Shown here one piece after another: positions 1 to 64,000 of a stretch of DNA of 64,000 nucleotides. Source of the stretch: an uncultured Bacilli bacterium. Lineage in GTDB: Bacteria > Bacillota_I > Bacilli_A > RF39 > UBA660. The stretch is from NCBI GenBank assembly GCA_934085595.1, contig CAKOHK010000001.1, positions 145,705 through 209,704 on the forward strand, given 5' to 3'. The translations under genes and the position numbers were made by a program. The notes beneath the pieces are model-generated. The model saw only the letters and a list, made by a program, of their open reading frames with translations, did not search any database and was not told where the DNA came from. Positions within the stretch are counted from its first letter, which is position 1, and every line of letters begins with the position of its first letter.

Positions 1-127
1 TACTTCTATAACTTTCACTATTTATAGTAAACTTAGCATAGCTTATTGCAAGTACCGGACAAAGTCCAATAAGTACTAAAACTATAAAAATGTTTTTCTT
101 TATAAAATAAGATATTTTCTTCTTCAT
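1..127 (-). CDS. 5' end (about 42 codons) of another TasA/camelysin-like secreted-protein paralog. The gene runs off the window start
   Basis: ATG at 125-127 on the minus strand. Translation MKKKISYFIKKNIFIVLVLIGLCPVLAISYAKFTINSESYRS matches the N-termini of 20301..21818 and 62479..64000. DNA of 1..100 is near-identical to 63904..64000. Confidence 0.6.
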   Translation of the reverse strand, partial: MKKKISYFIKKNIFIVLVLIGLCPVLAISYAKFTINSESYRS

Positions 128-169
128 ATTATCTAGTTTACCCATAAACATACACTTCCATTATATAAA

Positions 170-200
170 ATTATAACAGGTACCCCCTCCCCCATGTCAA
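170..200 (-). promoter_or_regulatory. Candidate sigma-A promoter for the paralog starting at 127, with an interrupted homopolymeric tract (G5AG5 on the coding strand) in the spacer
   Basis: Minus strand reads TTGACA (195-200), then a 19-nt spacer tGGGGGaGGGGGtacctgt, then TATAAT (170-175). A second TATAAT lies just downstream. Confidence 0.45.
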
Positions 201-266
201 GTAGCAAACAAAAAGCGAACACTTTTGTGAACGCATTTTAATATCATATTCCTTTAAAAATCATTT

Positions 267-2429
267 TTACTTTTTATCTTTTTCAATATAATTTCCTTCA
301 AGTTTAACATTCAAAGTCATATCCTTAGTTATATCACTATCTTTTTTAATAGAGTATTCTTTTACATATCCATATCCCTCAAATGTAACATTAATACCAT
401 ACATTTTACATAAAAGTTCTACTTCACCCCTGCTCCATTTATTAATATCAATCATTTTATATTTTTCACCATTAGTTACCAAAAAAACTTTATTATCAAG
501 ATTAAGTATTGTTCCTTTACTTGGATATTGATTTATTATAACATCACCATCTCCAATTACTATAGGTGTAACTCCATCTTGTTTTAATAACTCTTCTACA
601 TCACTAACATTTTTATTATAATAATTGTCTACTGTATATGTTATTTCTTCATTCTCTTCATTATTATCATATATATTTAAGTATGTAGATATATTCTTAA
701 CTAAATCTTTAACAGCACTATACATTACTTTAGATGTACTAAGTTTACTTGCTGCTACATATATAATTATTTTTGGATCATTACCAGGAAATATTCCTCC
801 AAAACTTTTAACATAACTATTTTTTAAATATCCACCACTACCTGCTATTTCTGCAGTACCAGTTTTACCTACTAAATCATAACCCTTTAAATAGTATGAT
901 GTACCAGTACTCATTTTACTTGTCCCATCAACTACCCCTCTCATAAGTTCTATCATTTTGTTAACAGTTTCTGTGCTTGCTACTTTTTTAACTACTTCTC
1001 TTTCATTTTGTAAATATACTTCATTAGTAACTGGATTAACTATTTTATCTATTATATATGGTTTAATAACTTCTCCATCATTAGTAAGACTACTAAGAGC
1101 CTGCAGCATTTGTACAGCTGTTACCGTCATTCCTTGTCCATATGAAGCACTTGCTATTTCTGAATTATATCTTATATTATCAAGATTACCTTTCATCTCA
1201 TTAGAAAGCATAGTTCCAGTACTCTTACCAAATCCAAGAGAAGTATAATAATCTTTAAGTTTTGCTCTACCAAGAGATAAAGCAAGATTACTCGCAGCTA
1301 CATTACTTGAAGCCATAAATCCTTCATCATAAGTAATCTCTCCCCATCCTCTTTTATTCCAATCACGAATAGTATACTCATCTACCTTAACACTACCGCT
1401 TTTATATTTCTCATCTCCCTTATATATTCCATTTTCCATCGCAGCCATGAAACTAAAAGTTTTCATAACACTACCAGGTTCATATTCATATGAAACAAAA
1501 GGATCATAATATGATTTTATTTCTAGTGTATTATTATTAAAACTAGGACTACTAGCAACTCCAAGTATCTTACCACTTTTAGCATCCATAACACTTACTG
1601 TTGCCCATTCTAATGAAGCTGCTTCAAGTGCTTTAATTGCTTCTTCTGTAAACATTTGAATATTAGTATCTATCGTTAAATAAACATCACTTCCAGGAAT
1701 ACTTTCTACTTCTCTAGTAGGTGAAGTAGTTATCTGGTATCCATCTTTATCAGCCTGATATTCTATATATCCATCAGTACCAGTAAGTTTATCATTTAAT
1801 GTATACTCTATTCCCATTTCTCCCTTAAATACACCTTTATCATTCATTCTAGCATATCCAAGAGTATAAGATAAAAAATCTCCATTAGGATAATATCTCT
1901 TAGTACTAGAAATAAAATCTATCCCTGGAAGCCCAAGATCATCTATTTCATCTTTAACAAGTTCAGTAATTCCTCTTCCCCCAGGTCCAAGTTCTACTTG
2001 ATAAGGACTTACTTCCTTGCATTCTCCATTATCATCACATGATTTAATCTTAGTATTTAATATACTAAGTATCTTTTCTTCAGTCATATTAATAAGAGGA
2101 CTTAATTTTTTAGCAGTTTCTTCTTTATCTACAACATGATGTGGATGTTTACTATCACTAGTTCTACTAGAAGATAAATAAGCTATAACTGTATAACTAT
2201 TAACATCTTTAGCAAGTACTTCTTTATCACTAGAATATATAGTTCCACGCCTTGCTGTTATTACATCTTTCCTAGTATTTCTATTACTTGCAAACTCACT
2301 TAAAGATATACTTCCTACTTTAGTAGTTCCAAGACCAATTAAAAAAAGTTTTGCTATAATTATAACAAAAATAAAAACAACAATAATTAAAAAACTATTT
2401 GTTACATTAACTATTCTTGTTTTCTTCAT
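267..2429 (-). CDS. Class B penicillin-binding protein (FtsI/SpoVD-type transpeptidase with C-terminal PASTA-like domain)
   Basis: 720 aa with an N-terminal TM anchor, PBP dimerisation and transpeptidase regions (SxxK-type motifs, KTGTA). Sits directly downstream of ftsL-rsmH-mraZ. Confidence 0.9.
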   Translation of the reverse strand: MKKTRIVNVTNSFLIIVVFIFVIIIAKLFLIGLGTTKVGSISLSEFASNRNTRKDVITARRGTIYSSDKEVLAKDVNSYTVIAYLSSSRTSDSKHPHHVVDKEETAKKLSPLINMTEEKILSILNTKIKSCDDNGECKEVSPYQVELGPGGRGITELVKDEIDDLGLPGIDFISSTKRYYPNGDFLSYTLGYARMNDKGVFKGEMGIEYTLNDKLTGTDGYIEYQADKDGYQITTSPTREVESIPGSDVYLTIDTNIQMFTEEAIKALEAASLEWATVSVMDAKSGKILGVASSPSFNNNTLEIKSYYDPFVSYEYEPGSVMKTFSFMAAMENGIYKGDEKYKSGSVKVDEYTIRDWNKRGWGEITYDEGFMASSNVAASNLALSLGRAKLKDYYTSLGFGKSTGTMLSNEMKGNLDNIRYNSEIASASYGQGMTVTAVQMLQALSSLTNDGEVIKPYIIDKIVNPVTNEVYLQNEREVVKKVASTETVNKMIELMRGVVDGTSKMSTGTSYYLKGYDLVGKTGTAEIAGSGGYLKNSYVKSFGGIFPGNDPKIIIYVAASKLSTSKVMYSAVKDLVKNISTYLNIYDNNEENEEITYTVDNYYNKNVSDVEELLKQDGVTPIVIGDGDVIINQYPSKGTILNLDNKVFLVTNGEKYKMIDINKWSRGEVELLCKMYGINVTFEGYGYVKEYSIKKDSDITKDMTLNVKLEGNYIEKDKK

Positions 2430-2437
2430 ATCTTCTC

Positions 2438-2713
2438 CTATTCTTCTATTACTTTTATATTACTATTATTATAACTAAGTCCATAATTATTTGCAACACT
2501 TAAAGCATTATCAAGACTAGATAATTCATTTATTTTCATCTGCATTCCAAGATTTAATTCTTCTTGAGTATTTATTTCTTTTAATAGTCTTTGTTTAGTA
2601 GCATTCCCCGATTCAATAGCGGCACTAAATATGCTTTCACATAGTATTGTTCCTACCATGAATAATACTATTAAAGCTGTAAACATCTTTTCATACTTTG
2701 ATTTTGTTTTCAT
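2438..2713 (-). CDS. ftsL: Cell division protein FtsL-like (small bitopic membrane protein)
   Basis: 91 aa with a single TM and a coiled-coil-like tail. Lies between rsmH and the PBP gene, as in dcw clusters. Confidence 0.5.
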   Translation of the reverse strand: MKTKSKYEKMFTALIVLFMVGTILCESIFSAAIESGNATKQRLLKEINTQEELNLGMQMKINELSSLDNALSVANNYGLSYNNSNIKVIEE

Positions 2714-3630
2714 TATCTTACCCTTTCTATTACTCTTAGTTTTGCACTTCTGCTTCTATTATTTTCATCTATTTCTTTTTCGTTTGGTATTATTTTTATT
2801 ATTTGTTTTGCTCTTGCTTTCATATTTTCTGGTACCATAGGTAACTTACTTGCCATTTTATCATCACTACATAATTCTTTAAATATATTAGCTACTGTTT
2901 TATCTTCTAATGAATGAAATGTAATAACTGCAAGTCTTCCATCTACTTTAAGTAAATCAAACGCATCATTAATAGCTTTATTTAATATATCTATTTCATG
3001 ATTTACTTCTATTCTTATTGCTTGAAATACTTTTCTTGCTGGATGATGTTTAACTCTATAGCTCTCTGGAACACTATTTTTAATAACTTCTACTAGTTCT
3101 AAAGTAGTATCAATAGGTCTACTATTTACTATCTTTTTAGCTATTTGTTTACTATATTTTTCATCCCCATATTTATAAAATATATTAGATAATTCTTTTT
3201 CACTATAATTATTAACTACATAGTGTGCATCAAGTGTATTATCTCTATCCATTCTCATATCAAGATAAGCGTTTTTATGAAAGCTAAATCCTCTTTCATC
3301 TGTATCAAGCTGTGGACTACTAACTCCAAGATCAAACATGATACCATCTACATCTTTATCTATATATTTTTTAATATCTACAAAATTACTTTTAATTATT
3401 TTATAATTTTTAGATATTTTACTTAATTTCTGATCAGAATAATTAATCGCATCTATATCCTGATCAAAGGCGAATAAGAACCCCTTCTCATTCAATCTTT
3501 TAAGTACTTCACTAGAATGTCCTGCATACCCTAAGGTACAATCTATGTAAATGCCATCCGGCTTTACATTCAAATTATTTATTGTTTCCATAAGCATAAC
3601 TGATTTATGCTTCATAATTATCCCCCTCAA
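2713..3630 (-). CDS. rsmH: 16S rRNA (cytosine1402-N4)-methyltransferase RsmH/MraW
   Basis: 305 aa. Motifs DCTLGYAGHS and FHSLEDK are typical of MraW. Confidence 0.95.
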   Translation of the reverse strand: MRGIIMKHKSVMLMETINNLNVKPDGIYIDCTLGYAGHSSEVLKRLNEKGFLFAFDQDIDAINYSDQKLSKISKNYKIIKSNFVDIKKYIDKDVDGIMFDLGVSSPQLDTDERGFSFHKNAYLDMRMDRDNTLDAHYVVNNYSEKELSNIFYKYGDEKYSKQIAKKIVNSRPIDTTLELVEVIKNSVPESYRVKHHPARKVFQAIRIEVNHEIDILNKAINDAFDLLKVDGRLAVITFHSLEDKTVANIFKELCSDDKMASKLPMVPENMKARAKQIIKIIPNEKEIDENNRSRSAKLRVIERVR

Positions 3631-4078
3631 ATAAATCTTCTGCTATTTCTTCAAGTGTATTTTCATTTTCTTTAATAAACTTGTCAAACTCTTCTTTATC
3701 CCATATTTCAAGTCGTTCATTAACGCCAATAATAACACATTCTTTATTAATATTGGCGTAATGAATGAGCGGTGAGGTAATACTAATTCGACCTTGTTTA
3801 TCGAATTCATTTAAAGAAGCTCCACCAACGAAAAACCTTTCAAAAGCTCTTACATTTTTCTTAGTGAATTTTAAAGTGTTTAAGTCTTTAACAAGTTTAT
3901 TCCATTCATCTATTGAATATACAAATAAACATTTATCAAGACCTTTAGTTATTATGTATTGATTTCCAAGTTCATTTCTAAACTTAGAAGGAATTATAAG
4001 TCTACCTTTATCATCAATATTATGATGATATTCACCCATTAACATAAAAACTCCCCACTTTCCTCCACTTTGTTTCAC
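3605..4078 (-). CDS. mraZ: Transcriptional regulator MraZ
   Basis: 157 aa with the duplicated DxxxR MraZ fold (KGRLIIPSKFR ... KQGRISI). First gene of the dcw cluster. Confidence 0.9.
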   Translation of the reverse strand: MKQSGGKWGVFMLMGEYHHNIDDKGRLIIPSKFRNELGNQYIITKGLDKCLFVYSIDEWNKLVKDLNTLKFTKKNVRAFERFFVGGASLNEFDKQGRISITSPLIHYANINKECVIIGVNERLEIWDKEEFDKFIKENENTLEEIAEDLFEGDNYEA

Positions 4079-4160
4079 TTCCTACCACTATATTACTATA
4101 ACAATATATAAAAGTAAATACTAAATCATAAAAAAACACTCACTTTTTGTAAAGTAAGTG

Positions 4161-4838
4161 TTAATTACGTACTCTTTTAAGAATATCTCCTAAGTCAACT
4201 TCTATATCTTTATCACTACTAAGCATACTATTTATATATTCACTTAATTTTATTAATTCTTCTCTATCAAGAGTATCCTTATTTTTTTCTTCAGTTCTAG
4301 TCATAAAAGGTGTCACATTAGTATAAGTTTCACTATTAACTTGTTCATTTAAAGAAGCACTTACCGGTTTAATAACATCTTCTTCTTGATGATACTCATC
4401 AGCCCCCTCAAGAACATCAATACGTCTTGCTTTATATGGCTCCACTTCCTCAAACGCAACCCTACTAAGAGGTCTAAATAAACTATTATCAGGTTGCTTA
4501 ATAACACTAACATCATCAACATATATATCATTATTAGAATTAGTATTTTTAAAGTGTCCACTTAATACTTTACTATCTATAAAATCATTAAGACTCTTCT
4601 TATCATTAAGAAGTTTATTACATTTAATAACTGTATAAAATGGTATAAGTCCTTTCATATAATCACTTATATCAAGTAAACTTCCTTTATTTTTCTTAAG
4701 TCCCCTATTCTTAAGTTCAAAATTAATTCTAAAATTAACTTCATCACTCTTATATAAATAGTAAACTATACTAACTATTAATGTAATTAAATATATAATC
4801 ATTATATTGCTTAATACTTCACTCATAACTGCCTCCAC
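4161..4838 (-). CDS. Hypothetical membrane-anchored protein
   Basis: 225 aa with an N-terminal TM helix. No recognisable motif. Confidence 0.4.
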   Translation of the reverse strand: MEAVMSEVLSNIMIIYLITLIVSIVYYLYKSDEVNFRINFELKNRGLKKNKGSLLDISDYMKGLIPFYTVIKCNKLLNDKKSLNDFIDSKVLSGHFKNTNSNNDIYVDDVSVIKQPDNSLFRPLSRVAFEEVEPYKARRIDVLEGADEYHQEEDVIKPVSASLNEQVNSETYTNVTPFMTRTEEKNKDTLDREELIKLSEYINSMLSSDKDIEVDLGDILKRVRN

Positions 4839-4891
4839 ATCAAAAATATATTATATATTATAGTATTCTTTAGTATAGACTTCAAGTATTA

Positions 4892-5902
4892 TTACATAGC
4901 AAGTGCTAATTTCTCAAGACTATCATTATATTTGCTTTTAAGTCCTAGTTCTAATATCTCTCCAAAATGGTCACATAAATTATCAAACTCACTAGTTGCA
5001 TAGCGATCTTGATTTGGACATATTTGATAATTAAATCCATAATCTACAAGAAATGGTCTAATTAATCTATCTTGCCATCTTTCTCCTTGATATAAAATTA
5101 CTCTTTGCCCACATACATTAACTTGCATCCATCCAAGTACTTCAGTAGCAAAACTTTCTCTTATATCAGCAGTAACGTCACATACTCTTTGATATTCTTC
5201 ATATTTAGCACTCATTCTATTAAACGAATCTATATCATACTCTTTAAGTCCATCCATAAATGTTCTAAATAAACTTCCATGATCTTGTCTTCCATAACCA
5301 CCAGCAGCTTTATCATCATATTGACTAACAAGCTCACCATTAGGAAGTATCCAACCTCTAAAACTACTATTTCCACTTTTAGATGTAATATCTTCCATAA
5401 ACGAATCTATTATTTGCTTTTTATATTGTTCTCTTCTTTCTCTTTCAAGTCTTTCCCTTTCAAGTCTTTCTCTTTCGAGTCTTTCCCTTACAAGTCTTTC
5501 TCTTTCAAGTCTTTCTTGATCAATATCATCGCTTGTATTTGTTTGACTTTCTTCATTCTTAGTTTCTTCAGTAGTCTTACTAGTTTTACATAAATAAAGT
5601 GCTATTCTTTCAAGCTTTCTTATAACAGAATCTGTATTTTCACCTTTTGCAAGTTCATTTCTACAATAAGTTGTTAATTGAAGTAAACTCACTCCAGTAT
5701 CACGGCTTAAAGTAAGCAATAAATCATTTAGTACTACAGCACTATTAATATTACTATAACCGTTATTTAAATTACCATATCTTACATATCCTCTATCATC
5801 ATTACTATAGATTATTTTATCATTATTATTATACTTTATATCGTTATACTTATTATTTTCAATTTTTATATTATAATATTTTTTATCATCATAATATGAC
5901 AT
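4892..5902 (-). CDS. Hypothetical protein with a central (RERLE)n repeat
   Basis: 336 aa. The central ERLERERLVRERLERERLERERLERERRE is encoded by a 15-nt tandem DNA repeat. The C-terminal half is Cys/Trp-containing and unrecognised. Confidence 0.4.
   Translation of the reverse strand: MSYYDDKKYYNIKIENNKYNDIKYNNNDKIIYSNDDRGYVRYGNLNNGYSNINSAVVLNDLLLTLSRDTGVSLLQLTTYCRNELAKGENTDSVIRKLERIALYLCKTSKTTEETKNEESQTNTSDDIDQERLERERLVRERLERERLERERLERERREQYKKQIIDSFMEDITSKSGNSSFRGWILPNGELVSQYDDKAAGGYGRQDHGSLFRTFMDGLKEYDIDSFNRMSAKYEEYQRVCDVTADIRESFATEVLGWMQVNVCGQRVILYQGERWQDRLIRPFLVDYGFNYQICPNQDRYATSEFDNLCDHFGEILELGLKSKYNDSLEKLALAM
5436..5520 (-). repeat. In-frame 15-nt tandem repeat (about 5 copies) encoding the RERLE repeats
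   Basis: Plus strand reads ctttcaagtctttcc / ctttcaagtctttct / ctttcgagtctttcc ... inside CDS 4892..5902. Confidence 0.7.
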
Positions 5903-5995
5903 AGATTTACCCCCTTAATAAAAGTATTTACATTATAGCATATTTCTTCCATTTTGTCAAATTATTGTTCGTACGCAAAACCTTAAATAATATAA

Positions 5996-6451
5996 TTATT
6001 CTATATCATCTTTTTCGTATTTTTTCTTTTCTTCCATCATAAACTCAGTAATTTTATTTCCAATCTCAACAGCTCCATCAGGATCAATATTAGATAAATA
6101 TACATTTTCCTTAACTGTATCTATTTCTATATCACTCCATATTAGATTCTTTCTAATCTTTAAATCATTATACATATCAGGAGTAATAGTTGTTAAAACA
6201 TAACCCCATAACAATCCTTTCTGCCCTATTAATATTCTTTTATTAGTTAAAGCCATAACACAAGAATTAATAATCATAAAAGAACTTTCATTCTTTTGAG
6301 CACAAAAAGCATATAATACCTCTTCCCCAGGATTTAAATGCTTTCTAATAACTTTCGCATGAGATGTAACACGAAAAGCTACTGTCCTTTTATATTTCTT
6401 CTTAAACAACTTTGCAAGTTTAACTACATCCATTTTCTCTTTTCCTTTCAT
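5996..6451 (-). CDS. Bacterial PH-domain (YdbS/YdbT-like, bPH_2) protein
   Basis: 151 aa. LTNKRILIGQKG followed by a beta-rich tail is typical of bPH_2. Overlaps the upstream gene by 4 nt. Confidence 0.45.
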   Translation of the reverse strand: MKGKEKMDVVKLAKLFKKKYKRTVAFRVTSHAKVIRKHLNPGEEVLYAFCAQKNESSFMIINSCVMALTNKRILIGQKGLLWGYVLTTITPDMYNDLKIRKNLIWSDIEIDTVKENVYLSNIDPDGAVEIGNKITEFMMEEKKKYEKDDIE

Positions 6452-7149
6452 TTTCTTAAAGCCCTAACATTAACCCTATCAAGCACATTATCCATATAAA
6501 ACTCACCACTAAATATATCACTATTATCTTCTCTAGGATTATAAAATCTATCAAAGATATCAGTCATTTCCCTATCAAACACACTAGAAAAATATTTATA
6601 ATTTTCTCTTATTTCTCTACTTTTCATACCCATTATTATATTAGTACTTGTTATAAATAATCTCTCTTTATCTTTAGACATATCTTTGCTTACTCTTCTA
6701 ACACTATCCATATCACATAATAATATATCTCCATCATTATAAAGTATATTAGAAGTATTAACATCCCAATAATTAAATCCATAAGATAATATTAATCTAT
6801 ATAATTTATTAAGTTTAATAACAATATCTATTCTTTTTTCAGGATCAAGATCTCCCATTAAAAGCAATCTTCTTAAATTATCATATTCCTTATAATACTT
6901 CATCACATACCCAGCAAATATATCTTCTCTATTATTCCTAACAACTATCTTTTTTAAAGGAACCACTGATGATGGTATATTAAGCCTATTTAACTCTTCA
7001 ATCAAATCTTCTCTATAAGCATACTCTTTAAAATCATTATATATTTTATAGCAAAACTCATCATCATGATAAATAACACTTTCATAATGTGGCACTCTTA
7101 TACTATCTAGTTTATATATATTTAAGTTTTTTATATTAACTTTTTCCAT
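6448..7149 (-). CDS. Protein-kinase-like fold protein, possibly a spore-coat-associated kinase-like protein
   Basis: 233 aa. WDVNTSNILY...LLCDMDSV resembles a kinase catalytic loop (D.N..N) and a DFG-like DMD. Confidence 0.35.
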   Translation of the reverse strand: MEKVNIKNLNIYKLDSIRVPHYESVIYHDDEFCYKIYNDFKEYAYREDLIEELNRLNIPSSVVPLKKIVVRNNREDIFAGYVMKYYKEYDNLRRLLLMGDLDPEKRIDIVIKLNKLYRLILSYGFNYWDVNTSNILYNDGDILLCDMDSVRRVSKDMSKDKERLFITSTNIIMGMKSREIRENYKYFSSVFDREMTDIFDRFYNPREDNSDIFSGEFYMDNVLDRVNVRALRK

Positions 7150-7248
7150 AACTATATAATATCATATATTTGTAAAGTATACAAAATTATTAAATAAAAT
7201 TAAATATTTTAATCATTATATTATATAATTACATTAGAGGTAATTTAT

Positions 7249-8181
7249 ATGAAAAAAATATTATTTGCATTTTTATCACTTTTATTAACTATTAGTATTA
7301 TCTATACTATATATTATTTTATTAGTAAAGATAATAATATTAATAAAAACGATAACAACATAACTATTAAAGAAGATGAATTAACTACTATTGGTTATAC
7401 TAAAGAAGAAGCTAAAGAAATAAGAAAACTATTTACTAAAGAAGAAATCGATACTTATTTACTTAAAACTAAATATAATGATTTATTATCATATAAAAAA
7501 TGTAAAGCATTTAATATAGAAAACTTAAATAGATATATTGCTTACAAAGAAAAAAATAATTATTCTATAGAAAACATAGTTAATTATGTAGAAATAAACT
7601 TAGATAAAGAGTTCTATACCGATATTAAAGAAATAGATTCTTCTTCTATTAATAAACTTACTTTAGTAAATAAATATAATAAACTTATTGATAATTATGA
7701 AGCATCTGATTTAATAACACTTGATAAAAATTATTCTTCAAATAAACAAAAGGTTAAATCTGAAATATTTCCATATTTAAAAAATATGTTTGATGATGCT
7801 AAGAAAGAAGGACTTTCTCTTAAAGTAATATCTGGTTATAGAACACATTCTCTTCAAAATACTTTATTTAATAATTCGAAAAAAAGAAATGGTTTAGATC
7901 ATGCATTAATGTATTCAGCTCGTCCAGGTCACTCAGAACATCAGTTAGGTTACGCTGTTGATATAAATACTGTACAAGAAAAGTTTAAAAATACAAAAGA
8001 ATACGCATTCTTAAAAGATAATGCATATAAATATGGTTTTATAGAAAGATATAAAGAAGGAAAAGAGTTTATAACTGGTTATGGATATGAACCATGGCAC
8101 TATAGATATGTTGGAATAGATGCTGCTAAAATCATATATGAAAATGATTTAACTCTAGAAGAATATTTATTACTTTATTAA
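7249..8181 (+). CDS. D-alanyl-D-alanine carboxypeptidase, VanY/M15 family, membrane anchored
   Basis: N-terminal TM. SGYRTHSLQ, SARPGHSEHQLGYAVDI and EPWHYRYVG are the VanY zinc-peptidase motifs. Confidence 0.8.
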   Translation: MKKILFAFLSLLLTISIIYTIYYFISKDNNINKNDNNITIKEDELTTIGYTKEEAKEIRKLFTKEEIDTYLLKTKYNDLLSYKKCKAFNIENLNRYIAYKEKNNYSIENIVNYVEINLDKEFYTDIKEIDSSSINKLTLVNKYNKLIDNYEASDLITLDKNYSSNKQKVKSEIFPYLKNMFDDAKKEGLSLKVISGYRTHSLQNTLFNNSKKRNGLDHALMYSARPGHSEHQLGYAVDINTVQEKFKNTKEYAFLKDNAYKYGFIERYKEGKEFITGYGYEPWHYRYVGIDAAKIIYENDLTLEEYLLLY

Positions 8182-8882
8182 AATATTTTCTTAACAAACA
8201 ATAAATAAAAGCATAAAACAACAAGAAAACTACAAATAGTAATTACACAAATAATTACTATTTTTTTACTATTATAAGATAGTTCCCTAACACTATCTTC
8301 TTCACTTTTAAATACACTCTTAGTTTTACTAACATGAATAACATATTTATTATTATTCATATTGTTATTAGAAGTAATATTTACTATAACATCATTATTC
8401 CCATCATTAAAATTCCCATTATTTTCAATCTTAACTGTACTTATAGAACTATCTGTTTCATAATTAAATCTTAAATACTCATTATCATAAGCATCTATAT
8501 AATAATCATGTATATCATTCTTAAAATCTATATCATATCCATCTATATTAAAATATTTAAATGTAGCTATATTCTCATCATCATGACTATAATTTTTATA
8601 TACTCTTATAGTATACTCTCCACTCTTACTACTATTAATTTTAAATATATTTTCTCCATTAATTATATTAAAAACTCCATATCCATTTACTTCTTCATCT
8701 TTATCTTTAGATACACTTATTAATACACTATCTTTATCACTAAAATAATTATATACTTTAGTATTTATATCAAAATAAGGTATAACACTTTCATTATTAA
8801 TTTTTATATCAGATAAAGCAAATACTCTATCAAAACAAAAAGAAAAGATACACAAAATAATTATATAAAGTTTCTTTTTCAT
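8178..8882 (-). CDS. Secreted, C-terminally membrane-anchored hypothetical protein (beta-sandwich-like)
   Basis: 234 aa with a signal peptide and a C-terminal TM. No clear family. Confidence 0.35.
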   Translation of the reverse strand: MKKKLYIIILCIFSFCFDRVFALSDIKINNESVIPYFDINTKVYNYFSDKDSVLISVSKDKDEEVNGYGVFNIINGENIFKINSSKSGEYTIRVYKNYSHDDENIATFKYFNIDGYDIDFKNDIHDYYIDAYDNEYLRFNYETDSSISTVKIENNGNFNDGNNDVIVNITSNNNMNNNKYVIHVSKTKSVFKSEEDSVRELSYNSKKIVIICVITICSFLVVLCFYLLFVKKIF

Positions 8883-8890
8883 AGCTTCTC

Positions 8891-10195
8891 CTATATACTT
8901 TTTATAACTATATTATGTACTCTTTTCTTTTTATTATTTATTATAAATGCATTTTTAAATCTATTTTCCATATCATCTATGTTCTTATTATAATATATAA
9001 TTCCAAGTATATCATTACATCTTATCTTTTTACCTAAGTTTTCATTTATGTATACTCCTACATTATAATCTATATTATCTTCTTTTTTACTTCTTCCAGC
9101 ACCTAAATCAAATACTAGTTTCGCTATTTCTTCTGCATCTATTTTATTTAAATATCCTTCTTTATCACTACTTACTATATATTTATTAGCTTTAATTTCA
9201 AATCCATTTAATGTTCCATGTTGTGCTTTTATCCATTCATAAAACTTAGCTCTTGCCATTCCACTTTTAATACTTAATATAACCATTTCTTTTGCTTTTT
9301 TAAATGTTTTATTAAGTGAAACACTTACCATAGTACTTGCTATATAAATACATAATTCATATAATCTTTTATCATATATTCCATCAAAGAACTTAATTGC
9401 TTCTAATACTTCAAGTTTATTTCCAACATATTTTCCAAGTGGATTTTCCATATCACTAAGAACGCATATTAATTTCTTATTATATCTTTTAGCAATATTT
9501 TTCATAAGTTTACTAAGTTTAATAGCATCTTTCCTATTCTTCATGAAAGCACCACTACCTACTTTTAAATCTATAACTATACTATCAGCGCCACAAGCAA
9601 TCTTCTTAGACATAATAGAACTTGCTATTAAAGGTATTGAATTAGTAGCTCCAATTTCATTTCTAAGTGCATATATTTTTTTATCAGCAATGCACATATC
9701 ATCACTTTGACTAATTACATAACATCCTACTTTAGATAAAATATTTTTACTCTCTTCATCACTTATATTAAGTTTATAACCGCGAATGCTCTCAAGCTTA
9801 TCAGCAGTTCCACCAGTAAGTCCAAGACCCCTACCACTCATTTTAGGAACAGCCACTCCAAGAGATGCTACAATCGGAGCAACTATTATTGATACTTTAT
9901 CTCCAACTCCACCAGTAGAATGTTTATCTACTATCTTTTTATCTAAAAAACTCATATCATTAACTTTACCACTTTTAATCATAACATCAGTTAAATAATA
10001 AGTTTCTTCTTCGCTAATACCATTATTATATATATTAAGAATAAACTTACTCATATCTTTATCATTTATTTTGCCTTTAACATACCCCATAACCATATAT
10101 TCTATTTCACTATAAGTAAGTTTTTCTTTACCAGTTTTATTAATAATCTTATCTTTCATATATTCCCTTTCTATTCTATAACTATTATATAACAA
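8891..10195 (-). CDS. pdp: Pyrimidine-nucleoside (thymidine) phosphorylase
   Basis: 434 aa. HSTGGVGDKVS and SGRGLGLTGGTADKLESI are the family's signature motifs. Confidence 0.9.
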   Translation of the reverse strand: MLYNSYRIEREYMKDKIINKTGKEKLTYSEIEYMVMGYVKGKINDKDMSKFILNIYNNGISEEETYYLTDVMIKSGKVNDMSFLDKKIVDKHSTGGVGDKVSIIVAPIVASLGVAVPKMSGRGLGLTGGTADKLESIRGYKLNISDEESKNILSKVGCYVISQSDDMCIADKKIYALRNEIGATNSIPLIASSIMSKKIACGADSIVIDLKVGSGAFMKNRKDAIKLSKLMKNIAKRYNKKLICVLSDMENPLGKYVGNKLEVLEAIKFFDGIYDKRLYELCIYIASTMVSVSLNKTFKKAKEMVILSIKSGMARAKFYEWIKAQHGTLNGFEIKANKYIVSSDKEGYLNKIDAEEIAKLVFDLGAGRSKKEDNIDYNVGVYINENLGKKIRCNDILGIIYYNKNIDDMENRFKNAFIINNKKKRVHNIVIKSI

Positions 10196-10231
10196 AACTT
10201 AACATATTAAAAGATAGAATCAATCTATCTC

Positions 10232-11266
10232 CTATTTATCAAGAACTAATCTCGTTAGTGAATCTGAATAATTAATTCCATTACTAAACTTACTAGCTTT
10301 ATTAAAAGTATCTACACTCATAGATGCAATCATATTATACTTAAGTTCTTTTAATATCTCATCATAATATTTAGTAGTAGAAACAAGTTGATCATTATAT
10401 TTTGCATTCTCTTCAAAAACTCTTGCATCTACACTATTATCATATTTTATTAATCTTTCTATACTATCATCTCCATATAAAAATCTAACAAACACATTTT
10501 CTAATCCAGTAGACCATAAAGAACCATTTTCATCTTTATATCTTGTATTTCTTTGAATATCATTAAGTATATCTACTATACGATCAAAATCATATGAAAC
10601 CCTATATTTCCTAATCATATCGCCTTCTACTTTTAAATAAGTATCATTACTACAATTACGAAATACAAGATACCTAATATAATCTTTTTTACTTATTTCA
10701 TCTATTACTTCATAACTTATTGCTTCCATAACTGATTCATATAAACTTTTAAGATTAGGAAGATTAGAAGCTACATTTCTTTGTCTATATAACTCTCTTA
10801 TTTTATATAATTCTTTAGCATTAGCATTATTATCTTCTCTTTCTTTTATTTCTTTATCTATTAAAGAAACTAAATCTTCTTCACCATTATATTTTAAAAG
10901 TCCACTAATCGCAAGAGCTCCCATATATTCATTACTAAAGCATATATCATCTAAAAAAAATTCTTCTTCATCTTCTTCATCAAAATCATAAGCAACTCCA
11001 AGTAACATCGCAGTAAGTTTATAAAGTAAAGAATGATAAACTAATTTATATTCTATTTTTCCATCTTTACCTTCTTCTATAGTACTATCATCAAACTTTA
11101 CATACTTAAAATCAAGATCTTTTTTATCAAGAACGCCTTTATCTAACTTACTAGAATATTCAAAGTTACCCTTTCTAATCTCTAAAAATAAATCTTTAAG
11201 TTTATCATAATCAATATCTACTTTATATTTATAAAGCATTCCATCTTTTTCTTCAATATATTTCAT
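10232..11266 (-). CDS. Tandem-array paralog 1 (344 aa), unknown function
   Basis: Starts MKYIEEKDGMLYKYKVDIDYDKLKDL and ends LTRLVLDK, with GGAGG 7 nt upstream. Shares an N-domain, a DLVSLIDKEIKERE hinge and a C-domain (ELYxQRxVAS..., INIFR-like, FPxxxYNM, YYxEILxEL) with 11292..16902. Confidence 0.6.
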   Translation of the reverse strand: MKYIEEKDGMLYKYKVDIDYDKLKDLFLEIRKGNFEYSSKLDKGVLDKKDLDFKYVKFDDSTIEEGKDGKIEYKLVYHSLLYKLTAMLLGVAYDFDEEDEEEFFLDDICFSNEYMGALAISGLLKYNGEEDLVSLIDKEIKEREDNNANAKELYKIRELYRQRNVASNLPNLKSLYESVMEAISYEVIDEISKKDYIRYLVFRNCSNDTYLKVEGDMIRKYRVSYDFDRIVDILNDIQRNTRYKDENGSLWSTGLENVFVRFLYGDDSIERLIKYDNSVDARVFEENAKYNDQLVSTTKYYDEILKELKYNMIASMSVDTFNKASKFSNGINYSDSLTRLVLDK

Positions 11267-11291
11267 TTCAAAACCTCCATTAAATACTATA

Positions 11292-12143
11292 TTATTTTTT
11301 AAGAACTAATTTTGATATTTCTTCTTCACTTACATCATTATCAAATTCCATTATTCTTGTAACTACTTCCTTAGGTCCAGTTTCAATTAATTCAAATCTA
11401 AGTTCATTTAATATCTCATCATAATAATCTTGAGGTAAACCTACATTCATATTATATTTACTATTTGGAAACTCTATTCTAGCATCCATTAATAATTTAA
11501 TAGTTTCATCTATGTTACCATTGCTTATAGTAAGTTTATCAGCAACACCAAGTTGCTTAAAACGTTCTAAGCATCCACGTCTAAATATATTAATTTTTTC
11601 TTTTTTACTATCATATTGTATTAATGCTGAAATATATTCCTTTCCATTTAATACACCCCTTAATATCTGTTCTAAATTAGTCTTTGTCACAAAATATTCA
11701 GAATCCATAAATCCAGTATTTTCATCCAAATTAGCAAGTATTTCTTCCATCTTTTGTCTATCAAATGTTACTTCAAATTTATAATAAGAATCACCATCTA
11801 TTTTTAAATATTGAGTTTCAGATAAAGCTAATACTTTTTTACCCTTCAAATACTCTTCTTTACTTATTTCATCTACTTTTTCAAAATCAAAGTATTTCAT
11901 AAACTCATCAAATCTACCTACAAATCCAATAGGTCCAAATCGTTTAGCTATTGCTTCTTTTCTATCATATAATTTCTTTATTTCACATAATTCTTTAAAT
12001 GCATTATCAAAATCTAGTGCTTTTCTAAAAGCACATTTTCTTCTTTCAATATCTTCATCTATTGATAATAGTAGTTTATCTTCTTCCCTAGCTTTTACAA
12101 GATATTTATAAAGCATTCCATCTTTTTCTTCAATATATATCAT
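11292..12143 (-). CDS. Tandem-array paralog 2, internally deleted (N-domain mostly missing)
   Basis: Likely start MIYIEEKDGMLYKY at 12143 with GGAGG upstream. The ORF track begins 8 codons earlier at 12167. After about 25 aa it jumps straight into the C-domain (KELCEIKKLYDRKEAIAKRF...) and ends ISKLVLKK. Confidence 0.5.
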   Translation of the reverse strand: MIYIEEKDGMLYKYLVKAREEDKLLLSIDEDIERRKCAFRKALDFDNAFKELCEIKKLYDRKEAIAKRFGPIGFVGRFDEFMKYFDFEKVDEISKEEYLKGKKVLALSETQYLKIDGDSYYKFEVTFDRQKMEEILANLDENTGFMDSEYFVTKTNLEQILRGVLNGKEYISALIQYDSKKEKINIFRRGCLERFKQLGVADKLTISNGNIDETIKLLMDARIEFPNSKYNMNVGLPQDYYDEILNELRFELIETGPKEVVTRIMEFDNDVSEEEISKLVLKK

Positions 12144-12156
12144 TTTAAAACCTCCT

Positions 12157-13346
12157 CTAATTAACACATATTATAATATGTTCTATTTTTTTTGTCAATG
12201 ATAATTTCATCACTTCTTCACTTATACCTTCATCAAACTCTACTGCTTTTTTAACTTCTTCCACGCTTTCACTATCAATTAATTTAAATCTTAGTTCACT
12301 TAATATCTCATCATAGTATGCTTGAGGTTCTACTGTTAACTTCGTATTAAATTTACTATAAGGAAATTCGGCTTTAACACTCATTAATCGATCAATAATT
12401 TTGTCTATATCATCACCCATATTATCAGCAATTTCTTTTAAACGTTTTGCATACTTACGTCTAAATATATTAATTTCTTCTTTTTCACTATCATACTTAA
12501 GTAATGATGAAATATCTCCTCTTCCCTTTAATATACTTCTTAATATACATTCTAAATTAGTACTTATTATTATACCTTCATAATTCATAAAGCCACTATT
12601 TTTAACTAGTTTATTAAGTATTTCTTCCATATTATCTTTATTATATGTTACTTCATATTTACAATAACTACCGCATTCTATTTTCAAGCATTGATCTTTA
12701 GATAAAGCAAATATTTCTCTATCTTTAAGATACTCTTCTTTATTTATTTCTCCTACTTTTTTGAAACTAATACAGCCCATAACTTCAGCATACTTATCTA
12801 AAAATCCTGCAGGACTTAAAAGTTTTGACGCTACTTCTCTTTGATAATATAACTCTTCTATCTTAGAAGCTTCTTTAAGTTTACGCTCAGAATCACGTCC
12901 ATACACTCCATCATCTATTATTTTTTTCTTCCTTCTATTTCTTCATCTATTAAAGAAACTAAACTCTCTTCTCCTTCATAATTCAAAAGATTAGAAAGAC
13001 CTAGTATTTGTACATAGTTACTATCAAACCTTTTACCACTAGCATATAGTTCTTTATCAAGCGCTTCAATATTATCATCAAAATCAGCTAACCTACTTAC
13101 ATATTTATAAAGTTTTGAATAGTAAGTTAAATGATAACATAGTCTTTCACCAATTTTACTTTCAGTAATACTATCAGCATAACAAAAATCTAAATCATCC
13201 GCCTTAAGTATTCCATCCTTTAATAACCTATGGTAAATAAAATTACCCTTTCTTATTTCAGAAAATACCTCTTCAAGTCTATCATAATCAATATCTACTT
13301 TATATTTATAAAGCATTCCATCTTTTTCTTCAATATATATCATCAA
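12157..13346 (-). pseudogene. Tandem-array paralog 3, split by a frameshift at an A7 homopolymer. The two ORFs are 12918..13346 (N-domain) and 12157..12906 (C-domain)
   Basis: The N-half ends ...LVSLIDEEIEGRKK*. The C-half continues in the +1 frame as IIDDGVYGRDSERKLKEASKIEELYYQRE. The junction is minus-strand ggaagAAAAAAAtaatag (plus T7 at 12921-12927). One extra A would give a single ORF of about 398 aa. Confidence 0.6.
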
Positions 13347-13365
13347 AAGCTCCCTTAAATCTGTA

Positions 13366-14562
13366 TTACTTTTTAAGAACTAATCTTGATACTATTTCTT
13401 TATTTATTTCACTTTCAAACTTTTCACATCTAGCATATTCTTCAAGATCCATAGTAGAAATTAAAGTAAACTTTAGTTTACTCATTATTTTTTTATAATA
13501 ATCTTGAGGTAACTTTACTTTCATATTATATTCAGCATTTGGAAAATCTTTTTTAGCCGCTTCTAATAACTCAGTTATACGCATCAAATCTTCTTCATTT
13601 TTTCCTTTTTTATTTAACAGCTCTTCAATCTCTTTATAACGCTCATTACATTCTTTTCTGAAAATATTAATTTCTTCTTCAGCACTATTATAATTGATAA
13701 GTTCAGAAATATTAGCTTTACGATCAAATACATCACGTAATATATCTTCTAATTTAGTGGAACGTACATAGACATAAGGTTTATATCCAGTATTTCTATA
13801 TAAAGCATCAGACAATTCTCTCATATTATTTCTATTAAATGTTACTTTATATTTTTGAACATTGTTTCCTTGCACTCTTACATATGTATCATAGCTTTGA
13901 TTAGTAAAGCCTAAATATTTTTCATAGTCTTCTTTACTTATCTCATCTACTTTTTCAAAACTTATAGTTTCCATAACAGATTCATATAGTTTTGAAACAT
14001 CTAAAAGACTAGCTGCTTCTTCTCTTTGATTATATAACTCTTTTATTTTATAAGCTTCCCTAAGTTTCTTATCAAAATCAAATTTATTTTTTTTACTTTC
14101 TAACACTTTAATTCTTTCTTTAATTTCTTCATTTATTAAAGAAACTAGATCTTCTTCTCCATCATATTTTAAAAGTTCAATAAGACTTAATAGTTTTAAA
14201 TATTCACTATCAATCTTTCTATCAAGAGGGTACATTTGATCAGCAAAGTATAAATCATCTCTATGACATTTAACCTCATCTTCATAGCCAAGTAATCTAC
14301 CAATAATTATATAAAGTCTTGAACAGTGAACTAATTCATAACAAGTACCCAACATATCACCATTATTAGAAAGCAAATTCTTTTGATCAAACTTTGTATA
14401 TTCAAAATCTATATCATCCCAGTCATGTATATCTTTACCTAATGAACCAGTATAATAAAAATTACCTTCTTCTATCTTTAACATTAATTCTTTAAGTCTT
14501 TCTTCATCAATATCCACTTTATATTTATAAAGCATTCCATCTTTTTCTTCAATATATTTCAT
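13366..14562 (-). CDS. Tandem-array paralog 4 (398 aa)
   Basis: MKYIEEKDGMLYKYKVDIDEERLKEL ... VSRLVLKK. Full two-domain architecture. Confidence 0.6.
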   Translation of the reverse strand: MKYIEEKDGMLYKYKVDIDEERLKELMLKIEEGNFYYTGSLGKDIHDWDDIDFEYTKFDQKNLLSNNGDMLGTCYELVHCSRLYIIIGRLLGYEDEVKCHRDDLYFADQMYPLDRKIDSEYLKLLSLIELLKYDGEEDLVSLINEEIKERIKVLESKKNKFDFDKKLREAYKIKELYNQREEAASLLDVSKLYESVMETISFEKVDEISKEDYEKYLGFTNQSYDTYVRVQGNNVQKYKVTFNRNNMRELSDALYRNTGYKPYVYVRSTKLEDILRDVFDRKANISELINYNSAEEEINIFRKECNERYKEIEELLNKKGKNEEDLMRITELLEAAKKDFPNAEYNMKVKLPQDYYKKIMSKLKFTLISTMDLEEYARCEKFESEINKEIVSRLVLKK

Positions 14563-14587
14563 TTTAAAACCTCCCTTAAATATAAAA

Positions 14588-15709
14588 TTATTTACAAAGT
14601 ACTAACTTAGATGCTACTTCTTCACTTATTCCACTTTCAAACTCTTCTACTTTCTTATATGTTTCAATATCCATAGAAGAAACATTTTCATAATTAAGTT
14701 CACATAATATCTTTTCATAATATCCATATGTTGGAACTATACTCATATTATATTCTGCATAAGGAAAACTATTTCTAACTTCTTCTGTCACATTAATAAG
14801 ATCATCAACACTATTAGAATCTAAAGTGCCTATCTTTTTGGACTGTTCCATGCACTCTCTTCTATATATATTTATTTTTTCTTTATCAGGTTCGTAACTC
14901 AATAATGAAGTTATATTAGTTTTACCATTAATAAACTCAATTAATAGTTTCTCAAGTTCTGTACTTTCAAACTTACCAGAAGCATCCTTATAACGAGTAT
15001 CCATCTGCATAAGACGAAGTAAATAAACAAGACGATTCATATCAAAACATACTTTATTTTTATTAATATATTTTCCATCTTTTACCAAGAATGAATTATT
15101 ATCACATTTACATAGTTCCCTATATTTAGTATAATCTTTCAAACTTATTTCATCTATTTTTTCATAAGTTATTGTATTCATAATATCACTATAAAACCTA
15201 GTAATATCAGGAAGACTAGCTGCTTTTTCTCTTTGATTATATAGTTCTTTTAATATATATAGTCTAGTAAGTCTACCATTAAAATCATATTTAGATAAAC
15301 CACTATAAAGATTCTCTTTTCTCTTTTCTATTTCTTTATCTATTAAAGAAACCAAATCCACTTCCCCACTATAACTTTCAAGTTCATAAAGAGCATACAT
15401 CCTATCATACTCATCACAGTTACTTTTAGAAATTACATCATACTCTAATAATCTATTAGCAAGCTTATATAAATTAGAATAAAGAACTAATTCATAAGAT
15501 AACCCTTTTTCTCTACTAATACTATCTTCATCAAAATCTATATATGAAGTAAAATCTAAATCTTTATATGTAAGTGTTCCTTCTTCTACATCATGACTAT
15601 AATAAAAATTACCATCTTCTATCTTTAATATTAATTCTTTAAGTCTTTCTTCATCTATATCCACTTTATATTTATAAATCATTCCATCTTTTTCTTCAAT
15701 ATATATCAT
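14588..15709 (-). CDS. Tandem-array paralog 5 (373 aa)
   Basis: MIYIEEKDGMIYKYKVDIDEERLKEL ... ASKLVLCK. Confidence 0.6.
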   Translation of the reverse strand: MIYIEEKDGMIYKYKVDIDEERLKELILKIEDGNFYYSHDVEEGTLTYKDLDFTSYIDFDEDSISREKGLSYELVLYSNLYKLANRLLEYDVISKSNCDEYDRMYALYELESYSGEVDLVSLIDKEIEKRKENLYSGLSKYDFNGRLTRLYILKELYNQREKAASLPDITRFYSDIMNTITYEKIDEISLKDYTKYRELCKCDNNSFLVKDGKYINKNKVCFDMNRLVYLLRLMQMDTRYKDASGKFESTELEKLLIEFINGKTNITSLLSYEPDKEKINIYRRECMEQSKKIGTLDSNSVDDLINVTEEVRNSFPYAEYNMSIVPTYGYYEKILCELNYENVSSMDIETYKKVEEFESGISEEVASKLVLCK

Positions 15710-15735
15710 TTCAAAACCTCCTTTAAATACTTATA

Positions 15736-16902
15736 CTATTTACCAAGCACTAATTTAGATGCTGCTTCTTTATTTACTTCACTATCAAACTCTTGAGCTT
15801 TGTTATATATTTCACTATCTAGTGAAGGAATAAAAGTATATCTAAGTTCCTTAATTATTTCTTCATAATATGAATCAGTTGAATCTATGCTCATATTATA
15901 TTCAGCATATGGAAACTCATTTCTAAGTTTTTCCATTAGCTCAATCTCACCATCAATATTTTCTTCACTAAGTAAACCAATCTTTCTATAGCGTTCAGCA
16001 CATTTCTTTTTAAAAATATTTGCTTGTTCTTCTTCACTATTATAATTAATTAATGAAGAAATATCTCCTCCTTCATCAAGTATATTAACTAATATACGTT
16101 CTAAATTAGTTGGTACTAATCTTCCATCAAGAGCTTTAAATCTTGTATTATCTTCAATACTTTCTAATATATTTCTCATTCTCTCTTCATCAAATGAAAC
16201 TAAATATTTTCTAGCGTTTTCATTTTCAGTTTTACTAATAATTCTTGAGTTATAGTTAGATAAAACTAAATAAGCCATATAATCTTCTTTTAGAATCTCA
16301 TCTATTCTTTCAAAACTTATAGTGCTCATAACAGCATAAACAAATCTTCTAGCGTCCACAACGTCAGATGCCACTTTTCTTTGTTTATATAGCTCCTTTA
16401 TCTTATAAAGTTCTCCGCACTTTCCAGCATAATCAAACTTAGATGGTTCATTTCCGAGTAAACTTTCTCTTTCCTTAATTTCCTCATCTATTAAAGAAAC
16501 CAAATCCTTTTCACCATTATAATTTAAGAGTTCAAAAAGCCCAGAAGTCATTATATAATCTCTAATATCATCTTCATCACTAAATGGCTCCACGTAATAT
16601 TCTTCAATATCTTCAATATCTTCTTCCATACCAAGTAGTTTATTAACAATCTTATATAAATTTGAATAATAAACAAGTTCATATCTAGAACTAAATAAAC
16701 CGTCACTAAAAATCCAATTTATACTATCAAATCTTGTATAATCAAAATCTAATTCATCAAACTCTAACTTATCTTCATCTAGCGAATTAGAATATTTAAA
16801 GTTACACCCTTTCATCTCATTAAATATTTTTCTAAGTCTTTCTTCATCTATATCTACTTTATACTTATAAATCATTCCATCTTTTTCTTCTAAATATATC
16901 AT
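15736..16902 (-). CDS. Tandem-array paralog 6 (388 aa)
   Basis: MIYLEEKDGMIYKYKVDIDEERLRKI ... ASKLVLGK. GGAGG lies 12 nt after the stop of the upstream metallophosphoesterase gene. Confidence 0.6.
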   Translation of the reverse strand: MIYLEEKDGMIYKYKVDIDEERLRKIFNEMKGCNFKYSNSLDEDKLEFDELDFDYTRFDSINWIFSDGLFSSRYELVYYSNLYKIVNKLLGMEEDIEDIEEYYVEPFSDEDDIRDYIMTSGLFELLNYNGEKDLVSLIDEEIKERESLLGNEPSKFDYAGKCGELYKIKELYKQRKVASDVVDARRFVYAVMSTISFERIDEILKEDYMAYLVLSNYNSRIISKTENENARKYLVSFDEERMRNILESIEDNTRFKALDGRLVPTNLERILVNILDEGGDISSLINYNSEEEQANIFKKKCAERYRKIGLLSEENIDGEIELMEKLRNEFPYAEYNMSIDSTDSYYEEIIKELRYTFIPSLDSEIYNKAQEFDSEVNKEAASKLVLGK

Positions 16903-16914
16903 TTCAAAACCTCC

Positions 16915-18021
16915 CTATTTGATACCGTATCTTTTACTAAACTTATCTATCATAGATAAACTTCTACTATCTCCTACTTCTTCAATAATCTCTTCTTCTA
17001 TAACTTCTTGTGTTATTTCTTCACACACACTACTTTCTTCTTCTTTAAACTGTACATATCTTTTAAACTTATTTTCCGGACTACACACTATATGTGTCAT
17101 AATACTACTCTCTCCAAGAGATATAACCTTATGATCATTATTTAACCATAGTTCCTTTACATTTACAAGTGATATAGTATTATTTCCAGTATTAATAGTT
17201 ATATCTAAAAAACAAGGACACATTTCATTATTAATCATAATATCACTTAAAGTAGGAACTTTAATATATAAACTATTAGCGTGCTCTCTTATCTTAAATC
17301 TGTGTTCATGTCCACTAAGTACTATTCCACAAGCACTTTCTATATCAAGTTTAGTATTATTTTTATATGTTTTACCTAAGTCATGTCTCATAAATATATT
17401 AATCTTAGATAAAACAACTTTAGAAAGACCATACCCAGTAAACACCATATCATGCCTTCTAGAATTAATCATTTCCCCAATATCTATATTAAACTTCTCA
17501 TAAAAACTCATATCATGATTTCCACCAATCATAAAATTAATAATATTTTTATCAAACGGATATTTCTTAATCGTACTATCAATCATATCTATAGGATCAC
17601 TATAATTAACTTTATATATTGACGAAGGCATAAATCCTTCAAATATATCACCACTATTAAATATAATATTTATTCCATTCTTCTTAGCATAATCATATAC
17701 TATTTCCATATATCTATTATCTGAATATTTACTCTCTCTATGTTCATCACTAACAGCTATTATTCTATATATTCTATTAGTACTTTGCATAGGATTTCCA
17801 ACTATAAATATATCTTTATCTTCATTATTAAAAACACTTTTAATTCCATAAGTAATATTACCATTATCATGATAAAATCTATCTAAATTAATACCATAAC
17901 ATTTAAGTCTATTAAGTTTAATATATAACTGTTTATTACTAATTCCAAGTGTGCTAGCCATCTCATTAGCACTCTTCCCGTTTTTAATCATCTCTATTAT
18001 TTTAGCATTGTCTTCATCCAT
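16915..18021 (-). CDS. Helix-turn-helix N-terminal domain fused to a calcineurin-like metallophosphoesterase
   Basis: 368 aa. N-terminal GKSANEMASTLGISNKQLYIKLNRLK looks like an HTH. MPE motifs appear in canonical order: SDEH, GDIFEG, GGNHD, RHD, SGHEHR. Confidence 0.65.
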   Translation of the reverse strand: MDEDNAKIIEMIKNGKSANEMASTLGISNKQLYIKLNRLKCYGINLDRFYHDNGNITYGIKSVFNNEDKDIFIVGNPMQSTNRIYRIIAVSDEHRESKYSDNRYMEIVYDYAKKNGINIIFNSGDIFEGFMPSSIYKVNYSDPIDMIDSTIKKYPFDKNIINFMIGGNHDMSFYEKFNIDIGEMINSRRHDMVFTGYGLSKVVLSKINIFMRHDLGKTYKNNTKLDIESACGIVLSGHEHRFKIREHANSLYIKVPTLSDIMINNEMCPCFLDITINTGNNTISLVNVKELWLNNDHKVISLGESSIMTHIVCSPENKFKRYVQFKEEESSVCEEITQEVIEEEIIEEVGDSRSLSMIDKFSKRYGIK

Positions 18022-18063
18022 AACTATCCCCTAACATAATTTTAACAACTAATATTTATATAA

Positions 18064-18279
18064 TCAAGAATAATATTTAAACTTAATAAGTTTATATAAA
18101 TGAACTAAAACAAGCGCACTATTTAAAAACCATACACTAAAAGCATGTATTAATAGTCCATATATAACAAAAAGTATAGCTCCTATTAAATTAACTATTC
18201 TAATCTTTTCTTCACCCTTAAGTAAAAAAGATATTAAAACTATTACGCTCGCACAAACGCCTATAACTTCATAATTCAT
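18064..18279 (-). CDS. Small two-TM membrane protein
   Basis: 71 aa, hydrophobic. Confidence 0.4.
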   Translation of the reverse strand: MNYEVIGVCASVIVLISFLLKGEEKIRIVNLIGAILFVIYGLLIHAFSVWFLNSALVLVHLYKLIKFKYYS

Positions 18280-18281
18280 AT

Positions 18282-19022
18282 TTATTCCCTTTCAAAGCAA
18301 TCATTTACCTCACTATAACTATATCCTTTTCTAAGTAAATAATTAATTATCATATTTTTATCTTTATATTTCTTACTTGCTTTATTAAACTCATTAATTA
18401 TATTAGAATTATCTATATTTATATTACAAAGTTTACTACTTATCATATCTTTATCATATCCCATATTATATAAATCTATTTTAAGTTTATTTATTATCAT
18501 ATAACTACTTTTATTCTTAAGTGTTTTAAGTTTCTTTTCTATTATTTTATTTATTTTGTCTTCCCATACTTTATCATCAAATGTATATAAATATCCATCT
18601 ATTTCTTCACTACTAAACCCATTATCTATAAGTTCTCTTTTAATTTTATATGGTCCATCATACCCAAGATTAACTTTATCATTTATAAAACACTCTATAT
18701 ATACTTTATTATTAAGTAGTCCAAGTTCTTCTATTTTATTTATTGCAAAATCTATATATTTATTATCAAACTCTTTCTTTTCTAAATATTTAATAAGTTC
18801 CTTTTTATTTCTAAGTTTTACTTCTATATAACTAAGTAACATATGATATGCTTCATAATATTTATTTTCATCTATCATATTTGATAATTCTTCTATATTT
18901 ATATCACTTTTTAATAATAAATTATATTTAAGTATAATTTCTTCATATAAACATATTTGACTATCTTCTAAATATACATTATATCTATTCTTACCTACTT
19001 TTTTATACTTAGTAATTTTCAT
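18282..19022 (-). CDS. RecX-like regulatory protein
   Basis: 246 aa of three helical repeats. AINKIEELGLLNNKVYIECFINDKV and IINYLLRKGYSYSEV resemble RecX repeat signatures. Confidence 0.45.
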   Translation of the reverse strand: MKITKYKKVGKNRYNVYLEDSQICLYEEIILKYNLLLKSDINIEELSNMIDENKYYEAYHMLLSYIEVKLRNKKELIKYLEKKEFDNKYIDFAINKIEELGLLNNKVYIECFINDKVNLGYDGPYKIKRELIDNGFSSEEIDGYLYTFDDKVWEDKINKIIEKKLKTLKNKSSYMIINKLKIDLYNMGYDKDMISSKLCNINIDNSNIINEFNKASKKYKDKNMIINYLLRKGYSYSEVNDCFERE

Positions 19023-19044
19023 ATAAAATCACCCCCTAATATTA

Positions 19045-20232
19045 TTAATCATCTGCATAATTATCAAAATATCTTTGTACTAATACTACAGGTGTTCCTT
19101 TGTCTCCACTACCACTAGTAAGGTCACATAAACTTCCTAGTAAGTCTGTATAGTGTCTTGGTGTAGTACCTTGAGATGCCATTGTTCCAGCAAGATTACT
19201 ATTTTTATTCTTAATAGCTTTTTTCATAGCTTCATTAAGTTCTTCTCCTCTTAAATCTTTAAACTCATTCTCACTAAAATATTTAAGTTTAATTTCATTA
19301 GGGCTTCCATTAAGTCCACTTGTATAAGCAGGACTAACAACAGGATCAGCAAGTTCCCATATTTTACTTGTTGGATCTTTAAATGCTCCATCTCCATATA
19401 CCATTACTTCTATATTTTTACCAGTCTTTTTCCTCATCATTTCTTGTATTTTAAGAACAAGAGTGTCCCCAGTTCTAGGAAATAATTTAACCTTTTCACT
19501 AGTAGAACGATTACTACCAAGAAGTCCGTAAGGAGAATAACCACTACCATCTACACTACTATTAAGTATATCACTCATCATAATAACATTTCTAGCCCCA
19601 TGTTTAAGTAATCTATTTTTAGTATATTCTCTTGTATGTATATCACAGTTTATAATATCACCAGTATATTCAAGAATAACCTCAGGTTTATTAGCAAATA
19701 CCATTTCAAACTCACAGCCCTCTTTAGTAACTATATCTTTATATACTTGATACATATTAACACCAGTAAACATATGCTTAAAATGACTATAATTCTTCAC
19801 ATACTCTTCTTCACTAATAACATCATTACTTATATTTACATCATTCTTTATTAAATCTTCCATATACATAATATCATTACCAACTTCATCACTAGGATAA
19901 CTACATAATAATGTAATCTTCTTAGTACTTCTTGCCATAGCTGATAATAACACAGCAAATCTATTTCTTGATAATATCGGATACACAACTCCAATATGAT
20001 CACTATTAAGTTTATTTTTAATATCTTTAGCTATCTGATCTAAAGTAGCAAAATTACCTTCACTAATACCAACCACTGCTTCAGTAACTGCTATTACATC
20101 TTTATCATAAAATTCAAATCCTTCACTCTCACTTGCTTTAATAACACTATCTACTACTATAGAAGCTAAATCATCTCCTTCTTTAATAATAGGTGTTCTA
20201 ATTCCTCTAACTATAGTTCCAACGTTTCTCAT
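19045..20232 (-). CDS. COG1478 / CofE-like (F420-0:gamma-glutamyl ligase family) protein
   Basis: 395 aa. N-terminal PIIKEGDDLASIVVDSV...KDVIAVTEAVVGISEG resembles the CofE family motif. Confidence 0.4.
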   Translation of the reverse strand: MRNVGTIVRGIRTPIIKEGDDLASIVVDSVIKASESEGFEFYDKDVIAVTEAVVGISEGNFATLDQIAKDIKNKLNSDHIGVVYPILSRNRFAVLLSAMARSTKKITLLCSYPSDEVGNDIMYMEDLIKNDVNISNDVISEEEYVKNYSHFKHMFTGVNMYQVYKDIVTKEGCEFEMVFANKPEVILEYTGDIINCDIHTREYTKNRLLKHGARNVIMMSDILNSSVDGSGYSPYGLLGSNRSTSEKVKLFPRTGDTLVLKIQEMMRKKTGKNIEVMVYGDGAFKDPTSKIWELADPVVSPAYTSGLNGSPNEIKLKYFSENEFKDLRGEELNEAMKKAIKNKNSNLAGTMASQGTTPRHYTDLLGSLCDLTSGSGDKGTPVVLVQRYFDNYADD

Positions 20233-20261
20233 ATAATCCTCCTAAATAATAATATCACACC

Positions 20262-20289
20262 AAAAGAAAAAACTCTACACATGTAGAGT
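20262..20289 (-). terminator. Rho-independent terminator downstream of paralog 20301..21818
   Basis: Hairpin actctacaCATGtgtagagt (20272-20289) followed on the minus strand by a T-run (plus aaaagaaaaa 20262-20271). Confidence 0.55.
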
Positions 20290-20300
20290 AAATATTATAA

Positions 20301-21818
20301 TTATTCTATAACAAATGGATTATCTTTACTTCCATCACCTGACATATATTGCACACTCGAAGATAAAAATAATACGGGTCTTATATTATTATCAGTGTTA
20401 GTAGGCAAATAACTAGTTAAAGATCCATCATTAACTATGTTCATTACATTAGCAGCACTACCAGAACGAGGCGAAATTGTCCAATAATAAGAAGAATTAG
20501 CTAACCAATTAGTACTTGTACAAGTAGAATTATTATATGAACTTCCTAAAGTAGATGTATTATAGCATCCGCTACTTGCATACATATAATCACTCGGATA
20601 TACAAGTCCAACTTCTCCATCCCATGTTTGTTTATTTCCACTTGGCACACTTGTACTTCTTTCTTGAGTATATACTTGTTTTGTATTTCCAAAACTCATT
20701 CCATTTAATACTATATTTCCAAGATACCATTTTGTACTGCTTATTTGATTTCTTGCTTCAGCCGTTAATCCATTACTTGCATATGTTCCAGTTCTATTGT
20801 AATAATTCCCACTATTTAATGTTGTCTTTAAAGATGCTGTTGTCCAATCATTTTTTGATGCAGAAAACGCCACTTTTCCTATTTGATTCCTAATTATTTT
20901 TACTTTATTTTCTTTAGTATATGTTCCATCTTCATTTGGTGTTTCCACTTCAAATACCCCAATTATTCTCCATCTCTCAATTTCATCATTAAATGTTATA
21001 TAATTATTTGGACTTTTACCTTGATATCTATATTCAGTTGAATTATATTTTTGATTACCTGTTGCAGTTTGGTCAATTTTGGTTAGCTTCAAAGTTTGAT
21101 AATTACTTACTAAATACGTCACCAAAGATTTACTTTCTTCAAAATATAAACTGCATTTAGTTTGTTTATTTGAACCTATAATTATTTTTTTATTTAAAGT
21201 ATCATATTCTACTGTAGCATCATTATTACAAGTATAACTCTTTAACTTATAATATTTATTTAAATCGAGTTCATTTACTCTCTCACTATCAACATATAAT
21301 GCTGTTGTTTCAAAATCATATTTCCAGTAGTCATCTAAAATTTCTGTATATGTATCAAGAACTTTAATTTCATCTACGTCGTTAAATGAATATCCCCCAA
21401 ATACCATAAGTGATAATGTTTGTTTTTCATTGCTTTCATTTTTAATTATAAGTGATATTGTTCTTTTAGTGAGTATTCCTCCAAATGCTGGTTCAAGATA
21501 ATCTGAAGCATATTTAACATCAATGTAATCGTTATTTAAATATGCAAGTTTATAGTTAGTAGAAACTGCATTTAAACTTGTTATTTCTATAGTATGTTCT
21601 GTTTCTCCTGGATCTATATCAATAGTATAAGTGTTTTCATCATCTATTTTTATAGAATACAAAAGTTCCGAAATATACATTTCATTACTTCTATAACTTT
21701 CACTGTTTATAGTAAACTTCGCATAACTAAATGCAAGTAACGGACAAAGTCCGATCAACACTAAAACTATAAAAATGTTTTTCTTTATATAATATATTAC
21801 ATTTTTTCTTATACTCAT
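20301..21818 (-). CDS. Secreted TasA/camelysin-like protein with the shared unrecognised C-terminal domain (family member P1)
   Basis: 505 aa. Signal peptide ends ...LLAFSYAKFTINSE (SipW-cognate-like). C-terminal 260 aa carry NYQTLKLTKIDQTATGNQKYNSTEYRYQG, WRIIGVFEVETP, NQISSTKWYLGN, YPSDYMYASSGCY and NIRPVLFL. Confidence 0.6.
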   Translation of the reverse strand: MSIRKNVIYYIKKNIFIVLVLIGLCPLLAFSYAKFTINSESYRSNEMYISELLYSIKIDDENTYTIDIDPGETEHTIEITSLNAVSTNYKLAYLNNDYIDVKYASDYLEPAFGGILTKRTISLIIKNESNEKQTLSLMVFGGYSFNDVDEIKVLDTYTEILDDYWKYDFETTALYVDSERVNELDLNKYYKLKSYTCNNDATVEYDTLNKKIIIGSNKQTKCSLYFEESKSLVTYLVSNYQTLKLTKIDQTATGNQKYNSTEYRYQGKSPNNYITFNDEIERWRIIGVFEVETPNEDGTYTKENKVKIIRNQIGKVAFSASKNDWTTASLKTTLNSGNYYNRTGTYASNGLTAEARNQISSTKWYLGNIVLNGMSFGNTKQVYTQERSTSVPSGNKQTWDGEVGLVYPSDYMYASSGCYNTSTLGSSYNNSTCTSTNWLANSSYYWTISPRSGSAANVMNIVNDGSLTSYLPTNTDNNIRPVLFLSSSVQYMSGDGSKDNPFVIE

Positions 21819-21842
21819 CTTGATATACCTTCTTATATTAGA

Positions 21843-21874
21843 ATTATATCATAGGGTACCCCCCCCCCCGTCAA
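21843..21874 (-). promoter_or_regulatory. Candidate promoter of P1 containing a perfect homopolymeric tract (C11 on plus, G11 on the coding strand) between the -35 and -10 elements
   Basis: Minus strand reads cgccacTTGACgGGGGGGGGGGtaccctatgaTATAAT. C11 spans 21859-21869, the -35 is cgtcaa 21869-21874, and TATAAT is 21843-21848. The spacer of about 20 nt would be tuned by tract length. Confidence 0.45.
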
Positions 21875-21957
21875 GTGGCGAATGTGTATTTGCTTTAAGT
21901 ACTTCAAGTTTTTACAAAAAAATAGCAAACATTTTATATCATGTTCACTATTTATTA

Positions 21958-22356
21958 TTATTTATTTAACTCTTTATTTTGATAATCTTCTATAGCTGCT
22001 TTTATTGCTTCTTCAGCAAGTACTGAACAATGCATCTTTACTGGAGGTAATCCATCAAGTGCTTCAGCAACAGCTTTATTTGTTAAAGTTAACGCTTCAC
22101 TAATACTTTTACCTTTAATAAGTTCTGTTGCCATTGAAGAAGTAGCAATAGCGGAAGCACAACCAAATGTCTTAAACTTAACATCTGTTATAATTCCATC
22201 TTTTACTTTAATATACATCTTCATAACATCCCCACATACAGGGTTACCAACAGTACCTATTCCATCAGCATCTTCAATAACTCCAACATTTCTTGGATTT
22301 TCAAAATGATCCATAACTTTTTCTGAATACATTATTTTTTCTCCTCCTCTTCCCAT
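21958..22356 (-). CDS. iscU: Fe-S cluster assembly scaffold NifU/IscU
   Basis: 132 aa. DHFENPRNVG, GNPVCGD and HC motifs. Confidence 0.9.
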   Translation of the reverse strand: MGRGGEKIMYSEKVMDHFENPRNVGVIEDADGIGTVGNPVCGDVMKMYIKVKDGIITDVKFKTFGCASAIATSSMATELIKGKSISEALTLTNKAVAEALDGLPPVKMHCSVLAEEAIKAAIEDYQNKELNK

Positions 22357-23504
22357 AATGGTGACATATCTCTAAGTCTATCAATAATTTCTACCATACT
22401 ATCAATTAAATAATCTACTTCTTCTTTAGTATTATGTTTTCCTATACTTACTCTAATTGAACCATGTGCAACTTCATGAGGTAATCCAGTAGCAAGTAAC
22501 ACATATGATGGTTCTAGACTCTTAGAAGAACAAGCACTACCAGTACTAACACATATACCTTTAGCATCTAAAAGTAGTAATATACTCTCCCCTTCAACAC
22601 ATTTAAATGAGAAGTTAGCATTCCCTGGAAGTCTATCATTCCTGTCCCCATTTAATATAACCTCTGGTATTCTCTTTTCTATTTCACTTATATAGTAATC
22701 TCTAAGTTCTTTGATTCTCTTAGTATTTTCATCAAAATCTCTATAAGCCTTTTCAATAGCATAACTAATTCCAATTATACCAGGAGTATTTTCTGTACCA
22801 CTTCTTTTATCTTTCTCTTGGTGTCCTCCATCATTAATTCTACTAATTCTAACTCCAGTTCTAACAAACAAAACACCAATTCCTTTAGGTCCATAAAACT
22901 TATGTCCTGACATACTAAGCATATCTATATTCATTTCATTTACATCTATAAGTACGCTTCCAACTGCCTGAACAGCATCTGTATGAAATACTATATTATG
23001 TTTATGAGCTATTTCTCCTATTTCTTTAATAGGTTCTATAGTACCTATTTCATTATTAGCAAACATAATACTAATTAAAATAGTATCTTCTCTAATAGCA
23101 TCTTCTAATTCTTTAAGACTTATCTTACCATTTTTATCTACCCCAAGATAAGTAACTTCAAATCCTTCTTTTTCAAGCGCTTTCATACTATTAATAATAG
23201 CAGGATGCTCTATACATGATGTAATAATATGTTTTCCTTTATGTTTATTAGCAAGAGCAAACCCTTTAACAGCTAAATTATCACTTTCAGTTCCACCAGA
23301 AGTAAAATATATTTCACTTCCCTTAGCATTTATACATCCAGCTATTCTATCTCTTGCCTCATTTACTTCTTTATTTAAATCTTGACTTACACTATATATT
23401 GAAGATGGATTATAATACTTATCCATAAAATAAGGTTTCATTTTCTCAAATACTTCACTATCTAGCATAGTAGTCGCAGAATTATCAAAATATTTTATAT
23501 TCAT
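22332..23504 (-). CDS. iscS: Cysteine desulfurase NifS/IscS
   Basis: 390 aa. SGHKFYGPKGIGVL PLP-lysine region and CSSKSLEPSYVLLAT motif. Confidence 0.9.
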   Translation of the reverse strand: MNIKYFDNSATTMLDSEVFEKMKPYFMDKYYNPSSIYSVSQDLNKEVNEARDRIAGCINAKGSEIYFTSGGTESDNLAVKGFALANKHKGKHIITSCIEHPAIINSMKALEKEGFEVTYLGVDKNGKISLKELEDAIREDTILISIMFANNEIGTIEPIKEIGEIAHKHNIVFHTDAVQAVGSVLIDVNEMNIDMLSMSGHKFYGPKGIGVLFVRTGVRISRINDGGHQEKDKRSGTENTPGIIGISYAIEKAYRDFDENTKRIKELRDYYISEIEKRIPEVILNGDRNDRLPGNANFSFKCVEGESILLLLDAKGICVSTGSACSSKSLEPSYVLLATGLPHEVAHGSIRVSIGKHNTKEEVDYLIDSMVEIIDRLRDMSPLWEEEEKK

Positions 23505-23544
23505 TTTATTATTTCCTTTCTTTCAAAAATTATTATAACACTTT

Positions 23545-24432
23545 TTAATGATGATGGTGTCCTAATTCTTTATGTTCTATATGACATTCTTTATCATCAC
23601 ATACTTCTCCATCATATTCTATTTCTACTGTAACATGTGATATTCCATGTTCTTTAAGTTCTTCTTTTATAAGTGATTTTATATCTTTATTTTTATTTTT
23701 CTTATCTATCACTGCATGTAAAGATGCAAAACTATTAACTCCATCTATACTCCATATATGATAGTGATGTATATTCTTAACTCCATCTATAGAAAGTACA
23801 TGTTCTTTTATCTCATCAAACTTTATACCTTTAGGAGCTTTAAGTAAGAATAAATCATTTATATTTTTCATATTACCCGTGCATCCATAAAGTATAAATA
23901 ATGCTACTAGTATAGACATTATACTATCTATTAAACTAATATTAGTAAACTTCATAAGTATTGAACCTATAAGCACAACTATCCATCCAAGTACATCTTC
24001 AAGCATATGTAAGTTTACTGATTTTTGATTAAGACTATCTCCTTCTCTTGTAAAATATGCTGCTAGGAAGTTTATAATAACTCCAAATATCGCAAACACT
24101 ATCATACCATTATAATTTATAGTAACTGGATTTATTATTCTCTTAACACTTTCATAAATAACAAACACACTTCCACATATAAGCATAACAGTAGTTATTA
24201 AAGCACCTAAGACTGAATATCTTATATATCCATAAGTATAATTATCATTTGCTTTCTTTTTACTTATTTTTTCTAATATAAAGCTTATTAATATACTTAT
24301 CGCATCTATCATATCATGAACAGCGTCACTTACAATAGCTATACTTCCTGTAAATATACCACCTACAAACTCAAATATAGAAAATGTAATATTAAGTATA
24401 AATGCCACTAATATATTCTTTTCTGTTTTCAC
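23545..24432 (-). CDS. Cation diffusion facilitator (CzcD-like) metal efflux transporter with a His-rich C-terminus
   Basis: 295 aa with six TMs. HDMIDA motif and a GHHHH tail. Overlaps the ArsR gene. Confidence 0.8.
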   Translation of the reverse strand: MKTEKNILVAFILNITFSIFEFVGGIFTGSIAIVSDAVHDMIDAISILISFILEKISKKKANDNYTYGYIRYSVLGALITTVMLICGSVFVIYESVKRIINPVTINYNGMIVFAIFGVIINFLAAYFTREGDSLNQKSVNLHMLEDVLGWIVVLIGSILMKFTNISLIDSIMSILVALFILYGCTGNMKNINDLFLLKAPKGIKFDEIKEHVLSIDGVKNIHHYHIWSIDGVNSFASLHAVIDKKNKNKDIKSLIKEELKEHGISHVTVEIEYDGEVCDDKECHIEHKELGHHHH

Positions 24433-24803
24433 GCTTCTTCCTCCATCTTATGATATATATGTTCAAGTCCAACTTCAAATAATCTACTTACATGATCATC
24501 ATCTAAACTATAATAAACTATTTTTCCATCTTTTCTCGACTTAACTACACCACTTTCTTTAAGTGTACTAAGTTGATGTGAAACAGAAGACTTACTCATA
24601 GAAAGAACATTAGCTATATCACATACACACATTTCTTTATTATCAAGTGTATATAGTATTTTACATCTTGTATCATCTCCAAGTAATTTATAAAAAGCAC
24701 CTAATTTATTCATAATATCATTATTAGGCATCTTACTAATAACTTCATCTACATCATTTCTATTTATAACATCACAGTCACAAATATACTCGTTTTTACT
24801 CAT
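24429..24803 (-). CDS. ArsR/SmtB-family metal-sensing transcriptional repressor
   Basis: 124 aa. LGDDTRCKILYTL...CVCDIANVLSMSKSSVSHQL is a winged HTH with a metal-site Cys pair. Coupled to the CDF gene. Confidence 0.8.
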   Translation of the reverse strand: MSKNEYICDCDVINRNDVDEVISKMPNNDIMNKLGAFYKLLGDDTRCKILYTLDNKEMCVCDIANVLSMSKSSVSHQLSTLKESGVVKSRKDGKIVYYSLDDDHVSRLFEVGLEHIYHKMEEEA

Positions 24804-24869
24804 CCACTTCTCCTTTCATATATATTATAGTTGAATAGTTGTTCAACTGTCAACACAAAATAAAAAGAA

Positions 24870-25409
24870 TTAATAAATAATTCTCTTTTCACTTATAACA
24901 TAATCCATTAATATATCATTTTCATAACTAAACTTTATATCTGTGATAGTTTCATCATAACAAAGTCCTATTTTAACTCCCTTAGTATTTTCTAAATATC
25001 TATCATAATATCCTTTACCATAACCACATCTATCTTTATATATACTAAAGCATACACCAGGTACTATAAATAAATCTATATCATTTTTAAATGCTTCTTC
25101 ACTACTAATAGGTTCTTTTATATTAAACTTCCCATTTATATATTTAGTATTTTCATCTATATAATACATCTTCATAATCCCATCACTATAACTTTTAGGG
25201 ACACATACTTTCTTATTTAATCTAATACTTTCTTTAATTATATTTTCTGTATTAACTTCTTCACTATTACTTAAATATATACATATAACTTTACTATTCT
25301 TAAACTCTTCTATTTCAAATAATCTTTTTTCTATATTTTTATCTTTATCTTCTTTAAAATTAATACTCTTACGTATCACTTTGTATTTATTTCTAAGTTC
25401 GTTTTTCAT
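24870..25409 (-). CDS. 5-formyltetrahydrofolate cyclo-ligase family protein
   Basis: 179 aa. LFIVPGVCFSIYKDRCGYGKGYYDRYL matches the family motif. Confidence 0.7.
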   Translation of the reverse strand: MKNELRNKYKVIRKSINFKEDKDKNIEKRLFEIEEFKNSKVICIYLSNSEEVNTENIIKESIRLNKKVCVPKSYSDGIMKMYYIDENTKYINGKFNIKEPISSEEAFKNDIDLFIVPGVCFSIYKDRCGYGKGYYDRYLENTKGVKIGLCYDETITDIKFSYENDILMDYVISEKRIIY

Positions 25410-25411
25410 AA

Positions 25412-26023
25412 TTATAATTTAGATATCACAAGCAAAACAACTTCAATAATAGTAACTGCTACTCCAAGAGATATAAATAGTGATCCTTTATTTATAAATC
25501 CATAAGAATTACCTTTAGGTGTAAGTGTTAATGTAGTTTCTTCTTTCTTTTCCATACTTCTTTCTTTATCAAGCATTATTTGTCTTAATGCTTCTTCTTT
25601 TAAATATTTAAGTTCAGCAAGTTCTGGATTTTCTAAAGTAACCTTTTCTGGTTTTGGATATTTCTTTCTCTTTTCTTCTCTTATATTATCCATTCTAATA
25701 TTTAAACTCTTAAAGAAATTATGAATATTATCTACTTTATTACTAGGATAACTTCCCATTTCACTTCCCATATCCTGTACATATCCAAGATTAGTTTTAC
25801 TACTTCTAACAATAGTTCCATTTTTTCTCTCTTCCCCTATTATTCCAAGATATCTTTTATCACTTTCCATAACTTCTTTAACTCTACCTTTTAAAGCATT
25901 TAAAAGCCCATCAGACACACTATATAAAGTAGTAAACTCTGCTTCATTACTAACACTTATATTTTCATCTGACATAAAACCATCAACATCATTTAATATT
26001 TTTAAAGATTCATTATTTATCAT
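25412..26023 (-). CDS. Hypothetical C-terminally membrane-anchored protein
   Basis: 203 aa with a single C-terminal TM. Confidence 0.35.
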   Translation of the reverse strand: MINNESLKILNDVDGFMSDENISVSNEAEFTTLYSVSDGLLNALKGRVKEVMESDKRYLGIIGEERKNGTIVRSSKTNLGYVQDMGSEMGSYPSNKVDNIHNFFKSLNIRMDNIREEKRKKYPKPEKVTLENPELAELKYLKEEALRQIMLDKERSMEKKEETTLTLTPKGNSYGFINKGSLFISLGVAVTIIEVVLLVISKL

Positions 26024-26024
26024 A

Positions 26025-26264
26025 TTATTTCACTAAAGACTCTATAAATTTATTAATCGCAAGTCTATGCCCTTCATCATCTACTTTAACAAGTTTATCA
26101 TTTCCACTCTCATCTTTAATTATCTTAGATGCAACAAGTAAACTAGTATTATCAGTATTCTTAATACTATATAATAAATATCTTACCCCAGATATACTAA
26201 TAACAGTAATCTTAGTAGCTTCTTTTAAAACCCCTTTATCATTTACTTTAAAAGTATCATCCAT
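26025..26264 (-). CDS. Small hypothetical protein
   Basis: 79 aa. Its stop/start overlaps 25412..26023. Confidence 0.35.
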   Translation of the reverse strand: MDDTFKVNDKGVLKEATKITVISISGVRYLLYSIKNTDNTSLLVASKIIKDESGNDKLVKVDDEGHRLAINKFIESLVK

Positions 26265-26358
26265 ATTCTTCCTACTTTCCTATTTAAATTATAATACAAA
26301 ATTATTTTATTGTAAATATATTTTAAAATTGATAAAATAATTAAGTTAGGAGTTATAT

Positions 26359-28500
26359 ATGAATAAAGAAATAATAAATGAATTAGTACAAGAATTAAAC
26401 ATTAAGAGTGTCCAAATAGAGAGTGTTCTTAAATTATTAAGTGAAAATAACACTGTTCCATTTATAGCTAGATATAGAAAGGAAGCTACCGGCAACCTTA
26501 ATGAGGAAGAAATTAGAAGAATTAATGAACTTTATACTTATGAGTGTAATTTACTTAAGAGAAAAGAAGATGTTATTAGGTTAATAGATGAAAAAGGTCT
26601 TTTAACTGATGAGTTAAAGAATAATATAATGAGTGCTAAGAAATTAGTTGAGGTTGAGGATATTTATTTACCTTTCAAAGAGAAAAAGAAAACTAAAGCA
26701 ACTGAAGCTATTAAAAATGGTCTTGAACCTCTTGCTAAAATAATTATGTCACAGCCTGCTACATTTAATGATGATATTATAAATAAATATTTAAATGAAA
26801 ATGTTAAGACTAAGGAAGATGCTATCACTGGCAGTAAATATATAATCGCAGAATGGATAAGCGATAATGCTTACTATAGAAAATATATAAGAAGTTATAT
26901 ATGGAAAAACGGTAATCTTACTAGTACTTTAAAACCTAAAAGTAATGATGAAAATAAAACATATGAAATATATTATAATTTTACTGAACCAGTAAAATAT
27001 ATTAAATCACATAGAGTTCTTGCTATTAACAGAGGTGAAAATGAAAAAATACTTACTGTTAAAATAGATATTAATGATGAAGATATAATTAAATATTTAG
27101 AATCAAGAATAATTAAAAAAGACTCTATAGTAAATGAATATATTAAAGATGCTATTAAAGATAGTTATAAAAGATTAATATTCCCTTCTATCGAAAGAGA
27201 AATAAGAAGTGAACTTACTCTTAGAAGTGAAGATGTTGCTACTAAAGTATTTCAAGATAACTTAGAGCATTTACTTCTAGTGCCACCTATGAAAGATAAA
27301 GTAGTACTTGGCTTTGACCCAGCATTTAGAACTGGATGTAAACTTGCTATTATTGACCCAACAAGTAAAATATTAGGTATATTTAAAATATATCCTCACG
27401 AACCACAAAATGAATGGGAAAAATCTAAAGAAGTATTAAAAACACTTATTAAAAAATATAATGTAGACATAATTGCTATCGGAAATGGAACTGCATCAAG
27501 AGAAAGTGAAAAGCTTGTAAGCGAAACATTAAAAAAAATGAATACCGCTTGTAAATACGCTATTGTAAGTGAAGCAGGAGCTAGCGTATACTCAGCATCA
27601 AAATTAGCAATTAGTGAGTTTCCAGATTTACACGTAGAAGAAAGAAGCGCTATATCTATCGGAAGGCGTCTTCAAGACCCACTAAATGAATTAGTTAAAA
27701 TCGATCCTAAAAGTATCGGTGTCGGTCAATATCAGCATGATATAACTCCTAAAAAACTAAGTGAATCTTTAGATTTCACAGTAATAAAATGTGTAAATAA
27801 CGTCGGAGTAAATATAAATACCGCTTCCCCTTCTATACTAAAATATATCTCAGGCCTAACAAAACCAGCTATAGATAAAATAATTAAATATAGAGAAACA
27901 AATGGTAAAATAAAATCAAGAAAAGAAATAAAAGATAAAAAAATACTAAATGATAAAATATATGAACAATCAATAGGTTTCATGAGAGTAATTGATGGAA
28001 CTAACCCACTTGATATAACAAATATACATACAGAAAGTTATGATATTGTTACTAAACTTCTAGAAAGTATAAACTCTTCTGTAAATGATCTTGGTACAAA
28101 AGAACTTATAGATAAATTAAATAATATTAATATAGAAGAAAAATGTAAAGAATTAAATACTGATATTTATACTCTTGAAGATATTATTAAATCTCTTGAA
28201 ATGCCTAATAGAGATTATAGAGATAACTATGATATGCCTCTTTTAAAAAGTGATATATTAACTATAGATAATTTAAAAGTTGGTATGGAACTTGAAGGAA
28301 CAGTAAGAAATGTAGTAGACTTCGGAGCATTTATTGATATAGGTCTTCATGATGACGCACTTGTTCATATATCAAAAATAACTAAAAAGTTTATTAAGCA
28401 TCCAAGCGAAGTATTAAGTGTTGGTGATATAGTTAAATGTTATATATTAAATATTGATAAAGATAAAAACAAAGTATCTCTTACTCTAATAAAAGAATAA
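26359..28500 (+). CDS. tex: Transcription accessory protein Tex (YqgF/RNase H-like, HhH and S1 domains)
   Basis: 713 aa. N-terminal PFIARYRKEATG and a C-terminal S1 domain (GTVRNVVDFGAFIDIG). Confidence 0.9.
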   Translation: MNKEIINELVQELNIKSVQIESVLKLLSENNTVPFIARYRKEATGNLNEEEIRRINELYTYECNLLKRKEDVIRLIDEKGLLTDELKNNIMSAKKLVEVEDIYLPFKEKKKTKATEAIKNGLEPLAKIIMSQPATFNDDIINKYLNENVKTKEDAITGSKYIIAEWISDNAYYRKYIRSYIWKNGNLTSTLKPKSNDENKTYEIYYNFTEPVKYIKSHRVLAINRGENEKILTVKIDINDEDIIKYLESRIIKKDSIVNEYIKDAIKDSYKRLIFPSIEREIRSELTLRSEDVATKVFQDNLEHLLLVPPMKDKVVLGFDPAFRTGCKLAIIDPTSKILGIFKIYPHEPQNEWEKSKEVLKTLIKKYNVDIIAIGNGTASRESEKLVSETLKKMNTACKYAIVSEAGASVYSASKLAISEFPDLHVEERSAISIGRRLQDPLNELVKIDPKSIGVGQYQHDITPKKLSESLDFTVIKCVNNVGVNINTASPSILKYISGLTKPAIDKIIKYRETNGKIKSRKEIKDKKILNDKIYEQSIGFMRVIDGTNPLDITNIHTESYDIVTKLLESINSSVNDLGTKELIDKLNNINIEEKCKELNTDIYTLEDIIKSLEMPNRDYRDNYDMPLLKSDILTIDNLKVGMELEGTVRNVVDFGAFIDIGLHDDALVHISKITKKFIKHPSEVLSVGDIVKCYILNIDKDKNKVSLTLIKE

Positions 28501-28530
28501 TTGACATATATGTATCACTTTTGATACAAT
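28501..28530 (+). promoter_or_regulatory. Promoter (TTGACA-18-TACAAT) driving a probably leaderless HTH gene
   Basis: ttgaca 28501-28506 and tacaat 28525-28530. ATG at 28539 lies about 8 nt after the -10. Confidence 0.45.
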
Positions 28531-28538
28531 ATAAAACC

Positions 28539-28799
28539 ATGAAAGAAGAAAATATAAATTATATTAAACCTAAAAGAACTATTAATGAACTTGAAAAAGA
28601 TTTTTTAAGAGAATTCAAAATATTTAGAAGAGAAAACAACCTAACTCAAAAACTAATGGCTGAATATACTCTACTTACAAGAGAAAAAATAGCCAGAATT
28701 GAAACAGGAGCACACTCTCCTACTTTAAGGACATTACTTACTATTTTAGGTCCTTTAGGTTATACACTTAAAATCGAAAAAATAAAAAGAAAGCACTAA
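28539..28799 (+). CDS. XRE-family helix-turn-helix transcriptional regulator
   Basis: NLTQKLMAEYTLLTREKIARIETGAHSPTLRTLLTI is a Cro/C1-type HTH. The ORF-track start at 28521 is a TTG inside the -10 box, so ATG 28539 is preferred. Confidence 0.6.
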   Translation: MKEENINYIKPKRTINELEKDFLREFKIFRRENNLTQKLMAEYTLLTREKIARIETGAHSPTLRTLLTILGPLGYTLKIEKIKRKH

Positions 28800-28805
28800 A
28801 ACATT

Positions 28806-28830
28806 GAGCCTACAATAAGGCTCTTTATCT
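28806..28830 (+). terminator. Rho-independent terminator after the tex/HTH gene pair
   Basis: gagcc-tacaataa-ggctc hairpin followed by tttatctt. Confidence 0.55.
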
Positions 28831-28997
28831 TGTACAATTAAAAATATACTTACTTCAAATTATAAGTATATTTTTTTATTTTATTCACTCTATTCTTTTT
28901 AATCTTATATAATATAACCCTAGTTATAACAAGTACTATACTAAGTATTAAAGCACATATAAATAATGTACATAACCAAATATCTTTTTCCATATAT

Positions 28998-29741
28998 CTA
29001 CTCCATATCATTTATTATAAGATTACATTTATTAAGAAGACTATAATATTGTACATCATTATTCTTATATAATATAGGTATCTTGTTATTAAATAAATAC
29101 CCAGTTATATTTTTAAAAAATCCTTCTCTTAAAATAGTATAATCTATATTAGCCCCTATTATTTCTATCATTTCTTCATAACTAAAATATTGATCTTTAA
29201 AATCAAATGCACTATTATAAAGTACTTTATATTTATAAATTCCTATATCATTAAACATAGTTATAACATTTTTCATATTCTTAATATTTACTATATCATT
29301 AGTAAGAATAAGTAGTACTTCATCACATAAATTAAATATATTTTCATTAAAATCATTATAAGAACTATTAGTATCTATAACTATAAAATCATATATATTT
29401 TTAGCATCTTCTATAATTTTATCCATATATTTTTCTTTAATTAAACTTGCTTCTAATTGTATTTTAGTAGAACATAATATATCAAGTCCTTCATTATAAT
29501 TATATACATAATCAAGTATACTTTCATATTTATTATTCTTTATATCATTTGATAATGTATATATATTCTTTTTTATTTCTTCATTTACAAATAAAGATAA
29601 TCCTCCATCATATAAATCTGCATCTATAAGTAATGTTCTTTTTCCCATAAGATAACTACTACCCGCTATATTAGCAGATATTATTGATTTTCCTACTCCA
29701 CCCTTAGGTGAGTACACACATAACACTTTACCCTTTTTCAT
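28998..29741 (-). CDS. ParA/MinD/CpaE-family P-loop ATPase
   Basis: 247 aa. Deviant Walker A SPKGGVGKS and LLIDADL. Confidence 0.7.
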   Translation of the reverse strand: MKKGKVLCVYSPKGGVGKSIISANIAGSSYLMGKRTLLIDADLYDGGLSLFVNEEIKKNIYTLSNDIKNNKYESILDYVYNYNEGLDILCSTKIQLEASLIKEKYMDKIIEDAKNIYDFIVIDTNSSYNDFNENIFNLCDEVLLILTNDIVNIKNMKNVITMFNDIGIYKYKVLYNSAFDFKDQYFSYEEMIEIIGANIDYTILREGFFKNITGYLFNNKIPILYKNNDVQYYSLLNKCNLIINDME

Positions 29742-29750
29742 AATACTTCC

Positions 29751-30191
29751 TTATTTAAAACATTCACTATAAATACTATTTGATGAAACATTTTTATCTG
29801 TATAATATTCACTACCACATGCTAAATATACATTTGCTCCAGTACTATCAAATGTTATAACTCCTTTGCAATCGGTTTTACTATATTTAACACTTTCTAT
29901 ATAAGGTTCACTTCCACTAGTAAGTTCACTTAAGCACACAAACTTACTACTATTATAAGTAGAAGGACATGTATAAAGTTTTCCAGTTTCAGGATCATAT
30001 AAAGGATCCGTGCAGTGTTCATTAACATATATATTTGCTGCATCTTTAACATTATTTTCTACTATTTCCATACTTTTATTAAGAGAGTTTTTATAACTAT
30101 CAACAACATTTGGAACAACCATAATAGCAAGCACACCAATAATTGCAATAACAGCAAGTAATTCTATTAAAGTAAATCCACTCTTTTTCAT
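29751..30191 (-). CDS. Type IV pilin / pseudopilin-like protein (prepilin-type N-terminal methylation domain)
   Basis: MKKSGFTLIELLAVIAIIGVLA is a class III signal with G-F cleavage and E+5. Cys-rich C-terminal region. Confidence 0.8.
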   Translation of the reverse strand: MKKSGFTLIELLAVIAIIGVLAIMVVPNVVDSYKNSLNKSMEIVENNVKDAANIYVNEHCTDPLYDPETGKLYTCPSTYNSSKFVCLSELTSGSEPYIESVKYSKTDCKGVITFDSTGANVYLACGSEYYTDKNVSSNSIYSECFK

Positions 30192-30199
30192 ATATTCTC

Positions 30200-30448
30200 C
30201 TATCTAAGTTTAATAACAACAATTATAAACACAATAATTATCATAAATATAAGCGTTAGTAATATATAATCAGTTATCTTCATCATTCTTTTCTTTTTAA
30301 CTACACTCTCTTCTTCAGATATTTGTGTTTTAGTTACAATTGGATCCATTTTAATTGTATTCATTAATTCTTCATTATTTATATCATCATCTATATTTTT
30401 ACTCATAATCAACTTCCTTACTATATATAATAATATCAAAATCACCAC
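30200..30448 (-). CDS. Small single-TM membrane protein
   Basis: 82 aa. Confidence 0.35.
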   Translation of the reverse strand: MVILILLYIVRKLIMSKNIDDDINNEELMNTIKMDPIVTKTQISEEESVVKKKRMMKITDYILLTLIFMIIIVFIIVVIKLR

Positions 30449-30482
30449 ATTAATTCAAGGGCATATTTGTTAAAAAAAGTAC

Positions 30483-30503
30483 AAAAAAAGCATCCGAAGA
30501 TGC
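30483..30503 (-). terminator. Rho-independent terminator following tRNA-Arg
   Basis: gcatc-ttcg-gatgc hairpin followed by a T7 run on the minus strand. Confidence 0.6.
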
Positions 30504-30516
30504 TTATTTACTAAAG

Positions 30517-30593
<77 letters not shown>

Positions 30594-30747
30594 ATTTCTT
30601 TCAAGTACTAGTTAAGTATACAATAGAAATTATACTTTTTCAAGTACTTTTTACAAGATTTTTCAAAAAAATATACTTTTTTTATACGGTTTAACATAAC
30701 TTTAAAAAAAATATTAAATAAAATTAATAAAACTTTCAAAAAACATA

Positions 30748-30776
30748 TTGACTAGTATTATCAATTTTGATATTAT
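30748..30776 (+). promoter_or_regulatory. Promoter TTGACT-17-TATTAT for the Y-family polymerase gene. A weak Cheo/LexA-box-like element cgAAAgtgtgTTTg lies at +7..+20
   Basis: ttgact 30748-30753 and tattat 30771-30776. GAAA-N4-GTTT at 30784-30797 has two mismatches to GAAC-N4-GTTC. Confidence 0.4.
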
Positions 30777-30796
30777 ATCTACGAAAGTGTGTTTGT

Positions 30797-32029
30797 ATGA
30801 ATAAAAATATAATTTGTATTGATTTAAAAAGTTTTTTTGCATCAGTCGAATGTATAGATAGAGGACTAGATCCATTCACTACTCCACTAGTGGTAGCAGA
30901 CATTTCTCGTGGTGAAGGAGCTATGACTCTCGCGGCGACCCCATATTTAAGAAGTCTTGGCGTAGAATCAAGAAGCAGAGTTTTCACATTACCAAAAAAC
31001 ATCAAAATAATATTCGCAAAACCAAGAATGAAATTATATGAAACATACAGTAAAAAAGTAATGAATATATATAAAAGTTTTGTAAGTGAAGAAGATGTAT
31101 ATGTTTTTTCGGTAGATGAAGCATTTTTAGATGTTACTAAATATCTAGACTACTATAAAATGACTGACTTTGAACTAGCAAAAACAATAATGAACAAAGT
31201 AAAAGAAGAAACAGGACTTACTACAACATGTGGTATCGGTCCAAACATGTTTTTATGCAAAGTAGCAATGGACACAGAAGCAAAGAAAAATAAAAGTTTT
31301 ATAGCTAAATGGACATACAAAGATGTAGAAACTAAACTGCAAGAAATAACACCACTAAACAAAATATGTGGAATTGGAAGACAATACGAAAAGCATTTAA
31401 ATGATTTAAAAATATACAAACTAAAAGATGTATTTAAATACACAAGAGGATTTTATATAAAAAGATTTGGAAATGTAGCAGGTAACGATATATGGCTTAA
31501 AGCATCAGGCCTAGACTACAATACAGTACAAGAACTGAATAAAAAGCAAAGAGAAAAGTCTATGAGTTTAAGCCAAATATTAAAAAGAGATTATAAAATA
31601 GAAGAAGCATTTACAATAATAATAGAAATGACGGATATGCTTTGTAGAAAATTAAGAAAAAGTAATAAAATGACTGGAAGAATCACTCTATTTTTAAGAT
31701 ATACAAGAGACTTAAATAATGGATTTTCAAAATCAATAAGTATAGAACCAACAGATAATCAAAATAAAATAATAGAAATATTTAAAAGAATATATAATGA
31801 AAATATAGAAGACTATCCAGTTAGAAAACTAGGCATAGCATTTAGTAATTTAGAAACTAAAAACACATCCCAGTTAAGCATATTTGATGATGTAGAAAAA
31901 GAAGATAAATACACTTCCGCAATAGACGAAATACAAGAAAAGTATGGCCCACTATCTATCCTAAGAGCTTCTTCTTTAATGGAAAACTCAACAATAAAAG
32001 AAAGAGAAAAGTTTAAAAATCTATTTTAA
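30797..32029 (+). CDS. Y-family (DinB/UmuC-like) translesion DNA polymerase
   Basis: MNKNIICIDLKSFFASVECIDRGLDP...PLVV is the Y-family N-terminal catalytic motif. Start at 30797 is preferred over the upstream ATG of the ORF track. Confidence 0.8.
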   Translation: MNKNIICIDLKSFFASVECIDRGLDPFTTPLVVADISRGEGAMTLAATPYLRSLGVESRSRVFTLPKNIKIIFAKPRMKLYETYSKKVMNIYKSFVSEEDVYVFSVDEAFLDVTKYLDYYKMTDFELAKTIMNKVKEETGLTTTCGIGPNMFLCKVAMDTEAKKNKSFIAKWTYKDVETKLQEITPLNKICGIGRQYEKHLNDLKIYKLKDVFKYTRGFYIKRFGNVAGNDIWLKASGLDYNTVQELNKKQREKSMSLSQILKRDYKIEEAFTIIIEMTDMLCRKLRKSNKMTGRITLFLRYTRDLNNGFSKSISIEPTDNQNKIIEIFKRIYNENIEDYPVRKLGIAFSNLETKNTSQLSIFDDVEKEDKYTSAIDEIQEKYGPLSILRASSLMENSTIKEREKFKNLF

Positions 32030-32818
32030 CAACTCATCCAAAGAAACTATATTAAAACCTTTACTCTTAATATATTTAATCGCAACACTAAGTTCACTCA
32101 AAATATACTCATTTTCACTAATAAAAATAATATTCCCCGCACCTACATTATTTTTAATATAAGAAACAAGATTACGATTAACTACTTCACTTACATATAA
32201 AGTACTTATATTATCATTAGCGCACAAACTCAAAACATCAAACTTATCACTCTTACTACAATAATATTTATCTATATTATAAGATTTAAGTGTATTTTTA
32301 AAACTCTTATACTCTCTTTCACTATTCCCACTAAAAACTATATTACTTCTTCCATCAATATACTTAACATTATTATAATTAGCAAGCATATTAACAAAAG
32401 CATTATTTTTATCAAAAATACTTACCATCTCATTAATATATTTTCCATCATTAATCTTAACAACTATACTAACCTTATTTAAAGTATTAAAAGCACCTAT
32501 AATATACTTATCCAAATTATTACTAGCACTCGTAACACACTCGTCACTATCATAAGATATTAAATCTTTTCTAAAGCCAATTCCTTTCATATTACCATAA
32601 CTTTTAATAACATTAACACTTTTCCCACTATTTCCAATAATAATGTTACTATCATTAATGCTTCCCTCAGCACACTTATAATCAAAATCATCTTTATATA
32701 AATTAATCGCATCCATAATAACATCATTCTTTTTAGAAAGTTCAAAAACCTTATTCATATATATAATACAAAATACAAAAATCATAATCATATAAAAATA
32801 TCTAATAAACCTCTTCAT
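32021..32818 (-). CDS. Hypothetical N-terminally membrane-anchored protein
   Basis: 265 aa with an N-terminal TM. Confidence 0.35.
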   Translation of the reverse strand: MKRFIRYFYMIMIFVFCIIYMNKVFELSKKNDVIMDAINLYKDDFDYKCAEGSINDSNIIIGNSGKSVNVIKSYGNMKGIGFRKDLISYDSDECVTSASNNLDKYIIGAFNTLNKVSIVVKINDGKYINEMVSIFDKNNAFVNMLANYNNVKYIDGRSNIVFSGNSEREYKSFKNTLKSYNIDKYYCSKSDKFDVLSLCANDNISTLYVSEVVNRNLVSYIKNNVGAGNIIFISENEYILSELSVAIKYIKSKGFNIVSLDELLK

Positions 32819-32848
32819 ATTAAACTATATGAAAAAACACTTTAAATA

Positions 32849-33940
32849 TTATAAAGTGCTTGAAATATTAAATCTCTTATTAAAATCTTGAACTCTCTTT
32901 CTAATATAAGGCTCTACATAATCTCCATCAATAAATGAATCAATATCTATTTTAAAATAATCAAGTATCTGCCCTATATCATAGTCAAAATATAATCTAT
33001 TACTGCATATCTCATCAAGAATCTCAAGAGCCTTCTTTTTATCTTTTCTATAAAGAACTGCTAAATGAAGACTTACATAATTACCAATAAAATAATTAAA
33101 ACTTTCATTGTAATTATATAATTCTTCAAGCTTTATATTCCCATTATCATACCCCTCAGACATATAATTATAAAAATCAATAACGTCATCTGCATAACAA
33201 ATAAATGGAAAAGACCTTCTATTAAAATAAACATCACTAGCTTTTTCATCTATTTTATTATCTTTAATATAATCTAAAAATATTCTTTCATAAAATGTAG
33301 ATGGAACTTCATCCAAAAAGCATTTATAATATGGCTTCATCTGACCATAAGGTAAAGCATACTTATAAAAATCAATAGCGTGCCCTATCTCATGAGATAA
33401 AATACACCCGTTTCCATAATGAGAAAGTCCAGTAAATAACAAAACATAACATTTTTGTAAATAATAACTCCAGTTACATACTCCGCCATACACCGGATTA
33501 TAAAACTCATCACTAACAAGGCCATTTTTAAACATACTCTTAGTTATTTCATAATCCCTATCACTTACACTTTTCATAAACTCAAGTAAAGTACAAATAA
33601 TATCAGATTTACTTTTACACTCAAGCGCGTCATCCATAGGCATATAAATATAACCACAAGAATCATATATATCAGTAATACTACTAGCCATAGTATTTAA
33701 ATATAATTGATTATCTTCTAAAGCTCTTAGTAGTTTATCTTCATTCTTCTTATTTATATCTTTTACTCTAGAATATTTATACTTACTCTCAATACTACTT
33801 TTAACGCCTCCCAAAATATTAGCTGACATATTTCCAAGAGTATTCACATCAGTAGGATACATTAAAGAATTATTTCCTTTTTCTAAGAACTTATAAAGTC
33901 TATCCATGTCTCTTTTAATTTGTTTAACATCAAAATCCAT
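32849..33940 (-). CDS. Putative zinc metallopeptidase (HExxH)
   Basis: 363 aa. GCILSHEIGHAIDFY contains HEIGH. Otherwise unrecognised. Confidence 0.4.
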   Translation of the reverse strand: MDFDVKQIKRDMDRLYKFLEKGNNSLMYPTDVNTLGNMSANILGGVKSSIESKYKYSRVKDINKKNEDKLLRALEDNQLYLNTMASSITDIYDSCGYIYMPMDDALECKSKSDIICTLLEFMKSVSDRDYEITKSMFKNGLVSDEFYNPVYGGVCNWSYYLQKCYVLLFTGLSHYGNGCILSHEIGHAIDFYKYALPYGQMKPYYKCFLDEVPSTFYERIFLDYIKDNKIDEKASDVYFNRRSFPFICYADDVIDFYNYMSEGYDNGNIKLEELYNYNESFNYFIGNYVSLHLAVLYRKDKKKALEILDEICSNRLYFDYDIGQILDYFKIDIDSFIDGDYVEPYIRKRVQDFNKRFNISSTL

Positions 33941-33967
33941 TATAATCCCCCTCTATAAGAAAACCTA

Positions 33968-35257
33968 CTAATGGCTAGTAGGCACAATTTTATCTTTACC
34001 ACCCATATAAGGTCTTAATACTTCTGGTACAGTAATACTTCCATCTTCATTATAATTATTTTCAATAACAGCAATTAACCCTCTAGGACTAGCAACAACA
34101 GTATTATTTAGAGTATGTACAAAATAAGTACCATCTTCACCCTTAGTTCTAATACCAAGTCTACGAGCTTGAGCATCACCAAGAGTACTACAGCTACCAA
34201 CTTCAAAATACTTTTGTTGTCTTGGACTCCAAGCCTCTATATCACAAGATTTAACTTTCAAATCAGCAAGATCACCACTACAGCACTCAAGTTGTCTAAC
34301 TGGAACATTAAGATTTCTAAATATTTCTACTGTATATCTCCACATTTTTTCATAAAAATCCATAGACTCACTAGGTTTACATAAAACTATCATTTCTTGT
34401 TTTTCAAATTGATGAACTCTATAAAGTCCTCTTTCTTCAAGTCCATGACTTCCACCCTCTTTTCTAAAACAAGGACTATAAGAAGTCATAGTAATTGGAA
34501 GTTCACTTTCATTAATTATTCTATCTTTAAATCTACCAATCATAGAATGTTCACTTGTACCAATTAAATATAAATCTTCATTTTCTATTTTATACATCAT
34601 AGCTTCCATTTCAGGAAAACTCATAACACCTTCAACTACACTTGCATGAATCATAAAAGGTGGAATAGCAAATGTAAATCCTTTATCAATCATATAATCA
34701 CGAGCATAAGCAAGCATTGCTTCATGAAGTCTAGCAGCATCTCCAAGTAAATAATAAAAACCTTGACCACTAGTTTTACCAGCACTATCTTTATCAAGTC
34801 CATTTATAGATTCAAGTATATCAGCATGATAAGGTATAGTATAAGAAGGAACAGTTGCTTCTCCAAATCTTTGAACCTCAACATTCTCACTATCATCTTT
34901 TCCGATAGGTACACTCTCATCTATTATATTAGGAATAACCATCATTTTTTCTCTAATTAATTTTTCAAGTTCAACTTCCCTATTACCGCATTCTTCAATT
35001 TCACGAGATATCTCTTGAACTCTCTTTTTAGCTTCTTCTATCTTATCAGTTTCTTTGTTTTTAACATACTCTCCTATAGAAGCACTAACTTTATTTTTTT
35101 CACTTCTTAAATTATCAGCCTTAAACTTAGCAAGTCTATATTCTTCATCAAGATTATACACTTCATCCACAATAGGAAGTTTTTCATCTTGGAACTTTTT
35201 CTTAATATTTTCTTTAACTAAATCTCTATTTTCTCTTATTAATTTAATATCTATCAT
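33968..35257 (-). CDS. serS: Serine--tRNA ligase
   Basis: 429 aa with an N-terminal coiled coil. Class II motifs: YSPCFRKEGGSHGLEERGLYRVHQFEKQE. Confidence 0.85.
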   Translation of the reverse strand: MIDIKLIRENRDLVKENIKKKFQDEKLPIVDEVYNLDEEYRLAKFKADNLRSEKNKVSASIGEYVKNKETDKIEEAKKRVQEISREIEECGNREVELEKLIREKMMVIPNIIDESVPIGKDDSENVEVQRFGEATVPSYTIPYHADILESINGLDKDSAGKTSGQGFYYLLGDAARLHEAMLAYARDYMIDKGFTFAIPPFMIHASVVEGVMSFPEMEAMMYKIENEDLYLIGTSEHSMIGRFKDRIINESELPITMTSYSPCFRKEGGSHGLEERGLYRVHQFEKQEMIVLCKPSESMDFYEKMWRYTVEIFRNLNVPVRQLECCSGDLADLKVKSCDIEAWSPRQQKYFEVGSCSTLGDAQARRLGIRTKGEDGTYFVHTLNNTVVASPRGLIAVIENNYNEDGSITVPEVLRPYMGGKDKIVPTSH

Positions 35258-35357
35258 ATTTCACAACCTCACTCATATTTTAACATCAAAAATATTAAAT
35301 GTAAATGATAACAAATATTCTAAAGAAAAAAACTAACAAACTATAGTTCATTAGTTA

Positions 35358-37553
35358 TTACATAACAGGTCCTGAATCTTCAAGATTTGCATTATTATTC
35401 ATATTCATCTCATTCATATGAGTTTGCATTAAATATTGAATCATTTGTTTACTATAATCGCCTTTTTTTCGTTCTTTAGAATAATACATATCATAATATC
35501 CTAAAACATCACTTTCACTTACTCCCATCTTCTGTGAAACATCACTTAAATATTCTTGTATCTTACTATTATCAGGCATCTTTTTCTTTTTTTCCATTAA
35601 CAACTTACAAAAACTAGATTTTTCTTTAGCCTCTAAAGGAAATGTTCTAATCGCTTCAGGATTCCTCTGAAACAAATCAGTTATTTGACTATACATATAA
35701 TCTGATGTATTAAATCCACCAATCATCATATTATCAACAACATTATTAAGAGGTGAATAATCATAATACTCTGAAGGTATATCAAAATTATCAGGAGAAA
35801 AACTAGTACTCCTCTTCATCACTTCAGCATTACCAGCTATAGATTGCATCGCCATAAGATCACCTACTAACTTATTACCCTCAAAGTTAATATCACCCGC
35901 ATAATCCTTATCCCTAACAGCATCTTGATAATGTTCAATCTCCGTTATTATTTGAGCTTTAATAGTTTTTAAAGCACCTTCATCATAACTACTAATATCT
36001 ACTCCATTAAGCATCTGTGCAAACACACTATCAACATCAAAATCATAACTATCAGATTTATCCAAAAGATATTTCAAAAACTGAGCTTGATGTGCATACT
36101 TACCACCAGCTTCTTTAGAAAAATCTAAATTAAGACTCTTTAACATAGATATATTAAGTGATGAAATATAACTATCTTCTTTACTCCTATTAATCAAATC
36201 TAAAATATCATCACTACCCTTTGCATATTTACCACTCACATTAGCAGTATAAGCAAGTAAATAGCCTAAATACTTACTCTTTAATTCATCATAATCAGCA
36301 TTAATACTATCTTCAATCGGAGGAATATTTACTTTAGTTTCAGCTTTAGGTAAAACTATACCCTTTTCTTCATCTGTTAAAGTACGACTAAGTATTTCTT
36401 CACTACTACTTGTTAAAAATAAATCTGTATTATATGCTTTAAGAAAACTATCAGAAGGACTTCCAAGTCTTTTAACATTAACAAAATCATATTCAGACTG
36501 TAAAGTCTTTGCCATAACTGCGATTTCATCTAATTTACTATAAAATAATTCTTCGTTTTTAGCTATATCAACAAGCATAGGATATCTTCCAATGATACTT
36601 GATATAGGATGAAAAGAAACAGTCTCATCAAAAGAAGATATTTTATTTTCACGTACACTTTCAATTGCTCCCATTATTGCTCTAACGCCATATCCCATGT
36701 CAAAGAAATCATATTTTCCACTAGCCTCAACTTCATGAACATGATTTTCAAACGACGCTTTAGCAAGGCTAGGATCAATTCCTTTCATATTATAAGCTTT
36801 ATAAGCAGCAATAGATTCAAATCTATCAAGTTGGCTAGCCGTAGGCACAACAAGTCTATCCATATCCGCAAATACCATTACTTGACTACGTCCAAACTTA
36901 TCTAAAACAGCAGCATAATCCATATCTTTTCCAATAGTAGTACTTACATTTTCTTTACCGTAAACTTTTTCAGTTATTGCTTTTACCATATCTTCCATTT
37001 TTTTAGGATAAACATTAACCACAATAGGTGCTTTAACTGTATTTACTCCATACTTATTTACCTGCATCTCACCAGCCTCATATATCGCATGATGTAAGCA
37101 ATATAAGTTCCACTTTTCATTTGACTTCTGTGCTACCTCCATCTCATCTTCTCTATTCTTGCACACATCACTAGAAAATATAGGAAGTCCTTCTTTTTTC
37201 TTATATTCAACAGTTTCAAGAGTATGATTCGCTTTTACATATCTAGATTCAACTTCATCTTCCTTAACCCCATACATAAAATCAACAAATGGACTTATAT
37301 AAACAGATCTACGTAATGCATCATTTATAGAATATTCTGTAAGTGAATCACTAGTATCATAACCAGTCATAGCGTACAAAGAAGGTATGCTTCCTTCTAA
37401 AGCCTCTTTACTCTTATCATACCCAGTCCATATCCTATAATAATTAGGATCAATACGCACACTCGTCATAAAGTTTGGATAATCACGCATATTTTTATCA
37501 AAATAATAAAGATTACTAGGTATCTCACCATAATTTACTACAAAATCAGCCAT
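35358..37553 (-). CDS. Large (731 aa) cytoplasmic hypothetical protein with no recognisable domain
   Basis: No signal peptide. Acidic. Ends in an Asn/Met-rich tail. Immediately upstream of serS. Confidence 0.4.
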   Translation of the reverse strand: MADFVVNYGEIPSNLYYFDKNMRDYPNFMTSVRIDPNYYRIWTGYDKSKEALEGSIPSLYAMTGYDTSDSLTEYSINDALRRSVYISPFVDFMYGVKEDEVESRYVKANHTLETVEYKKKEGLPIFSSDVCKNREDEMEVAQKSNEKWNLYCLHHAIYEAGEMQVNKYGVNTVKAPIVVNVYPKKMEDMVKAITEKVYGKENVSTTIGKDMDYAAVLDKFGRSQVMVFADMDRLVVPTASQLDRFESIAAYKAYNMKGIDPSLAKASFENHVHEVEASGKYDFFDMGYGVRAIMGAIESVRENKISSFDETVSFHPISSIIGRYPMLVDIAKNEELFYSKLDEIAVMAKTLQSEYDFVNVKRLGSPSDSFLKAYNTDLFLTSSSEEILSRTLTDEEKGIVLPKAETKVNIPPIEDSINADYDELKSKYLGYLLAYTANVSGKYAKGSDDILDLINRSKEDSYISSLNISMLKSLNLDFSKEAGGKYAHQAQFLKYLLDKSDSYDFDVDSVFAQMLNGVDISSYDEGALKTIKAQIITEIEHYQDAVRDKDYAGDINFEGNKLVGDLMAMQSIAGNAEVMKRSTSFSPDNFDIPSEYYDYSPLNNVVDNMMIGGFNTSDYMYSQITDLFQRNPEAIRTFPLEAKEKSSFCKLLMEKKKKMPDNSKIQEYLSDVSQKMGVSESDVLGYYDMYYSKERKKGDYSKQMIQYLMQTHMNEMNMNNNANLEDSGPVM

Positions 37554-37642
37554 CTTACACCTCCATTATATCATCTAGTAATATATCTTCTATTTAAATT
37601 ATACTCTAATATATTAAATACCACAAGGACTAATAAAAATCC

Positions 37643-38158
37643 TTATTTTATACTATTAAGCCCTCTAGCATACTCTTCTAACATCTTACATTTTCTTTCT
37701 ATCTCATTAACAACATCTTTTATACTTCTATGATTACCATCTCTATCATAATAATCAATCACAGATTCAATAGTACTCCTCTTTTCATCTTCACCATCAT
37801 CTATCCTATAATAAAAACCATCAGGTAAGTTATCAAACTTATATTCTCTTTCAAATAATATGTATAAAAGAGTATTTTCAATTTCTTCAAAGCAATCAAA
37901 ACCATCTTCCCTTATTCTTTTAATAAGTATTTTATTATTATTTTGATATTCTTTCAATTTATCAATACTAACATTCAAACTCTCACGAAACTCTATTTTA
38001 TAATGTCCTGAACAACTAGCAAATGTCTTATATCCTTTTTTATTAAATAATGAAACTGCATTAGCTATAGCTTTATCACAAATAAACACATCTTTATTGT
38101 CTTCAGCATGAAACCACACTTCAAAAGTATTTCTATCAATCAAACTATTTTTATCCAT
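37643..38158 (-). CDS. Hypothetical protein
   Basis: 171 aa. Confidence 0.35.
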   Translation of the reverse strand: MDKNSLIDRNTFEVWFHAEDNKDVFICDKAIANAVSLFNKKGYKTFASCSGHYKIEFRESLNVSIDKLKEYQNNNKILIKRIREDGFDCFEEIENTLLYILFEREYKFDNLPDGFYYRIDDGEDEKRSTIESVIDYYDRDGNHRSIKDVVNEIERKCKMLEEYARGLNSIK

Positions 38159-38233
38159 TTACTTCTCCCGTTAATATTATATCATCACTTCTAAAAAATT
38201 AAAAAACAATCAGCAACTAATTCACTAATTGTT

Positions 38234-39046
38234 TCATTCTTTAACTATCTTATAACTTTCATAAATATACTTTAAACTATCTTTAACATATATAGTCTTC
38301 TCTACTTCACTACCAGACAAAACCATTTTAGGTGGTATAGAAATCAATATCTTAAATAAAAGTTCTTCTTCTTTAAGTAATTCAAAATTATTTTTATATG
38401 TTTTAAATAGTATATCAAAATTAAGTTTATATCCATCACTTTTATAATATTTATATAAATCTAAAACGGGAGTATCGACCAAATGTTTTTCCCAACTAAT
38501 TAAATAATTTTTATCCCCTCTAATAAAATGTTCTTTTTTAATATTATTATGAACTATACATACTCTCTCAGTAGTTTTATCTTTTACAATATTCATCCAT
38601 TTCTTAATATTTTCTTCAGCATACTTTAAACTACCAAGAATAGTACTATAATTTCTAGCAAGTAAATAATGTGATGGACTCATATAAACTTCACCCTCTA
38701 TACTATCCATAAGATTCTCATAGTAATCTTTTAAATAAAGAATATTACCCTCTATTTTCTCTTTAACCTCTTTATGTTTATTACTACTTATATCTTTATA
38801 AAATACAGTTTTACTATGAAGTTTAGCCATAGTTTCTATTATAGATGTCCCACTAGCTACTTCCCTATACTTTTCGCTCTTAATATATTTACTCCTAACA
38901 CTATCATCAAGAACCTCTATAACAGAAGGAAAATTATCAAACCCACTCAAAAGTAAATAATCATATAGCTCAAGTACCTCATCATTTCTTTTCTTAACAA
39001 CACTATCCCCATCTATAACCACACTATTTTTATATTTCTTACTCAT
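38234..39046 (-). CDS. CotS/YsxE-family (kinase-like) spore coat protein
   Basis: 270 aa. CIVHNNIKKEHFI...YLISWEK...DTPVLDL is the CotS/YutH-type catalytic-loop and DFG-like region. Downstream of the SpoVID-like gene, as spoVID-ysxE in Bacillus. Confidence 0.5.
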   Translation of the reverse strand: MSKKYKNSVVIDGDSVVKKRNDEVLELYDYLLLSGFDNFPSVIEVLDDSVRSKYIKSEKYREVASGTSIIETMAKLHSKTVFYKDISSNKHKEVKEKIEGNILYLKDYYENLMDSIEGEVYMSPSHYLLARNYSTILGSLKYAEENIKKWMNIVKDKTTERVCIVHNNIKKEHFIRGDKNYLISWEKHLVDTPVLDLYKYYKSDGYKLNFDILFKTYKNNFELLKEEELLFKILISIPPKMVLSGSEVEKTIYVKDSLKYIYESYKIVKE

Positions 39047-39740
39047 TTATATAAGGTATTATTATCTTATCTCCAACACTTACATTACTTAAATCATTAT
39101 AATCTTTAATATCATCATACTTAACATTATATTTCTGACATATGCCATCTATCGTATCATTATCTCTAACTATATAAACTTTATAAATATTATAATTTTC
39201 TTTATTAACAATATTATTAGTTAAATTACTAATTTCTTCATTCCCTATATTATTAACCTCTTCATTAATATTAGTAGTCTTATTATTAGAATTATTAATT
39301 ATATTATCACTTATATCAGTATTAATATTAACATCAACATTATTATCATTAATTTCATTTTCTTCTTTAAAATAATCTTCATTATTTAAATTATCAAATA
39401 CATCCATAGGAATACTCTCTTCTTTCTTATCACAAGTAAATAATAAACTAGCATTAATACTCATAATATCTTTTACATAATCATATTTAAAATCATCTAT
39501 TTCTATATTAATAGTATCTTTTAATACATCATCTCCTATAGATATTTGATATGGTACTTCATAATAGAAATCTTCTTCTATTAAAGATGCCTCCGTCATT
39601 TTATATGTACCTGATATTATAATGTTTCCATTAACTGTATTATCTTTAATTTTATGATTTTCTTCTACATCTATTGATGTAACTTCACTAATTTTACTTT
39701 TAAAAATTATATCTTTTTTAAGTGGTATTAACTCTTTCAT
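39039..39740 (-). CDS. Short SpoVID/SipL-like spore morphogenesis protein with a C-terminal LysM domain
   Basis: 233 aa. N-terminal region (NGNIIISGTYKMTE...) resembles the SpoVID N-domain. C-terminal YIVRDNDTIDGICQKYNV...GDKIIIPY is LysM. Confidence 0.5.
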   Translation of the reverse strand: MKELIPLKKDIIFKSKISEVTSIDVEENHKIKDNTVNGNIIISGTYKMTEASLIEEDFYYEVPYQISIGDDVLKDTINIEIDDFKYDYVKDIMSINASLLFTCDKKEESIPMDVFDNLNNEDYFKEENEINDNNVDVNINTDISDNIINNSNNKTTNINEEVNNIGNEEISNLTNNIVNKENYNIYKVYIVRDNDTIDGICQKYNVKYDDIKDYNDLSNVSVGDKIIIPYINE

Positions 39741-39804
39741 ATTTCTCCTCTCACAAAAATATATGAAAGACTATCTTTTTTTAGTACAAAAAACCTCATA
39801 ACAT

Positions 39805-40155
39805 TTAATTACGAGGTTTAAATAAAAGTGTAACAATAAAAGCACATACAATAGCAGTAGTAAGCCCAGCTCCTGCATTATCAAATAATCCTTTAATAAG
39901 CCCTAGAAATCCAGATGCTTTATATCCAGCACTAGCACCAGTTACTAAAAGATGTCCAAAGTTAACTATCGGAACAGTTGCTCCAGCACAGCAAAGTCCT
40001 ATTATTTTATCATATATTCCAAATCCAGAAAGAGCACATCCAAATATAACTAAAATTGTATTCATATGTCCAGAAGTTAAATTAGTTTTTTCAAGAATAT
40101 ACTGTGAAATAGCACAAAGCAAACCACAAAATAGAAAAGCATAAAAATATGTCAT
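39805..40155 (-). CDS. spoVAE: Stage V sporulation protein AE (SpoVAEb-like)
   Basis: 116-aa membrane protein. Third gene of the spoVAC-AD-AE arrangement. Confidence 0.65.
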   Translation of the reverse strand: MTYFYAFLFCGLLCAISQYILEKTNLTSGHMNTILVIFGCALSGFGIYDKIIGLCCAGATVPIVNFGHLLVTGASAGYKASGFLGLIKGLFDNAGAGLTTAIVCAFIVTLLFKPRN

Positions 40156-41120
40156 AGAACCTCCAAACTAACAGCGTGACTAACACTAGGTATACTAAGA
40201 GATAAATTACAGCTTGTAGTATTATGAAGTGACCCAGTAGCCACTATTAATATTTTCTTATATTCTTTATTCTTTAATATATAATCAAACAAAACTAAAG
40301 GAAGACACGCAGGCCCACTAGCCCCAGCATAAATACTCTTAGAAGAATAATATATACTCCCCGCATCTATAACATTATTAAGACGCGCCCCATAACTTCT
40401 ATAGTAATATTCTTTCATAACTTCTACACCATATTTACCAAGATCGCCAGTTAATATAAGATCATAATATTCACTTTTTCTTTTACTACTTTTCAAGTGT
40501 TCATAAATAACCTTAGCACATGAAGGAGCCATCGCACTACCCATATCATTCGCATCCTTATGATTAGTTACGCACACTTTTCCAATACTAGCACTCTCAA
40601 CTCTAATATTACTTTTTTTACTGCTCAAAAGAACACTAATCGCACCACTTGCTGTCGCACTATTACTCATTTTTCTAATCGCACCATATTCAAGCGGATA
40701 CCTAAACTGTTTCTCACTCGCAAGATAATGAGAAGAAACACTAATAATAGCTTTATCTCTAGTATTATCAATAAACTTACTACCAATAATTAACCCCTCG
40801 CAAAAAGAAGCACAAGCACTATATATATTAAGAGATGGAATATCAAATCTCGAAGATGCAAAATTAGAAGCAAATAACTGATTTAATAAATCACTATTAA
40901 TCATAAGACTAATATTCTTACTAAGTAATTTATTCTTCTTAAGTATCCCATTAATACACATATATTGGTACTCGCTCTCAGCTTCCTCTACGCTTCTCTT
41001 TCCATTATAATAATCATTCTTAAATACATCACAGTTATCTTTAACTATAGGATTCTTATAGCCAGAAAACACACAAGAAAACTTATCATTAATATAAACT
41101 TTATCAAAATAATATATCAT
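40152..41120 (-). CDS. spoVAD: Stage V sporulation protein AD (thiolase/KAS-III-like fold)
   Basis: 322 aa. Translationally coupled between the AC-like and AE-like genes. Confidence 0.75.
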   Translation of the reverse strand: MIYYFDKVYINDKFSCVFSGYKNPIVKDNCDVFKNDYYNGKRSVEEAESEYQYMCINGILKKNKLLSKNISLMINSDLLNQLFASNFASSRFDIPSLNIYSACASFCEGLIIGSKFIDNTRDKAIISVSSHYLASEKQFRYPLEYGAIRKMSNSATASGAISVLLSSKKSNIRVESASIGKVCVTNHKDANDMGSAMAPSCAKVIYEHLKSSKRKSEYYDLILTGDLGKYGVEVMKEYYYRSYGARLNNVIDAGSIYYSSKSIYAGASGPACLPLVLFDYILKNKEYKKILIVATGSLHNTTSCNLSLSIPSVSHAVSLEVL

Positions 41121-41602
41121 AACAATACTCCCCTTATAAATCCAAATATAAGTCCAAAAATAACACCATATAATATAATACTTCCAGTAAGTTTAAACAT
41201 ATTACCGCCTATTCCCTTAACAAATCCTTCATTTCTATAATCCATACTACTACTTGTCATAGAATTAGCAAATCCAGTACTAGGTACTATAAGTCCACTC
41301 TTAGTAAAAGATAATACTTTATCAAAAAAACCAAGTCCTGTTAAAAGAGAACCAACTAAAACAAATGTAATAAAAACAAGTAAAAATGAATCACTAGAAT
41401 TAATGCTAAGTGTTCTAATATAGTAGTTATACAAATACTCTCCTATAAGTCCCATAATACCTCCACTTATAAAAGCAATAAAAACATTTTTAAATGTACT
41501 TTCTTTCTTAACAATACTACTAACTAATTTATCATATTCTTCATTATTCATATTAATATTGTGCTCTTTATATTTAAGTTCATACATAAAAAATAGTGCC
41601 AT
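41117..41602 (-). CDS. spoVAC: Stage V sporulation protein AC
   Basis: 161-aa polytopic membrane protein. First gene of the tricistron. Confidence 0.65.
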   Translation of the reverse strand: MALFFMYELKYKEHNINMNNEEYDKLVSSIVKKESTFKNVFIAFISGGIMGLIGEYLYNYYIRTLSINSSDSFLLVFITFVLVGSLLTGLGFFDKVLSFTKSGLIVPSTGFANSMTSSSMDYRNEGFVKGIGGNMFKLTGSIILYGVIFGLIFGFIRGVLL

Positions 41603-41629
41603 TTTTAGACACTATATTATTCTAGTAAA

Positions 41630-43630
41630 CTATTTTATTTCAAATGCAAAGCACGAACTTCCATTACCTGTAATATATGTTACATTAGATTTAAGATATA
41701 ATGTAGGCTGAAAGCCAGGAAAAGCACTATTTGTATCTTGAGGCTGAACTTCGCCATTAGCTGACACAGCTATTGAATTATGGAATATATTAAAGAAAGT
41801 AGGCATAGGTGAAATAGTTAAATTATGAGAATTAACATATAACCAATTTGTATTCCTACAAATACTAGCTCTATAATCTGTATTACAAGTATTTAAATTT
41901 GAACTACATGATGAATTATTATAATCACACGCTTTTTTTGTACTATCATTATAGCAACTACTACTTGCATACATATAATCACTTATGTATATTAACCCTA
42001 CTTTTCCATCCCAAGTTTGACTATTTCCACTATCTACACTTGCGCCTCTCTCTTGGATATATACTTCTGGTGCTGTTTTAAGAAGTCCACCATTTGATGC
42101 ATTATAATCTATGTTACCTATATACCATTTTGTACTACTTATCTGATTTCTTGCACTGTTTGTTAATCCATTATTAGCATATGTACCAGTTCTATTAAAA
42201 TATTCTCCACTATTTAAAGTTCTCATTAATGACGATTTTGTCCAATTGTTTGTACCTGCAGAATCCCAAGCAGCAGCTCCAATTTGATTTCTCACTATTT
42301 TCACTCTATACTGTTTTGTATAGCCATTACCATTAGGAGTTAATACTTCAAAGACTCCAATAATTCTCCACACACCATTATCCATATTTATTCCGGTTGT
42401 CCACATTCCTGTTTCTCCATTAAATATAATATAATTGTTAGGATTTGCCCCTTGATATCTATATTCTGTAGTAGCATAATTTTGATTACCTGTTGCTGCA
42501 TGTGATATTTTAGTTAAACCTAAAGTTTGATAATTACTTATAAGACAATTTGCTAAAGTTTTACCAGAGCATAAAGATTCAATAGGATTATTCCATCTAG
42601 CAGTTAAAACAGTATTTTTAGTTGCTATAGTATTGCTTGTTACTAGATTTCCACTTTCATCATACCATCCGCCAAAATTATATCCGCACTTGCTTGTACT
42701 ACACAATGTTCCATATGTTTCACCTTGCATAACATTCTTTTTTGAGCATTCACTTCCACCATTAGTATCATATACAAGAGTATACATTTTCAAACTCCAC
42801 TTAGCATAAAGAGTAATATCGTTTTTTACTATATCAGTACTTTCAATTTTAGTTTCATATGTTTTACTAGTATACCATCCATCAAAAGTATAATTGTCTT
42901 TACTAGGAGTACATAAATCGCCATAAGCTTGCCCTTTTTGGATACTATCACTCGCGCATCCTCTACCACCATTATTATCAAAAGTTATCTTTTTCATATC
43001 TTTTTCAAATGATACATAACAGTCCATATCATCACTAACAGATAATAATGTTAAAGTATTATTATCATTTAACATACCACATGTATTAGAAGAATACTTA
43101 TATCCAAGAGATGGAATATATTCAAAACTAACTCTATCTAAATATCCAGCATACACTTTATTTTTATTAACTTTTCCCATACTTTCATCTGTACTAAATA
43201 AACTAACTATATACATATTTGTAAATCTCCATGGATCTTTATATGTACCTTTACCTGTAATTTTAGTTCCTTTTTTTACATATTCAGTAACTCTTATATT
43301 ACTATCATCACTATTACTATTATCAGATATCTTTTTACCACTAATCTCCCAGTATGAAAAAGATGCTGTAAGATAACTTAAATTATTTATTTTTGATGTA
43401 TTAACTTCATAATTATTTATAAGTCCTCCAGTAATAAACTTATTATCATAACTTATATTTTTATTATTATATATAAATGGAACTCTATCTTCTTTTATTA
43501 AATATATTTCATTCTTAACATTATTATTTATATAATTATTAGAAACACTTATAGTATCATTAAAAGAATATGCTTTTACATTTATTATCGTAAATAAAAC
43601 TAATAAAGCACTTATAATTATCTTCTTCAT
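41630..43630 (-). CDS. Secreted protein with two Listeria-Bacteroides (Flg_new) repeats and the shared C-terminal domain (family member P2)
   Basis: 666 aa. Signal peptide ...INVKAYSFNDT (TasA-like AxFND). Two ...YTFDGWY...LYAKW / YNFGGWY...LTARW repeats. C-terminal domain carries LTKISHAATGNQNYATTEYRYQG, WRIIGVFEVLTP, NQISSTKWYIGN and YISDYMYASSSCY. Confidence 0.6.
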   Translation of the reverse strand: MKKIIISALLVLFTIINVKAYSFNDTISVSNNYINNNVKNEIYLIKEDRVPFIYNNKNISYDNKFITGGLINNYEVNTSKINNLSYLTASFSYWEISGKKISDNSNSDDSNIRVTEYVKKGTKITGKGTYKDPWRFTNMYIVSLFSTDESMGKVNKNKVYAGYLDRVSFEYIPSLGYKYSSNTCGMLNDNNTLTLLSVSDDMDCYVSFEKDMKKITFDNNGGRGCASDSIQKGQAYGDLCTPSKDNYTFDGWYTSKTYETKIESTDIVKNDITLYAKWSLKMYTLVYDTNGGSECSKKNVMQGETYGTLCSTSKCGYNFGGWYDESGNLVTSNTIATKNTVLTARWNNPIESLCSGKTLANCLISNYQTLGLTKISHAATGNQNYATTEYRYQGANPNNYIIFNGETGMWTTGINMDNGVWRIIGVFEVLTPNGNGYTKQYRVKIVRNQIGAAAWDSAGTNNWTKSSLMRTLNSGEYFNRTGTYANNGLTNSARNQISSTKWYIGNIDYNASNGGLLKTAPEVYIQERGASVDSGNSQTWDGKVGLIYISDYMYASSSCYNDSTKKACDYNNSSCSSNLNTCNTDYRASICRNTNWLYVNSHNLTISPMPTFFNIFHNSIAVSANGEVQPQDTNSAFPGFQPTLYLKSNVTYITGNGSSCFAFEIK

Positions 43631-43704
43631 AACTAGACCTCTATCTTATATCTTTATTATACAATCTTTAATTAAATTAAAAAAGACCATTTTTTAAAAA
43701 TAGT

Positions 43705-44586
43705 CTAATCTATAACTTCTTGTTCTAATATTAAATCTATATTATATTCTTTTTTAACTTTATCTTTAATAGTTTTAACTAATACATCATAATCTTCTTT
43801 ACTGCCTTTTCCCTTATTAATTATAAAGTTAGCATGCTTTTCACTTATACATAAATCTCCCACATTATATCCTTTTAATCCAAGATCATCTATAAGTTTA
43901 CCTGCCGCAATATCATCTGGATTTCTAAATACACTACCGCATGATGGATAATTTAAAGGTTGACTTTTAATTCTTTTATCCAGTCTTTCTTTTATTATAC
44001 TTTTAATTTCTTCAAGGTTGCCTTTACTAACTTTCATCATGCATGATAACACTATTTTATTCTTATCATTTCTAAATATACTAGTTCTATATCCAAACAA
44101 TGCTTCACTATTATTTATAGTTTTAATATTTCCATTATCTAATATTGTAATAGATGTTATCACATCACTAATTTGTCCTTTATATGCCCCTGCATTAGAA
44201 TAAATACTTCCACCAATAGTCCCAGGTATATGACTAGCCCATTCAAGACCAGTATACCCTCGATTAGAAACATCACTCGCTATCACATTAAGCATACACC
44301 CAGCTTCAGCATATATATTTCCATTATCAAAAGTATAATTATTTAATTTATTAAGTTTAATACACACCCCATCATAATATATAGGTAATATCACATTAGA
44401 TCCATTACCAAGTATAAAATATTTACTTTTATACTTTGAAACTATATCAAGAACACTCTTAAGTTCATCTATATCTTTAGGTTCAACAAGAACATGTGCT
44501 TTACTTCTAAGTTTCATAGTATTTAAATCAGTTAAATCATAATTTACATAATGTTTTATATTTAATAAATTAAACTCATCTATCAT
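43705..44586 (-). CDS. murB: UDP-N-acetylenolpyruvoylglucosamine reductase
   Basis: 293 aa. FAD-binding ILGNGSNVI, plus GYRTSIFRN and CGSVFRNP motifs. Confidence 0.9.
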   Translation of the reverse strand: MIDEFNLLNIKHYVNYDLTDLNTMKLRSKAHVLVEPKDIDELKSVLDIVSKYKSKYFILGNGSNVILPIYYDGVCIKLNKLNNYTFDNGNIYAEAGCMLNVIASDVSNRGYTGLEWASHIPGTIGGSIYSNAGAYKGQISDVITSITILDNGNIKTINNSEALFGYRTSIFRNDKNKIVLSCMMKVSKGNLEEIKSIIKERLDKRIKSQPLNYPSCGSVFRNPDDIAAGKLIDDLGLKGYNVGDLCISEKHANFIINKGKGSKEDYDVLVKTIKDKVKKEYNIDLILEQEVID

Positions 44587-45116
44587 TTTAAATACTCTTC
44601 TATTTCTTCTTCACCAGTTTTATACATATCAATCTTACCATTTTTAATTCTAATTAAAGTTACATCATTAATCTTAAGTTCACTTGCATTCTTAGCATTC
44701 TTATTTGTTTCATCACTAGCATACTTTTTATTAAATCCATCATTCATATCAACATAATATACTTTATCTTTTCTACTAGATAATAAACTTCTAATATAAC
44801 TACTTCCATTATTATCAAGTTTATCAAATAATACTAAATATTCATCATTATTTCTATTAAATACTTCTCCTATTAATATATTAGTTTCACTAATAGTTAC
44901 ATCATTACTTGGTTTAGTATATCCTTTTTCAAATAATCCAAGTTTTTCAAGTCCAAGTAATCCTAAATATACAAGTAATATGAATGCCACTATGCATGCG
45001 GCAGATATTATATTCTTCTTAAGTTCATTATCACTACTTACATTTACATTTTTATTTCTTTTTCTTTTAGGCTCCTTATATTTAATTTGCATTTTATTTT
45101 TAGACATTTTAACCAC
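44583..45116 (-). CDS. Hypothetical membrane-anchored protein
   Basis: 177 aa with a basic N-terminus and one TM. Overlaps murB by 4 nt. Confidence 0.35.
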   Translation of the reverse strand: MVKMSKNKMQIKYKEPKRKRNKNVNVSSDNELKKNIISAACIVAFILLVYLGLLGLEKLGLFEKGYTKPSNDVTISETNILIGEVFNRNNDEYLVLFDKLDNNGSSYIRSLLSSRKDKVYYVDMNDGFNKKYASDETNKNAKNASELKINDVTLIRIKNGKIDMYKTGEEEIEEYLK

Positions 45117-45198
45117 TCCTCTAATAAATTATAGCATATCAATTATATTTTTAGTAGTATTTTATATTTAAAATTAAAAGTAGTACTTAGTACTACAA

Positions 45199-46680
45199 TT
45201 ATTTAATTATAAATGGATTAGTGCTTTTTCCGTTTCCAGAAACAAATTTTACATCAGCATTAAGATACACAGTAGGTCTTATATTGACATCACTAGCAGA
45301 ATCTACACCATTAATATATAAAGTACCTTCACTCTGTGCAATAAGTACAGCGTGTTGGTCTATAGATTCAGGTGACAACAACCAATAAACGGTATTATTC
45401 ATCAGCCAATTAGTACTAACGCACTCATCATCTTTATAATTTCCAGAGTCTGCCCCATCATAACATACATTACTAGCATACATATAATCACTAGGATATA
45501 AAAGTCCTACTTTGCCATCCCATGTTTGACTATTTCCATCCCATACATCAGTACTTCTTTCGCGTGTATATATGCTTTCTGCTGTTCCATAACCACCAGA
45601 AGAATAAACCTGATTACCAAGGTACCATTTCGTAGTACTTATTTGACTTCTAGCTTCATCAGTTAATCCAGTAGTTGTATAATCGCACAAAGGATTAGTA
45701 TCATCATATGGATGAAAATATATTGAACACCCAAGAGGAGAATATCCATATTGTCTATTAAAATATGCTCCTTCATTTAACAAAGTCATAAGTGATGCTT
45801 TTGTCCAATCATTAACAGAGCCAGAAGCAGAACTAAAATCCCAAGCTGCTTGTCCAATAGAATCTCTAACTATTTTAACTTTGTTTTCCTTTTTATAAGT
45901 TCCATCACTCTGAGGTGTTTCTACTTCAAATAATCCAACTATTCTCCACAGTCCCTCTTCTTTATTAAATGTAATATAATTGCTAGGATCTTTCCCTTGA
46001 AATCTGTATTCAGTAGTACTATATTCCTGATTTCCTGTAGCTTCATGCGTTATAGATATTAAATCAAGTTTTTTATAATTATCTATTAAAGTTTGAGCAA
46101 GTGTAGCTGTTTGAATACTTTCTGCGACACCAAGAACACCATAAAACTTCTTTCCTTGATTATAGTTTTGCGCTTTATCAGTATAATTAACAAAACGAAT
46201 TGAAACAGTGTAAGTATGAGTTTCTCCAGGTAATATTTTTTGTGATTCTTTATATGGATACAACACTTCACCCTTATTAGCTATAGCCTCAGTAGTAACT
46301 TGTGGCACAATAACTGTAGAACCATTAACACAGCTTCCATTATCAACACCACTACTACCACAAACGCATCTAATCATAAGTTCATCTTTTTGAATCCCAT
46401 TATAAAGCTTCTGCCATCCAAGACTATAATAAGTTTCTTCATTTCCTTTGTTTTCAACAGTTATAGTTTTCGTAGTTGTCCATCCAGGCTCTATATTTTC
46501 TGCAATTATTTGATTACCATCAGTATATTTAAGTTCAAGCTTAGTAGTACCAACATCTATAGTTTCAGCCACATCATTACCACTAACAGTCTGACTAAAA
46601 TACGCATAAGTAAGCCCAACCGTTAATAAAAATGCAACTGTAAGTACACTTCCATAAATAAACTTTTTATCTTTCATCAT
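45199..46680 (-). CDS. Secreted TasA/camelysin-like protein with the shared C-terminal domain (family member P3)
   Basis: 493 aa. Signal peptide ...VGLTYAYFSQT (AYFSD-type SipW-cognate motif), then TTKLELKY...NIEPGW...ITVENKG as in TasA. C-terminal domain carries ITHEATGNQEYSTTEYRFQG, WRIVGLFEVETP, SQISTTKWYLGN and YPSDYMYASNVCY. Confidence 0.65.
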   Translation of the reverse strand: MMKDKKFIYGSVLTVAFLLTVGLTYAYFSQTVSGNDVAETIDVGTTKLELKYTDGNQIIAENIEPGWTTTKTITVENKGNEETYYSLGWQKLYNGIQKDELMIRCVCGSSGVDNGSCVNGSTVIVPQVTTEAIANKGEVLYPYKESQKILPGETHTYTVSIRFVNYTDKAQNYNQGKKFYGVLGVAESIQTATLAQTLIDNYKKLDLISITHEATGNQEYSTTEYRFQGKDPSNYITFNKEEGLWRIVGLFEVETPQSDGTYKKENKVKIVRDSIGQAAWDFSSASGSVNDWTKASLMTLLNEGAYFNRQYGYSPLGCSIYFHPYDDTNPLCDYTTTGLTDEARSQISTTKWYLGNQVYSSGGYGTAESIYTRERSTDVWDGNSQTWDGKVGLLYPSDYMYASNVCYDGADSGNYKDDECVSTNWLMNNTVYWLLSPESIDQHAVLIAQSEGTLYINGVDSASDVNIRPTVYLNADVKFVSGNGKSTNPFIIK

Positions 46681-46797
46681 CCACCTCTATTCTCTATAAG
46701 CATTATACTCTTTTATAAGCGTTCAAGTCAATACAGTTTTTGGCAAATTGCATTTTATTATTTAAATAAGTTTATATAATAGGATTTTCAAAAAAAC

Positions 46798-46826
46798 TTG
46801 ATTTTTTTTCACTTTTAGTGTATACT
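46798..46826 (+). promoter_or_regulatory. rpsD promoter TTGATT-17-TATACT with a roughly 150-nt leader
   Basis: ttgatt 46798-46803 and tatact 46821-46826. The long leader is consistent with S4 autoregulation. Confidence 0.45.
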
Positions 46827-46974
46827 TTAGAAGTATTTATGTGGCAAGACTATAAATAGTTATAATGTGTTTCTATAATAAAACAAGTAACTTATGCCAA
46901 AGCGAAAGGAAAGAAACTCCCTATAATGAAAATATAGTTGCCTGATACAAATATTTGTAGAAGGAGGAAAATAC

Positions 46975-47574
46975 ATGTCAAGATATACTGGACCATCATT
47001 CAAGAAATCTAGAAGATATGGTTTTTCATTAACTGAAACTGGTAAAGAATTAAGACGTAAACCTACTGCTCCTGGTATCCACGGAACTAGTAGAAAGAAA
47101 CTTAGTGATTACGGTGTTCAATTACAAGAAAAACAAAAAGTTAAATTCATGTACGGACTATCTGAAAAGCAATTCAGAAAAACATTTGATGCTGCTGGTA
47201 AGATGAGTGGTATTCATGGTTATAACTTATTAATACTTCTTGAAAGCAGACTAGATAACTTAGTTTATCGTATGGGTCTTGCTAAAACAAGAAGAGCTGC
47301 TAGACAACTTGTAAATCACGGTCATATCACTGTAAATGGAAAGAAAGTTGATATTCCATCATACAGAGTTAAAGTTGGAGATACTATCGCTGTTAGAGAA
47401 AGTTCTTTAGAACATCCAGTTATTACTGAATGCTTAAATATGGATGTTACATTACCAGCTTACGTTTCATTTGATAAATCAAAGAAATGTGGAAGCTATG
47501 TAAGATATCCTGAAAGAGAAGAATTAAATAGCGAAATTAACGAAGCTTTAATAGTTGAATACTACAATAGATAG
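46975..47574 (+). CDS. rpsD: 30S ribosomal protein S4
   Basis: 199 aa. [19 protein letters not shown]... with a C-terminal S4 domain. GGAGG upstream. Confidence 0.95.
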
Positions 47575-47581
47575 TATATTA

Positions 47582-47608
47582 AAAGAGTTCACATCGAACT
47601 CTTTTTTT
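47582..47608. terminator. Bidirectional rho-independent terminator between rpsD (+) and alaS (-)
   Basis: aagagttc-acatc-gaactctt hairpin with a T-run on plus and an A/T-rich flank on minus. Confidence 0.6.
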
Positions 47609-47615
47609 ATATAAA

Positions 47616-49361
47616 TTATTCTAATATAGCTTTAATTCTTCTAACCCCAGCACTACTAGCTTCCTCTTTAACTATTTTAAAATGCCCAAGTTCACTTGTA
47701 TTCTTAACATGAGGACCACCACATAATTCTTTTGAAACATCACCAATAGAATATACAGTTACCATATCAGGATACTTCTCAATAAACATACACTCAGCCC
47801 CACTATTAATCGCATCTTTCTTACTCATCTCTTCTACTTTTACATCAAGACCTTCTTTAATCCATTCATTAACTAAATCCTCAGTCTTTTGCTTCTCTTC
47901 ATCACTAAGTTTATGATCACAAGAAAAATCAAATCTCATTCTCTCTTCAGTAATATTACTTCCCTTTTGATGTACATCTTTATTTACTACAACTTTTAAA
48001 GCAGCATTTAATAAATGAGTCGCAGTATGATATTTAGTTTCCTTTTCACCATTACCACCAAGACCACCTTTAAACTGTCCACTACTAGCAGTTCTACTAA
48101 GTTCCTGATGAGCCTTATACTTTTCCTTAAAACCATCTTCATCAACTTTAATACCTTTTTCTAAAGCAAGTTCTATAGTAAGTTCAATAGGAAATCCATA
48201 AGTATCATATAATCTAAATGCACTACTAGCATCTATATCTTTTCCATCTTTAACTGTTTTTTCAAACTCTCTAAGTCCTTTTTCTAATGTTTTATTAAAC
48301 TTCTCTTTTTCATTCTTTAAAACTTCTAAAACAACATTTTTATTTTCTTTAAGTTCACTATAATATTTTTCATATTTACTAATTATTAAAGATGCTACTT
48401 TGCTTTCCCAATCACTATTTATATCTATATTTAATTTCTTAGCATGTCTTATGCTTCTTCTTATAAGTCTTCTAAGTATATACCCTTGTCCTACATTACT
48501 AGGTTTAATTCCTGCTGGATCTGCACTTATAAATACACTAGTTCTAATATGATCTGCTATTATACGCATACTTTTTTCATTACCTTCATATGGCAAAGAA
48601 GTAATTTCACATATTAAATCAATAACATCTTTCCATATACTAGATGCATAATTATCATTTACCCCTTCAAGTACACTTGTAACCCTTTCAAGACCCATAC
48701 CCGTGTCTACATTCTTATGTGCAAGTGGAACTATGCTACCATCTTCCTTATGTTCATACTGCATAAACACATCATTCCATATCTCAACCCATCTATTATC
48801 TTCAGGATCAAATACTTCTGGTACTTCTTCATCACTTCTGAAATAAAACATTTCTGTATCAGGCCCACATAACCCTACCATCTCAAGATTAGGCCACCAG
48901 TTATCCTCTTTAGTCCTAGCTATTCTCTCTTCCTTAATACCTAAACTTTTCCAAAGTTCAATAGCCTCAGTATCCTCATCAGCTATTTCATTCCCAGCAA
49001 ATACAGTAACCGCAAGTTTTTCCACTGGTATATTAAGTACTTTAGTTAAAAACTCAAAACTCCACTCAATAGCTTCCTTCTTAAAATAATCACCAAGACT
49101 CCAGTTACCAAGCATTTCAAAGAAAGTATGATGATATGAATCCCCTACTTCATCTAAATCATTAGTTCTAATACACTTTTGATAATCACAAAGTCTTTTC
49201 CCATAAGGATGCTCTTTCCCACTTAAATATGGTACTAATGGCTGCATACCAGCTGTATTAAAAAGAACAGTATTATCATTCTCTGGTACAACCGGAGCAC
49301 TAGGTATTTGCTTATGTCCCTTACTAACAAAAAAATCAATAAATAAATCTCTTACATTCAT
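47616..49361 (-). CDS. alaS: Alanine--tRNA ligase, unusually short form (581 aa) with aminoacylation and editing motifs but no C-Ala domain
   Basis: N-terminal FNTAGMQP, HHTFFEMLGNWSLGDYFK and WPNLEMVGLCGPDTEMFYF. Editing-domain HTATHLL (HxxxH) and CGGPH. Preceded by a T-box with a GCU specifier. Confidence 0.75.
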   Translation of the reverse strand: MNVRDLFIDFFVSKGHKQIPSAPVVPENDNTVLFNTAGMQPLVPYLSGKEHPYGKRLCDYQKCIRTNDLDEVGDSYHHTFFEMLGNWSLGDYFKKEAIEWSFEFLTKVLNIPVEKLAVTVFAGNEIADEDTEAIELWKSLGIKEERIARTKEDNWWPNLEMVGLCGPDTEMFYFRSDEEVPEVFDPEDNRWVEIWNDVFMQYEHKEDGSIVPLAHKNVDTGMGLERVTSVLEGVNDNYASSIWKDVIDLICEITSLPYEGNEKSMRIIADHIRTSVFISADPAGIKPSNVGQGYILRRLIRRSIRHAKKLNIDINSDWESKVASLIISKYEKYYSELKENKNVVLEVLKNEKEKFNKTLEKGLREFEKTVKDGKDIDASSAFRLYDTYGFPIELTIELALEKGIKVDEDGFKEKYKAHQELSRTASSGQFKGGLGGNGEKETKYHTATHLLNAALKVVVNKDVHQKGSNITEERMRFDFSCDHKLSDEEKQKTEDLVNEWIKEGLDVKVEEMSKKDAINSGAECMFIEKYPDMVTVYSIGDVSKELCGGPHVKNTSELGHFKIVKEEASSAGVRRIKAILE

Positions 49362-49364
49362 ATA

Positions 49365-49560
49365 TAACCTCCAAAATAAAAAGAACAGTACAAGGAGCCA
49401 ATATAGGCGGTACCATCCTTTAATTAACTTAATTATTATAACGCATTACCGTGATAGTTTTCTATCAAACAAAGAAAAGTAGCTTCAAATAACAATATTA
49501 TTAGTTCGCACCAACCACTAACTCTCTTAAAATATTTAAATATTCTAATAATCTTTCCCG
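49365..49560 (-). promoter_or_regulatory. T-box riboswitch leader (tRNA-Ala-responsive) upstream of alaS
   Basis: The minus-strand RNA contains AAUUAAAGGAUGGUACCGCC, close to the T-box consensus AAUUAGGGUGGNACCGCG, with a UGGU bulge to pair NCCA. Candidate specifier uugaaGCUacu lies at 49481-49483. A U-rich tract precedes the RBS. Confidence 0.6.
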
Positions 49561-49568
49561 ATGAACAT

Positions 49569-49597
49569 ATATTATCACATTTTTAATATCTATGCAA
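49569..49597 (-). promoter_or_regulatory. Promoter TTGCAT-17-TAATAT for the T-box/alaS transcript
   Basis: Minus strand has ttgcat (49592-49597) and taatat (49569-49574). Confidence 0.45.
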
Positions 49598-49868
49598 GTA
49601 CCCTATTTAATAACTATATACTTATAATATTTATCTATCATATCAAGATTATCTTTTCTCTTATCATTTAAATATTAATTAATTAACACAATACCACATT
49701 TGAAGGGTTCTATCTTTATCTTTTTAATTAAACCAATTCCACTTATGAAAGAAATCTAAACTGCCCGAACTAATAATTGAAACTACTATAGATATTATTA
49801 AAAATATAATAAATAATACTAAAGTTATAAATCTAGTATTTTCATATTTATTTCCTTAAATAATATTT

Positions 49869-50096
49869 TTAATCTCTAACACTTTTAATATTCTGTAGTT
49901 CAAAGCGATACTTTTGTCCATTCTTATTAACTTCTTCAGTAAACATATCATAAGGTCTACACCATAAACCATTGTCACCATATAACGCTCTATATATAAC
50001 CATTACTTCTTCAGTCTCACTATTACGAGCTATATCCTCTACTAAATATAAGTCACCCTTAAAATGTCTATAAATCCCTTTAACTTTAACTTCCAT
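49869..50096 (-). CDS. DUF1653-like small protein
   Basis: 75 aa. YRHFKG...Y...SETEE..V.YRALYG...LWCRP...F pattern. Confidence 0.45.
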   Translation of the reverse strand: MEVKVKGIYRHFKGDLYLVEDIARNSETEEVMVIYRALYGDNGLWCRPYDMFTEEVNKNGQKYRFELQNIKSVRD

Positions 50097-50114
50097 AATT
50101 CCTCCAAAACATTA

Positions 50115-51860
50115 TTATTTATTATATAAAACTTTTTTAAGTTCTTCTATATCTTCAGCCATAACATTAAATCCTGACTGCATTACATCTGTATTTATTA
50201 AATTAATATTAAGTAGTTTTAATAAATCTAATGAATACATACTACTTCCAGCAGATAAAAAATTAATATAATCAGCAATTTCCAATTTTTTCTTATCAAT
50301 AAGACTATCACAAACAGCACTTGCCATCAACAATCCCGTAGCGTACTTATACGGATAATAACTATGTCTATATAAATGTCCAAGCCTACACCAGCCATTA
50401 TTATCTACTTCTTCATATTTTACATTTCCATAATATTTTCTAATTATATTACCATACTTTTCACTTAGTACTTCTTTAGTTAATTCAATATTTCTCTTAG
50501 TATTATATAAATCATCTTCAAACTCAGTATACATAGTTTGTTTAAATACAGTTGTAAAATAATTTTCTATTTCTTTACTTAAATAAAATATCTCTTCTTC
50601 TTTACTTCTAGCATTCTTACGTAAATATCTATTTAATAATATTTCATTTATAATAGATGCTGTTTCTCCAACAAATATAGTACTATCTTCGTACATAAAA
50701 GGTTGTTTCTTTTGAGATAAATAATAATTAACAATATGTCCTATTTCATGTATCATATTTTTTAAATCTACATACGATCCTCTATAATTCATAAAAGAAT
50801 ATGTATTCCAAGAAAAAGTAATTGACTGATGTTTATTTTCATCTATTACTGCATCAATATGACCATCAAATAATAATTTAACTACATCTATATACTCTTT
50901 TCCAAGAACACTAAGCGCATTTAAAATAATATTTTTAGCTTCATCTAAAGAATATTCTATTCTTAAATTACTATCAAAAGGTACATTAAAATCATATAAA
51001 TATGCTTCATCTACTCCAAGCAAACTTGCTTTAATTTTTAAATATTCATGAGCAAGATTCAAATTATTATTTACAGTTTTAATTAACTCATTTATGATTC
51101 TCGAATTAATATTTTCTTCAAATAATATTTTTTCTAAAACAGAATCATATTCTTCTAAACTAGCATTTTCTATTCTATATCCATATATTTTATTTATAAT
51201 ATCAGCAAACCCATCTAATTCTTTTTGATTAGCTTCTCCTACTATAGAATATGCCTGTTTTCTCACATCTCTATCTCTAGAAGATAAATATTTAGCAAGA
51301 TTAGATGATGTTAAAAGAATATCTTCTCCATCTATATTTATATATCCATATTTTATATCTCTAAGTATATTATTATATCTAGATACTTCTTCACTTATAT
51401 TAATATTATTATTTTTAATTTTTTCATTTATTTCATTAGACATTATATGTTTTTTTAATCTAAATAAATTACATAATGAAAATCTATATGTTTCTAATTT
51501 AGGATTTTCATCTACAAATAATAAAACTTTATCTATTCCAAGGTTTAATATCATTCTATCAATAAACATAAGTTTCGTATTAACTTCACCATTAAACTCT
51601 TCAGCATCCTTTTTTAACTTAATACTTTCTTCATCATTAATATTCTTATAATATCTTAGTGACCCATATACTAATATATTATTACTCATTTCTTTAATTT
51701 TCCATTTTTCATCAAGTACTTCTTCTAACACACTTGCGTTCATTTCTACCTTTTCATATTTTTTAATATCTTCAAGTAATAATTTAGTTTTATCTATTTC
51801 AGCATAAAATGCTTCACTACTTTCAAATAATTCATCTAGATTCCATTCTAAACTTTCCAT
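50115..51860 (-). CDS. Oligoendopeptidase F-like M3B metallopeptidase
   Basis: 581 aa. HEIGH zinc motif within MIHEIGHIVNYY and a PepF-like length. Confidence 0.7.
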   Translation of the reverse strand: MESLEWNLDELFESSEAFYAEIDKTKLLLEDIKKYEKVEMNASVLEEVLDEKWKIKEMSNNILVYGSLRYYKNINDEESIKLKKDAEEFNGEVNTKLMFIDRMILNLGIDKVLLFVDENPKLETYRFSLCNLFRLKKHIMSNEINEKIKNNNINISEEVSRYNNILRDIKYGYINIDGEDILLTSSNLAKYLSSRDRDVRKQAYSIVGEANQKELDGFADIINKIYGYRIENASLEEYDSVLEKILFEENINSRIINELIKTVNNNLNLAHEYLKIKASLLGVDEAYLYDFNVPFDSNLRIEYSLDEAKNIILNALSVLGKEYIDVVKLLFDGHIDAVIDENKHQSITFSWNTYSFMNYRGSYVDLKNMIHEIGHIVNYYLSQKKQPFMYEDSTIFVGETASIINEILLNRYLRKNARSKEEEIFYLSKEIENYFTTVFKQTMYTEFEDDLYNTKRNIELTKEVLSEKYGNIIRKYYGNVKYEEVDNNGWCRLGHLYRHSYYPYKYATGLLMASAVCDSLIDKKKLEIADYINFLSAGSSMYSLDLLKLLNINLINTDVMQSGFNVMAEDIEELKKVLYNK

Positions 51861-52041
51861 ACTACCCTCACTCTTATCTAACTAATAACTATCCAAAGTA
51901 TAGCATTTATATAAAACAAAAACAAGTATCATTAATTAGAGAATACTTATACTTTTCAGCACGAATTACAAAGAAATACATTGACAAATCGCAATAAATA
52001 AACTATAATAACAAACAACATTTGAAGGGAGAAATATTATC

Positions 52042-52626
52042 ATGTATTTAAAAGAATTAGATTTAAAAGATGGAGTAAAATGTACTTGTGAAGTATGTAA
52101 TGGAACCGGAGTTTTTAAAGGATATTCAGAAAAAGATGATATTGGTGTTTTATGTCATTATTGTAATGGTAAAGGCTATAATACTATGTATTCAAAAATG
52201 GACTCACACGATATTATGCTTGTAGAAGATGAAAAAAATAAAATCATTTACAAAGTTGTTGATGGTATTATTGAAGATAGTGTTACTTTATTTGATAAAT
52301 TACAAATAAGAGATGATATTAAATATGTTATGTATGGAATTGGTAAAATAGTATCTACAGAATGTCTTTTCGCACAAGGAGCAAATGAAATTAATCTTAT
52401 GTCTTACAAAGAATTCATTAATGGAAAATATCCATTACCTTTAATGAGGTATACTTGTCCAAAATTTTTATCAGAAAACTATGGTAATGGCGAATTTGAT
52501 AACGATTGTAAAGAGGGATATATGTTTGACTGTGAAAAGTTCGGAACACAAGAATGTTGGAAAAAGTTCTATGGTGAAGCTGAAAGTATAGAAGAAAAAC
52601 AAGCTGTATTAGAAATGATCAGATAG
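52042..52626 (+). CDS. Cys-rich hypothetical protein (CxxC...CxxC zinc-ribbon-like N-terminus)
   Basis: 194 aa. CTCEVCNGTG...CHYCNGKG. Confidence 0.4.
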   Translation: MYLKELDLKDGVKCTCEVCNGTGVFKGYSEKDDIGVLCHYCNGKGYNTMYSKMDSHDIMLVEDEKNKIIYKVVDGIIEDSVTLFDKLQIRDDIKYVMYGIGKIVSTECLFAQGANEINLMSYKEFINGKYPLPLMRYTCPKFLSENYGNGEFDNDCKEGYMFDCEKFGTQECWKKFYGEAESIEEKQAVLEMIR

Positions 52627-52644
52627 TAGTTTATAAAAAGGGGG

Positions 52645-53154
52645 GTGAGATTTAATATGGATAAAGAAATAATAAAAGAAGAAGAACTAGATAATAAAAA
52701 AGTAATTTTAAGAACAATAAAAATAAATGATACTGAATATGGAAACATCATTTTACCACACTTAACAGATCTAGAATTATTTGAAAGATATAAAAGAATT
52801 AAACCTATAGTAGTTTTTAATAGCTTATGTTACTATTTAAGAGATTATTCATTAAAAGAATTAAGAGGTCAATCATATCTATGGAATGCTCATAATGACA
52901 TAAGAAACAAAGTAGACTTATCAAATACAGAAATTCTAATGGATTTCTCATGTTATCATACTTATGGATATTACGGTTTATTTAAACCTTCTATTGCAGA
53001 AGTTTTAGAACAATTTCCAGATGAAGTTTTAGAAGAAGCAAACGCATTTTACGTGTTATCACATCCAGAAGATATTAGAGATTTAAACTTAGAAAAAAAA
53101 ATTACTGAAGCAGGATGTCATCATTCAAGAGTTAGAGCACTAGTTATAAAATAA
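52645..53154 (+). CDS. Hypothetical protein
   Basis: 169 aa. GGTGAGA RBS-like sequence upstream. Confidence 0.4.
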   Translation: MRFNMDKEIIKEEELDNKKVILRTIKINDTEYGNIILPHLTDLELFERYKRIKPIVVFNSLCYYLRDYSLKELRGQSYLWNAHNDIRNKVDLSNTEILMDFSCYHTYGYYGLFKPSIAEVLEQFPDEVLEEANAFYVLSHPEDIRDLNLEKKITEAGCHHSRVRALVIK

Positions 53155-53191
53155 CATAAGCAAAAACACACTTTAGCATTAGTGTGTTTTT

Positions 53192-54349
53192 TTACAAACT
53201 CTTTTCATTCTCCATACTCAAAGCGTATTCAAGCACATTATCAATTCCATTCAAATAATCTTCCTTACTCTGCTCTATATAAACGTCAGGCATAAAAATA
53301 ACAGGTGTAATAAACTCATCTCTTACTTCAGATTTATATTCTTCTTTTGAAGAAGCACTCCACTCATAATTAGGAGCAAAGAAACAAGAAGACGAAGAAA
53401 AACGATAACCATTATATTCTATCCAATCTGAATTACCATAGCAATTTAAAGGTGTTGATATCCCAGTTCCAATAGTAATTGCTCCAAGTTTTATTAAATC
53501 TACAAGTAGAGATTTACCAGAAGAAAACACTCTATAATCAGTCAAACATATTATTCTTTTTTTAGTCTTAATAATAAAATCAATTAAAGGTTTATTAAGC
53601 CCAGAATTACCACCAGTATTACCTCTTATATCTACAATTATTGTATCTATTTCTGATAAATCAAGTTTACTTATTTCACTCATCATATTCTCAATATTAC
53701 TTTTAAACTTATTTTGAACAGAAGAATAATTAATAATTAATTTCTTATCTTTAACACCATAAGTTCCAACATTTCCATAAGCAAATATATCCCAATCAAA
53801 CATTTCTTCTTCACTATATTCTTCATCTTTTTTAAACTCTCTAGTAATTATTCTACCATCAGTTTTTTTAAAACTCATAACTAAAGAATCAGCACCTCTA
53901 AACATAGGTATTCCAAACATTTTTTTCTTATTAAATAGTGCCTTCTCAAGTTCATATATTCTTTTCTCTTCAGTTCCATAAGTAATGACATCATCTAATT
54001 GATCTAATACATCTTTTATATCATACCCATTTATAGATATTAATTCATAACCCTTTAAATTATCAGGATAGTTTATAATAACATCTTCACCAAATATTCT
54101 AAAGTTCATCGGTATCATTTTAACATCTTCATACTTACTATGAGCATCCACTTCACCACATAATCTCTTTAAAATAACATTCATCAAATAATTAAAAGAA
54201 TAATCATCATTTATATCTTGATTAGAAACTATATTATTATAAAGTTTATCTAACTCACTTTCACTAATCTCATGCCATGGATTTACATGTTTATTTTTAT
54301 AATGATTTATAAATACATCATACATTTCTTTATATTTAATAGAAATCAT
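53192..54349 (-). CDS. S41-family (C-terminal processing peptidase-like) protein, cytoplasmic
   Basis: 385 aa. IVDIRGNTGGNSGL resembles the S41 catalytic-region motif. No signal peptide. Confidence 0.4.
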   Translation of the reverse strand: MISIKYKEMYDVFINHYKNKHVNPWHEISESELDKLYNNIVSNQDINDDYSFNYLMNVILKRLCGEVDAHSKYEDVKMIPMNFRIFGEDVIINYPDNLKGYELISINGYDIKDVLDQLDDVITYGTEEKRIYELEKALFNKKKMFGIPMFRGADSLVMSFKKTDGRIITREFKKDEEYSEEEMFDWDIFAYGNVGTYGVKDKKLIINYSSVQNKFKSNIENMMSEISKLDLSEIDTIIVDIRGNTGGNSGLNKPLIDFIIKTKKRIICLTDYRVFSSGKSLLVDLIKLGAITIGTGISTPLNCYGNSDWIEYNGYRFSSSSCFFAPNYEWSASSKEEYKSEVRDEFITPVIFMPDVYIEQSKEDYLNGIDNVLEYALSMENEKSL

Positions 54350-54450
54350 AACTTACCTCTTCAATGATATTATATCACATAAAAGAACTTTATAATAAAG
54401 TCCTTACTCTTATCACTATCATTATATTAATAGCCTTCAAATTACAATAA

Positions 54451-54678
54451 CTATCTTCTTCCATTTTGTTGAAATTGCTTTAAGGTATAATCTTCATAAC
54501 TCATTGTTTTTTGATTTGCATATGCTCTTTGATTTTCATTATATTCTTTTAAAACACCTGTAGTCACAACTGCTCTACCATAAGCATCTTCATTAAAGCC
54601 ACAAACAACTCTACTTTTTTCTGCTTGATATGCTTGTTTCTTTAATAACAATAAATATTCTTTTTCTGTCATATGCAT
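54451..54678 (-). CDS. Small hypothetical protein
   Basis: 75 aa. Confidence 0.3.
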   Translation of the reverse strand: MHMTEKEYLLLLKKQAYQAEKSRVVCGFNEDAYGRAVVTTGVLKEYNENQRAYANQKTMSYEDYTLKQFQQNGRR

Positions 54679-54743
54679 CTCCTTTAACTGTTTTATATTA
54701 TATCAAAACTATGGTAGGTGTCAACTTTCAAAAAAGCTATTCT

Positions 54744-55106
54744 TTATACATTTTTAGGAACTAATTCTTTTTTAATTTCATTTTTATTATTTCTAAGTTT
54801 CCACCAAAAACATCTAATAAAATCAAAATCATATAAAACTTTTAATACCTCTATTGGAAGAAAATCTAAGTTATAACTACAACTATTAGATGGTATAATT
54901 ACTTCTCCAATTACTTTAAAATCACCATAACTTAATGATTCAGAAGTGACTATAATATCTAAGTTTCTTTTATTAAACTCTTTTTGTAAAAAATAACCAA
55001 ATTGATTAAGTTCTGATATTGTAATATATCCTTCATTAAAAATATGCTTCTTTGATTCAATAAGTGATATTGCTACATATCCGTTTCCTAAAAAATAAGT
55101 ATTCAT
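54744..55106 (-). CDS. Hypothetical protein
   Basis: 120 aa. Confidence 0.35.
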   Translation of the reverse strand: MNTYFLGNGYVAISLIESKKHIFNEGYITISELNQFGYFLQKEFNKRNLDIIVTSESLSYGDFKVIGEVIIPSNSCSYNLDFLPIEVLKVLYDFDFIRCFWWKLRNNKNEIKKELVPKNV

Positions 55107-55328
55107 AAAACCTCCTTCATAAAATATATATTAGCTAACATTTATTATTTATTATTTTTTTACATAAGCACCATTACTGATTACTTCTCTGCCCAAGAAA
55201 TCCAGTACTTAACATACAATTAGAACATTCGCACAAATAATGCTTGGTTCGATGTACCTTAAAGGTCTTCTAACAATATCATATCATTTTTTTACAGATT
55301 TACAACAAATTATCACTTATAAAAATTT

Positions 55329-55390
55329 AAAAAGCCTAAGGCTTCTAAAGTTTCATAGGCACTTTTCAATATATAATATTGCATTATTTA
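55329..55390. repeat. Intergenic repeat A, copy 1 (hairpin-containing, about 60-80 nt)
   Basis: aaaagcctaaggcttctaaagtttcataggcacttttcaatatataatatt is about 80% identical to 57836..57900. aagcc-taa-ggctt hairpin with a T-run on the minus strand. Confidence 0.55.
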
Positions 55391-55503
55391 AAACAAAAAA
55401 GCAAGTCAGACGCATCTAACTTGCTCAGATGGGATCCGAAGATACACCATCGCCATTCACATTTATAATATACCATAATTGCAAAAATTATGCAATAATT
55501 CGA

Positions 55504-56490
55504 TCAACTTTTTATAAATTTTCGTAAAGCTGATAATTTATTCTTTGTATCAGAATATATAATCTTATTATAAATACTAATGGAAATCTTATTTCTAAAC
55601 TCCTCAATAATTTTTTCATAATCATTTACAAATTTATTAATTTCAGTTTTAGTAATTCCATACTTTTTTAATAAAACTGAAATAATAAGAACATAATCAG
55701 TAATTGTATTAAAATCTATTCCAGTACAACATATTTCATTTTCTAGATATTTAGATAATTTAGTATCAATTTGCCCGTCTTTAAATCTCACATCAAAAAC
55801 TACATCATTATGTGCAATTGAATTTCTTAATGATTTAATTAAATACATAATCTTTTCAGGAAATTTAGCATTAGTATCAAATGCAATATTTATATTCATT
55901 TCTTTATCAATTTTATTTCTAACTTTAAATTCTAAACTTTTAATTAAATCCGCAAACGTTCCTAATGTAATTATTTCAAATATACCCCAAATTGGAACAT
56001 ATCTATCTTTTGAATAAAAATGACTAACAATTTTATTTTCATTATTATAACTTCTAGATAAAGAAGAATAAATACTATTTTGTACTGATAATCTTTGCTT
56101 CATTTTCTTTTTATATTCTTCGCTAGTATTACTATTTCTATAATCAGTCATACCATTTTCATAAATAACATTAAATTCATCAGTTTTATACTCTTCAACT
56201 AACATTTGAAGTACAATATTTTTTGAAATCGTTTCTATTTGCATTATTTGTGGATATAATAAACTTTTTAACTTAGAGTCAAAATCAACTATTGAAACTA
56301 TTTCATCAAAACTAGATAAATTTATTCTATTTTGTGTATTATTAATGTATCTATAACCCTTATAACCATGATAATAACCTATATTTCTTAAACTCTTTTT
56401 ATCTTTAGTACCTCCAATAGAAATATTATGCTTTTTTCTTAAATATATCATTAAAGCATTTGTTGTTCTAACTTTCATTTTTATATTCAC
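55504..56490 (-). CDS. Abi_2 (AbiD/AbiF-like) abortive-infection family protein
   Basis: 328 aa. N-terminal LRNIGYYHGYKGYRYI matches the Abi_2 NIGYYRLSGY signature. Confidence 0.6.
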   Translation of the reverse strand: MNIKMKVRTTNALMIYLRKKHNISIGGTKDKKSLRNIGYYHGYKGYRYINNTQNRINLSSFDEIVSIVDFDSKLKSLLYPQIMQIETISKNIVLQMLVEEYKTDEFNVIYENGMTDYRNSNTSEEYKKKMKQRLSVQNSIYSSLSRSYNNENKIVSHFYSKDRYVPIWGIFEIITLGTFADLIKSLEFKVRNKIDKEMNINIAFDTNAKFPEKIMYLIKSLRNSIAHNDVVFDVRFKDGQIDTKLSKYLENEICCTGIDFNTITDYVLIISVLLKKYGITKTEINKFVNDYEKIIEEFRNKISISIYNKIIYSDTKNKLSALRKFIKS

Positions 56491-56567
56491 CTCATTTCTA
56501 CATATAGAAAAAGAGCAAAATAAATCTTATTCCTAATAAGTCACTACTTGCCCTTATTTTTTCTTAT

Positions 56568-57434
56568 TTAAATATATTTAATATTATTTCTGATATTTAT
56601 GTTTGGTATTCTTCTAACAAGAGTTTTCTGTAATTCTGTTTTTTCTCTACAAAAAGCTAAAGAATGCTGATTTTTTTCATCTTCAAAATCTTTATCTGTT
56701 AATCCATAATCATCTAATAATAACTCATGAAACGTTTTTGTAATTTCTATTTCTTTTTTATCATCATCAGTTAATTCTTTTTTTGCATCTAACTGATTAA
56801 ACTTTTCTTCATATGCTCTTATTTTTCGAGCATGTTCAAAATCCCATTGTGGAGCAGGTCCACCATAAGTATTAGGTCTAGAATGATATGGATTTCTCTC
56901 ATCGTATAATCTATCTAATTCACTTATTACTCGCATCAATTCTGCTTCCCTATGTTCTTTACTATCGATAGTTTGAAATAAAGAAATATTACCTATTTTC
57001 ATTGTTTTATAACCACTCGGTATTTTTGAACTAAAGCCCATAGGACCTTCATGATAATCAAAGTCAAATAATTTAAAGCTTCTTTCTTCGCCTAATGAAG
57101 CATATACTTCTAATCCTTCAATATCATCATTATCATCAGATATTTCAAGCTCTGATTCATTTTGTTTAAATATGTTTAATGCCCTATTATAAATATTATA
57201 CATTGCTATTCTTTTATATACTTCTAATTCTGATATAGCAGCTCTATCATTATCACTAATGTACTCTCTGATAACTGAAAATTCCAAATCTATTAAAGAC
57301 TTTAAATAGTTAATCATTGAAACATTTAGTATTCCCTTATAACCTTTCAAAAGTTCAATTAATTCTTCCCTAGTGTTTATTTTATTCCAATTCTCATTCA
57401 TTTGCATTATTTCCATTTTTAAACCTCCCTTCAT
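56568..57434 (-). CDS. Hypothetical protein (288 aa), possibly co-transcribed with the Abi gene
   Basis: Acidic, cytoplasmic, no motif. Confidence 0.4.
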   Translation of the reverse strand: MKGGLKMEIMQMNENWNKINTREELIELLKGYKGILNVSMINYLKSLIDLEFSVIREYISDNDRAAISELEVYKRIAMYNIYNRALNIFKQNESELEISDDNDDIEGLEVYASLGEERSFKLFDFDYHEGPMGFSSKIPSGYKTMKIGNISLFQTIDSKEHREAELMRVISELDRLYDERNPYHSRPNTYGGPAPQWDFEHARKIRAYEEKFNQLDAKKELTDDDKKEIEITKTFHELLLDDYGLTDKDFEDEKNQHSLAFCREKTELQKTLVRRIPNINIRNNIKYI

Positions 57435-57710
57435 CTAATCATTTATTATAGCATAATTTTTATAATTTGAAACAAAAATTGTTTTTTTGAGTATTATCTT
57501 TCAAAAGTTAGGTTTTAAATAGTTTTTCTTGTTTCAGATAATTTAATCTTATTATTTAAATTTTAAATAAACATCTCGTTAGAATAATCAAAAGATATAA
57601 AGATAATATTATTAATTATAATTCTATGTGGTTCTAGATAAGTAAGATTGGTCTTATCAATACCCCTCAAATCACCATTAATAACAATTGGCTTAACTCT
57701 ACAAAACCAT

Positions 57711-57900
57711 AAAAAGTTCAAGTAGATTTTCCTATGGTGTCCTAAGGAAAGAAGTAAAACAACTTTTAAGCAACATTTAATAGTTAGTAATAAAATAAAC
57801 TAATACAAATATATCATAAAAATTTATAAAATGAAAAAGACCTAGGGCTTCAAAAGTTTTATAGGCACATTTTAACAAATAATATACACTATTTATTGAT
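57711..57900. repeat. Intergenic repeat B copy 1 (57711-57815) followed immediately by repeat A copy 2 (57836-57900)
   Basis: B reads aaaagttcaagtag...tatggtgtcctaaggaaagaagtaaaacaacttttaagc...aatagttagtaataaa..aactaatacaaatat and is about 85-90% identical to 59463..59575. Confidence 0.55.
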
Positions 57901-58111
57901 AATTTATAGTTAAGTATCAATTTTATTGTTAGTTTTATCACTAGTTTTATCTTTATCGAATAATGATTTTTTTAATTCTTTCTAATTCATAAGTTTTTCC
58001 ATATCCATTTGGTCATATAAATATTTATAACATAATTCACTTCTAACCACATAAAAAGAGCGTAGTATTCCTTATTATATTAATAAGTCTTTACTAGCCC
58101 TTATTTTTAAT

Positions 58112-59311
58112 TTAATTATTTTTTAATACTAATTGTTCAGTACTCGTTTTTTTCTTCATATTTTCAATTGTAACTTCTGATGCATAGCTTGCCGTTTTTA
58201 ATAATTCATCATAAACAAAAGCAATTTGTTCAGGAGTAGCAGGGATTTTATCTTCATAAGTTTCTCCAGCTTTTCCATTAGTAATATTCAATCTTATATC
58301 AATTTTATCAACATTATCTCCACAATAATAAATTGCTACAACTTCACCCTTATCTGATTCAAAATTACCACTAGTTGAAAAATAATGTAAAACCTGCAAA
58401 TAATTTTCTTCTCCCAAATTATAAGATAATTGAAATGAAAATCCATCTGGGCTTCTATAATAGGTTGTTTTATTTCCTGTACTAATATCTGTTATTTCTA
58501 GCCTACAACAACCTTGTCTATATTTACCATGTTCAGAGTTATATGAGTTAGCATTAATTTTAACATTCTTTAAATAGTTACTAATCTCATCAATTTCAAT
58601 ATCGTCATTAAGAAAAGGATTAACAGCTTTATCAAAATCTAGAACAGCCTTTCTAAATATTTGTCCCAATTTTGTTTTATTATCTCTCTCAACTGAAGAA
58701 TTATAATTGTTTTTATTTTCTTTATCATCTTGCATCCAGTCATATGCGGAAATATAAGGATTTACCTTTTTTAAAATTTCAGAAGTAATCTTTGATATTA
58801 ATTCATCATACTTTTCAACTTCAGTTTCAGGTAAATTATTTTTTCTCAAGAAATAATCTTTCATTTCAGTTAAAAAGATTAATAGTCCTTCTTTTGAATC
58901 AATATGATAGGTTTTTAAATATTTATCATCAATATTTTTCCTTCTTTTGAAATTTCTTTTAGCATTTTCACATTTTGATAAATACTCATCAATACCAAGA
59001 TGTTCTTCCACATATTTTTGAATATCTTTTTCATATTTCTCATCTGTAGCCCAATCAATTGGATTCCAATCCTTACATCCTCCGTCTACTCTAATATCAT
59101 AAGGATTACCAGGATATTTTTGATAAATAATATTTGCAACTTCTAGTGGGATTCTACCATTAACTATTGTATAATAACTACCACCAAAACATATTGCGAG
59201 ATTATTCCAATAATGTACTTCTTCTATTGTACCATATCTTCCTTCAGCTGTTGACAAAGGATTATTTATACCAACAGCTTTCATAACCTCATTAAATTCT
59301 AAACGATTCAT
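58112..59311 (-). CDS. Hypothetical protein (399 aa)
   Basis: Single gene between repeat units. No motif. Confidence 0.4.
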   Translation of the reverse strand: MNRLEFNEVMKAVGINNPLSTAEGRYGTIEEVHYWNNLAICFGGSYYTIVNGRIPLEVANIIYQKYPGNPYDIRVDGGCKDWNPIDWATDEKYEKDIQKYVEEHLGIDEYLSKCENAKRNFKRRKNIDDKYLKTYHIDSKEGLLIFLTEMKDYFLRKNNLPETEVEKYDELISKITSEILKKVNPYISAYDWMQDDKENKNNYNSSVERDNKTKLGQIFRKAVLDFDKAVNPFLNDDIEIDEISNYLKNVKINANSYNSEHGKYRQGCCRLEITDISTGNKTTYYRSPDGFSFQLSYNLGEENYLQVLHYFSTSGNFESDKGEVVAIYYCGDNVDKIDIRLNITNGKAGETYEDKIPATPEQIAFVYDELLKTASYASEVTIENMKKKTSTEQLVLKNN

Positions 59312-59462
59312 TATAAACCTCCCTTGTTAATTGTTTATTGTAACACACACAATTTAAGATGTAAACATTTGCTACTCTAGATATTTTGATACAAGCATCA
59401 AAATTATCAGTGATGATTTTATTACATAAAAACGTACCTATATTTCAAACTGAAAATATATT

Positions 59463-59600
59463 AAAAGTTCGAATAGTTCAAACATATTTACTTATGGTGC
59501 CCTAAGGGAAGAAGTAGAACAACTTCTAGGGCAAAAGAAATAGTTAGTAATAACTATTAACTAATATAAGTATAACACAAATTTTCAAAAAAACATTAAA
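59463..59600. repeat. Intergenic repeat B copy 2 plus a truncated A-like start
   Basis: aaaagttcgaatag...tatggtgccctaagggaagaagtagaacaacttctagggc...aatagttagtaataac..aactaatataagtat. Here GCCCTA...GAAG...CTTC...TAGGGC forms a nested stem. Confidence 0.55.
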
Positions 59601-59657
59601 TAATGTTCATATTTAAGTAAAATATGTTATAATATCAATCACTAAGGAGGTCTTTTT

Positions 59658-60485
59658 ATGAATGCTTATGTTGAAAGTGGAATTTCTATTTTGAATGACA
59701 CTACTAAAGATTTGAAAAATTTAAATGAACTTGGAATATATTTGGCTAAACAAACTGATATTGATGCTTTAAAATCATTAAAACTTTTAATTTTAGCCTC
59801 TGAAAATTCATTATTAGATAAAGAGTTTGATATTAATAGTATTAAGTCTTATACCGAAACAATTATGCGTAATACGTATAAAAGAAATGAAACAGTAATT
59901 GGTAACTTATCTATGAATCCACAAAATATTGCTCTGGAATTAATGGACTATATTTTACATAATTATAAAGTTGATTTAACTGTTCAACCCTATGATAGCG
60001 GTTATACTGTATTCGATTTTTGGGTTCGTTCACTTGTTAGAATCGAAGATGACCAAGACATATTTTATAAAAGATATGATATGATTGATAAAAAGTTAGA
60101 AATTGCTTCGTACATGATTAGAAGTGAATTATTGAATGTTAATCAAATTGATTATTTACTAATTGCATTTGATAGATGTATACAGCGTCAACATTCTTAT
60201 ACAAAAGAACAATTGTTAAGAATGCAAGAAATGCTTAATAGTGTGAAATTAAGAGAACAATTAGAACTTAATGTTGCAAATTTAATTACTCAAAATAAAA
60301 TACAACTTAATTGTTCTAGAGATGAACTTATTAAAGGTTTATCAACGACTGGGACTCAAGTAGATCAACATTCTGGGAAAGAAGATTTTTGGGGTGAAAT
60401 ATCGAATTATCAAATGTTAAATGACCAATGTGTATATATGTTACAAACTATACCTACATTAGTTAAGAAAAAAATAATAAAATAA
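59658..60485 (+). CDS. Hypothetical protein (275 aa)
   Basis: Strong RBS aaggagg. No motif. Confidence 0.4.
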   Translation: MNAYVESGISILNDTTKDLKNLNELGIYLAKQTDIDALKSLKLLILASENSLLDKEFDINSIKSYTETIMRNTYKRNETVIGNLSMNPQNIALELMDYILHNYKVDLTVQPYDSGYTVFDFWVRSLVRIEDDQDIFYKRYDMIDKKLEIASYMIRSELLNVNQIDYLLIAFDRCIQRQHSYTKEQLLRMQEMLNSVKLREQLELNVANLITQNKIQLNCSRDELIKGLSTTGTQVDQHSGKEDFWGEISNYQMLNDQCVYMLQTIPTLVKKKIIK

Positions 60486-60618
60486 TACTATTTACACACG
60501 CTAATTGATTATGTCGATTTGCAAGTGTGTTTCTAAATTATTAAAATAAAAACTAGTTTCAATTTAATTTGAGAGTAGTTTTTATATTATCTCGAAAAGT
60601 TCGAGTTTCCTATCAATC

Positions 60619-60695
60619 TGGTGCTGAAAACAGGAATCGAACCCGCAACCTACTGATTACGATTCAGTTGCTCTACCTAATTGAGCTATTTCAGC
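60619..60695 (-). tRNA. tRNA-Thr (anticodon CGT)
   Basis: GCTGAAATAGCTCAATTAGGTAGAGCAACTGAATCGTAATCAGTAGGTTGCGGGTTCGATTCCTGTTTTCAGCACCA. Anticodon loop is auCGUaa. Confidence 0.8.
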
Positions 60696-60776
60696 ATATA
60701 TAAATTATATGACAATATTTAATAAATGTATAGATTTTTATTATTTTTTTAGATATAATTTTCATGGAGGAATAAA

Positions 60777-60977
60777 ATGGAAAAATTACATGTAGATAGT
60801 AATAAATGTATAGGATGTGGACTATGCGTAAGTATGAATGAAGAACACTTTGAGTTTAATGATGAAGGAGTAAGCACAGTTAAAATACCTGAAGTAACTC
60901 CAGAAGAAAAAAATGATTTACTTACAGTAGTTGAAAGTTGCCCTGTAGGCGCTATTACTATTGAAGAAGAAAACTAA
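60777..60977 (+). CDS. Small [4Fe-4S]/[3Fe-4S] ferredoxin
   Basis: 66 aa. CIGCGLC ... CP motif. RBS ggagg. Confidence 0.8.
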   Translation: MEKLHVDSNKCIGCGLCVSMNEEHFEFNDEGVSTVKIPEVTPEEKNDLLTVVESCPVGAITIEEEN

Positions 60978-61004
60978 ATAAAATAAAAGAACACTTAAGT
61001 TCTT

Positions 61005-61718
61005 TTATTTTGCACTATTATATAATTCTTTAACTTCTTTAGGATTTATTCTTCTATATTCACCCTTCTTTAAACCATCAAGAGTAAGAAAATCAAATCT
61101 CTCTCTTTTTAATTTAAGAACTTTATATCCAAAATAATTAAATAAGTTCTTTACTTCATGATTTCTTCCCTCAGTTAAAGTAATCATTAGATAAGATTTA
61201 TTATTTTTCTTATCTATTTTTTTAAGTTTAATTTTACACCTCTTTGTTTTAACTCCATCAATTACAACACCTTTTTCTAAAGTTTTAATCTCAGGTACTT
61301 TTATTATTCCATCTATCTTAACACTATATTCTTTTTCAATATCATTTTTAGGATGTGTTAAAAGATTAGTAAGTTCTCCATCATTAGTTAATATTAAAAG
61401 CCCACTAGTATCATAATCAAGTCTACCAACAGGAAATATTTTAGCTTCACTATTAATAAGTTCTATAACAGAAGTTCTTCCTTTTTCATCTTTAGTAGTA
61501 GTAACAACTTTCTCTGGTTTATATAAAAGAAAATACTCTTTATCCTCATAATTTATAACATTACCATTAACCATTACCAAATCTTTTGAAGATACTTTAG
61601 TTCCAAGTTCTCTTACAACTTCACCATTTACACTTACTTTTCCATTTTTAATTAACTCTTCACTCTTACGTCTTGAAGCAACCCCACATTTACTTAAATA
61701 TTTTTGTAATCTTTCCAT
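61005..61718 (-). CDS. Pseudouridine synthase, RsuA/RluB family, with an N-terminal S4 domain
   Basis: MERLQKYLSKCGVASRR is S4-like and GRLDYDTSGLLILTNDG is the catalytic motif. The ORF-track N-terminal extension to 61769 is probably not translated. Confidence 0.85.
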   Translation of the reverse strand: MERLQKYLSKCGVASRRKSEELIKNGKVSVNGEVVRELGTKVSSKDLVMVNGNVINYEDKEYFLLYKPEKVVTTTKDEKGRTSVIELINSEAKIFPVGRLDYDTSGLLILTNDGELTNLLTHPKNDIEKEYSVKIDGIIKVPEIKTLEKGVVIDGVKTKRCKIKLKKIDKKNNKSYLMITLTEGRNHEVKNLFNYFGYKVLKLKRERFDFLTLDGLKKGEYRRINPKEVKELYNSAK

Positions 61719-61776
61719 TTTAAACACCACCACAATTTTATCAAAAAAATAGAAATAATTAAATATCATTTCTAAT

Positions 61777-62424
61777 TTATTTTTTTAATTTAGGACATAC
61801 CCCATACATTCTTTTATCTTTATCTAGTGCTTCTTCTCTACTTATAAGTCCAAAATATGCCGGCTTACACTTATCTTTTTCACTTTCATCTTTTGCTGGA
61901 TACTTTCTATTACAACTTTCACACGTTAAATAATACTTATATTTAGGATTAGAATCAGTTAAAATAGTTCTAAAGTATTCACAATCACAGCATCTTACTT
62001 CATTAACTTTATATTTATTGCCTTTTCTAAGTATATCAGAACTACTAACTTCATCAAAATCAGGAACTTTAATAGAAGGTAAATCAAGTATCAAATCAGC
62101 AAGTCTATCAGAACCATTTTCAATTAAAGTTGAAGCACTTTTAACCATATTTGAAAGTTTGCCATATATTGATTCCAAAGTACCTTTTTCATCAGTAAGT
62201 TTTTTTAATCTAGATATAACTCTTCCCTTTTCATCAAGTGTAACATTAGGCATAAACTTAATATTTTTACATACAAAACCAATAATATACATCTTTTCTT
62301 CCATATTATTTCCAAATACTGTAAAAGTATCTAAAAAATCATATAAATTCATATCACCAGAATATGTAATACCTTTTTTAAGTATCATTGCATCTAAATA
62401 TACTCTTCTTTTATTATCTATCAT
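61777..62424 (-). CDS. Cys-rich hypothetical protein
   Basis: 215 aa. C-terminal CCDCEYF...CESCNRKY...CKP...CPK cysteine cluster. Confidence 0.4.
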   Translation of the reverse strand: MIDNKRRVYLDAMILKKGITYSGDMNLYDFLDTFTVFGNNMEEKMYIIGFVCKNIKFMPNVTLDEKGRVISRLKKLTDEKGTLESIYGKLSNMVKSASTLIENGSDRLADLILDLPSIKVPDFDEVSSSDILRKGNKYKVNEVRCCDCEYFRTILTDSNPKYKYYLTCESCNRKYPAKDESEKDKCKPAYFGLISREEALDKDKRMYGVCPKLKK

Positions 62425-62478
62425 AATAACCCCCTAAAGCATCTAGATTATATCACATATATGTTTGCATGTCAATTA

Positions 62479-64000
62479 TTACTTAATTATAAACGGACTA
62501 TTACTGCTTCCATTACCTGAAACATAAGATGTATTTGCATCAAGGTATACTGACGGACGTACATCAACATTTGAAAGAGTAACTTCATCAGAGCCTAAAT
62601 TACCACTACTACCAACATACATAACACGAATCATACCAGAAGTTGGTGATATATTCCAAAACCAATTACTAGATGAATACATCCAGTCAGTATTTATGCA
62701 AGTTTCATTTCTATAATCATAGCTTGAACCACTATAACTAAATCCATACATTGTATCATTATTATAGCATCCACTACTTGCATACATATAATCACTTGGA
62801 TACACAAGTCCTACTTTTCCATCCCACGTTTGATTATTTCCACTCCACACACTTGTACTTCTTTCTTGAGCATACAACGCTTTTGTATTTCCATAGCCAA
62901 CACTATTTGTCCAAATCGCATTACCTAAATACCACTTTGTACTACTTATTTGATTTTTAGCTTCATTTGTTAAACCATTACTTGCGTATGTAGCAGTTTT
63001 ATTATAATAATCTCCACTATTTAGTACTCCCATTAATGATGTAATTGCCCAGTTATTATAATTGGATCCTGTTTTTGATGTATTCCACGCTTGTGTACCT
63101 ATGGAATCTCTTATTAACTTCACTTTATACTCTTTTGCGTATCCACTACTACTAGGTGTTTCTACTTCAAACACACCAACAATTCTCCACACTCCAGTTT
63201 CACCATTAAATGTTATATAGTTATTTGGGCTTTTTCCTTGATATCTATATTCAGTTGTTGCATAATTTTGATTTCCTGTTGCTGATTGTGATATTTTAGT
63301 TAGTCCTAAAGTACCATAACTTAGCATCAAATAATCACTAAACTTATTATATTCTTCAAAATACAAACTACATTTAGTTTGTTTAAAAGTATTTATAGTC
63401 AAATCATTAGTTTTCGCATCATATTTCACAGTTGCATTATTTGTACAAGTATAATTAACAAGATTATATTTTTTATTACTATCAAGTTCATCCACTCTAG
63501 TATTATCTACATAAAAAGCAGTTGTCTCATAGTCATAATGTAAATAGTTTGTATCTATTTCTGTGTATGTATCAAGTACTTTCACTTCCTCTACATCATT
63601 AAATAAATATCCTCCAAAGACCATAAGTGATAATGTTTGTTTTCTGTTACTTTTATTTTTAATCGTAAGTGATATTGTTCTTTTAGTAAGTATTCCACCT
63701 AGTGATGGTTCTAAATAATCACCCGCATATCTGATTTCTAAGTTGGTGTTATTTAAATATGCTAATTTATAATTTGATGATATTGCATTTAAACTAGTTA
63801 TCTCTACTGTATGTTCCATTTCACCAGGTTCCATCTCTATTGAATACACATTATTTCCATCTATTTTTATAGAATATAAAAGCTCTGAAATATACATTTC
63901 ATTACTTCTATAACTTTCACTATTTATAGTAAACTTAGCATAACTTAGTGCTAGTACTGGACATAAACTTATCAACACTAAAACTATAAAAATGTTTTTC
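62479..64000 (-). CDS. Secreted TasA/camelysin-like protein with the shared C-terminal domain (family member P4). Its 5' end runs off the window
   Basis: ...KNIFIVLVLISLCPVLALSYAKFTINSESYRS... N-terminus is about 70% identical to P1. C-terminal domain carries LTKISQSATGNQNYATTEYRYQG, WRIVGVFEVETP, NQISSTKWYLGN and YPSDYMYASSGCY. The true start lies beyond 64000. Confidence 0.6.
   Translation of the reverse strand, partial: KNIFIVLVLISLCPVLALSYAKFTINSESYRSNEMYISELLYSIKIDGNNVYSIEMEPGEMEHTVEITSLNAISSNYKLAYLNNTNLEIRYAGDYLEPSLGGILTKRTISLTIKNKSNRKQTLSLMVFGGYLFNDVEEVKVLDTYTEIDTNYLHYDYETTAFYVDNTRVDELDSNKKYNLVNYTCTNNATVKYDAKTNDLTINTFKQTKCSLYFEEYNKFSDYLMLSYGTLGLTKISQSATGNQNYATTEYRYQGKSPNNYITFNGETGVWRIVGVFEVETPSSSGYAKEYKVKLIRDSIGTQAWNTSKTGSNYNNWAITSLMGVLNSGDYYNKTATYASNGLTNEAKNQISSTKWYLGNAIWTNSVGYGNTKALYAQERSTSVWSGNNQTWDGKVGLVYPSDYMYASSGCYNNDTMYGFSYSGSSYDYRNETCINTDWMYSSSNWFWNISPTSGMIRVMYVGSSGNLGSDEVTLSNVDVRPSVYLDANTSYVSGNGSSNSPFIIK

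Follow-up and report, generated by a model that had tools for sequence, protein, structure and literature searches.

The five genes and their common C-terminal domain

The window analysed is a single stretch of DNA of 64,000 nt. It contains five minus-strand open reading frames encoding putative exported proteins (denoted W1 to W5), located exactly where the preliminary description had placed them; W4 and W5 are cut by the ends of the window. Their features are itemized in Table 1. The genes sit singly among housekeeping genes, comprising a PBP and the mraZ cluster, nifS/recX, murB, spoVA and rluB. The DNA originates from human-gut metagenomes, with a GC content of 26%, and spoVA genes are present.

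W4 has the architecture of W1, to which it is 66% identical. A four-way alignment of W1 to W4 contains the shared, collinear C-terminal domain that had been reported, with a length of ∼270–300 aa; of W5 only the first 42 residues lie in the window. Over their whole length the proteins are 40–66% identical to W1, and nearly all of the ∼90 invariant columns fall within the C-terminal domain. A hidden Markov model of this domain scores 289–363 bits on the four reading frames and matches nothing else in a six-frame translation of the window, so that the similarity is far beyond chance. The motif blocks quoted earlier are essentially right, with small deviations in W2 (where the tryptophan of W.ISP is absent and FQP replaces IRP), W3 (RFQG and PSNY) and W4 (TDWM). 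The architectures and the alignment support the proposal that the exported proteins form a dispersed family of modular build. The genes are paralogues, and the bacterium that carries them is a human-gut Firmicute of low GC content that forms spores; the parts of the proteins are known, and their combination is a variant. To call the family previously undescribed is too strong for the domains, yet fair for the particular fusion and for the absence of experimental work upon it.

Table 1. Coordinates of the W1 to W5 genes and their component features within the window
Feature	Coordinates	Strand	Description
W1	20301..21818	(-)	Complete, 505 aa; signal peptide, N1 beta-sandwich, two-Cys module, C-type-lectin-like head
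W1 signal peptide, residues 1-33	21720..21818	(-)	Predicted cleavage after S-Y-A33
W1 N1 domain, residues 34-165	21324..21719	(-)	Conserved mature N-terminal strand and Ig-like beta-sandwich
W1 two-Cys beta module, residues 170-228	21135..21311	(-)	Joins N1 to head; pLDDT 83-90
W1 terminator-like hairpin	20272..20289	(-)	12 nt past stop codon; consensus match only
W2	41630..43630	(-)	Complete, 666 aa; signal peptide, N-region, two Listeria-Bacteroides repeats, lectin-like head
W2 Listeria-Bacteroides (Flg_new) repeats, residues 214-347	42590..42991	(-)	Pfam and TIGR02543
W2 head, residues 359-666	41633..42556	(-)	Domain HMM 242 + 56 bits; longer Cys-rich loop
W2 cassette (second repeat and head)	41630..42796	(-)	Replaced by glycine-rich domain at same locus in strain L082
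W2 terminator-like hairpin	41593..41615	(-)	Just past stop codon; consensus match only
W3	45199..46680	(-)	Complete, 493 aa; signal peptide, camelysin/TasA-like N-domain, lectin-like head
W3 camelysin/TasA/BsaA-like N-domain, residues 27-190	46111..46602	(-)	Peptidase_M73 match
W3 head, residues 194-493	45202..46101	(-)	Alignment and domain HMM; 21-aa insertion after YFNR
W3 terminator-like hairpin	45180..45196	(-)	3 nt past stop codon
W3 upstream promoter-like site	46702..46731	(-)	TTGACT-18-TATAAT, 11/12 matches; consensus match only
W4	62479..>64000	(-)	5′ truncated by window edge, ∼12 N-terminal residues missing; reading frame 62479-63999
W4 head	62482..63342	(-)	Domain HMM 307 bits
W5	1..127	(-)	5′ end only (42 codons, 42 aa), runs off window start

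The head and its relationship to DUF6273

The head is modelled by AlphaFold with a pLDDT of 92 (81 for full-length W1), and is an enlarged C-type-lectin-like domain of ∼270 aa related to Pfam DUF6273 (PF19789). The earlier guess of a lectin- or adhesin-like module fits this predicted fold. Pfam and NCBIfam profiles gave no direct match for the domain in W1 to W4. PF19789 (gathering threshold 23.5 bits) found nothing in these four proteins even at E ≤ 1, and searches of PDB sequences with one of the proteins and with the domain profile matched no chain. In the absence of a direct profile match the assignment is based upon transitive homology together with the fold. Homologues that are 38–42% identical to the window domain match PF19789 (26.6 bits for P0120 and 25.5 bits for P0082), and a precomputed match is present in 13 among the 120 homologues listed. 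The window domain finds PF19789-positive proteins with phmmer E-values of 1e-30 to 1e-33 over 88% of the query, in one collinear alignment (A2). The model has the enlarged C-type-lectin-like fold seen in the only solved DUF6273 member, the N-terminal domain of the Thomasclavelia ramosa IgA protease (IgAse/ThomasA, PDB 9qa6), which is the closest structure despite an identity of 17–18%. Since the head belongs to a known DUF6273 group, the proteins are probably strain-variable adhesins and not the carriers of a new fold.

For DUF6273 a C-type-lectin-like fold has been described both in receptor-binding proteins of phages (PMC10743442; bioRxiv 2024.10.15.618418) and in the IgA protease (PMC12237041), which does not need its N-terminal domain in order to cleave IgA (PMC12237041, PMC12402451). 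In the protease the domain has a zinc site, lies at the N-terminus and is fused to an M64 protease and a sortase anchor, whereas in the window it is C-terminal and fused to TasA-like, N1 or Flg_new modules. We know of no ligand or role for any DUF6273 domain, that of the IgA protease included. The phage proteins (tentaclins and Mtd-like targets of diversity-generating retroelements, DGRs) share the superfamily and fold, with Ig-like domains forming the stalk beneath a ligand-binding head (PMC10743442). However, those are phage structural proteins diversified by the retroelement at a C-terminal variable region, while the window genes are chromosomal, have signal peptides and lack DGR repeats. 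The likeness to adhesins at the tips of fibres and pili (the Bacteroides type V pilus protein BACOVA_04982, the C-terminal domain of Legionella Lcl and Bdellovibrio Bd2740) is at the level of the fold only; their assembly systems differ and their heads are half the size.

Bacterial genomes contain at least 588 relatives, frequently several to a genome and arrayed in tandem, compared with one in 2.9 million viral contigs. Genomes of gut Bacilli carry them in multiple copies, and they are abundant in bins that bear the label Tenericutes or Mycoplasma. An alternative genetic code in relatives, considered to account for a reading frame missing from a listing, was discarded; code 4 gives no extra full-length copies. 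In the homologue P0085 this head is attached to a type IV pilin N-terminus. The polar core motifs are highly conserved across 48 diverse homologues. Against an adhesin, the strongly conserved polar residues of YRYxG, PNNY, ER and PSDY could mark a conserved site, where the head of an adhesin might be expected to vary.

Signal peptides and proposed stalk modules

The ends of the signal peptides are as had been described, that is AKFTINSE in W1, W4 and W5, AYFSQT in W3 and AYSFND in W2. All had been taken to be of the TasA/CalY type. At the level of the motif this holds for W1, W3, W4 and W5, which carry S/T-Y-A-x-F-S/T, a conserved family signature that is more than an AXA site. It does not hold for W2 (VKA↓YS, with the predicted cut marked by the arrow), where the motif is missing and the signal peptide looks like an ordinary SPase I substrate. 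As read from the sequence, the W1 signal peptide has a basic n-region, a hydrophobic core of 16 aa and small residues at −3 and −1, and AlphaFold places a helix across residues 3–43. W5 has a signal peptide of the W1 type (SYA↓KFTINSES), with DNA 88–90% identical to the corresponding regions of W1 and W4, and that of W3 ends TYA↓YFSQT. In 88 of 141 N1 proteins the conserved motif Y-F-S-Y-A-x-F-T-x3-E...G-x-L-x-Y spans the predicted cut, and W1 fits it in register. Downstream of the predicted cut in the N1 proteins there is F at +2 (90%), T at +3 (84%) and E at +7 (85%), with G-x-L-x-Y at +17 to +21.

The model for SipW cognates (TIGR04088, covering 34 N-terminal positions with a cut-off of 19 bits) scores W3 at 12.7 bits, below the cut-off, and does not match W1, W2 or W5. 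Regular-expression and phmmer searches found no signal peptidase within the 64-kb window, in agreement with the reported lack of sipW. Among 81 related loci, one has a signal peptidase within 10 kb and the other 80 do not. The exception is a distant relative (L037). Directly upstream of its family member lies an operon that encodes a signal peptidase I of the archaeal type (TIGR02228, 80 bits, cut-off 52) and two small proteins carrying the same signal motif, of which one is a sub-threshold match to Peptidase_M73. Ordinary SPase I could perform the cleavage, because S-Y-A also meets the AXA rule.

Three of the N-regions had been described as TasA-like. For W3 this is borne out by a match to the camelysin/TasA profile Peptidase_M73 (PF12389; 28.3 bits, cut-off 22.5), limited to residues 15–80 and to positions 15–75 of the 196 in the model. 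W3 is also a weak match to the BsaA family (TIGR04090; 25.2 bits, E 1.2e-5, residues 7–164, under the curated cut-off of 60), a model that matches no other window protein, and the best PDB profile match of its N-domain is the TasA-like protein AbpX (E 0.19). The description is not supported for W1 and W4, whose N-regions matched no TasA or camelysin profile or structure and have a remote link to the W3 type (hhalign 64–82%). In the Pfam search Peptidase_M73 was found in none of W1, W2 and W4, and neither it nor the SipW-cognate models matched any of 114 N1-family proteins.

The N1 domain of W1, W4 and W5 is a widespread beta-sandwich with the same S-Y-A-x-F-T signature. Its profile finds 995 representative proteins, in which the domain almost always starts at residue 25–40, and the C-terminal partners of N1 modules include glycine-rich, DUF6273, leucine-rich-repeat, ricin-lectin and Flg_new domains. 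In the W1 model the strands lie at residues 63–154 (block-mean pLDDT 51–85), and residues 34–60 fall below 50. Structure searches found no match of N1 to TasA. Profile comparison of N1 with the W3-type domain (hhalign 82%, E 1e-5) suggests that the two are only remotely related. N1 is joined to the head by a two-Cys module that is recognizable in many homologues (hhalign 98%). In W2 there are instead the two Listeria-Bacteroides repeats previously noted (Flg_new, 90.3 bits over two stretches, and also Flg_new_2 and TIGR02543), preceded by an N-region (residues 21–212) of a class with one homologue, P0050. The N-terminal 120 aa of W2 end in G-K-G-T-Y-K-D-P-W like the C-terminus of the head, and were considered as a miniature copy of it; this was rejected, with an hhalign probability of 9%.

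Known members of the TasA/CalY/BsaA group are ∼200–260 aa in length, have no domain other than that of the fibre and have sipW as a neighbouring gene. By contrast, the domain in the window is a module of ∼130–165 aa joined to a head of 270 aa, and no sipW lies beside it. The assembly of TasA and BsaA proceeds by donor-strand exchange, in which a disordered segment at the N-terminus supplies the strand, and depends on SipW (PMC11580942, PMC7395162). W1, W3, W4 and W5 share an x-Y-A-x-F-S/T signature and a conserved mature N-terminus that is probably disordered and that resembles the TasA/BsaA donor strand (PMC11580942).

Strain variation and probable function

Hypervariability between strains was raised by a best database match to the W1 head of 62% identity, against 98–99% for Tex, and was rejected when direct look-ups found W1 and W3 orthologues 98–100% identical in most strains. 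The low value arose because the homology database did not return the near-identical clusters. W1 is 100% identical in three other strains and present as a 72% allele in a fourth, the W3 orthologues of eight strains are 97.8–100% identical, and that of W2 in L083 is 98.9% identical. Of W4 only the last ∼140 nt are left in strain L081. Variation is confined to specific loci, namely the L091 allele and a head swap in L082. When L082 is compared with the W2 locus by blastn, identity is 98.3% down to position 42796 and resumes at 99.0% from 41596, and the interval contains no collinear sequence; the annotation of the L082 product is Flg_new + Gly_rich_2. The head is an interchangeable distal module, as shown by the glycine-rich domain of L082 between flanks that are 98–99% identical, by the varied C-terminal partners of N1 and by the pilin N-terminus of P0085.

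We consider it slightly more probable than not that the products of these paralogous genes are exported, modular adhesins of the surface or of fibres that vary between strains. Each begins with a Sec signal peptide, continues with a putative stalk or assembly module and ends in a distal C-terminal head of ∼270 aa. The putative stalk is the camelysin/TasA/BsaA-like domain in W3, N1 with the two-Cys module in W1, W4 and W5, and the N-region with the two repeats in W2. The signal peptide would be removed after the conserved S/T-Y-A, and a SipW-type peptidase from another part of the genome is a plausible candidate for this step. The new N-terminus, conserved and disordered in the monomer model, may then act like the TasA/BsaA donor strand, so that the protein would attach to, or insert into, a filament of the TasA-like kind, or attach to a subunit held in the membrane. 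The lectin-like head may recognize a glycan or a protein, whether on host mucus, on food particles or on other microbes. Paralogues, divergent alleles and the exchange of entire heads between strains, and not a DGR, would be the source of diversity in specificity.

The head could instead be an anchor to the cell's own wall polymer, like CWB2, SLH or WxL, with the variable N-modules as the functional part. One conserved C-terminal domain with different N-modules and many dispersed copies is a pattern typical of wall-binding families, and one common ligand would suit the conservation of the polar core motifs across the 48 homologues. This is nevertheless improbable. The N-modules are stalk-like (Ig-like, TasA-like and Flg_new) and not effector-like, and relatives are abundant in bins labelled Tenericutes or Mycoplasma, which typically lack a cell wall. 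Across the wider N1 family it is the N-terminus that is constant and the C-terminus that is the variable head, and at the W2 locus the head is swapped for an unrelated domain. In the IgA protease, moreover, DUF6273 is at the opposite end from the sortase anchor (PMC12237041). That protease domain, the closest structure, has no known activity (PMC12237041), no enzyme-family profile in Pfam or NCBIfam matched the window proteins, and scores are not above those for non-enzymatic C-type lectin domains; an enzyme built on a lectin/FGE-like scaffold is thus very unlikely.

A doubtful but more serious alternative is that these are simple membrane-tethered surface proteins, with the N-terminal segment an uncleaved signal anchor or a general SPase I substrate, no filament or SipW, and the N1/TasA-like domain a spacer. 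It would accommodate the lack of sipW in the window and near 80 of 81 relatives, the lack of a TasA structural match for N1, the agreement of S-Y-A with the AXA rule, and a TIGR04088 score that is below cut-off for W3 and absent for W1. However, a plain signal peptide is not usually followed by residues as strongly conserved as those past the predicted cut, which recall the N-terminal strand of TasA/camelysin; W3 exceeds the Pfam cut-off for camelysin, and the L037 operon ties the family to an archaeal-type signal peptidase. Derivation from prophage or phage receptor-binding proteins, like the DUF6273 proteins of gut phages, is scarcely credible. All five genes have signal peptides, and no reverse-transcriptase domain was present among the reading frames scanned. 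No DGR template/variable repeat pair occurs in the whole window, where the repeats found are paralogue-level similarity only (60–90%). The family is cellular and not of phage origin, because the flanks are housekeeping genes and the bacterial relatives so far outnumber the single viral one.

Returning to the adhesin reading, the combination of multi-copy genes, alleles that vary between strains and exchange of a whole head at a fixed locus points to adhesins that face the host or the community and are under pressure to diversify. Gut bacteria and their phages commonly carry DUF6273, and the family places the domain as a replaceable distal head on N-termini that resemble TasA/BsaA. More tentatively, the N-modules may undergo donor-strand exchange, such that the proteins cap or decorate sortase-independent TasA-type filaments as adhesin subunits; we regard this as possible rather than likely. 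If the N-modules do not plug into filaments, this is an ordinary, uncharacterised surface-protein family. If they do, the matrix fibres of gut Firmicutes would carry exchangeable adhesive tips, a Gram-positive counterpart of the chaperone-usher tip adhesins in which lectin-like, glycine-rich, leucine-rich-repeat and ricin heads are shuffled among gut strains. The widespread DUF6273 domain would thereby gain a first functional context, and there would be a handle on colonisation specificity and on DUF6273 ligands.

Genes, setting and neighbouring features

Translation confirms the five minus-strand genes of the preliminary description (W1–W5), which are collected with other features in the table below. 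The window has a GC content of 25–29%, and its minus strand holds most of the genes. The W genes lie next to housekeeping genes (a PBP gene beside mraZ, nifS, a CofE-like ligase gene, recX, murB, spoVAC/AD, rpsD, an AlaRS-like gene, rluB, tex and an M3 peptidase gene), and the loci are thus chromosomal and dispersed rather than an island. Terminator-like hairpins occur within ~15 nt past the stops of W1, W2 and W3, and a near-consensus promoter is located 5′ of W3; as consensus matches only, these are consistent with separate transcription units.

Features of the window and of the W1 protein
Feature	Position	Strand	Description
W1	20301..21818	minus	505 aa, translation
W2	41630..43630	minus	666 aa, translation
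W3	45199..46680	minus	493 aa, translation
W4	62479..>64000 (reading frame 62479-63999)	minus	cut by window edge
W5	1..127	minus	42 codons only
N1	W1 residues 34-165		domain of W1-type proteins
Pentapeptide repeat	5420-5539		15-nt unit in tandem, ~eight copies, encoding Leu-Glu-Arg-Glu-Arg/Lys; inside ORF 4892-5902 (minus)
Seven-gene array	10232-18021	minus	tandem paralogues of 344, 291, 249, 398, 373, 388 and 368 aa
177-aa protein	44583-45116	minus	membrane-anchored, between W3 and murB; no family match
AlaRS-like gene	47616-49361	minus	581 aa, catalytic core plus second additional domain
Abi_2 segment	55123-58076		Abi_2 (abortive-infection-like) gene 55504-56490 and a 288-aa ORF
275-aa ORF segment	59500-60619		plus-strand ORF, 275 aa
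Sigma-70 consensus	62447-62475	minus	perfect extended, TTGACA-17-TATAAT with upstream TG, 12/12; between W4 stop and conserved 215-aa Cys-rich ORF 61777-62424

The 5′ ends and upstream regions of the seven paralogues are highly conserved; an 89-nt repeat there (66–88% identity) takes in the start codon. Pfam scans of three of the genes gave no match but a weak one to Metallophos in the last gene; the array is kept in other strains (L090–L093). The Abi_2 and 275-aa ORF segments are without counterpart in the strain contig L081, elsewhere 94–98% identical, and look like strain-specific insertions. The 177-aa protein is 97–100% identical in other strains, and the AlaRS-like gene, shorter than a typical bacterial AlaRS (~870 aa), is 99–100% identical.

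The C-terminal head and its N-terminal partners

In a four-way alignment W1–W4 share one collinear C-terminal domain of ~270–300 aa, the head, with ~90 invariant columns and whole-protein identities to W1 of 40–66%. The conserved motif blocks quoted previously are correct, with small deviations in W2, W3 and W4. The head HMM scores 289–363 bits on the W1–W4 ORFs and has no other match in a six-frame translation of the window. The head regions have no Pfam, NCBIfam or PDB sequence match. With the W1 head as query, 5.8 billion proteins yielded 243 homologues, and PF19789 (DUF6273) is found on homologues at E~1e-30, 38–42% identity and 88% query coverage. On rescanning the equivalent region, the homologues P0120 (26.6 bits) and P0082 (25.5 bits) both exceed the PF19789 threshold of 23.5 bits. 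Because the head-family profile finds zero chains among PDB sequences, the link to DUF6273 rests on transitive homology and structure. AlphaFold2, given a 48-sequence alignment, models the head with confidence (pLDDT 92.3, pTM 0.92); listed alongside are a Bacteroides fimbrial protein (6.5), the Bdellovibrio fibre tip Bd2740 (5.8) and TvpA (5.3), the target of a diversity-generating retroelement (DGR). The domain, left unassigned earlier, can be placed as a divergent branch within a known DUF with a solved fold, which the lectin- or adhesin-like guess fits. There is no DGR-like repeat pair in the window.

The N-terminal regions are of several kinds. A TasA-like character had been proposed for three of them (W1, W3 and W4). 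It is supported for W3, which matches the camelysin/TasA family Peptidase_M73 (28.3 bits, threshold 22.5) over residues 15–80 only; it is not supported for W1 and W4, which have no profile match (nor has W5, judged on its 42 residues). W3 matches the BsaA-family SipW-dependent model weakly (25 bits against a cut-off of 60) and the SipW-cognate signal model at 12.7 bits (cut-off 19). The top PDB match of the W3-type N-domain profile is AbpX, a TasA-like archaeal matrix protein, at a non-significant E of 0.19. W2 differs: its signal peptide, whose AYSFND end had been read as a SipW-type motif, looks ordinary (VKA|YS). It is followed by an unassigned 190-aa region with one known class of homologue (P0050) and then by the two Flg_new repeats. 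The idea of a miniature head at the W2 N-terminus was rejected (hhalign 9%).

The W1-type N-region comprises N1 and then a ~60-aa two-Cys module common to many family members (hhalign 98%). A word-indexed search found only 16 close homologues of the W1/W4 N-region. The N1 profile, built from 12 sequences, matches 995 representative proteins at E<=1e-3, of which 330 reach E<=1e-10; in almost all of them the match starts at residue 25–40, directly behind the signal peptide. The full-length W1 model (mean pLDDT 81) has a signal helix at residues 3–43, pLDDT <50 at residues 34–60, a medium-confidence beta-sandwich at residues 63–154, and a confident two-Cys module and head. After the hydrophobic core, 88 of 141 complete N1-family proteins carry Y-F-S-Y-A-x-F-T-x3-E-x9-G-x-L-x-Y, 84–98% conserved on either side of the predicted cut; W1 matches in register and none of 120 control proteins does. 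This cleavage-region signature is real, and we take the segment past the cut to resemble the N-terminal strand of CalY/TasA. C-terminal partners in the wider N1 family include glycine-rich domains (12/114), DUF6273 (7/114), Flg_new, leucine-rich repeats, ricin lectins and DUF285; ALK_LTK_GRD is often among them. In three short proteins (P0129, P0131 and P0135; 148–150 aa) the first ~108 residues are W1-type and joined directly to a late head piece at a shared "ASDY" motif; microhomology-driven deletion or faulty assembly could account for this.

Distribution and exchange of heads

Scanning one genome per species gave at least 588 relatives, at most ~44% identical, nearly all from metagenome-assembled genomes (uncultured gut Bacilli, or labelled "Tenericutes" or Mycoplasma) whose hosts are humans, chickens, rabbits and mice. 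Among the 80 kept, a genome has up to five loci, and two to four tandem copies occur at 20 of the 81 loci. In one homologue (P0085) a type IV pilin N-terminus precedes the head. Public human-gut metagenomes contain the window's species, with Tex 98–99% identical and exact murB and CofE-like gene matches on many contigs.

W3 is 97.8–100% identical in eight strains and W1 100% in three. The L091 allele of W1 is 72% identical between flanks of 97.6–99.5%. At the W2 locus of L082 the first 278 residues are kept (98% nucleotide identity), a glycine-rich domain takes the place of the second repeat and head (window 42796 to ~41630), and identity returns at 99% just downstream. The L082 product (6956-8647) with its W2-type N-module is annotated Gly_rich_2; P0123 and P0124 likewise have a glycine-rich C-terminal domain and no lectin-like head, the N-modules of these fusions being W1-type and W2-type. 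In L081, W4 is reduced to its final ~140 nt (window 62479-62619; 98%), directly after pheT (15093-15232), which looks like a remnant after loss or replacement of the whole gene. A paralogue near pheST in L081 (P0001) has an N-half like W3 and a head nearer W1 and W4, and L092 has another paralogue of 503 aa.

Proposed export, assembly and role of the head

The reported lack of sipW in the window is borne out, as neither a motif scan nor phmmer with a SipW-type query found a signal peptidase. A signal peptidase within 10 kb turns up at just one of 81 related loci, L037, from an uncultured Bacilli genome bin. The operon concerned (5390-9742) ends ~250 nt upstream of the family-head match. Its products are two small proteins bearing the family's signal motif, here VYAAYSQT (one a sub-threshold Peptidase_M73 match), a 374-aa membrane protein, a 195-aa protein with an ASYNQT signal, and a polytopic membrane protein that terminates in a signal peptidase I of archaeal/ER type (TIGR02228: 80 bits, cut-off 52; SipW model: 68 bits, cut-off 190). 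This shows a family–peptidase association in one relative, not in the window's genome.

The strongest of the rival explanations, yet an unlikely one, is a plain surface protein that is membrane-tethered or processed by SPase I; conservation past the cleavage site is not expected of ordinary signal peptides. That the C-terminal domain is a wall anchor seems distinctly improbable: the constant part is the N-terminal export and assembly module and the exchangeable part the distal head, which argues that the head is the functional, presumably ligand-binding, end. We give little credence to an enzymatic head and less still to a phage origin: 2.9 million viral contigs yielded a single relative.

Each of the two main parts falls in a known superfamily, one still a DUF with its structure solved. 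In the literature searched, no description was found of the fusion, the N1 module family, the arrangement in multiple copies or the exchange of heads between strains. TasA and BsaA are SipW-dependent, assemble by donor-strand exchange via a disordered N-terminal segment and may form heteropolymers (PMC11580942, PMC7395162). Alongside the observed architecture, fold, distribution and head swapping, we infer as the most likely mechanism that the proteins are exported and then cut by a peptidase after S/T-Y-A. The conserved new N-terminus would tether the protein or insert into a TasA/BsaA-type filament, and the head would then bind a glycan or protein ligand.

Follow-up and report, generated by a model that had tools for sequence, protein, structure and literature searches.

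A dispersed family of secreted or surface proteins in an uncultured low-GC spore-forming human-gut Firmicute probably varies in two ways, as assemblies of this organism and its relatives suggest: single copies would be switched by promoter G-tracts, and copies would recombine with one another. Members of the family lie in the 64,000-nucleotide stretch of DNA analysed here (the window). Judged from their sequences, the copies of the P1/P4 type share one expression module, which consists of a sigma-A-type promoter, a G-rich spacer tract, a leader of about 25 nt with a ribosome-binding site (RBS), a signal peptide and a near-invariant N-terminus. After this module, the gene becomes ever more variable and ends in a C-type-lectin-like DUF6273-type domain.

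The family counts more than 480 homologues, none of which is named, and a scan of one genome per species with its most conserved peptides found no relative. The copies stand singly and dispersed behind housekeeping genes (PBP, nifU, pheT, ileS, tgt, hup and others). One strain, represented by sample ERZ27287082, carries at least five cassette-type copies (the start copy, P1, P4, P0013 and P0026).

The shared 5' cassette and the encoded proteins

The relevant genes of the window are as follows.

1..127, minus strand: 5' end of the start copy; ATG at 127, with an in-frame alternative ATG at 151; encodes MKKKISYFIKKNIFIVLVLIGLCPVLAISYAKFTINSESYRS
20301..21818, minus strand: P1, complete, 505 aa; signal peptide, conserved N-module, DUF6273-like C-domain (residues ~236-505)
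41630..43630, minus strand: P2, 666 aa; ordinary signal peptide and Listeria-Bacteroides repeats, then the same C-terminal domain
45199..46680, minus strand: P3, 493 aa; camelysin/BsaA-like N-domain, then the same C-terminal domain
62479..64000, minus strand: P4, truncated by the window end, 506 codons present

The start-copy gene continues beyond the window start. Its N-terminus is 100% identical to P0021, and in relatives the complete gene occupies this locus, after which come a 578-aa camelysin-type member and nfeD. P4 is 99% identical to P0048 (524 aa), and its orthologue in two related assemblies lies downstream of pheS-pheT behind the promoter TTGACAA-G11-TACCC. P2 lacks the cassette, which is found in register as a 98-nt block in three copies, all on the minus strand.

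1..98, minus strand: cassette copy 1, start copy (repeat family D17)
21686..21783, minus strand: cassette copy 2, P1 (repeat family D17)
63903..64000, minus strand: cassette copy 3, P4 (repeat family D17)
63884..63936, minus strand: invariant 53-nt core AAGTTTACTATAAATAGTGAAAGTTATAGAAGTAATGAAATGTATATTTCAGA (alignment A3, columns 217-270), which holds the L007 crossover

Identity over the block is 89.8% between the start copy and P1, 87.8% between the start copy and P4, and 87.8% between P1 and P4, a similarity far above chance. A 34-mer at the core of the cassette recurs at 1-34, 21686-21719 and 63903-63936 with 0, 1 and 0 mismatches, respectively, where shuffles lead one to expect 0. An earlier note on this DNA had described three near-identical 5' segments in these genes with 85-100% identity. 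The segments are indeed present, at 88-90% over 98 nt, but 100% is never reached across the whole block, and the ranges given for them (1..127, 21690..21818 and 63874..64000) are slightly out of mutual register. A 36-mer quoted as an example matches 63900-63935 exactly and 21683-21718 with one mismatch; in the start copy, the window edge truncates it. The adjoining DNA, also said to be alike, proved so for the promoter core (TTGAC, a G-rich stretch, TACC and TATAAT) common to the start copy and P1, but the leader and the first 8-10 codons of these two differ, and the P4 promoter lies outside the window. No partial cassette copies were found in the 64-kb window. Since the window starts and ends in the same cassette, a circular or wrap-around artefact was considered and rejected: the two ends are only 88% identical, and an identical contig in another assembly extends past the window start.

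Mean pairwise DNA identity among 14 family genes falls from 5' to 3' (0.91, 0.77, 0.74 and 0.64). P1 and P4 are 0.80-0.93 identical over the first ~185 nt and 0.45-0.75 identical across much of the remainder, with islands of high identity at nt 306-485 (0.82-0.87) and peaks of 0.88-0.92 at nt 778-837 and 1148-1237. The much stronger downstream divergence that had been claimed is true on average, but the genes are mosaic along their length and show no single step. Much of the 5' conservation can be ascribed to a family-wide protein constraint: among more than 60 homologues that overall share only 60-74%, the first ~95 residues hardly vary, a sign of strong selection on the protein. In the first 40 codons, however, the same codon is used at 0.86 versus 0.54 expected (ratio 1.59), compared to ratios of 1.15-1.29 in the rest of the gene, and none of 10,000 column permutations was as extreme. 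This excess synonymous conservation shows a DNA-level component on top of the protein constraint.

The signal peptide of the P1/P4-type copies has an SYA/KF cleavage-type motif (the slash marks the cleavage position) with a type-I-like SYA/K. It has no lipobox, as LIGLCPLLAFSYA/KF has L at -1 of Cys, which places these proteins outside the mycoplasma lipoprotein families and makes the latter analogues only. The shared C-terminal domain is of the DUF6273 type, with a predicted fold that matches DUF6273 and C-type-lectin-like domains, and its most variable part is the last ~100 residues. The Pfam DUF6273 profile (PF19789) matches below threshold (16.9 bits against a 23.5-bit gathering cut-off, E = 0.006) and over the last ~55 residues only. 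P1 and P4 have no match in Pfam and NCBIfam at standard thresholds, and a sequence-profile search of the PDB gave no match. An AlphaFold model of the C-domain from 67 sequences was usable, and one of full-length P1 from 19 sequences was not (pLDDT 41). Compared to the TasA/BsaA/camelysin proteins, P3 has a camelysin N-domain (PF12389, 28.3 bits, above the cut-off of 22.5; TIGR04090, 25 bits, below the cut-off of 60), and SYA/KFT of P1 and P4 resembles YA/YFS of P3 and of the SipW-cognate class. Unlike those proteins, P1 and P4 match neither PF12389 nor TIGR04090. Homology of the P1-type N-domain to TasA/camelysin gained no support from a profile comparison, which aligned only 25 residues with 2.8% probability. 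No S26 peptidase or sipW was found among the scanned neighbours of P2, P3 and P4.

G-tracts in the promoter spacers

Several paralogues of the family combine a conserved promoter, leader and signal peptide with a divergent remainder. The module of each copy runs from TTGAC through a G-rich spacer, TACC and TRTGnTATAAT to a short leader and the signal peptide, a layout kept at all loci examined. A homopolymer sits between the recognizable -35 and -10 elements of the gene's own promoter. The promoter features of the window are as follows.

160..200, minus strand: start-copy promoter; -35 TTGACA at 195-200, 19-nt spacer, TGT-TATAAT with the -10 at 170-175
21843..21874, minus strand: P1 promoter; TTGAC at 21870-21874, G11 at 21859-21869, TACCC, TATGA, and TATAAT -10 at 21843-21848
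215..234, minus strand: imperfect hairpin with a T-run after it, in the interval from the PBP gene to the start-copy promoter

The P1 promoter has a 20-nt spacer and the layout TTGAC-G11-TACCCTATGA-TATAAT, with the RBS AGAAGG at 21828-21833. The start-copy spacer contains the interrupted tract G5-A-G5 (183-193), and a second TATAAT lies at 160-165. A consensus scan with 16-18 nt spacing called neither of the two promoters (19 nt in the start copy, 20 nt in P1). The hairpin at 215-234 resembles a terminator and may be part of the repeated module; a similar sequence precedes the P4-type promoter in L016, and a strict terminator scan did not call the hairpin.

The G11 upstream of P1 is the sole run of seven or more G in the 64 kb (26% GC), with 0.23 expected. 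As to the poly-G promoters described in the earlier note, the window has one uninterrupted and one interrupted tract (those of P1 and the start copy), but the promoters of P2 and P3 are ordinary and have none, that of P3 being canonical (TTGACT-17-TATAAT). Across assemblies, tracts of G9, G10, G11 and G13 and -35/-10 spacers of 15-22 nt were found. In assembly consensus, three sequences of the P0004 allele read G11, G11 and G10, while their 88 + 471 nt of flanking DNA show 0 mismatches; the pure 1-nt difference is that of L105 (G11) versus L108 (G10). The tgt locus has G9 versus G13, also in assembly consensus. The PBP locus, which holds the start copy, has G5AG5, G6AG3 or G7AG3, and the latter two, present in other strains, give spacers of 17 or 18 nt. 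No uninterrupted type-A tract yields the ideal 17 nt to TATAAT. Consensus lengths of G10-13 come from Illumina assemblies and are error-prone. Some lengths recur in independent assemblies (G11 three times at the nifU locus, G13 in L018 and L019, G11 in L016 and L017), which could mean that the tracts are stable. Four contigs (L003, L010, L101 and L107) end inside a tract; these breaks are compatible with length change within a clone, yet are not specific to it. In the decayed pseudogene copy L013, the tract is decayed too.

Tract length may set transcription, to judge from geometry: the spacers range from 15 to 22 nt, and both window promoters (19 and 20 nt) escape the scan for 16-18 nt. The extended -10 (TRTGnTATAAT) can lower the reliance on -35 spacing, so the effect may be modest rather than on/off.

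Probable recombination between copies and alternative explanations

The PHI test gave 0.619 against 0.688 +/- 0.004, a value that none of 500 permutations reached. Mosaics of the kind that segment exchange between paralogues produces were found at two places. At the hup locus (L102), nt 496-675 are 95-98% identical to the PBP-locus copy L011 and 76-88% identical to their own orthologue; in P1, nt 226-360 are 97-99% identical to L010 as against 75% overall. The test and the inter-locus patches support recombination within the family. At orthologous loci, flanks are 97-99% identical and gene bodies 72-88%; replacement of the allele at a locus can also come from strain-to-strain exchange through the conserved flanks, without conversion between paralogues.

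Recombinant junctions, which the earlier note had proposed to look for in related strains, turned up as two candidates on metagenome contigs. In L007, the promoter and locus of the start copy are joined to the body and downstream flank of P4, with the crossover inside the 53-nt core; its two halves are 97.5% and 97.9% identical to the window and so equally diverged from it, as expected for one strain. In L002, the tgt-locus promoter is joined to P1 at the G-tract. Either might be a chimera made in assembly across the repeat; the exact L007 core lies just below a common k of 55. Because all comparisons use metagenome assemblies, chimeric joins and homopolymer miscalls are possible. The ileS locus (L018 versus L105) was rejected as a third cassette junction: the two promoters are 83% identical, so the breakpoint may lie outside the cassette. 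The proposal that the 5' cassettes are substrates for conversion or promoter swapping gains from both junctions, the PHI test and the patches, but exchange is not restricted to the cassette, with patches along the whole gene. A variable expression repertoire, likewise proposed, fits the tract lengths and the recombination, but an intact homopolymer is present at one window promoter only. A site-specific inversion switch in the window was rejected, as all three cassettes are on the same strand. So was a silent-cassette system, since each of the full copies examined comes with a promoter and start codon of its own; the decayed copies L013 and L014 of relatives keep their promoters.

Purifying selection on the promoter, the signal peptide and an N-terminal assembly or secretion segment shared within an old gene family might alone conserve the 5' end, with the recombinants being chimeras of assembly, the alleles arriving by strain exchange and the cassette serving as no recombination substrate. 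Such an account draws on the near-invariant N-terminus, on a weak resemblance of the signal/cleavage region to the SipW-type YA/xF motif of P3, on the short-read origin of the junction contigs with a core of just 53 nt, and on the G-tract lengths that some assemblies reproduce. We regard it as unlikely, since synonymous sites in the first 40 codons are over-conserved, the PHI test is strongly significant, the conversion-like patches between loci lie inside intact genes on long contigs and away from contig ends, and the halves of L007 are equally diverged. The concentration of synonymous conservation at the 5' end would also suit an element that acts in the RNA, be it a leader, an sRNA target or a structure for translational control, and in P1 the fold of leader plus cassette is somewhat more stable than that of shuffled sequences (z = -2.1). 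This z is modest, as 8 of 200 shuffles fold as well, and leader plus cassette have no match in Rfam; neither a described RNA family nor a strong fold is supported there. With a leader of only ~25 nt, a conserved stretch that covers just the signal peptide and the start of the mature protein, and a segment too conserved for covariation, an RNA-level element is very improbable.

The G-tract itself might be static or merely mutable, a spacer element or regulator site subject to slow indels plus sequencing and assembly noise rather than a switch. The lengths shared by independent assemblies and the extended -10, which may make spacing less critical, agree with this, and poly-G is a known Illumina trouble spot, which alone would be enough for contig breaks. 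Against it, tracts of G11-13 at the same promoter position in many paralogues would be hard to keep without selection at 26% GC. Short, reliably sequenced tracts (G6AG3, G7AG3 and G5AG5) vary too, one pure 1-nt difference separates otherwise identical sequences, and the tract is lost in the pseudogene. Experiments have shown phase variation with this architecture in T. pallidum, Neisseria and Mycoplasma (PMC7864442; PMC2268961). A tract without a switching role seems improbable to us.

Under the preferred reading, which combines G-tract switching with recombination between copies, slipped-strand mispairing would alter the tract length and with it the spacing of the hexamers, and this change would turn single copies up or down independently. 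In the genome of the window, P1 and the start copy would both be out of register. The conserved module and the other conserved patches would then provide homology for recombination between copies, yielding swaps of promoters and gene bodies, conversion patches, and rearrangements with breakpoints in family members. The likely outcome would be a population varying in which binding proteins are displayed. A more far-reaching version, which we hold as possible but doubtful, is that of a common, though uncultured, human-gut Firmicute (a relative of the Erysipelotrichaceae/'Tenericutes' MAG lineages) with programmed surface variation of a sort known until now chiefly from pathogens, in which some 10 dispersed genes for lectin-like binding proteins are switched independently by promoter G-tracts and a ~250-nt promoter-plus-5' module is a portable recombination site that reshuffles promoters and bodies, even circularising or duplicating the 63.9-kb segment between two copies (the L007 junction).

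Comparison with known systems and significance

For Mycoplasma, Neisseria and Treponema, textbooks describe phase and antigenic variation that rests on homopolymers in promoters and on conserved cassettes at the 5' end of genes. Conservation in the vlp genes is high over promoter and signal peptide, and the remainder is divergent. In M. hyorhinis vlp, a change in the length of a homopolymer between -35 and -10 turns transcription on or off (PMC2268961, citing Citti & Wise 1995), and vlp, maa2 and vmm are all switched by indels in the spacer (PMC2268961). Like vlp, M. arthritidis maa2 and M. mycoides vmm, the family described here consists of paralogous genes for (here putative) surface proteins, each with its own promoter and a spacer homopolymer. 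The vlp genes are clustered, have poly(A) and encode lipoproteins, whereas the present genes have poly(G), encode proteins that lack a lipobox and are dispersed singly behind housekeeping genes; unlike in vlp, the protein has a DUF6273/C-type-lectin-like domain, and switching is predicted. In M. bovis vsp and M. agalactiae vpma, the conserved 5' end is a recombination site, as proposed here. Those systems switch through inversions at one promoter and need a site-specific recombinase, whereas here each copy has a promoter, the window copies are all in one orientation and no recombinase is associated.

The T. pallidum family with promoter poly-G is likewise paralogous and is subject to gene conversion as well (tprK). 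With poly-G between -35 and -10, transcription of T. pallidum tp0126 and N. meningitidis porA is optimal at 17 nt, and tracts of 7-11 G have been observed (PMC7864442). The present family resembles the T. pallidum tpr family, tp0126 and tprL and N. meningitidis porA and opc in having promoter poly-G (or poly-C) at genes for outer-surface proteins. Treponema and Neisseria, however, are diderm pathogens of other phyla with unrelated proteins, and the tract effect was measured there and is presumed here. In the sortase-pilus switch of Bifidobacterium breve, replication slippage at a G-tract controls a surface structure (PMC9187656), again in a gut commensal. That tract is intragenic and acts by frameshifting, with no promoter spacer and no multigene family with a shared cassette. 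As in systems of the pilE/pilS type, exchange of segments between paralogues produces mosaics, but pilE/pilS, vlsE, vlhA and tprK have one expression site with promoterless donors, an arrangement not found here.

By analogy, the putative system is another instance of the known promoter-homopolymer and conserved-5'-cassette logic, in an uncultured gut Firmicute. To our knowledge, such variation is documented in the human gut mainly as the invertible promoters of Bacteroides and one intragenic G-tract in Bifidobacterium. DUF6273 domains include the N-terminal domain of the Thomasclavelia ramosa IgA protease ThomasA as well as phage 'tentaclin' receptor-binding proteins and DGR targets. Retroelements of phages and bacteria diversify this class of domains too, and the IgA protease of a related gut species contains it. 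Short-read assemblies are broken and perhaps wrongly joined at the loci of the family, so that its genes are where MAGs of the lineage will probably be in fragments or rearranged. If the preferred reading is true, an uncultured commensal Firmicute lineage would apply the same logic to C-type-lectin-like (DUF6273) binding proteins, which would point to strong and fluctuating selection that phage, IgA or host ligands exert on these proteins. Metagenomic reads could then measure switching in vivo at a concrete set of loci.

Conserved 5′ cassette in the window genes

Three minus-strand genes of the window share an in-register 5′ block of 98 nt (1-98, 21686-21783 and 63903-64000; repeat family D17), with pairwise identities of 89.8%, 87.8% and 87.8%. 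A 34-nt core recurs at three places, each on the minus strand and with no more than one mismatch; shuffled sequences gave an expectation of none. A C-terminal domain of ~270 residues is common to four window genes, where it stands behind three different N-terminal modules.

Family genes of the window
ATG at 127, first 42 codons at the window start, minus strand: start copy, a gene running off the window start (translation MKKKISYFIKKNIFIVLVLIGLCPVLAISYAKFTINSESYRS)
20301-21818, minus strand: P1, 505 aa, first N-terminal module, N-terminus as in the start copy
62479 to window end, minus strand: P4, first N-terminal module, N-terminus as in the start copy and P1
41630-43630: P2, second N-terminal module (ordinary signal peptide and Listeria-Bacteroides repeats)
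45199-46680: P3, third N-terminal module (camelysin/BsaA-like domain)

The near-identical 5′ segments described in the earlier note are therefore real, but its range of 85-100% was too high at the upper end, the values lying nearer 88-90%; its example string was exact in P4, carried one mismatch in P1 and, in the start copy, was cut off where the window begins. Its claim that downstream regions had diverged much more held insofar as divergence between P1 and P4 was non-uniform, but the pattern was mosaic, with no simple step after 130 nt. Identity was 0.80-0.93 in the first ~185 nt and later mostly 0.45-0.75, with 0.82-0.87 at nt 306-485 and peaks of about 0.9 at nt 778-837 and 1148-1237.

The window both starts and ends within this cassette, the two copies being 63,902 nt apart. 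Circular overlap of the ends was ruled out, as they are only 88% identical.

Promoter module and G-tract

All cassette-type copies are built alike, with TTGAC followed by a G-rich stretch, TACC(C), TRTGnTATAAT, a leader of ~25 nt with AGAAGG, and ATG. The conserved block is a whole expression module, and it belongs to the family at large, not to the three copies in particular. The P1 promoter (21843-21874) reads TTGAC-G11-TACCCTATGA-TATAAT with a 20-nt spacer, and that of the start copy TTGACA-TG5AG5TACCTGT-TATAAT with a 19-nt spacer; a scan for consensus promoters with 16-18 nt spacing found neither. Poly-G promoters, as previously proposed, were confirmed for P1, but an intact homopolymer was present at only this one window promoter: its G11 is the sole run of at least seven Gs in the window, and the P2 and P3 promoters are ordinary.

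Among 30 promoter instances, spacers ranged from 15 to 22 nt, with length variation confined to the G-rich stretch; uninterrupted tracts were G9, G10, G11 and G13, and interrupted tracts also varied (G5AG5, G6AG3, G7AG3), assembly consensus being unreliable in long G runs. Two assemblies had G11 and another had G10 in the allele encoding the homologous protein P0004, whose 559 flanking nt showed no other difference, and four contigs ended within the G-tract. In a decayed pseudogene copy, L013, the tract had likewise decayed (GAGAGGAGGGG). Decayed copies in relatives included L013:2501-3700, with frameshifts, deletions and a degenerate G-tract, and L014:1399-2400, whose signal peptide is interrupted by an in-frame stop and in which a deletion within the gene fuses ...YASDY to ...YMYASS.

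The layout is that of spacer-type phase variation. Experiments have demonstrated such variation in vlp, maa2 and vmm of Mycoplasma (PMC2268961), and in porA of Neisseria as well as tp0126 and tpr genes of T. pallidum (PMC7864442). The shared layout suggests G-tract switching in this family. Exact agreement of several independent assemblies may instead point to stable tracts, and the extended -10 could weaken the effect of spacing. Type-A promoters (e.g., 21843-21874; L009, L100) contain overlapping -10 candidates, TATGAT and TATAAT, 5 nt apart. Because a 17-nt spacing is reached with G8 for TATAAT and with G13 for TATGAT, the observed tracts (9, 10, 11, 13) could fall into two separate "on" windows.

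Conservation of the 5′ end and probable exchange between copies

The N-terminal ~95 residues were almost invariant in more than 60 homologues of only 60-74% overall identity, which points to a strong protein-level constraint behind much of the 5′ conservation. Across 14 distinct family genes aligned by codon, mean pairwise DNA identity fell from 5′ to 3′ (0.91, 0.77, 0.74, 0.64). Within the first 40 codons, the same residue was written with the same codon in 86% of cases, where codon usage predicts 54% (ratio 1.59; an excess that 0 of 10,000 column permutations equalled), and ratios in the remaining gene were 1.15-1.29. This excess argues for an influence at the level of DNA or RNA. The leader and cassette matched no Rfam family, and their RNA fold has only mild stability (z = -2.1). 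Recombination that homogenises the copies explains the excess more economically; a constraint on the mRNA is less likely.

A PHI test of these 14 genes likewise indicated recombination (0.619 versus 0.688 ± 0.004; 0 of 500 permutations as low). At orthologous loci, housekeeping flanks were 97-99% identical, as within one species, and resident gene bodies 72-88%. The hup-locus gene of L102 was 95-98% identical at nt 496-675 to the PBP-locus gene of L011 and 76-88% to its own orthologue in L005, and P1 shared 97-99% identity with L010 at nt 226-360 versus 75% overall. The cassettes had been proposed as substrates for gene conversion or promoter swapping; the PHI test, mosaic patches and candidate junctions favour exchange, but along the whole gene and not only at the 5′ end.

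The search for recombinant junctions in related strains yielded two putative ones, whose reality rests on the assemblies. Contig L007, obtained from a different sample, brings precisely the two cassette ends of the window together: its bases 1-2627 correspond to window 2628-1 (PBP gene, promoter and 5′ end of the start copy; 97.5%) and bases 2530-5931 to window 64000-60599 (P4 body and two downstream genes; 97.9%). It is identical to the PBP-locus genes of L006 and L011 upstream of the switch and P4-type downstream, the switch point lying inside an invariant 53-nt core; the canonical PBP locus otherwise continues with a 578-aa camelysin-type member and nfeD. Given a window-like genome, L007 is a candidate for the junction expected if the segment between the direct repeats, 63,902 nt apart, formed a circle or was duplicated in tandem; a different synteny or a chimeric assembly is also possible. 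L002 encodes a protein identical to P1, followed by P1's downstream genes at 99.6%, but its match to the window breaks off precisely at TTGAC and the G-tract (G9), with a family member, queA and tgt upstream. The variable expression repertoire suggested by the earlier note is plausible and partly supported.

Genomic setting and family proteins

The window (26% GC) carries housekeeping and sporulation genes (PBP, Tex, SerRS, AlaRS, MurB, SpoVA, NifS/IscU, RecX). Among the matches listed, the nearest reference genomes shared only ~80% SerRS identity and were uncultured gut "Bacilli / Erysipelotrichaceae / Tenericutes" MAGs; the P1-type family was not found in one-genome-per-species references. 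Contig L001 of a human-gut assembly was 100% identical to the window across 7.5 kb. Family members, single except for one tandem pair, follow housekeeping genes, namely PBP (start copy), nifU (P1), pheT (P4 orthologues), ileS, tgt and hup, with a further site upstream of yunB. At ileS (L105:3001-6418; L107; L108), each of the two tandem members has its own G-tract promoter; the first gene and the intergenic promoter are identical in the three contigs, and the 5′ cassette of the second differs by ~10%, which may be an end-of-contig repeat artefact since both short contigs end there.

Several other features were observed. A second paralogous array (10232-18021, minus strand) comprises eight tandem ORFs of 344, 291, 249, 142, 398, 373, 388 and 368 aa, whose 5′ ends are also conserved among them (MKYIEEKDGMLYKY; repeat families D7 and D15); three short ones look like fragments, and Pfam gave only a weak metallophosphatase match in the last. 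ORF 4892-5902, with no Pfam match, contains a 15-nt tandem repeat at 5435-5516 (TCTTTCTCTTTCAAG, 5.5 copies) coding for a pentapeptide repeat. The alanyl-tRNA synthetase ORF (47616-49361) has only 581 aa and ends directly after the tRNA_SAD domain, so the usual C-terminal domain is missing. No family match was obtained for ORFs 35358-37553 (731 aa), 44583-45116 (177 aa, directly downstream of P3) or 61777-62424 (215 aa, directly downstream of P4); linkage of the last to P4-type genes is kept in L007, L016 and L017.

More than 480 P1 homologues were present among public metagenome and genome proteins, and all of them lacked both a protein name and a Pfam domain. Domains are shuffled: the DUF6273-like C-terminal domain follows all three N-terminal modules and, conversely, the P1-type module precedes a different, glycine-rich C-terminus in L012:2501-3400 and P0065-P0068 (PF12810). 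[quoted passage not shown] The P1/P4 N-terminus is signal-peptide-like, with a type-I cleavage motif (SYA/KF, the slash marking the cleavage site) similar to TYA/YFS of P3; SipW-type processing is only a lead, as profile comparison of the N-termini aligned just this stretch, weakly. The product would be a secreted or surface ligand-binding protein.

Like Mycoplasma vlp and Treponema tpr, the family would employ promoter-tract switching, here combined with mosaic paralogue exchange. However, it falls outside those families, having no lipobox, unrelated proteins and no silent cassettes. Its interest lies mainly in the host, an uncultured gut commensal lineage, and in a DUF6273/C-type-lectin-like binding domain on the protein.

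Follow-up and report, generated by a model that had tools for sequence, protein, structure and literature searches.

A recombining tandem array of two-module acidic proteins in a gut Firmicute and its likeness to polyimmunity loci

Tandem immunity arrays in bacteria

Polyimmunity loci are recognized as tandem, co-directional gene arrays with short spacers, which are not interrupted by a toxin gene and whose genes vary in number and type between strains (Zhang et al. 2012, PMC3482391). Homogeneous polyimmunity loci consist of tandem paralogs such as SUKH, Imm6, Imm11, Imm28, Imm33, Imm36 or Imm41 (PMC3482391). The esaG (DUF600) and tipC immunity arrays, which are found in type VII secretion (T7SS) loci of Firmicutes, recombine through homology blocks (Garrett et al. 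2022, PMC9484751). Their paralogs share a high-identity 5' block, a central block and the intergenic region, with variable regions between them, and recombination between these blocks leads to mosaics, deletions and expansions (PMC9484751). The locus described here resembles such arrays in its organization, but encodes proteins of a different kind.

Organization of the array

Six paralogs form a genuine, operon-like array on the chromosome and encode soluble, acidic proteins of approximately 33 to 48 kDa. The host is an uncultured gut Firmicute with a GC content of around 25%, which is regarded as a spore-former because SpoVAD is present. Within the window, i.e., the whole 64-kb stretch of DNA that was analysed, the ORF listing places six co-directional paralogs on the minus strand at positions 10232 to 16902, exactly the span of the original prediction. 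The predicted run of six consecutive paralogs, one of them split, was confirmed by this listing, by the paralog alignment and by E-values of 1e-42 to 1e-231 in a 5.8-billion-protein database, which are far beyond chance; pairwise identities range from 37 to 46%.

A1 (15736-16902, 388 aa, modules N4-C5), A2 (14588-15709, 373 aa, N5-C2) and A3 (13366-14562, 398 aa, N1-C4) are full two-module copies, all on the minus strand like the genes that follow. A4 is split into a frameshift-truncated 5' fragment (12918-13343 within the ORF 12918-13346, N6 module) and a 3' fragment in another reading frame (12157-12906, C1 module). Relative to the intact alleles of 383 to 386 aa, which are present in L001, L002, L003 and L050, the split is due to the deletion of a single T after an A7 run, and an extra A in an A-run of the stop region makes the 3' fragment nine codons longer. 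A5 (11292-12143, 283 aa, N3-C3; the ORF spans 11292-12167, with the true ATG at 12143) has lost most of its N-module, its first 14 residues being joined directly to the hinge, and this 283-aa form was found in every array examined within the species. A6 (10232-11266, 344 aa, N2-C6), the last array gene before the pyrimidine-nucleoside phosphorylase gene, lacks a helical hairpin of around 40 residues in the C-module and is reduced to a 48-aa remnant in L006-8. A5 and A6 are structurally truncated in all strains carrying them.

The spacers at all seven junctions measure 12 to 32 nt, and each contains a GGAGG-type ribosome binding site (RBS), followed by TTTTGA or TTTTAA. The original prediction had been right about the short spacers and the RBS at each junction; however, it gave a narrower range (about 12 to 26 nt), and one RBS reads GGGAGC. 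The spacer between the upstream metallophosphoesterase gene and A1 (GGAGGTTTTGAA, 16903-16914, minus strand) contains the RBS and is part of the 5' homology block, and close likenesses of it precede each array gene. This 5' block consists of the RBS and the first ~45 nt and has a nucleotide identity of 0.93. Nearly identical protein ends had also been proposed, which holds for the N-terminal ~15 to 19 residues; at the C-terminus, however, only a tail of about six residues, KLVLxK, is conserved and nucleotide identity is not elevated, and the third conserved block is instead the hinge, with a nucleotide identity of 0.79.

A perfect sigma-70-like element (TTGACA-17-TATAAT, 12/12 matches; 12170-12198, minus strand) is formed by the last A4 codons and the adjoining spacer, and is kept in other strains with a spacing of 16 nt. 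Judged by its sequence, it is a possible candidate for an internal promoter of A5-A6. Only one hairpin of the array resembles a terminator (12017-12034); it is located in the coding sequence of A5 and was treated as a chance structure.

Two-module architecture and fold

In every array protein, a module of approximately 200 aa is duplicated in tandem, a new result that goes beyond the original prediction. The array proteins contain an internal repeat (hhalign 91%), and an HMM of single-module homologs matches both halves of full-length copies, for example A1, which is hit twice. The module is built of a beta-hairpin and a helix ('KYxVxxDxxxL'), followed by a small sheet, the helix 'LLxY...E-LVSIDExI', a long helical hairpin and the helix-strand element 'YYxxIL..F.LI'. 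The motifs quoted in the original prediction recur throughout the paralog alignment (MxYIEEKDGMxYKYKVDID, DLVSLIDxEIKxR, ELYxQRE, INIFRxxC, FPxAxYNM, YYxEILxEL and KLVLxK). As had been predicted, the proteins are acidic (pI 4.5 to 5.4); intact copies have molecular weights of 33.5 to 47.8 kDa, and their maximal 19-residue hydropathy of at most 1.25, compared to 2.37 in a neighbouring membrane protein, indicates no transmembrane segment.

The predicted absence of a recognised domain was borne out, since none of the copies and none of the small homologs scored above threshold in Pfam, NCBIfam, PADLOC or PHROGs; likewise, none of the profile and family searches returned a characterised housekeeping family, a match that would have spoken against the original prediction. 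The sole Pfam immunity-family match was sub-threshold and concerned one fragment (Imm22/DUF4284, E 0.11, 13.8 bits against a cut-off of 27 bits). PADLOC-DB v2 gave no significant defence-system match for any component: the best array match was PDC-M71A with one copy only (E 0.0017, 15.8 bits), the metallophosphoesterase showed weak matches to its HTH only and the small homologs none. No match in the PDB was found by sequence with profiles built from alignments A1 and A7, and neither the described families nor the solved folds contained a detectable relative of the module. AF2 modelled the proteins with confidence (pLDDT 84.8 for A3), and with no PDB match the modelled module is a candidate new fold.

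An exhaustive HMMER scan yielded nine single-module proteins of 178 to 264 aa, which are rare, unannotated and located on other metagenomic contigs, either singly or as two copies per locus. Their relationship to the array proteins is supported by a profile-profile match (hhalign 98.5%, E 1.5e-15). Only hydrophobic or aromatic positions and one proline are invariant among them (M, Y, L, P, L, I, L, L and Y in alignment A7), and in the two-module paralogs a few charged and polar residues are invariant as well. The single-module genes lie in ordinary chromosomal contexts, one beside NUDIX and His-phosphatase genes and another beside SDR and RarA genes; one of them overlaps rarA/mgsA. The family is limited to one genus-level lineage plus these rare relatives. 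No member was found among GTDB species representatives, from which the window's own species was not returned by the metallophosphoesterase pattern either; tblastn against 50,697 phage and 72,556 plasmid records gave no match, IMG/VR no confirmed family locus and PHROGs no match to the family below E 0.005.

Strain variation and recombination

Copy number differs between strains, as a comparison suggested in the original prediction revealed: arrays of four (L051), five, six, seven and at least nine copies (L002) occur. A sister taxon possesses two copies, which are very different from those of the species. DNA comparison identified a gene-conversion tract of 120 nt that is 98 to 100% identical to the neighbouring paralog, and a fusion gene that is 100% A3 and then 100% A4; combined with module typing, it also revealed the replacement of an N-module between strains. 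In addition, A3 and A4 were deleted through the 48-nt conserved 5' block. The junctions of the conversion tract, the fusion and the deletion fall in conserved homology blocks. Hence, evolution of the array proceeds through homologous recombination between the conserved blocks (RBS plus the first ~45 nt, and the hinge), which converts, fuses, deletes and duplicates genes and swaps modules. The proposed repeated duplication with ongoing recombination is borne out by these events.

Within the species, orthologous array copies share 94 to 100% identity and mostly keep the same order. The within-species dN/dS of array genes is 0.17 to 0.82, with 0.26 to 0.53 for A5 and 0.13 to 0.24 for A6, compared to 0.04 to 0.13 for three neighbouring enzyme genes (F420-ligase-like, metallophosphoesterase and pyrimidine-nucleoside phosphorylase); an unannotated neighbouring ORF of 336 aa reaches 0.38 to 0.55. 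All values are below 1 and are compatible with mere relaxed constraint. In the sister taxon, the copies are at most 48% identical per module, whereas the flanks are 84 to 93% identical.

Genomic setting

The array is preceded by a gene for a 368-aa protein (MPE; 16915-18021, minus strand), which combines an HTH with a calcineurin-like metallophosphoesterase (PF00149, 25.5 bits against a cut-off of 21.5; PF12850, 26.5 bits) and matches PHROG 7339, 'DNA repair exonuclease' (E 2.4e-9). D92, H94, G124-D125, H169-D170, H213, G237-H238 and H240, the expected positions of the metal-binding motifs DxH, GD, GNHD/E, H and GHxH, are invariant in 13 homologs. MPE is 99% identical among strains (dN/dS 0.04 to 0.06), ends 12 nt ahead of A1, and no other 5' partner of the array is conserved; RecX is encoded just upstream. 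The downstream boundary is a gene for a pyrimidine-nucleoside (thymidine) phosphorylase (PyNP; 8891-10159, minus strand), which lies outside the family, is identified by the Pfam families assigned to its orthologs and is 96 to 100% identical among strains. In all strains, only family members are located between MPE and PyNP. The order MPE-array-PyNP is kept in the sister taxon, where PyNP is again the boundary and the gap between MPE and the array is 9 nt; the ORF L048:3017-3730, considered as a further family member, proved to be PyNP.

No array-family gene was detected by the family HMM within 10 kb of around 30 MPE homologs of other gut Bacilli, and the genes downstream of these homologs are heterogeneous. 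MPE-coupled ORFs in L013/L026, L016 and L040 were rejected as distant relatives of the array; they encode HExxH, kinase-like, dehydrogenase or methyltransferase-like proteins. The array itself is embedded in a core region with RecX, PyNP, VanY and a division and cell-wall cluster, and its GC content equals that of the flanks. Genes for toxins, T7SS/LXG, RHS or secretion proteins, phages or mobile elements were found neither in the ~55 largest window ORFs nor in the 10-kb array flanks of other strains. Likewise, the handful of contexts of family members in the sister taxon and at single-module loci contained no toxin domain, so that homologs beside toxin or secretion genes, which the original prediction had suggested looking for, were absent from the contexts examined.

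Possible functions of the array

It is tentatively proposed, by analogy, that the array might be a diversified repertoire of non-catalytic binders, organized like a homogeneous polyimmunity locus. The array proteins are more probably binders than enzymes, since invariance among the single-module homologs is confined to hydrophobic or aromatic positions and one proline. Between MPE and PyNP, the double-module gene was amplified in this lineage, and the array would most likely supply binders with differing specificities. All paralogs would be expressed together from one transcript, and each might neutralize or recognize a different variant of a polymorphic partner, i.e., an incoming toxin or phage protein. 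The variable number and type of copies, recombination, dN/dS values above those of neighbours and the diverged sister copies speak for a polyimmunity-like repertoire; on the other hand, the searches revealed no link to toxins, secretion, phages or plasmids, the single-module homologs occur in ordinary contexts rather than conflict loci, the orthologs are less variable than those of many immunity islands and the proteins are two to three times larger than typical immunity proteins. The immunity-like interpretation of the original prediction is thus partly supported, namely by the polyimmunity-type organization and strain variation, but not by any toxin, phage or plasmid link.

It is rather doubtful that the genes are lineage-specific paralogs for an ordinary protein of low-GC Firmicutes involved in regulation, scaffolding or sporulation, with no part in conflict. 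The family would then evolve by birth and death while purifying selection is relaxed, and recombination would follow passively from the tandem repeats instead of being selected as a means of diversification. Such a cellular role would suit the single-module homologs beside housekeeping genes, the core location with unchanged GC content, dN/dS values that are all below 1 and similar in some unannotated neighbours, and the tolerated pseudogenes and truncated copies. The host also forms spores, and spore-forming lineages possess many orphan sporulation proteins. However, four to nine diverged yet intact, probably co-transcribed copies and the divergence of the sister copies between well-conserved flanks would be left unexplained, and even the truncated A5 and A6 remain at dN/dS 0.13 to 0.53. 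It is unlikely that the array proteins are accessory or specificity subunits of MPE, which would be an SbcD/Mre11-like, DNA-binding, catalytic effector; they would act as interchangeable regulators, inhibitors (acidic and possibly DNA-mimicking) or sensors, and a two-part system of nucleic-acid surveillance or defence might result. The intra-array-like spacer between MPE and A1, the order kept in the sister taxon, the intact metal-binding motifs, N-terminal HTH and exonuclease match of MPE, the nearby RecX, the overlap with rarA/mgsA and the acidity of the array proteins agree with such a partnership, but MPE homologs elsewhere lack array-family genes, no single-module homolog adjoins an MPE gene, MPE evolves slowly while the array varies, and PADLOC recognizes no defence system. 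Finally, it is extremely improbable that repeats were collapsed or expanded during assembly or that the ORFs are not real genes. The two homopolymer-associated indels in the window's copy of A4 are possibly sequencing errors, and the three-gene duplication of L002, located on a single 11-kb contig, could be a mis-assembly; however, the ORFs are long and intact, have dN/dS values below 1, confident models and remote homologs. The assembly artefact that the original prediction had itself raised as an objection is ruled out because the same ordered array was recovered from more than ten independent metagenome assemblies of different studies; MAG GCA_964329685.1 also carries it.

If the binder repertoire is indeed protective, it would add a family unrelated to all immunity and defence proteins catalogued so far, and would suggest that toxins or phage factors of an unknown class circulate among uncultured Firmicutes of the human gut. 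That the module is both a new fold and a new family, whose duplicated and amplified form provides gut Firmicutes with a cytoplasmic specificity repertoire of a class not recognised before, appears distinctly unlikely; such a repertoire could be a new immunity family against undescribed polymorphic toxins or, more radically, the array could supply interchangeable sensor or inhibitor subunits to an MPE nuclease in a new two-component defence system. Whatever its function, the locus is a clean natural case of conserved blocks driving conversion, module swapping and copy-number change, and the family signature, two alignments and a strain-by-strain array map provide a basis for experiments.

Comparison with known systems

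MPE resembles the calcineurin-like metallophosphoesterases of the SbcD/Mre11/YfcE type, as it passes the PF00149 threshold and keeps all metal-binding motifs, but differs from them by its N-terminal HTH, its C-terminal KFxKRYG tail and the lack of an SbcC partner; its subfamily, which occurs in gut Bacilli, has no name. The array proteins are unrelated to this superfamily. Unlike in polyimmunity loci, no toxin was found beside any family member, such adjacency being the basis for recognising immunity families, and the array proteins have no sequence or fold relation to SUKH, SuFu or Imm1-Imm74. Typical immunity proteins have approximately 100 to 200 aa, whereas the array proteins have 280 to 400 aa and two modules, and the array is surrounded by core housekeeping genes, with no recombinase genes in the region. 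The family also has no Pfam or NCBIfam match to EsaG/DUF600, TipC or TsaI/DUF443, and in contrast to T7SS immunity arrays, neither the window (~55 largest ORFs) nor the flanks contain a T7SS, EsaD-like or LXG gene. The array nevertheless shares with polyimmunity loci a tandem of at least four same-family genes, here six with spacers of 12 to 32 nt, which is not interrupted by a toxin gene or cassette and varies in gene number and type between strains of one species. Its products are likewise soluble proteins without obvious catalytic residues, which are probably encoded on one transcript. As in the esaG and tipC arrays, homology blocks mediate recombination, which is documented here by a conversion tract, a fusion, a deletion and a module swap.

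Organisation of the array and properties of its products

The array at positions 10232-16902 was recovered by ORF listing as a series of co-directional minus-strand paralogs, as originally predicted. It consists of the genes A1 (15736-16902, 388 aa), A2 (14588-15709, 373 aa), A3 (13366-14562, 398 aa), A4, which is split in two (12918-13346 and 12157-12906), A5 (ORF 11292-12167 with the true ATG at 12143, 283 aa) and A6 (10232-11266, 344 aa), all encoded on the minus strand. The paralogs are 37-46% identical to each other, every motif quoted in the original prediction is present in their protein alignment, and the homology between copies is far above chance (E 1e-42 to 1e-231 in a search against 5.8 billion proteins). 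The genes are indeed separated by short spacers of 12-32 nt, each with a GGAGG-type RBS followed by a TTTTGA/TTTTAA spacer, and the same pattern is found at the junction between A1 and the upstream gene (16915-18021, minus strand), which encodes a helix-turn-helix protein with a calcineurin-like metallophosphoesterase domain (MPE). The intact copies have a size of 33.5-47.8 kDa and are acidic (pI 4.5-5.4), in agreement with the prediction; hydrophobic segments are absent from the array proteins, the maximum KD(19) being at most 1.25 compared to 2.37 in the neighbouring 71-aa membrane protein.

An undescribed family with a duplicated module

None of the array copies has an above-threshold match in Pfam, NCBIfam, PADLOC or PHROGs, and nothing was found in a PDB sequence-profile search with the array family, which bears out its description as unrecognised. 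A confident AF2 model of A3 (pLDDT 84.8, pTM 0.68), which was built from a 19-sequence alignment, begins with an alpha/beta domain, continues with a long hairpin of helices (residues 139-184) and ends in an alpha/beta-plus-helical domain; the models resembled no fold in the PDB. When 5.8 billion proteins were searched by a word index, 22 family proteins were retrieved; a profile search gave 20, and all of these belong to arrays of this species or its sister taxon. The family was not found in 185,579 GTDB species representatives, in phage or plasmid records or in IMG/VR, and matches in JGI metagenomes come from the same species only.

An exhaustive scan with HMMER, covering 1.84 billion representatives, yielded nine further marginal matches of 178-264 aa (E 2.6e-5 to 5.4e-4), which are genuine remote homologs. 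This small family, which likewise lacks annotation in library searches, shares with the array proteins an N-terminal 'KYEVxxDxxKL' hairpin-helix, the motif 'LLNY..E.ISIDExI' and a C-terminal 'YYdKl..lI.F.L'. In a profile-profile comparison of the two groups (98.5% probability, E 1.5e-15), nearly the entire small protein aligns with residues 227-385 of the array proteins. The small-family HMM matches both halves of full-length array proteins, with HMM positions 1 to about 200 covering the N-terminal half (E about 1e-10 to 1e-13 in most) and E values of about 1e-6 to 1e-10 in the C-terminal half; independently of this HMM, hhalign aligned the N-terminal 33 residues with residues 226-257 of the C-domain (91% probability). 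Taken together, the homology to the small family, the matches in both halves and the internal match show that every array protein arose by tandem duplication of a module of about 200 aa.

Genes of the small family occur in one or two copies per locus in ordinary chromosomal contexts. In one, a 218-aa gene lies between NUDIX/NrtR and a His-phosphatase gene; in another (locus L058, 6089-9942), a 252-aa copy is followed by an SDR gene and a 218-aa copy, which shares 8 nt with the start of rarA/mgsA. No conserved partner gene was found across the small-family contexts fetched. Considered along with the RecX gene and the exonuclease-like MPE of the window, the overlap with rarA/mgsA hints at a recombination or repair neighbourhood for the family.

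Strain variation and recombination

Because the same ordered array was recovered from more than ten metagenome assemblies made independently, an assembly artefact is excluded. Typing of the N- and C-terminal modules of every array copy (types N1-N8 and C1-C7) revealed the canonical array [N4-C5][N5-C2][N1-C4][N6-C1][N3-C3][N2-C6]. Among same-species loci of other assemblies, L001 and L002 possess an additional [N8-C7] copy, and the A1-A2-A3 unit is tandemly duplicated in L002, resulting in at least nine genes. In L006-L008, N6 is replaced by N7 and A6 has shrunk to 48 aa; L049 carries an N1-C1 fusion gene, and L051 lacks A3 and A4. The sister taxon has two copies of wholly different types, with at most 48% identity per module.

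At the DNA level, a tract of about 120 nt in A4 of L003 is 98-100% identical to the adjacent A3 and only 52-57% to the A4 allele of L001; the tract is a product of gene conversion. In L049, the fusion gene has 100% identity to A3 as far as about nt 600, and from about nt 540 onwards it is likewise 100% identical to A4; this overlap places the crossover inside the homogenised tract. The deletion junction of L051 falls in an overlap of 48 nt made up of the RBS and the initial codons. The original prediction of nearly identical ends holds for the N-terminal block: the first 15 codons show a nucleotide identity of 0.93 and a codon identity of 0.97 at sites with the same amino acid, compared to roughly 0.5-0.9, mostly 0.7-0.8, in other 15-codon windows. 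At the other end, the block is confined to the KLVLxK tail, and nucleotide identity is not elevated; a third conserved block is located in the hinge. According to the small-family alignment, the N-terminal conservation partly reflects a structural motif of the whole family.

A4 is intact in other strains (383-386 aa); relative to these, its split in the window is due to the loss of one T behind an A7 run (about 12925, minus strand). At a second indel (about 12175, minus strand), one additional A (A7 to A8) at the stop makes the reading frame 9 codons longer. These homopolymer-associated indels may reflect true pseudogenisation, slippage resembling phase variation, or sequencing errors. A perfect sigma-70 consensus (TTGACA-17-TATAAT; 12170-12198, minus strand) spans the last A4 codons (..LTKK) and the spacer before A5, and is kept, with 16-nt spacing, both in other strains and after the extra N8-C7 copy; it may serve as an internal promoter for the distal array genes.

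Genomic setting

In all strains, the array is flanked by the 368-aa MPE and a pyrimidine-nucleoside phosphorylase (PyNP). The MPE scores above the PF00149 threshold, has invariant metal-binding motifs and matches a PHROG 'DNA repair exonuclease' (E 2.4e-9). RecX and an F420-ligase-like gene are located upstream, and VanY, a bPH protein and the mraZ-rsmH-ftsL-PBP cluster downstream; GC content is uniform across the region (0.24-0.26). The roughly 55 ORFs scanned across the 64-kb window either encode housekeeping functions or lack a Pfam match, and none encodes a toxin, T7SS or secretion component. SpoVAD is among them and marks the organism as a spore-former.

The sister taxon retains the order RecX, MPE, two family genes and PyNP, with flanks 84-93% identical; insertion of the family beside the MPE is thus older than the split of the two taxa. 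The 71-aa membrane protein encoded between RecX and MPE (18064-18279, minus strand) had no match there by tblastn, and the RecX-MPE gap of the sister taxon is 139 nt without a called gene. The MPE belongs to an unnamed subfamily found across gut Bacilli, Erysipelotrichaceae and CAG MAGs, whose members share a C-terminal KFxKRYG motif and have no constant neighbour in the genome. In a CAG:628-like genome (L013, 9062-11484; L026, 11032-13454), translational coupling links the MPE homolog to two HExxH-motif paralogs, which have 30% mutual identity and lie on either side of a kinase-like 238-aa protein; this small cassette is unrelated.

Elsewhere in the window, an Abi_2 (AbiD-like) protein (55504-56490) is surrounded by ORFs without Pfam match (53192-54349, 56568-57434, 58112-59311 and 59658-60485) beside a tRNA-Thr (60619-60695), and region 53192-60695 is a candidate for a small defence or mobile islet. 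An alanyl-tRNA synthetase ORF (47616-49361, minus strand; 581 aa, tRNA-synt_2c and tRNA_SAD) is below the typical bacterial size and may be C-terminally truncated or split.

Possible function and comparison with immunity arrays

Apart from one proline, all invariant positions of the small-family alignment carry hydrophobic or aromatic residues, which suggests that the proteins bind partners or act as scaffolds rather than as enzymes. We tentatively propose that the array functions like an immunity locus, in which co-expressed, non-catalytic binders of different specificities would form a repertoire. Of two main rival readings, a family of ordinary cellular paralogs evolving under relaxed constraint is only slightly less likely. 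Within the species, the dN/dS of the array genes is 0.17-0.82 compared to 0.04-0.13 for the F420-ligase-like gene, MPE and PyNP, showing that they are constrained, yet evolve faster than these neighbours. A 336-aa ORF without Pfam match (4892-5902, minus strand; 326-341 aa among strains) is also fast-evolving (dN/dS 0.38-0.55). The other rival, that the array proteins are accessory or specificity subunits of the adjacent MPE, appears improbable; the two are neighbours in both taxa, and for about 30 more distant MPE homologs (about 30% identity; CAG:417, CAG:302, CAG:628 and uncultured Bacilli), neither a family member in the vicinity nor a shared downstream gene was found, so the association is local to this clade.

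For the proposed immunity-like function, the suggestion of an immunity-type array was borne out in organisation and recombination, but not in toxin adjacency or homology. No cognate toxin was found beside family members in any context fetched, adjacency being the defining criterion of an immunity family, and no homology to catalogued immunity or defence families was detected; the array is therefore not classed as an immunity locus. The orphan family is well defined, its evolutionary behaviour is clear and the hypothesis is testable. Neither the family nor its module has been described before, whereas the type of genetic organisation, an array of tandem paralogs that recombine, is already known. 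The organisation fits the published description of homogeneous polyimmunity loci (PMC3482391), and the dynamics are those of the esaG and tipC T7SS immunity arrays, which show homology blocks, mosaics, loss and expansion (PMC9484751).

Follow-up and report, generated by a model that had tools for sequence, protein, structure and literature searches.

The window, a 64-kb stretch of DNA, carries on its minus strand six uncharacterised paralogous genes in tandem, c1 to c6 (Table 1). The array is flanked by recX, a phosphoesterase gene and pdp, and the order recX-phosphoesterase-array recurs in a second, closer lineage. The phosphoesterase gene had a pN/pS of 0.04. As a functional clue to the array, the HTH-phosphoesterase failed; its distant homologues are solitary genes amid housekeeping genes, so the link between the two may be positional only. 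The c4 gene is broken in the window strain. Compared with the intact 386-aa c4 of strain locus L001, one T was lost at 12920/12921, which created a TAA stop, and one A was gained in the A-run 12186-12193, which removed the normal stop and added 10 codons. Intact 386-aa forms of c4 are also present in the public protein collection. In some strains, decay is visible in both c4 and c6, and c6 has a separate in-frame deletion of ~40 aa, located in its C-module.

Table 1. Positions of the array genes, of the parts of c5 and of the associated signals in the window.
Feature	Position	Strand	Description
HTH + calcineurin-like metallophosphoesterase gene	16915-18021	-	Pfam PF00149 + PF12850; 12 nt upstream of c1
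c1	15736-16902	-	388 aa, full-length paralog (ORF list, alignment)
c2	14588-15709	-	373 aa, full-length paralog (ORF list, alignment)
c3	13366-14562	-	398 aa, full-length paralog (ORF list, alignment)
c4	12157-13346; ORFs 12918-13346 and 12157-12906	-	split in the window strain
c5, short paralog	11292-12143	-	283 codons + TAA stop, ATG 12143
c6, last paralog	10232-11266	-	344 aa
Sigma-70-type promoter for c5	12170-12198	-	TTGACA-17 nt-TATAAT, 12/12 consensus matches, predicted
Spurious 8-codon extension MLIRGGFK	12144-12167	-	GTG 12167, ORF-lister artefact
Shine-Dalgarno site GGAGG	12151-12155	-	7 nt before ATG 12143
c5 conserved head, codons 1-14, MIYIEEKDGMLYKY	12102-12143	-	42-nt exact tract shared with c4
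Deletion junction	12101-12102	-	protein alignment: TATAAATAT/CTTGTAAAAGCT, also given as TATAAATAT/CTTGTAAAAGC
N-module tail remnant, codons 15-36, LVKAREEDKLLLSIDEDIERRK	12036-12101	-	gapless alignment to LLKYNGEEDLVSLIDEEIKER
Linker helices and complete C-terminal module, codons 37-283	11295-12035	-	alignment, conserved positions
Whole-copy loss scar	11162-11295	-	stretch matches two L001 places; c5b missing

In the AlphaFold2 model of c3 (mean pLDDT 84.8), a full-length paralog appears to consist of two modules, each with a beta-hairpin head and an alpha/beta core, and long helices between. The single-sequence AlphaFold model of c5 (pLDDT 42.5) was unusable. When the N-module was aligned to the C-module with hhalign, the E value was 4e-5 and the probability 69%; the two modules are possibly related by duplication. 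Weakly matching relatives of ~200-260 aa (E 1e-5 to 1e-3) are apparently single-module. The contexts of these apparent one-module relatives were uninformative, and one of them directly precedes a RarA/MgsA gene.

None of the copies had a meaningful match in Pfam, NCBIfam, PADLOC or PHROGs. The profile search of PDB sequences returned no match for the family, the BFVD viral models contained no fold match, and the family was absent from IMG/VR contigs and from the GTDB representative genomes. Of the billions of proteins searched, it accounts for only about a dozen sequence clusters. The nearest species found, with a flanking protein 78-81% identical, have neither the array nor a phosphoesterase after recX. 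The paralogs are cytoplasmic and the family is lineage-specific, confined, judging by these searches, to one uncultured gut Bacilli lineage. Our working guess is that the paralogs are putative diversified binding or specificity proteins.

The c5 gene is a truncated member of this family and lacks the core of the N-module (c3 residues 15-129). In BLASTP, residues 1-16 of c5 matched residues 1-16 of the full-length copies at 88-94% identity, and residues ~15/21-283 matched ~103/125 to the end, with 45-47% identity to the closest copies; against c4-type copies, the identity was 45-48%, with E values down to 1e-71. Protein and DNA alignments, together with BLASTP, placed a gap of 104 aa in c5 relative to c4 and of 115 aa relative to c3, which bears out the loss of about 100 N-domain residues proposed in the sequence-only reading. 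That reading also had a conserved start of about 25 residues joined directly to the C-domain (KELCEIKKLY), and both boundaries have to be moved. The conserved head is 14 residues long, matches the family pattern M[IK]Y[IL]EEKDGM[LI]YKY at all of its conserved positions, and its c4-shared tract stops exactly at the deletion junction. The join is not directly to KELCEIKKLY, since residues 15-36 form a gapless alignment with the N-module end; the N-domain is therefore not wholly gone, as its last ~22 residues remain. This remnant keeps 4 of 9 family-conserved positions.

The ORF lister begins each ORF at the first start codon following a stop, and in c5 it thereby included eight additional codons, MLIRGGFK. 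As had been suspected, these codons do not belong to the gene and are an artefact: GGAGG stands 7 nt before ATG 12143, and the exact 283-aa product is present in the public protein collection, from which the 291-aa form is absent. The public cluster of c5 has 60 members, and the listed ones are all 283 aa long. GTG 12167 lies 3 nt past the -10 hexamer of the promoter and upstream of the Shine-Dalgarno site. The context GGAGGTTTT(G/A)AAATG is also found ahead of the remaining copies, although that of c4 differs slightly (GGGAGCTTTTGATG). Had c4 not lost its stop codon in the window strain, the extension would not overlap the upstream gene.

The -35 hexamer of the predicted c5 promoter falls within the final c4 codons. 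Six perfect promoter matches were observed in the window against 0.14 expected, and four of the five others, checked against the ORF lists, adjoin a gene start, lying just upstream of it. Both hexamers of the c5 promoter are kept in all seven other loci compared, with a spacer of 16 or 17 nt; in L019, the promoter-bearing spacer of c5 was lost. An A-run of 7-8 nt lies between -35 and -10, and one-base indels in it make the spacer either 16 or 17 nt long; these length differences were observed between strains only. The terminator-like palindrome at 12017-12034 was treated as chance.

Ten strain-level loci were compared. The 283-aa c5 with an identical junction was found in nine of them (the window, L001, L006-L011 and L019), and the tenth, L017, has lost c5 entirely, so the gene is dispensable in that strain. 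All 15 c5 protein alleles are 283 aa long with an intact ORF, and differ from the window allele by at most 12 residues. In the C-region tree, c5 branched as the sister of the c4 group (bootstrap 0.77), inside a family in which the N-module is present in every other member, two of them from another lineage. Nearly all of the sampled strains share the deletion, which is an old one and in frame. The suggestion that it displays current evolution of the array does not agree with the shared junction, the 15 alleles of one length and a gene body this far from its nearest paralogs. The deletion may be older or younger than the c4/c5 split.

The copies do recombine with each other. Their number ranged from 4 to 7 across the ten loci, and identity between copies was 95-97% in the heads, compared to 45-65% in the gene bodies. 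Whole-copy losses were crossovers inside the conserved heads, formed by the Shine-Dalgarno site plus the first 14 codons, and such head crossovers were found in the window, L019 and L017. The window has lost c5b, a 374-aa copy situated in L001 between c5 and c6. L019 lost c3 and c4 through a crossover of the c3 head with the c5 head, in L011, c3 and c4 are fused into one gene, and there are mosaics among the other alleles. The recombination block comprises the 5' head and, in addition, a 150-nt tail-spacer-head repeat. The earlier view that the array evolves by recombination between copies is thus upheld by the copy numbers, losses and chimeras; its extension to the origin of the c5 deletion is not supported, because the c5 breakpoints share no tract beyond ~2 nt with any extant copy. 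Strains from different gut samples also differed in copy number.

Conserved positions are retained unevenly in c5, with 10/10 in the head, 6/16 in the leftover parts of module 1 and 17-19/21 in module 2 (Fisher p = 0.015 to 0.001). This unevenness, a pattern of aligned residues, argues for constraint on module 2. Signs of a pseudogene were sought in the window, eight other loci and the 15 protein alleles, and no frameshift, premature stop or loss of start signals was found. On these grounds, c5 appears to be a short form with one module that has been maintained.

We consider it probable that c5 is a family member with an old in-frame deletion, maintained since then as a short form through module 2. 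The deletion took the core of module 1 (c3 residues 15-129) and spared the 14-residue head, the ~22-residue tail, the linker helices and module 2. A single non-homologous intragenic event, for example replication slippage or an illegitimate join, may have been responsible; it would have occurred in a c4-like ancestor and become fixed before the sampled strains diverged. Afterwards, c5 would have been kept as an expressed short form working through module 2, presumably transcribed both by read-through and from a consensus promoter of its own, with the leftover parts of module 1 free to drift. The head may persist because the translation start region sits there, and gene conversion and/or selection could keep it uniform among the copies. 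It would also act as the homology block for recombination between copies, giving rise to the copy-number changes among strains, including those that use the c5 head or remove c5.

That c5 is instead a dead remnant, persisting for lack of time or because its head or spacer is useful as recombination or regulatory sequence, is somewhat unlikely. The absence of c5 from L017 and the decay of its neighbours c4 and c6 in some strains would suit a dead gene. The polymorphism is also compatible with it: the segregating sites, 7 synonymous versus 17 non-synonymous (p = 0.14), cannot alone reject neutrality, and the pN/pS of 0.49, calculated from few differences, exceeds the 0.04-0.12 of the housekeeping neighbours. 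However, full-length c3 has the same level (0.47), and the 283-codon ORF is intact in all alleles in a genome of 25% G+C, in which random frames are short. Moreover, both a perfect promoter and a Shine-Dalgarno site precede c5, and its module-2 positions are kept whereas the module-1 leftovers are not, a contrast that neutral decay would not yield. We regard as unlikely a deletion made by misaligned crossover or gene conversion between copies, and thus marking ongoing evolution of the array. Recombination between copies is frequent, and the left breakpoint lies just where the 42-nt tract shared with c4 stops, as would fit a conversion tract ending with the homology. Nevertheless, the short identity at the breakpoints stands against it, and the deletion is fixed and old rather than ongoing. 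A tandem crossover would also alter copy number, although at this age such a change is beyond tracing. The only longer similar motif is AAATATAA (in YKYK and LKYN), and a deletion between its two occurrences was rejected since the predicted junction, YKYNGEED, differs from the observed one. Recombination between the two internal modules was rejected as well, as it would remove ~210 residues and not ~105.

An ancestral one-module architecture of c5, with the head alone copied from its neighbours, is highly improbable. Distant relatives with apparently one module do exist, and the c5 head is nearly identical to those of the neighbours, but the module-1 tail and both linker helices are in register with the two-module copies, and c5 nests within the two-module family, as the sister of c4. 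The probability that the N-domain is present in c5 and has diverged beyond recognition is negligible. A length of 283 aa, 90-115 residues less than that of the full-length copies, leaves no room for such a domain, and residues 15-36 already align without gaps to the N-module end. With a two-part alignment and 16 of 16 core columns absent from c5, the deletion survives this alternative.

For annotation, ATG 12143 should be taken as the start of c5, c5 should be described as a short form and not a pseudogene, and c4 as broken in this strain. The locus provides a natural example, from an uncultured human-gut bacterium, of short conserved 5' blocks leading to the gain, loss and fusion of tandem paralogs. 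The family may be of interest in its own right, as its fold is predicted with confidence and neither the PDB nor the viral models contain a match. There is a small chance that the array is an unrecognised island of the defence or immunity type, made of proteins whose fold has no known relative. In that case, c5 would be a purposely maintained one-module isoform with a strong promoter of its own (for example a regulator, decoy or dominant partner of the two-module copies), and the A-run changes affecting the c5 promoter spacer and the c4 stop would be a contingency switch. Should the array turn out to serve as a conflict system, the short c5 with its separate promoter would be the first copy of interest.

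Tandem arrays of the immunity genes esaG (DUF600) and tipC, as described by Garrett et al. (2022, PMC9484751), lie in type VII secretion loci of Staphylococcus and Streptococcus, and resemble the present array in their non-identical tandem paralogs, short blocks of high identity, and recombination causing loss, gain and chimeras between close strains. In contrast to EsaG and TipC, with which they share no sequence relation (no Pfam, NCBIfam or PADLOC match), the proteins encoded here have ~380 aa and apparently two modules. No type VII genes and no LXG/WXG toxin were recognised among the ORFs of the window, inspected by eye, with Pfam searches of the neighbours. An immunity function for this array is purely conjectural. 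A general literature search on tandem paralogs returned nothing useful. Some variable gene families have promoters controlled by a homopolymer; in the vlp genes of Mycoplasma hyorhinis, for example, a poly(A) tract is located between -35 and -10. The c5 promoter is similar in that its A-run lies inside the promoter and one-base indels shift the spacer; the A-run gain in the window also removes the c4 stop codon. Unlike in vlp, the c5 run has only 7-8 A, and a promoter can be active with either spacer length. The evolution of c5 is that of an ordinary gene family, in which a truncated paralog was retained. Like ordinary paralogs that have lost a domain, c5 has an in-frame internal deletion and keeps one module; beyond them, it has the exact 14-codon head and a dedicated consensus promoter.

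The short paralog c5 lacks the core of its N-terminal module (N-module or module 1). Protein alignment, DNA alignment, BLASTP and addition of c5 to the 16-member family alignment gave concordant results. Residues 1–14 of c5 (MIYIEEKDGMLYKY) match the family head, i.e., the first 14 residues of the paralogs. Residues 15–36 (LVKAREEDKLLLSIDEDIERRK) correspond, in a gap-free alignment, to the last part of the N-module (LLKYNGEEDLVSLIDEEIKER); the linker and the entire C-terminal part come after them. All 16 family-conserved columns within residues 15–129 of c3 are absent. Compared to c4, the nearest paralog, c5 is missing 104 residues; compared to c3, it is missing 115. At the DNA level, TATAAATAT is joined to CTTGTAAAAGC at 12102/12101. 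The missing N-domain stretch proposed in the sequence-only reading is thus confirmed, but the conserved start comprises 14 residues and not about 25, and the sequence does not join the C-domain directly: it resumes in the N-module tail, ~ 36 residues ahead of KELCEIKKLY. An N-domain hidden by divergence is ruled out by the protein length. The same reading rightly doubted eight extra N-terminal codons (from GTG 12167), an artefact of choosing the first start after a stop. A good Shine-Dalgarno site (GGAGG) lies 7 nt before the ATG at 12143, and the public protein collection contains the 283-aa product but not the 291-aa form. We also observed a perfect 7-bp palindrome (GTGCTTTTAGAAAAGCAC) with a weak T-rich tail inside c5, ~ 110 nt past the start, which is probably due to chance.

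In the window (G+C ~ 25%), the phosphoesterase gene and then six closely packed paralogs, c1–c6, lie between recX and the pyrimidine-nucleoside phosphorylase gene. The last copy, c6, has also lost ~ 40 residues in frame, here from the C-terminal module; its alleles are 344 and 351 aa long, and just a remnant is retained in L006–L008 (L-numbers denote loci of other strains). Elsewhere in the window, four large paralogs form a second multigene family with hydrophobic N-termini and a common C-terminal domain (ATGNQ.Y.TTEYRYQG..PNNYI.FN...WRI.GVFEV...), and another ORF, whose length is strain-dependent (326–341 aa in L006–L011), contains an (ERLER)n charged repeat.

Features of the window
Feature	Position	Strand	Remark
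recX	18282-19022	minus	one flank of array block
HTH + calcineurin-like phosphoesterase gene	16915-18021	minus	Pfam PF00149/PF12850
c1	15736-16902	minus	388 aa
c2	14588-15709	minus	373 aa
c3	13366-14562	minus	398 aa
c4 (12157-13346)	12918-13346 + 12157-12906	minus	split
c5	11292-12143	minus	283 aa
c6	10232-11266	minus	344 aa
pyrimidine-nucleoside phosphorylase gene	8891-10195	minus	other flank of array block
c5 promoter	12198-12170		TTGACA-17-TATAAT
palindrome in c5	12017-12034		
other perfect promoter matches	5932-5960, 24824-24853, 51981-52009, 54697-54724, 62447-62475		
second multigene family	20301-21818, 41630-43630, 45199-46680, 62479-63978		four paralogs
(ERLER)n ORF	4892-5902		

Judged from the sequences, c5 lost its first-module core long ago, through a deletion that kept the reading frame and is now fixed. 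The c5 protein cluster has 60 members, and the 15 listed are all 283 aa long and differ from the window allele at no more than 12 positions, many of them conservatively. On contigs from other gut metagenomes, which share 96–99% DNA identity with the window, c5 has the identical junction in L001, L006–L011 and L019. These data indicate that the deletion is not recent: fixation preceded the divergence of the sampled strains, and the loss is probably much older still. The c5 body shares just 45–48% protein identity with its closest relatives, the c4 group, to which it is sister in the neighbour-joining tree of the C-region (bootstrap 0.77). As c5 is nested in the family in this tree, with the N-module present in all other members, including two from a second lineage, the loss of the N-module is derived.

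Recombination between copies had been proposed both as the maker of the c5 deletion and as the mode of array evolution. A 42-nt tract, exact between c5 and c4, stops precisely at the deletion junction, but past this point the breakpoint sites have only ~ 2 nt in common in any extant copy, so the deletion cannot be attributed to inter-copy recombination. A non-homologous in-frame deletion offers a simpler explanation, although the age of the event precludes certainty. The wider claim holds: the strain comparison clearly shows an array evolving by recombination, at sites other than the c5 junction, with layouts of 4–7 copies, crossovers in the heads and mosaic alleles. Between the Shine-Dalgarno site and codon 14, copies share 95–97% DNA identity, compared to 45–65% elsewhere, and for every pair of copies the longest exactly shared tract (37–59 nt) lies within the heads. 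Window positions 11295–11162 match L001 twice, on either side of c5b, a 374-aa copy (L001 12078–13202, between c5 and c6; c2-like with a c4-like tail) that is gone from the window, removed by a crossover inside the c5b and c6 heads. In L019, c3 and c4 were lost via a crossover between the c3 and c5 heads (48-nt overlap). In L017, c5 and c5b were lost through a 150-nt repeat, 96% identical, in which a c4-type tail is followed by a 39-nt spacer and then a head. Among the protein alleles, P0002 has a c3 front and a c4 back, P0006 and P0013 are c4 carrying a c3 patch, and P0019 and P0020 combine the c4 C-module with another N-module.

Array layouts in the window and in other strains
Locus	Order of copies
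L001	c1 c2 c3 c4 c5 c5b c6
window	c1 c2 c3 c4(broken) c5 c6
L009, L010	c1 c2 c3 c4'(383 aa) c5 c6(351 aa)
L006, L007, L008	c1 c2 c3 c4''(376 aa) c5 c6 remnant (48 aa)
L011	c1 c2 c3/c4 fusion (394 aa) c5 c6
L019	c1 c2 c5 c6
L017	... c3 c4(broken) c6

Compared to the intact 386-aa c4 of L001, the window c4 is broken by two one-base indels, in or beside A-runs. A T missing at 12920/12921 gives rise to a TAA stop, and an additional A in the run 12186–12193 removes the normal stop, so that the C-terminal ORF is 10 codons longer and reaches the c5 ribosome-binding site. The same A lengthens the c5 promoter spacer from 16 to 17 nt. In other strains, c4 is intact at 386 aa; that of L017 is broken at a different place.

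The short gene c5 is probably maintained and separately transcribed. Its ORF is intact in every allele, and random reading frames are short in this genome. The perfect promoter, located in the c4-type tail and spacer, ends 27 nt before the ATG; both hexamers are conserved, 16 or 17 nt apart, in the seven other loci compared that retain the spacer. In the promoter scan, no other copy in the window array has a perfect promoter. Perfect TTGACA-N16-18-TATAAT matches number six in the window (0.14 expected), and of the five others, the four compared with the ORF lists (5932–5960, 24824–24853, 51981–52009 and 62447–62475) lie just ahead of gene starts. Canonical sigma-70 promoters are thus apparently in use in this organism, which is of help for its annotation. 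Family-conserved positions are retained in c5 at 10 of 10 in the head, 6 of 16 in the leftover module 1 and linker (c3 130–200) and 17–19 of 21 in the C-module (module 2), an unevenness (Fisher p = 0.015 to 0.001) that would be expected if module 2 is constrained and the orphaned module-1 remains are drifting. Among strains, pN/pS of c5 is 0.49 (c3 0.47, c1 0.31, c2 0.20, phosphoesterase 0.04, pdp, the phosphorylase gene, 0.11); the counts of segregating sites (7 synonymous, 17 non-synonymous) do not reject neutrality (p = 0.14). We must also note that c5 is absent from L017, and that c5 of L019 has no promoter-bearing spacer.

The paralogs matched nothing in Pfam, NCBIfam, PADLOC or PHROG, and the fold search of PDB and BFVD gave no match. 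In the AlphaFold2 model of c3, a confident one (mean pLDDT 84.8), a predicted beta-hairpin head and alpha/beta region (residues 1 to ~ 131) are followed by long helices (139–184) and a second alpha/beta and helical region (189–398). Profile comparison of the two halves (E 4e-5, probability 69%, hairpin-plus-helix leading) suggests an internal duplication. Among 5.8 billion proteins, a word-indexed search picked out 22 clusters, and a profile search run in full over 1.84 billion representatives gave 18 hits, 11 of them at E ≤ 1e-10; GTDB representative genomes and viral contigs contained no member. The weak profile hits, ~ 200–260 aa long, look like single-module relatives; on that reading, c5 would effectively be a one-module protein with a leftover head and helices. 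One distant relative, P0120 (218 aa, L012 8001–8657, E 3e-4), apparently has one module; it comes from another uncultured bacterium, where its gene runs into the beginning of one for a RarA/MgsA-type AAA ATPase. The nearest species found (GTDB; L003, L004), labelled Bacilli or Clostridia MAGs, share 78–81% identity in a flanking protein and lack both array and phosphoesterase after recX, so that the block between recX and pdp is an insertion specific to the lineage. In a closer lineage, recX is followed by an 84%-identical phosphoesterase and at least two paralogs. More distant phosphoesterase homologues stand alone among housekeeping genes, so the enzyme is a weak functional clue.

Variable gene families with homopolymer-controlled expression exist, and the A-run in the c5 promoter spacer recalls them; the length differences here are between strains. 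The esaG/tipC immunity-gene strings of Staphylococcus and Streptococcus differ from the array in sequence, with no DUF600 or TipC match in the latter, and in context, with no type VII or LXG genes seen in the window. In those strings, as PMC9484751 describes, conserved blocks in non-identical tandem paralogs mediate recombination that results in loss, expansion and chimeras. The array shows the same behaviour, recombination at blocks common to non-identical tandem paralogs. The evolution seen here is ordinary for a multigene family, in this case an uncharacterised one of narrow distribution.
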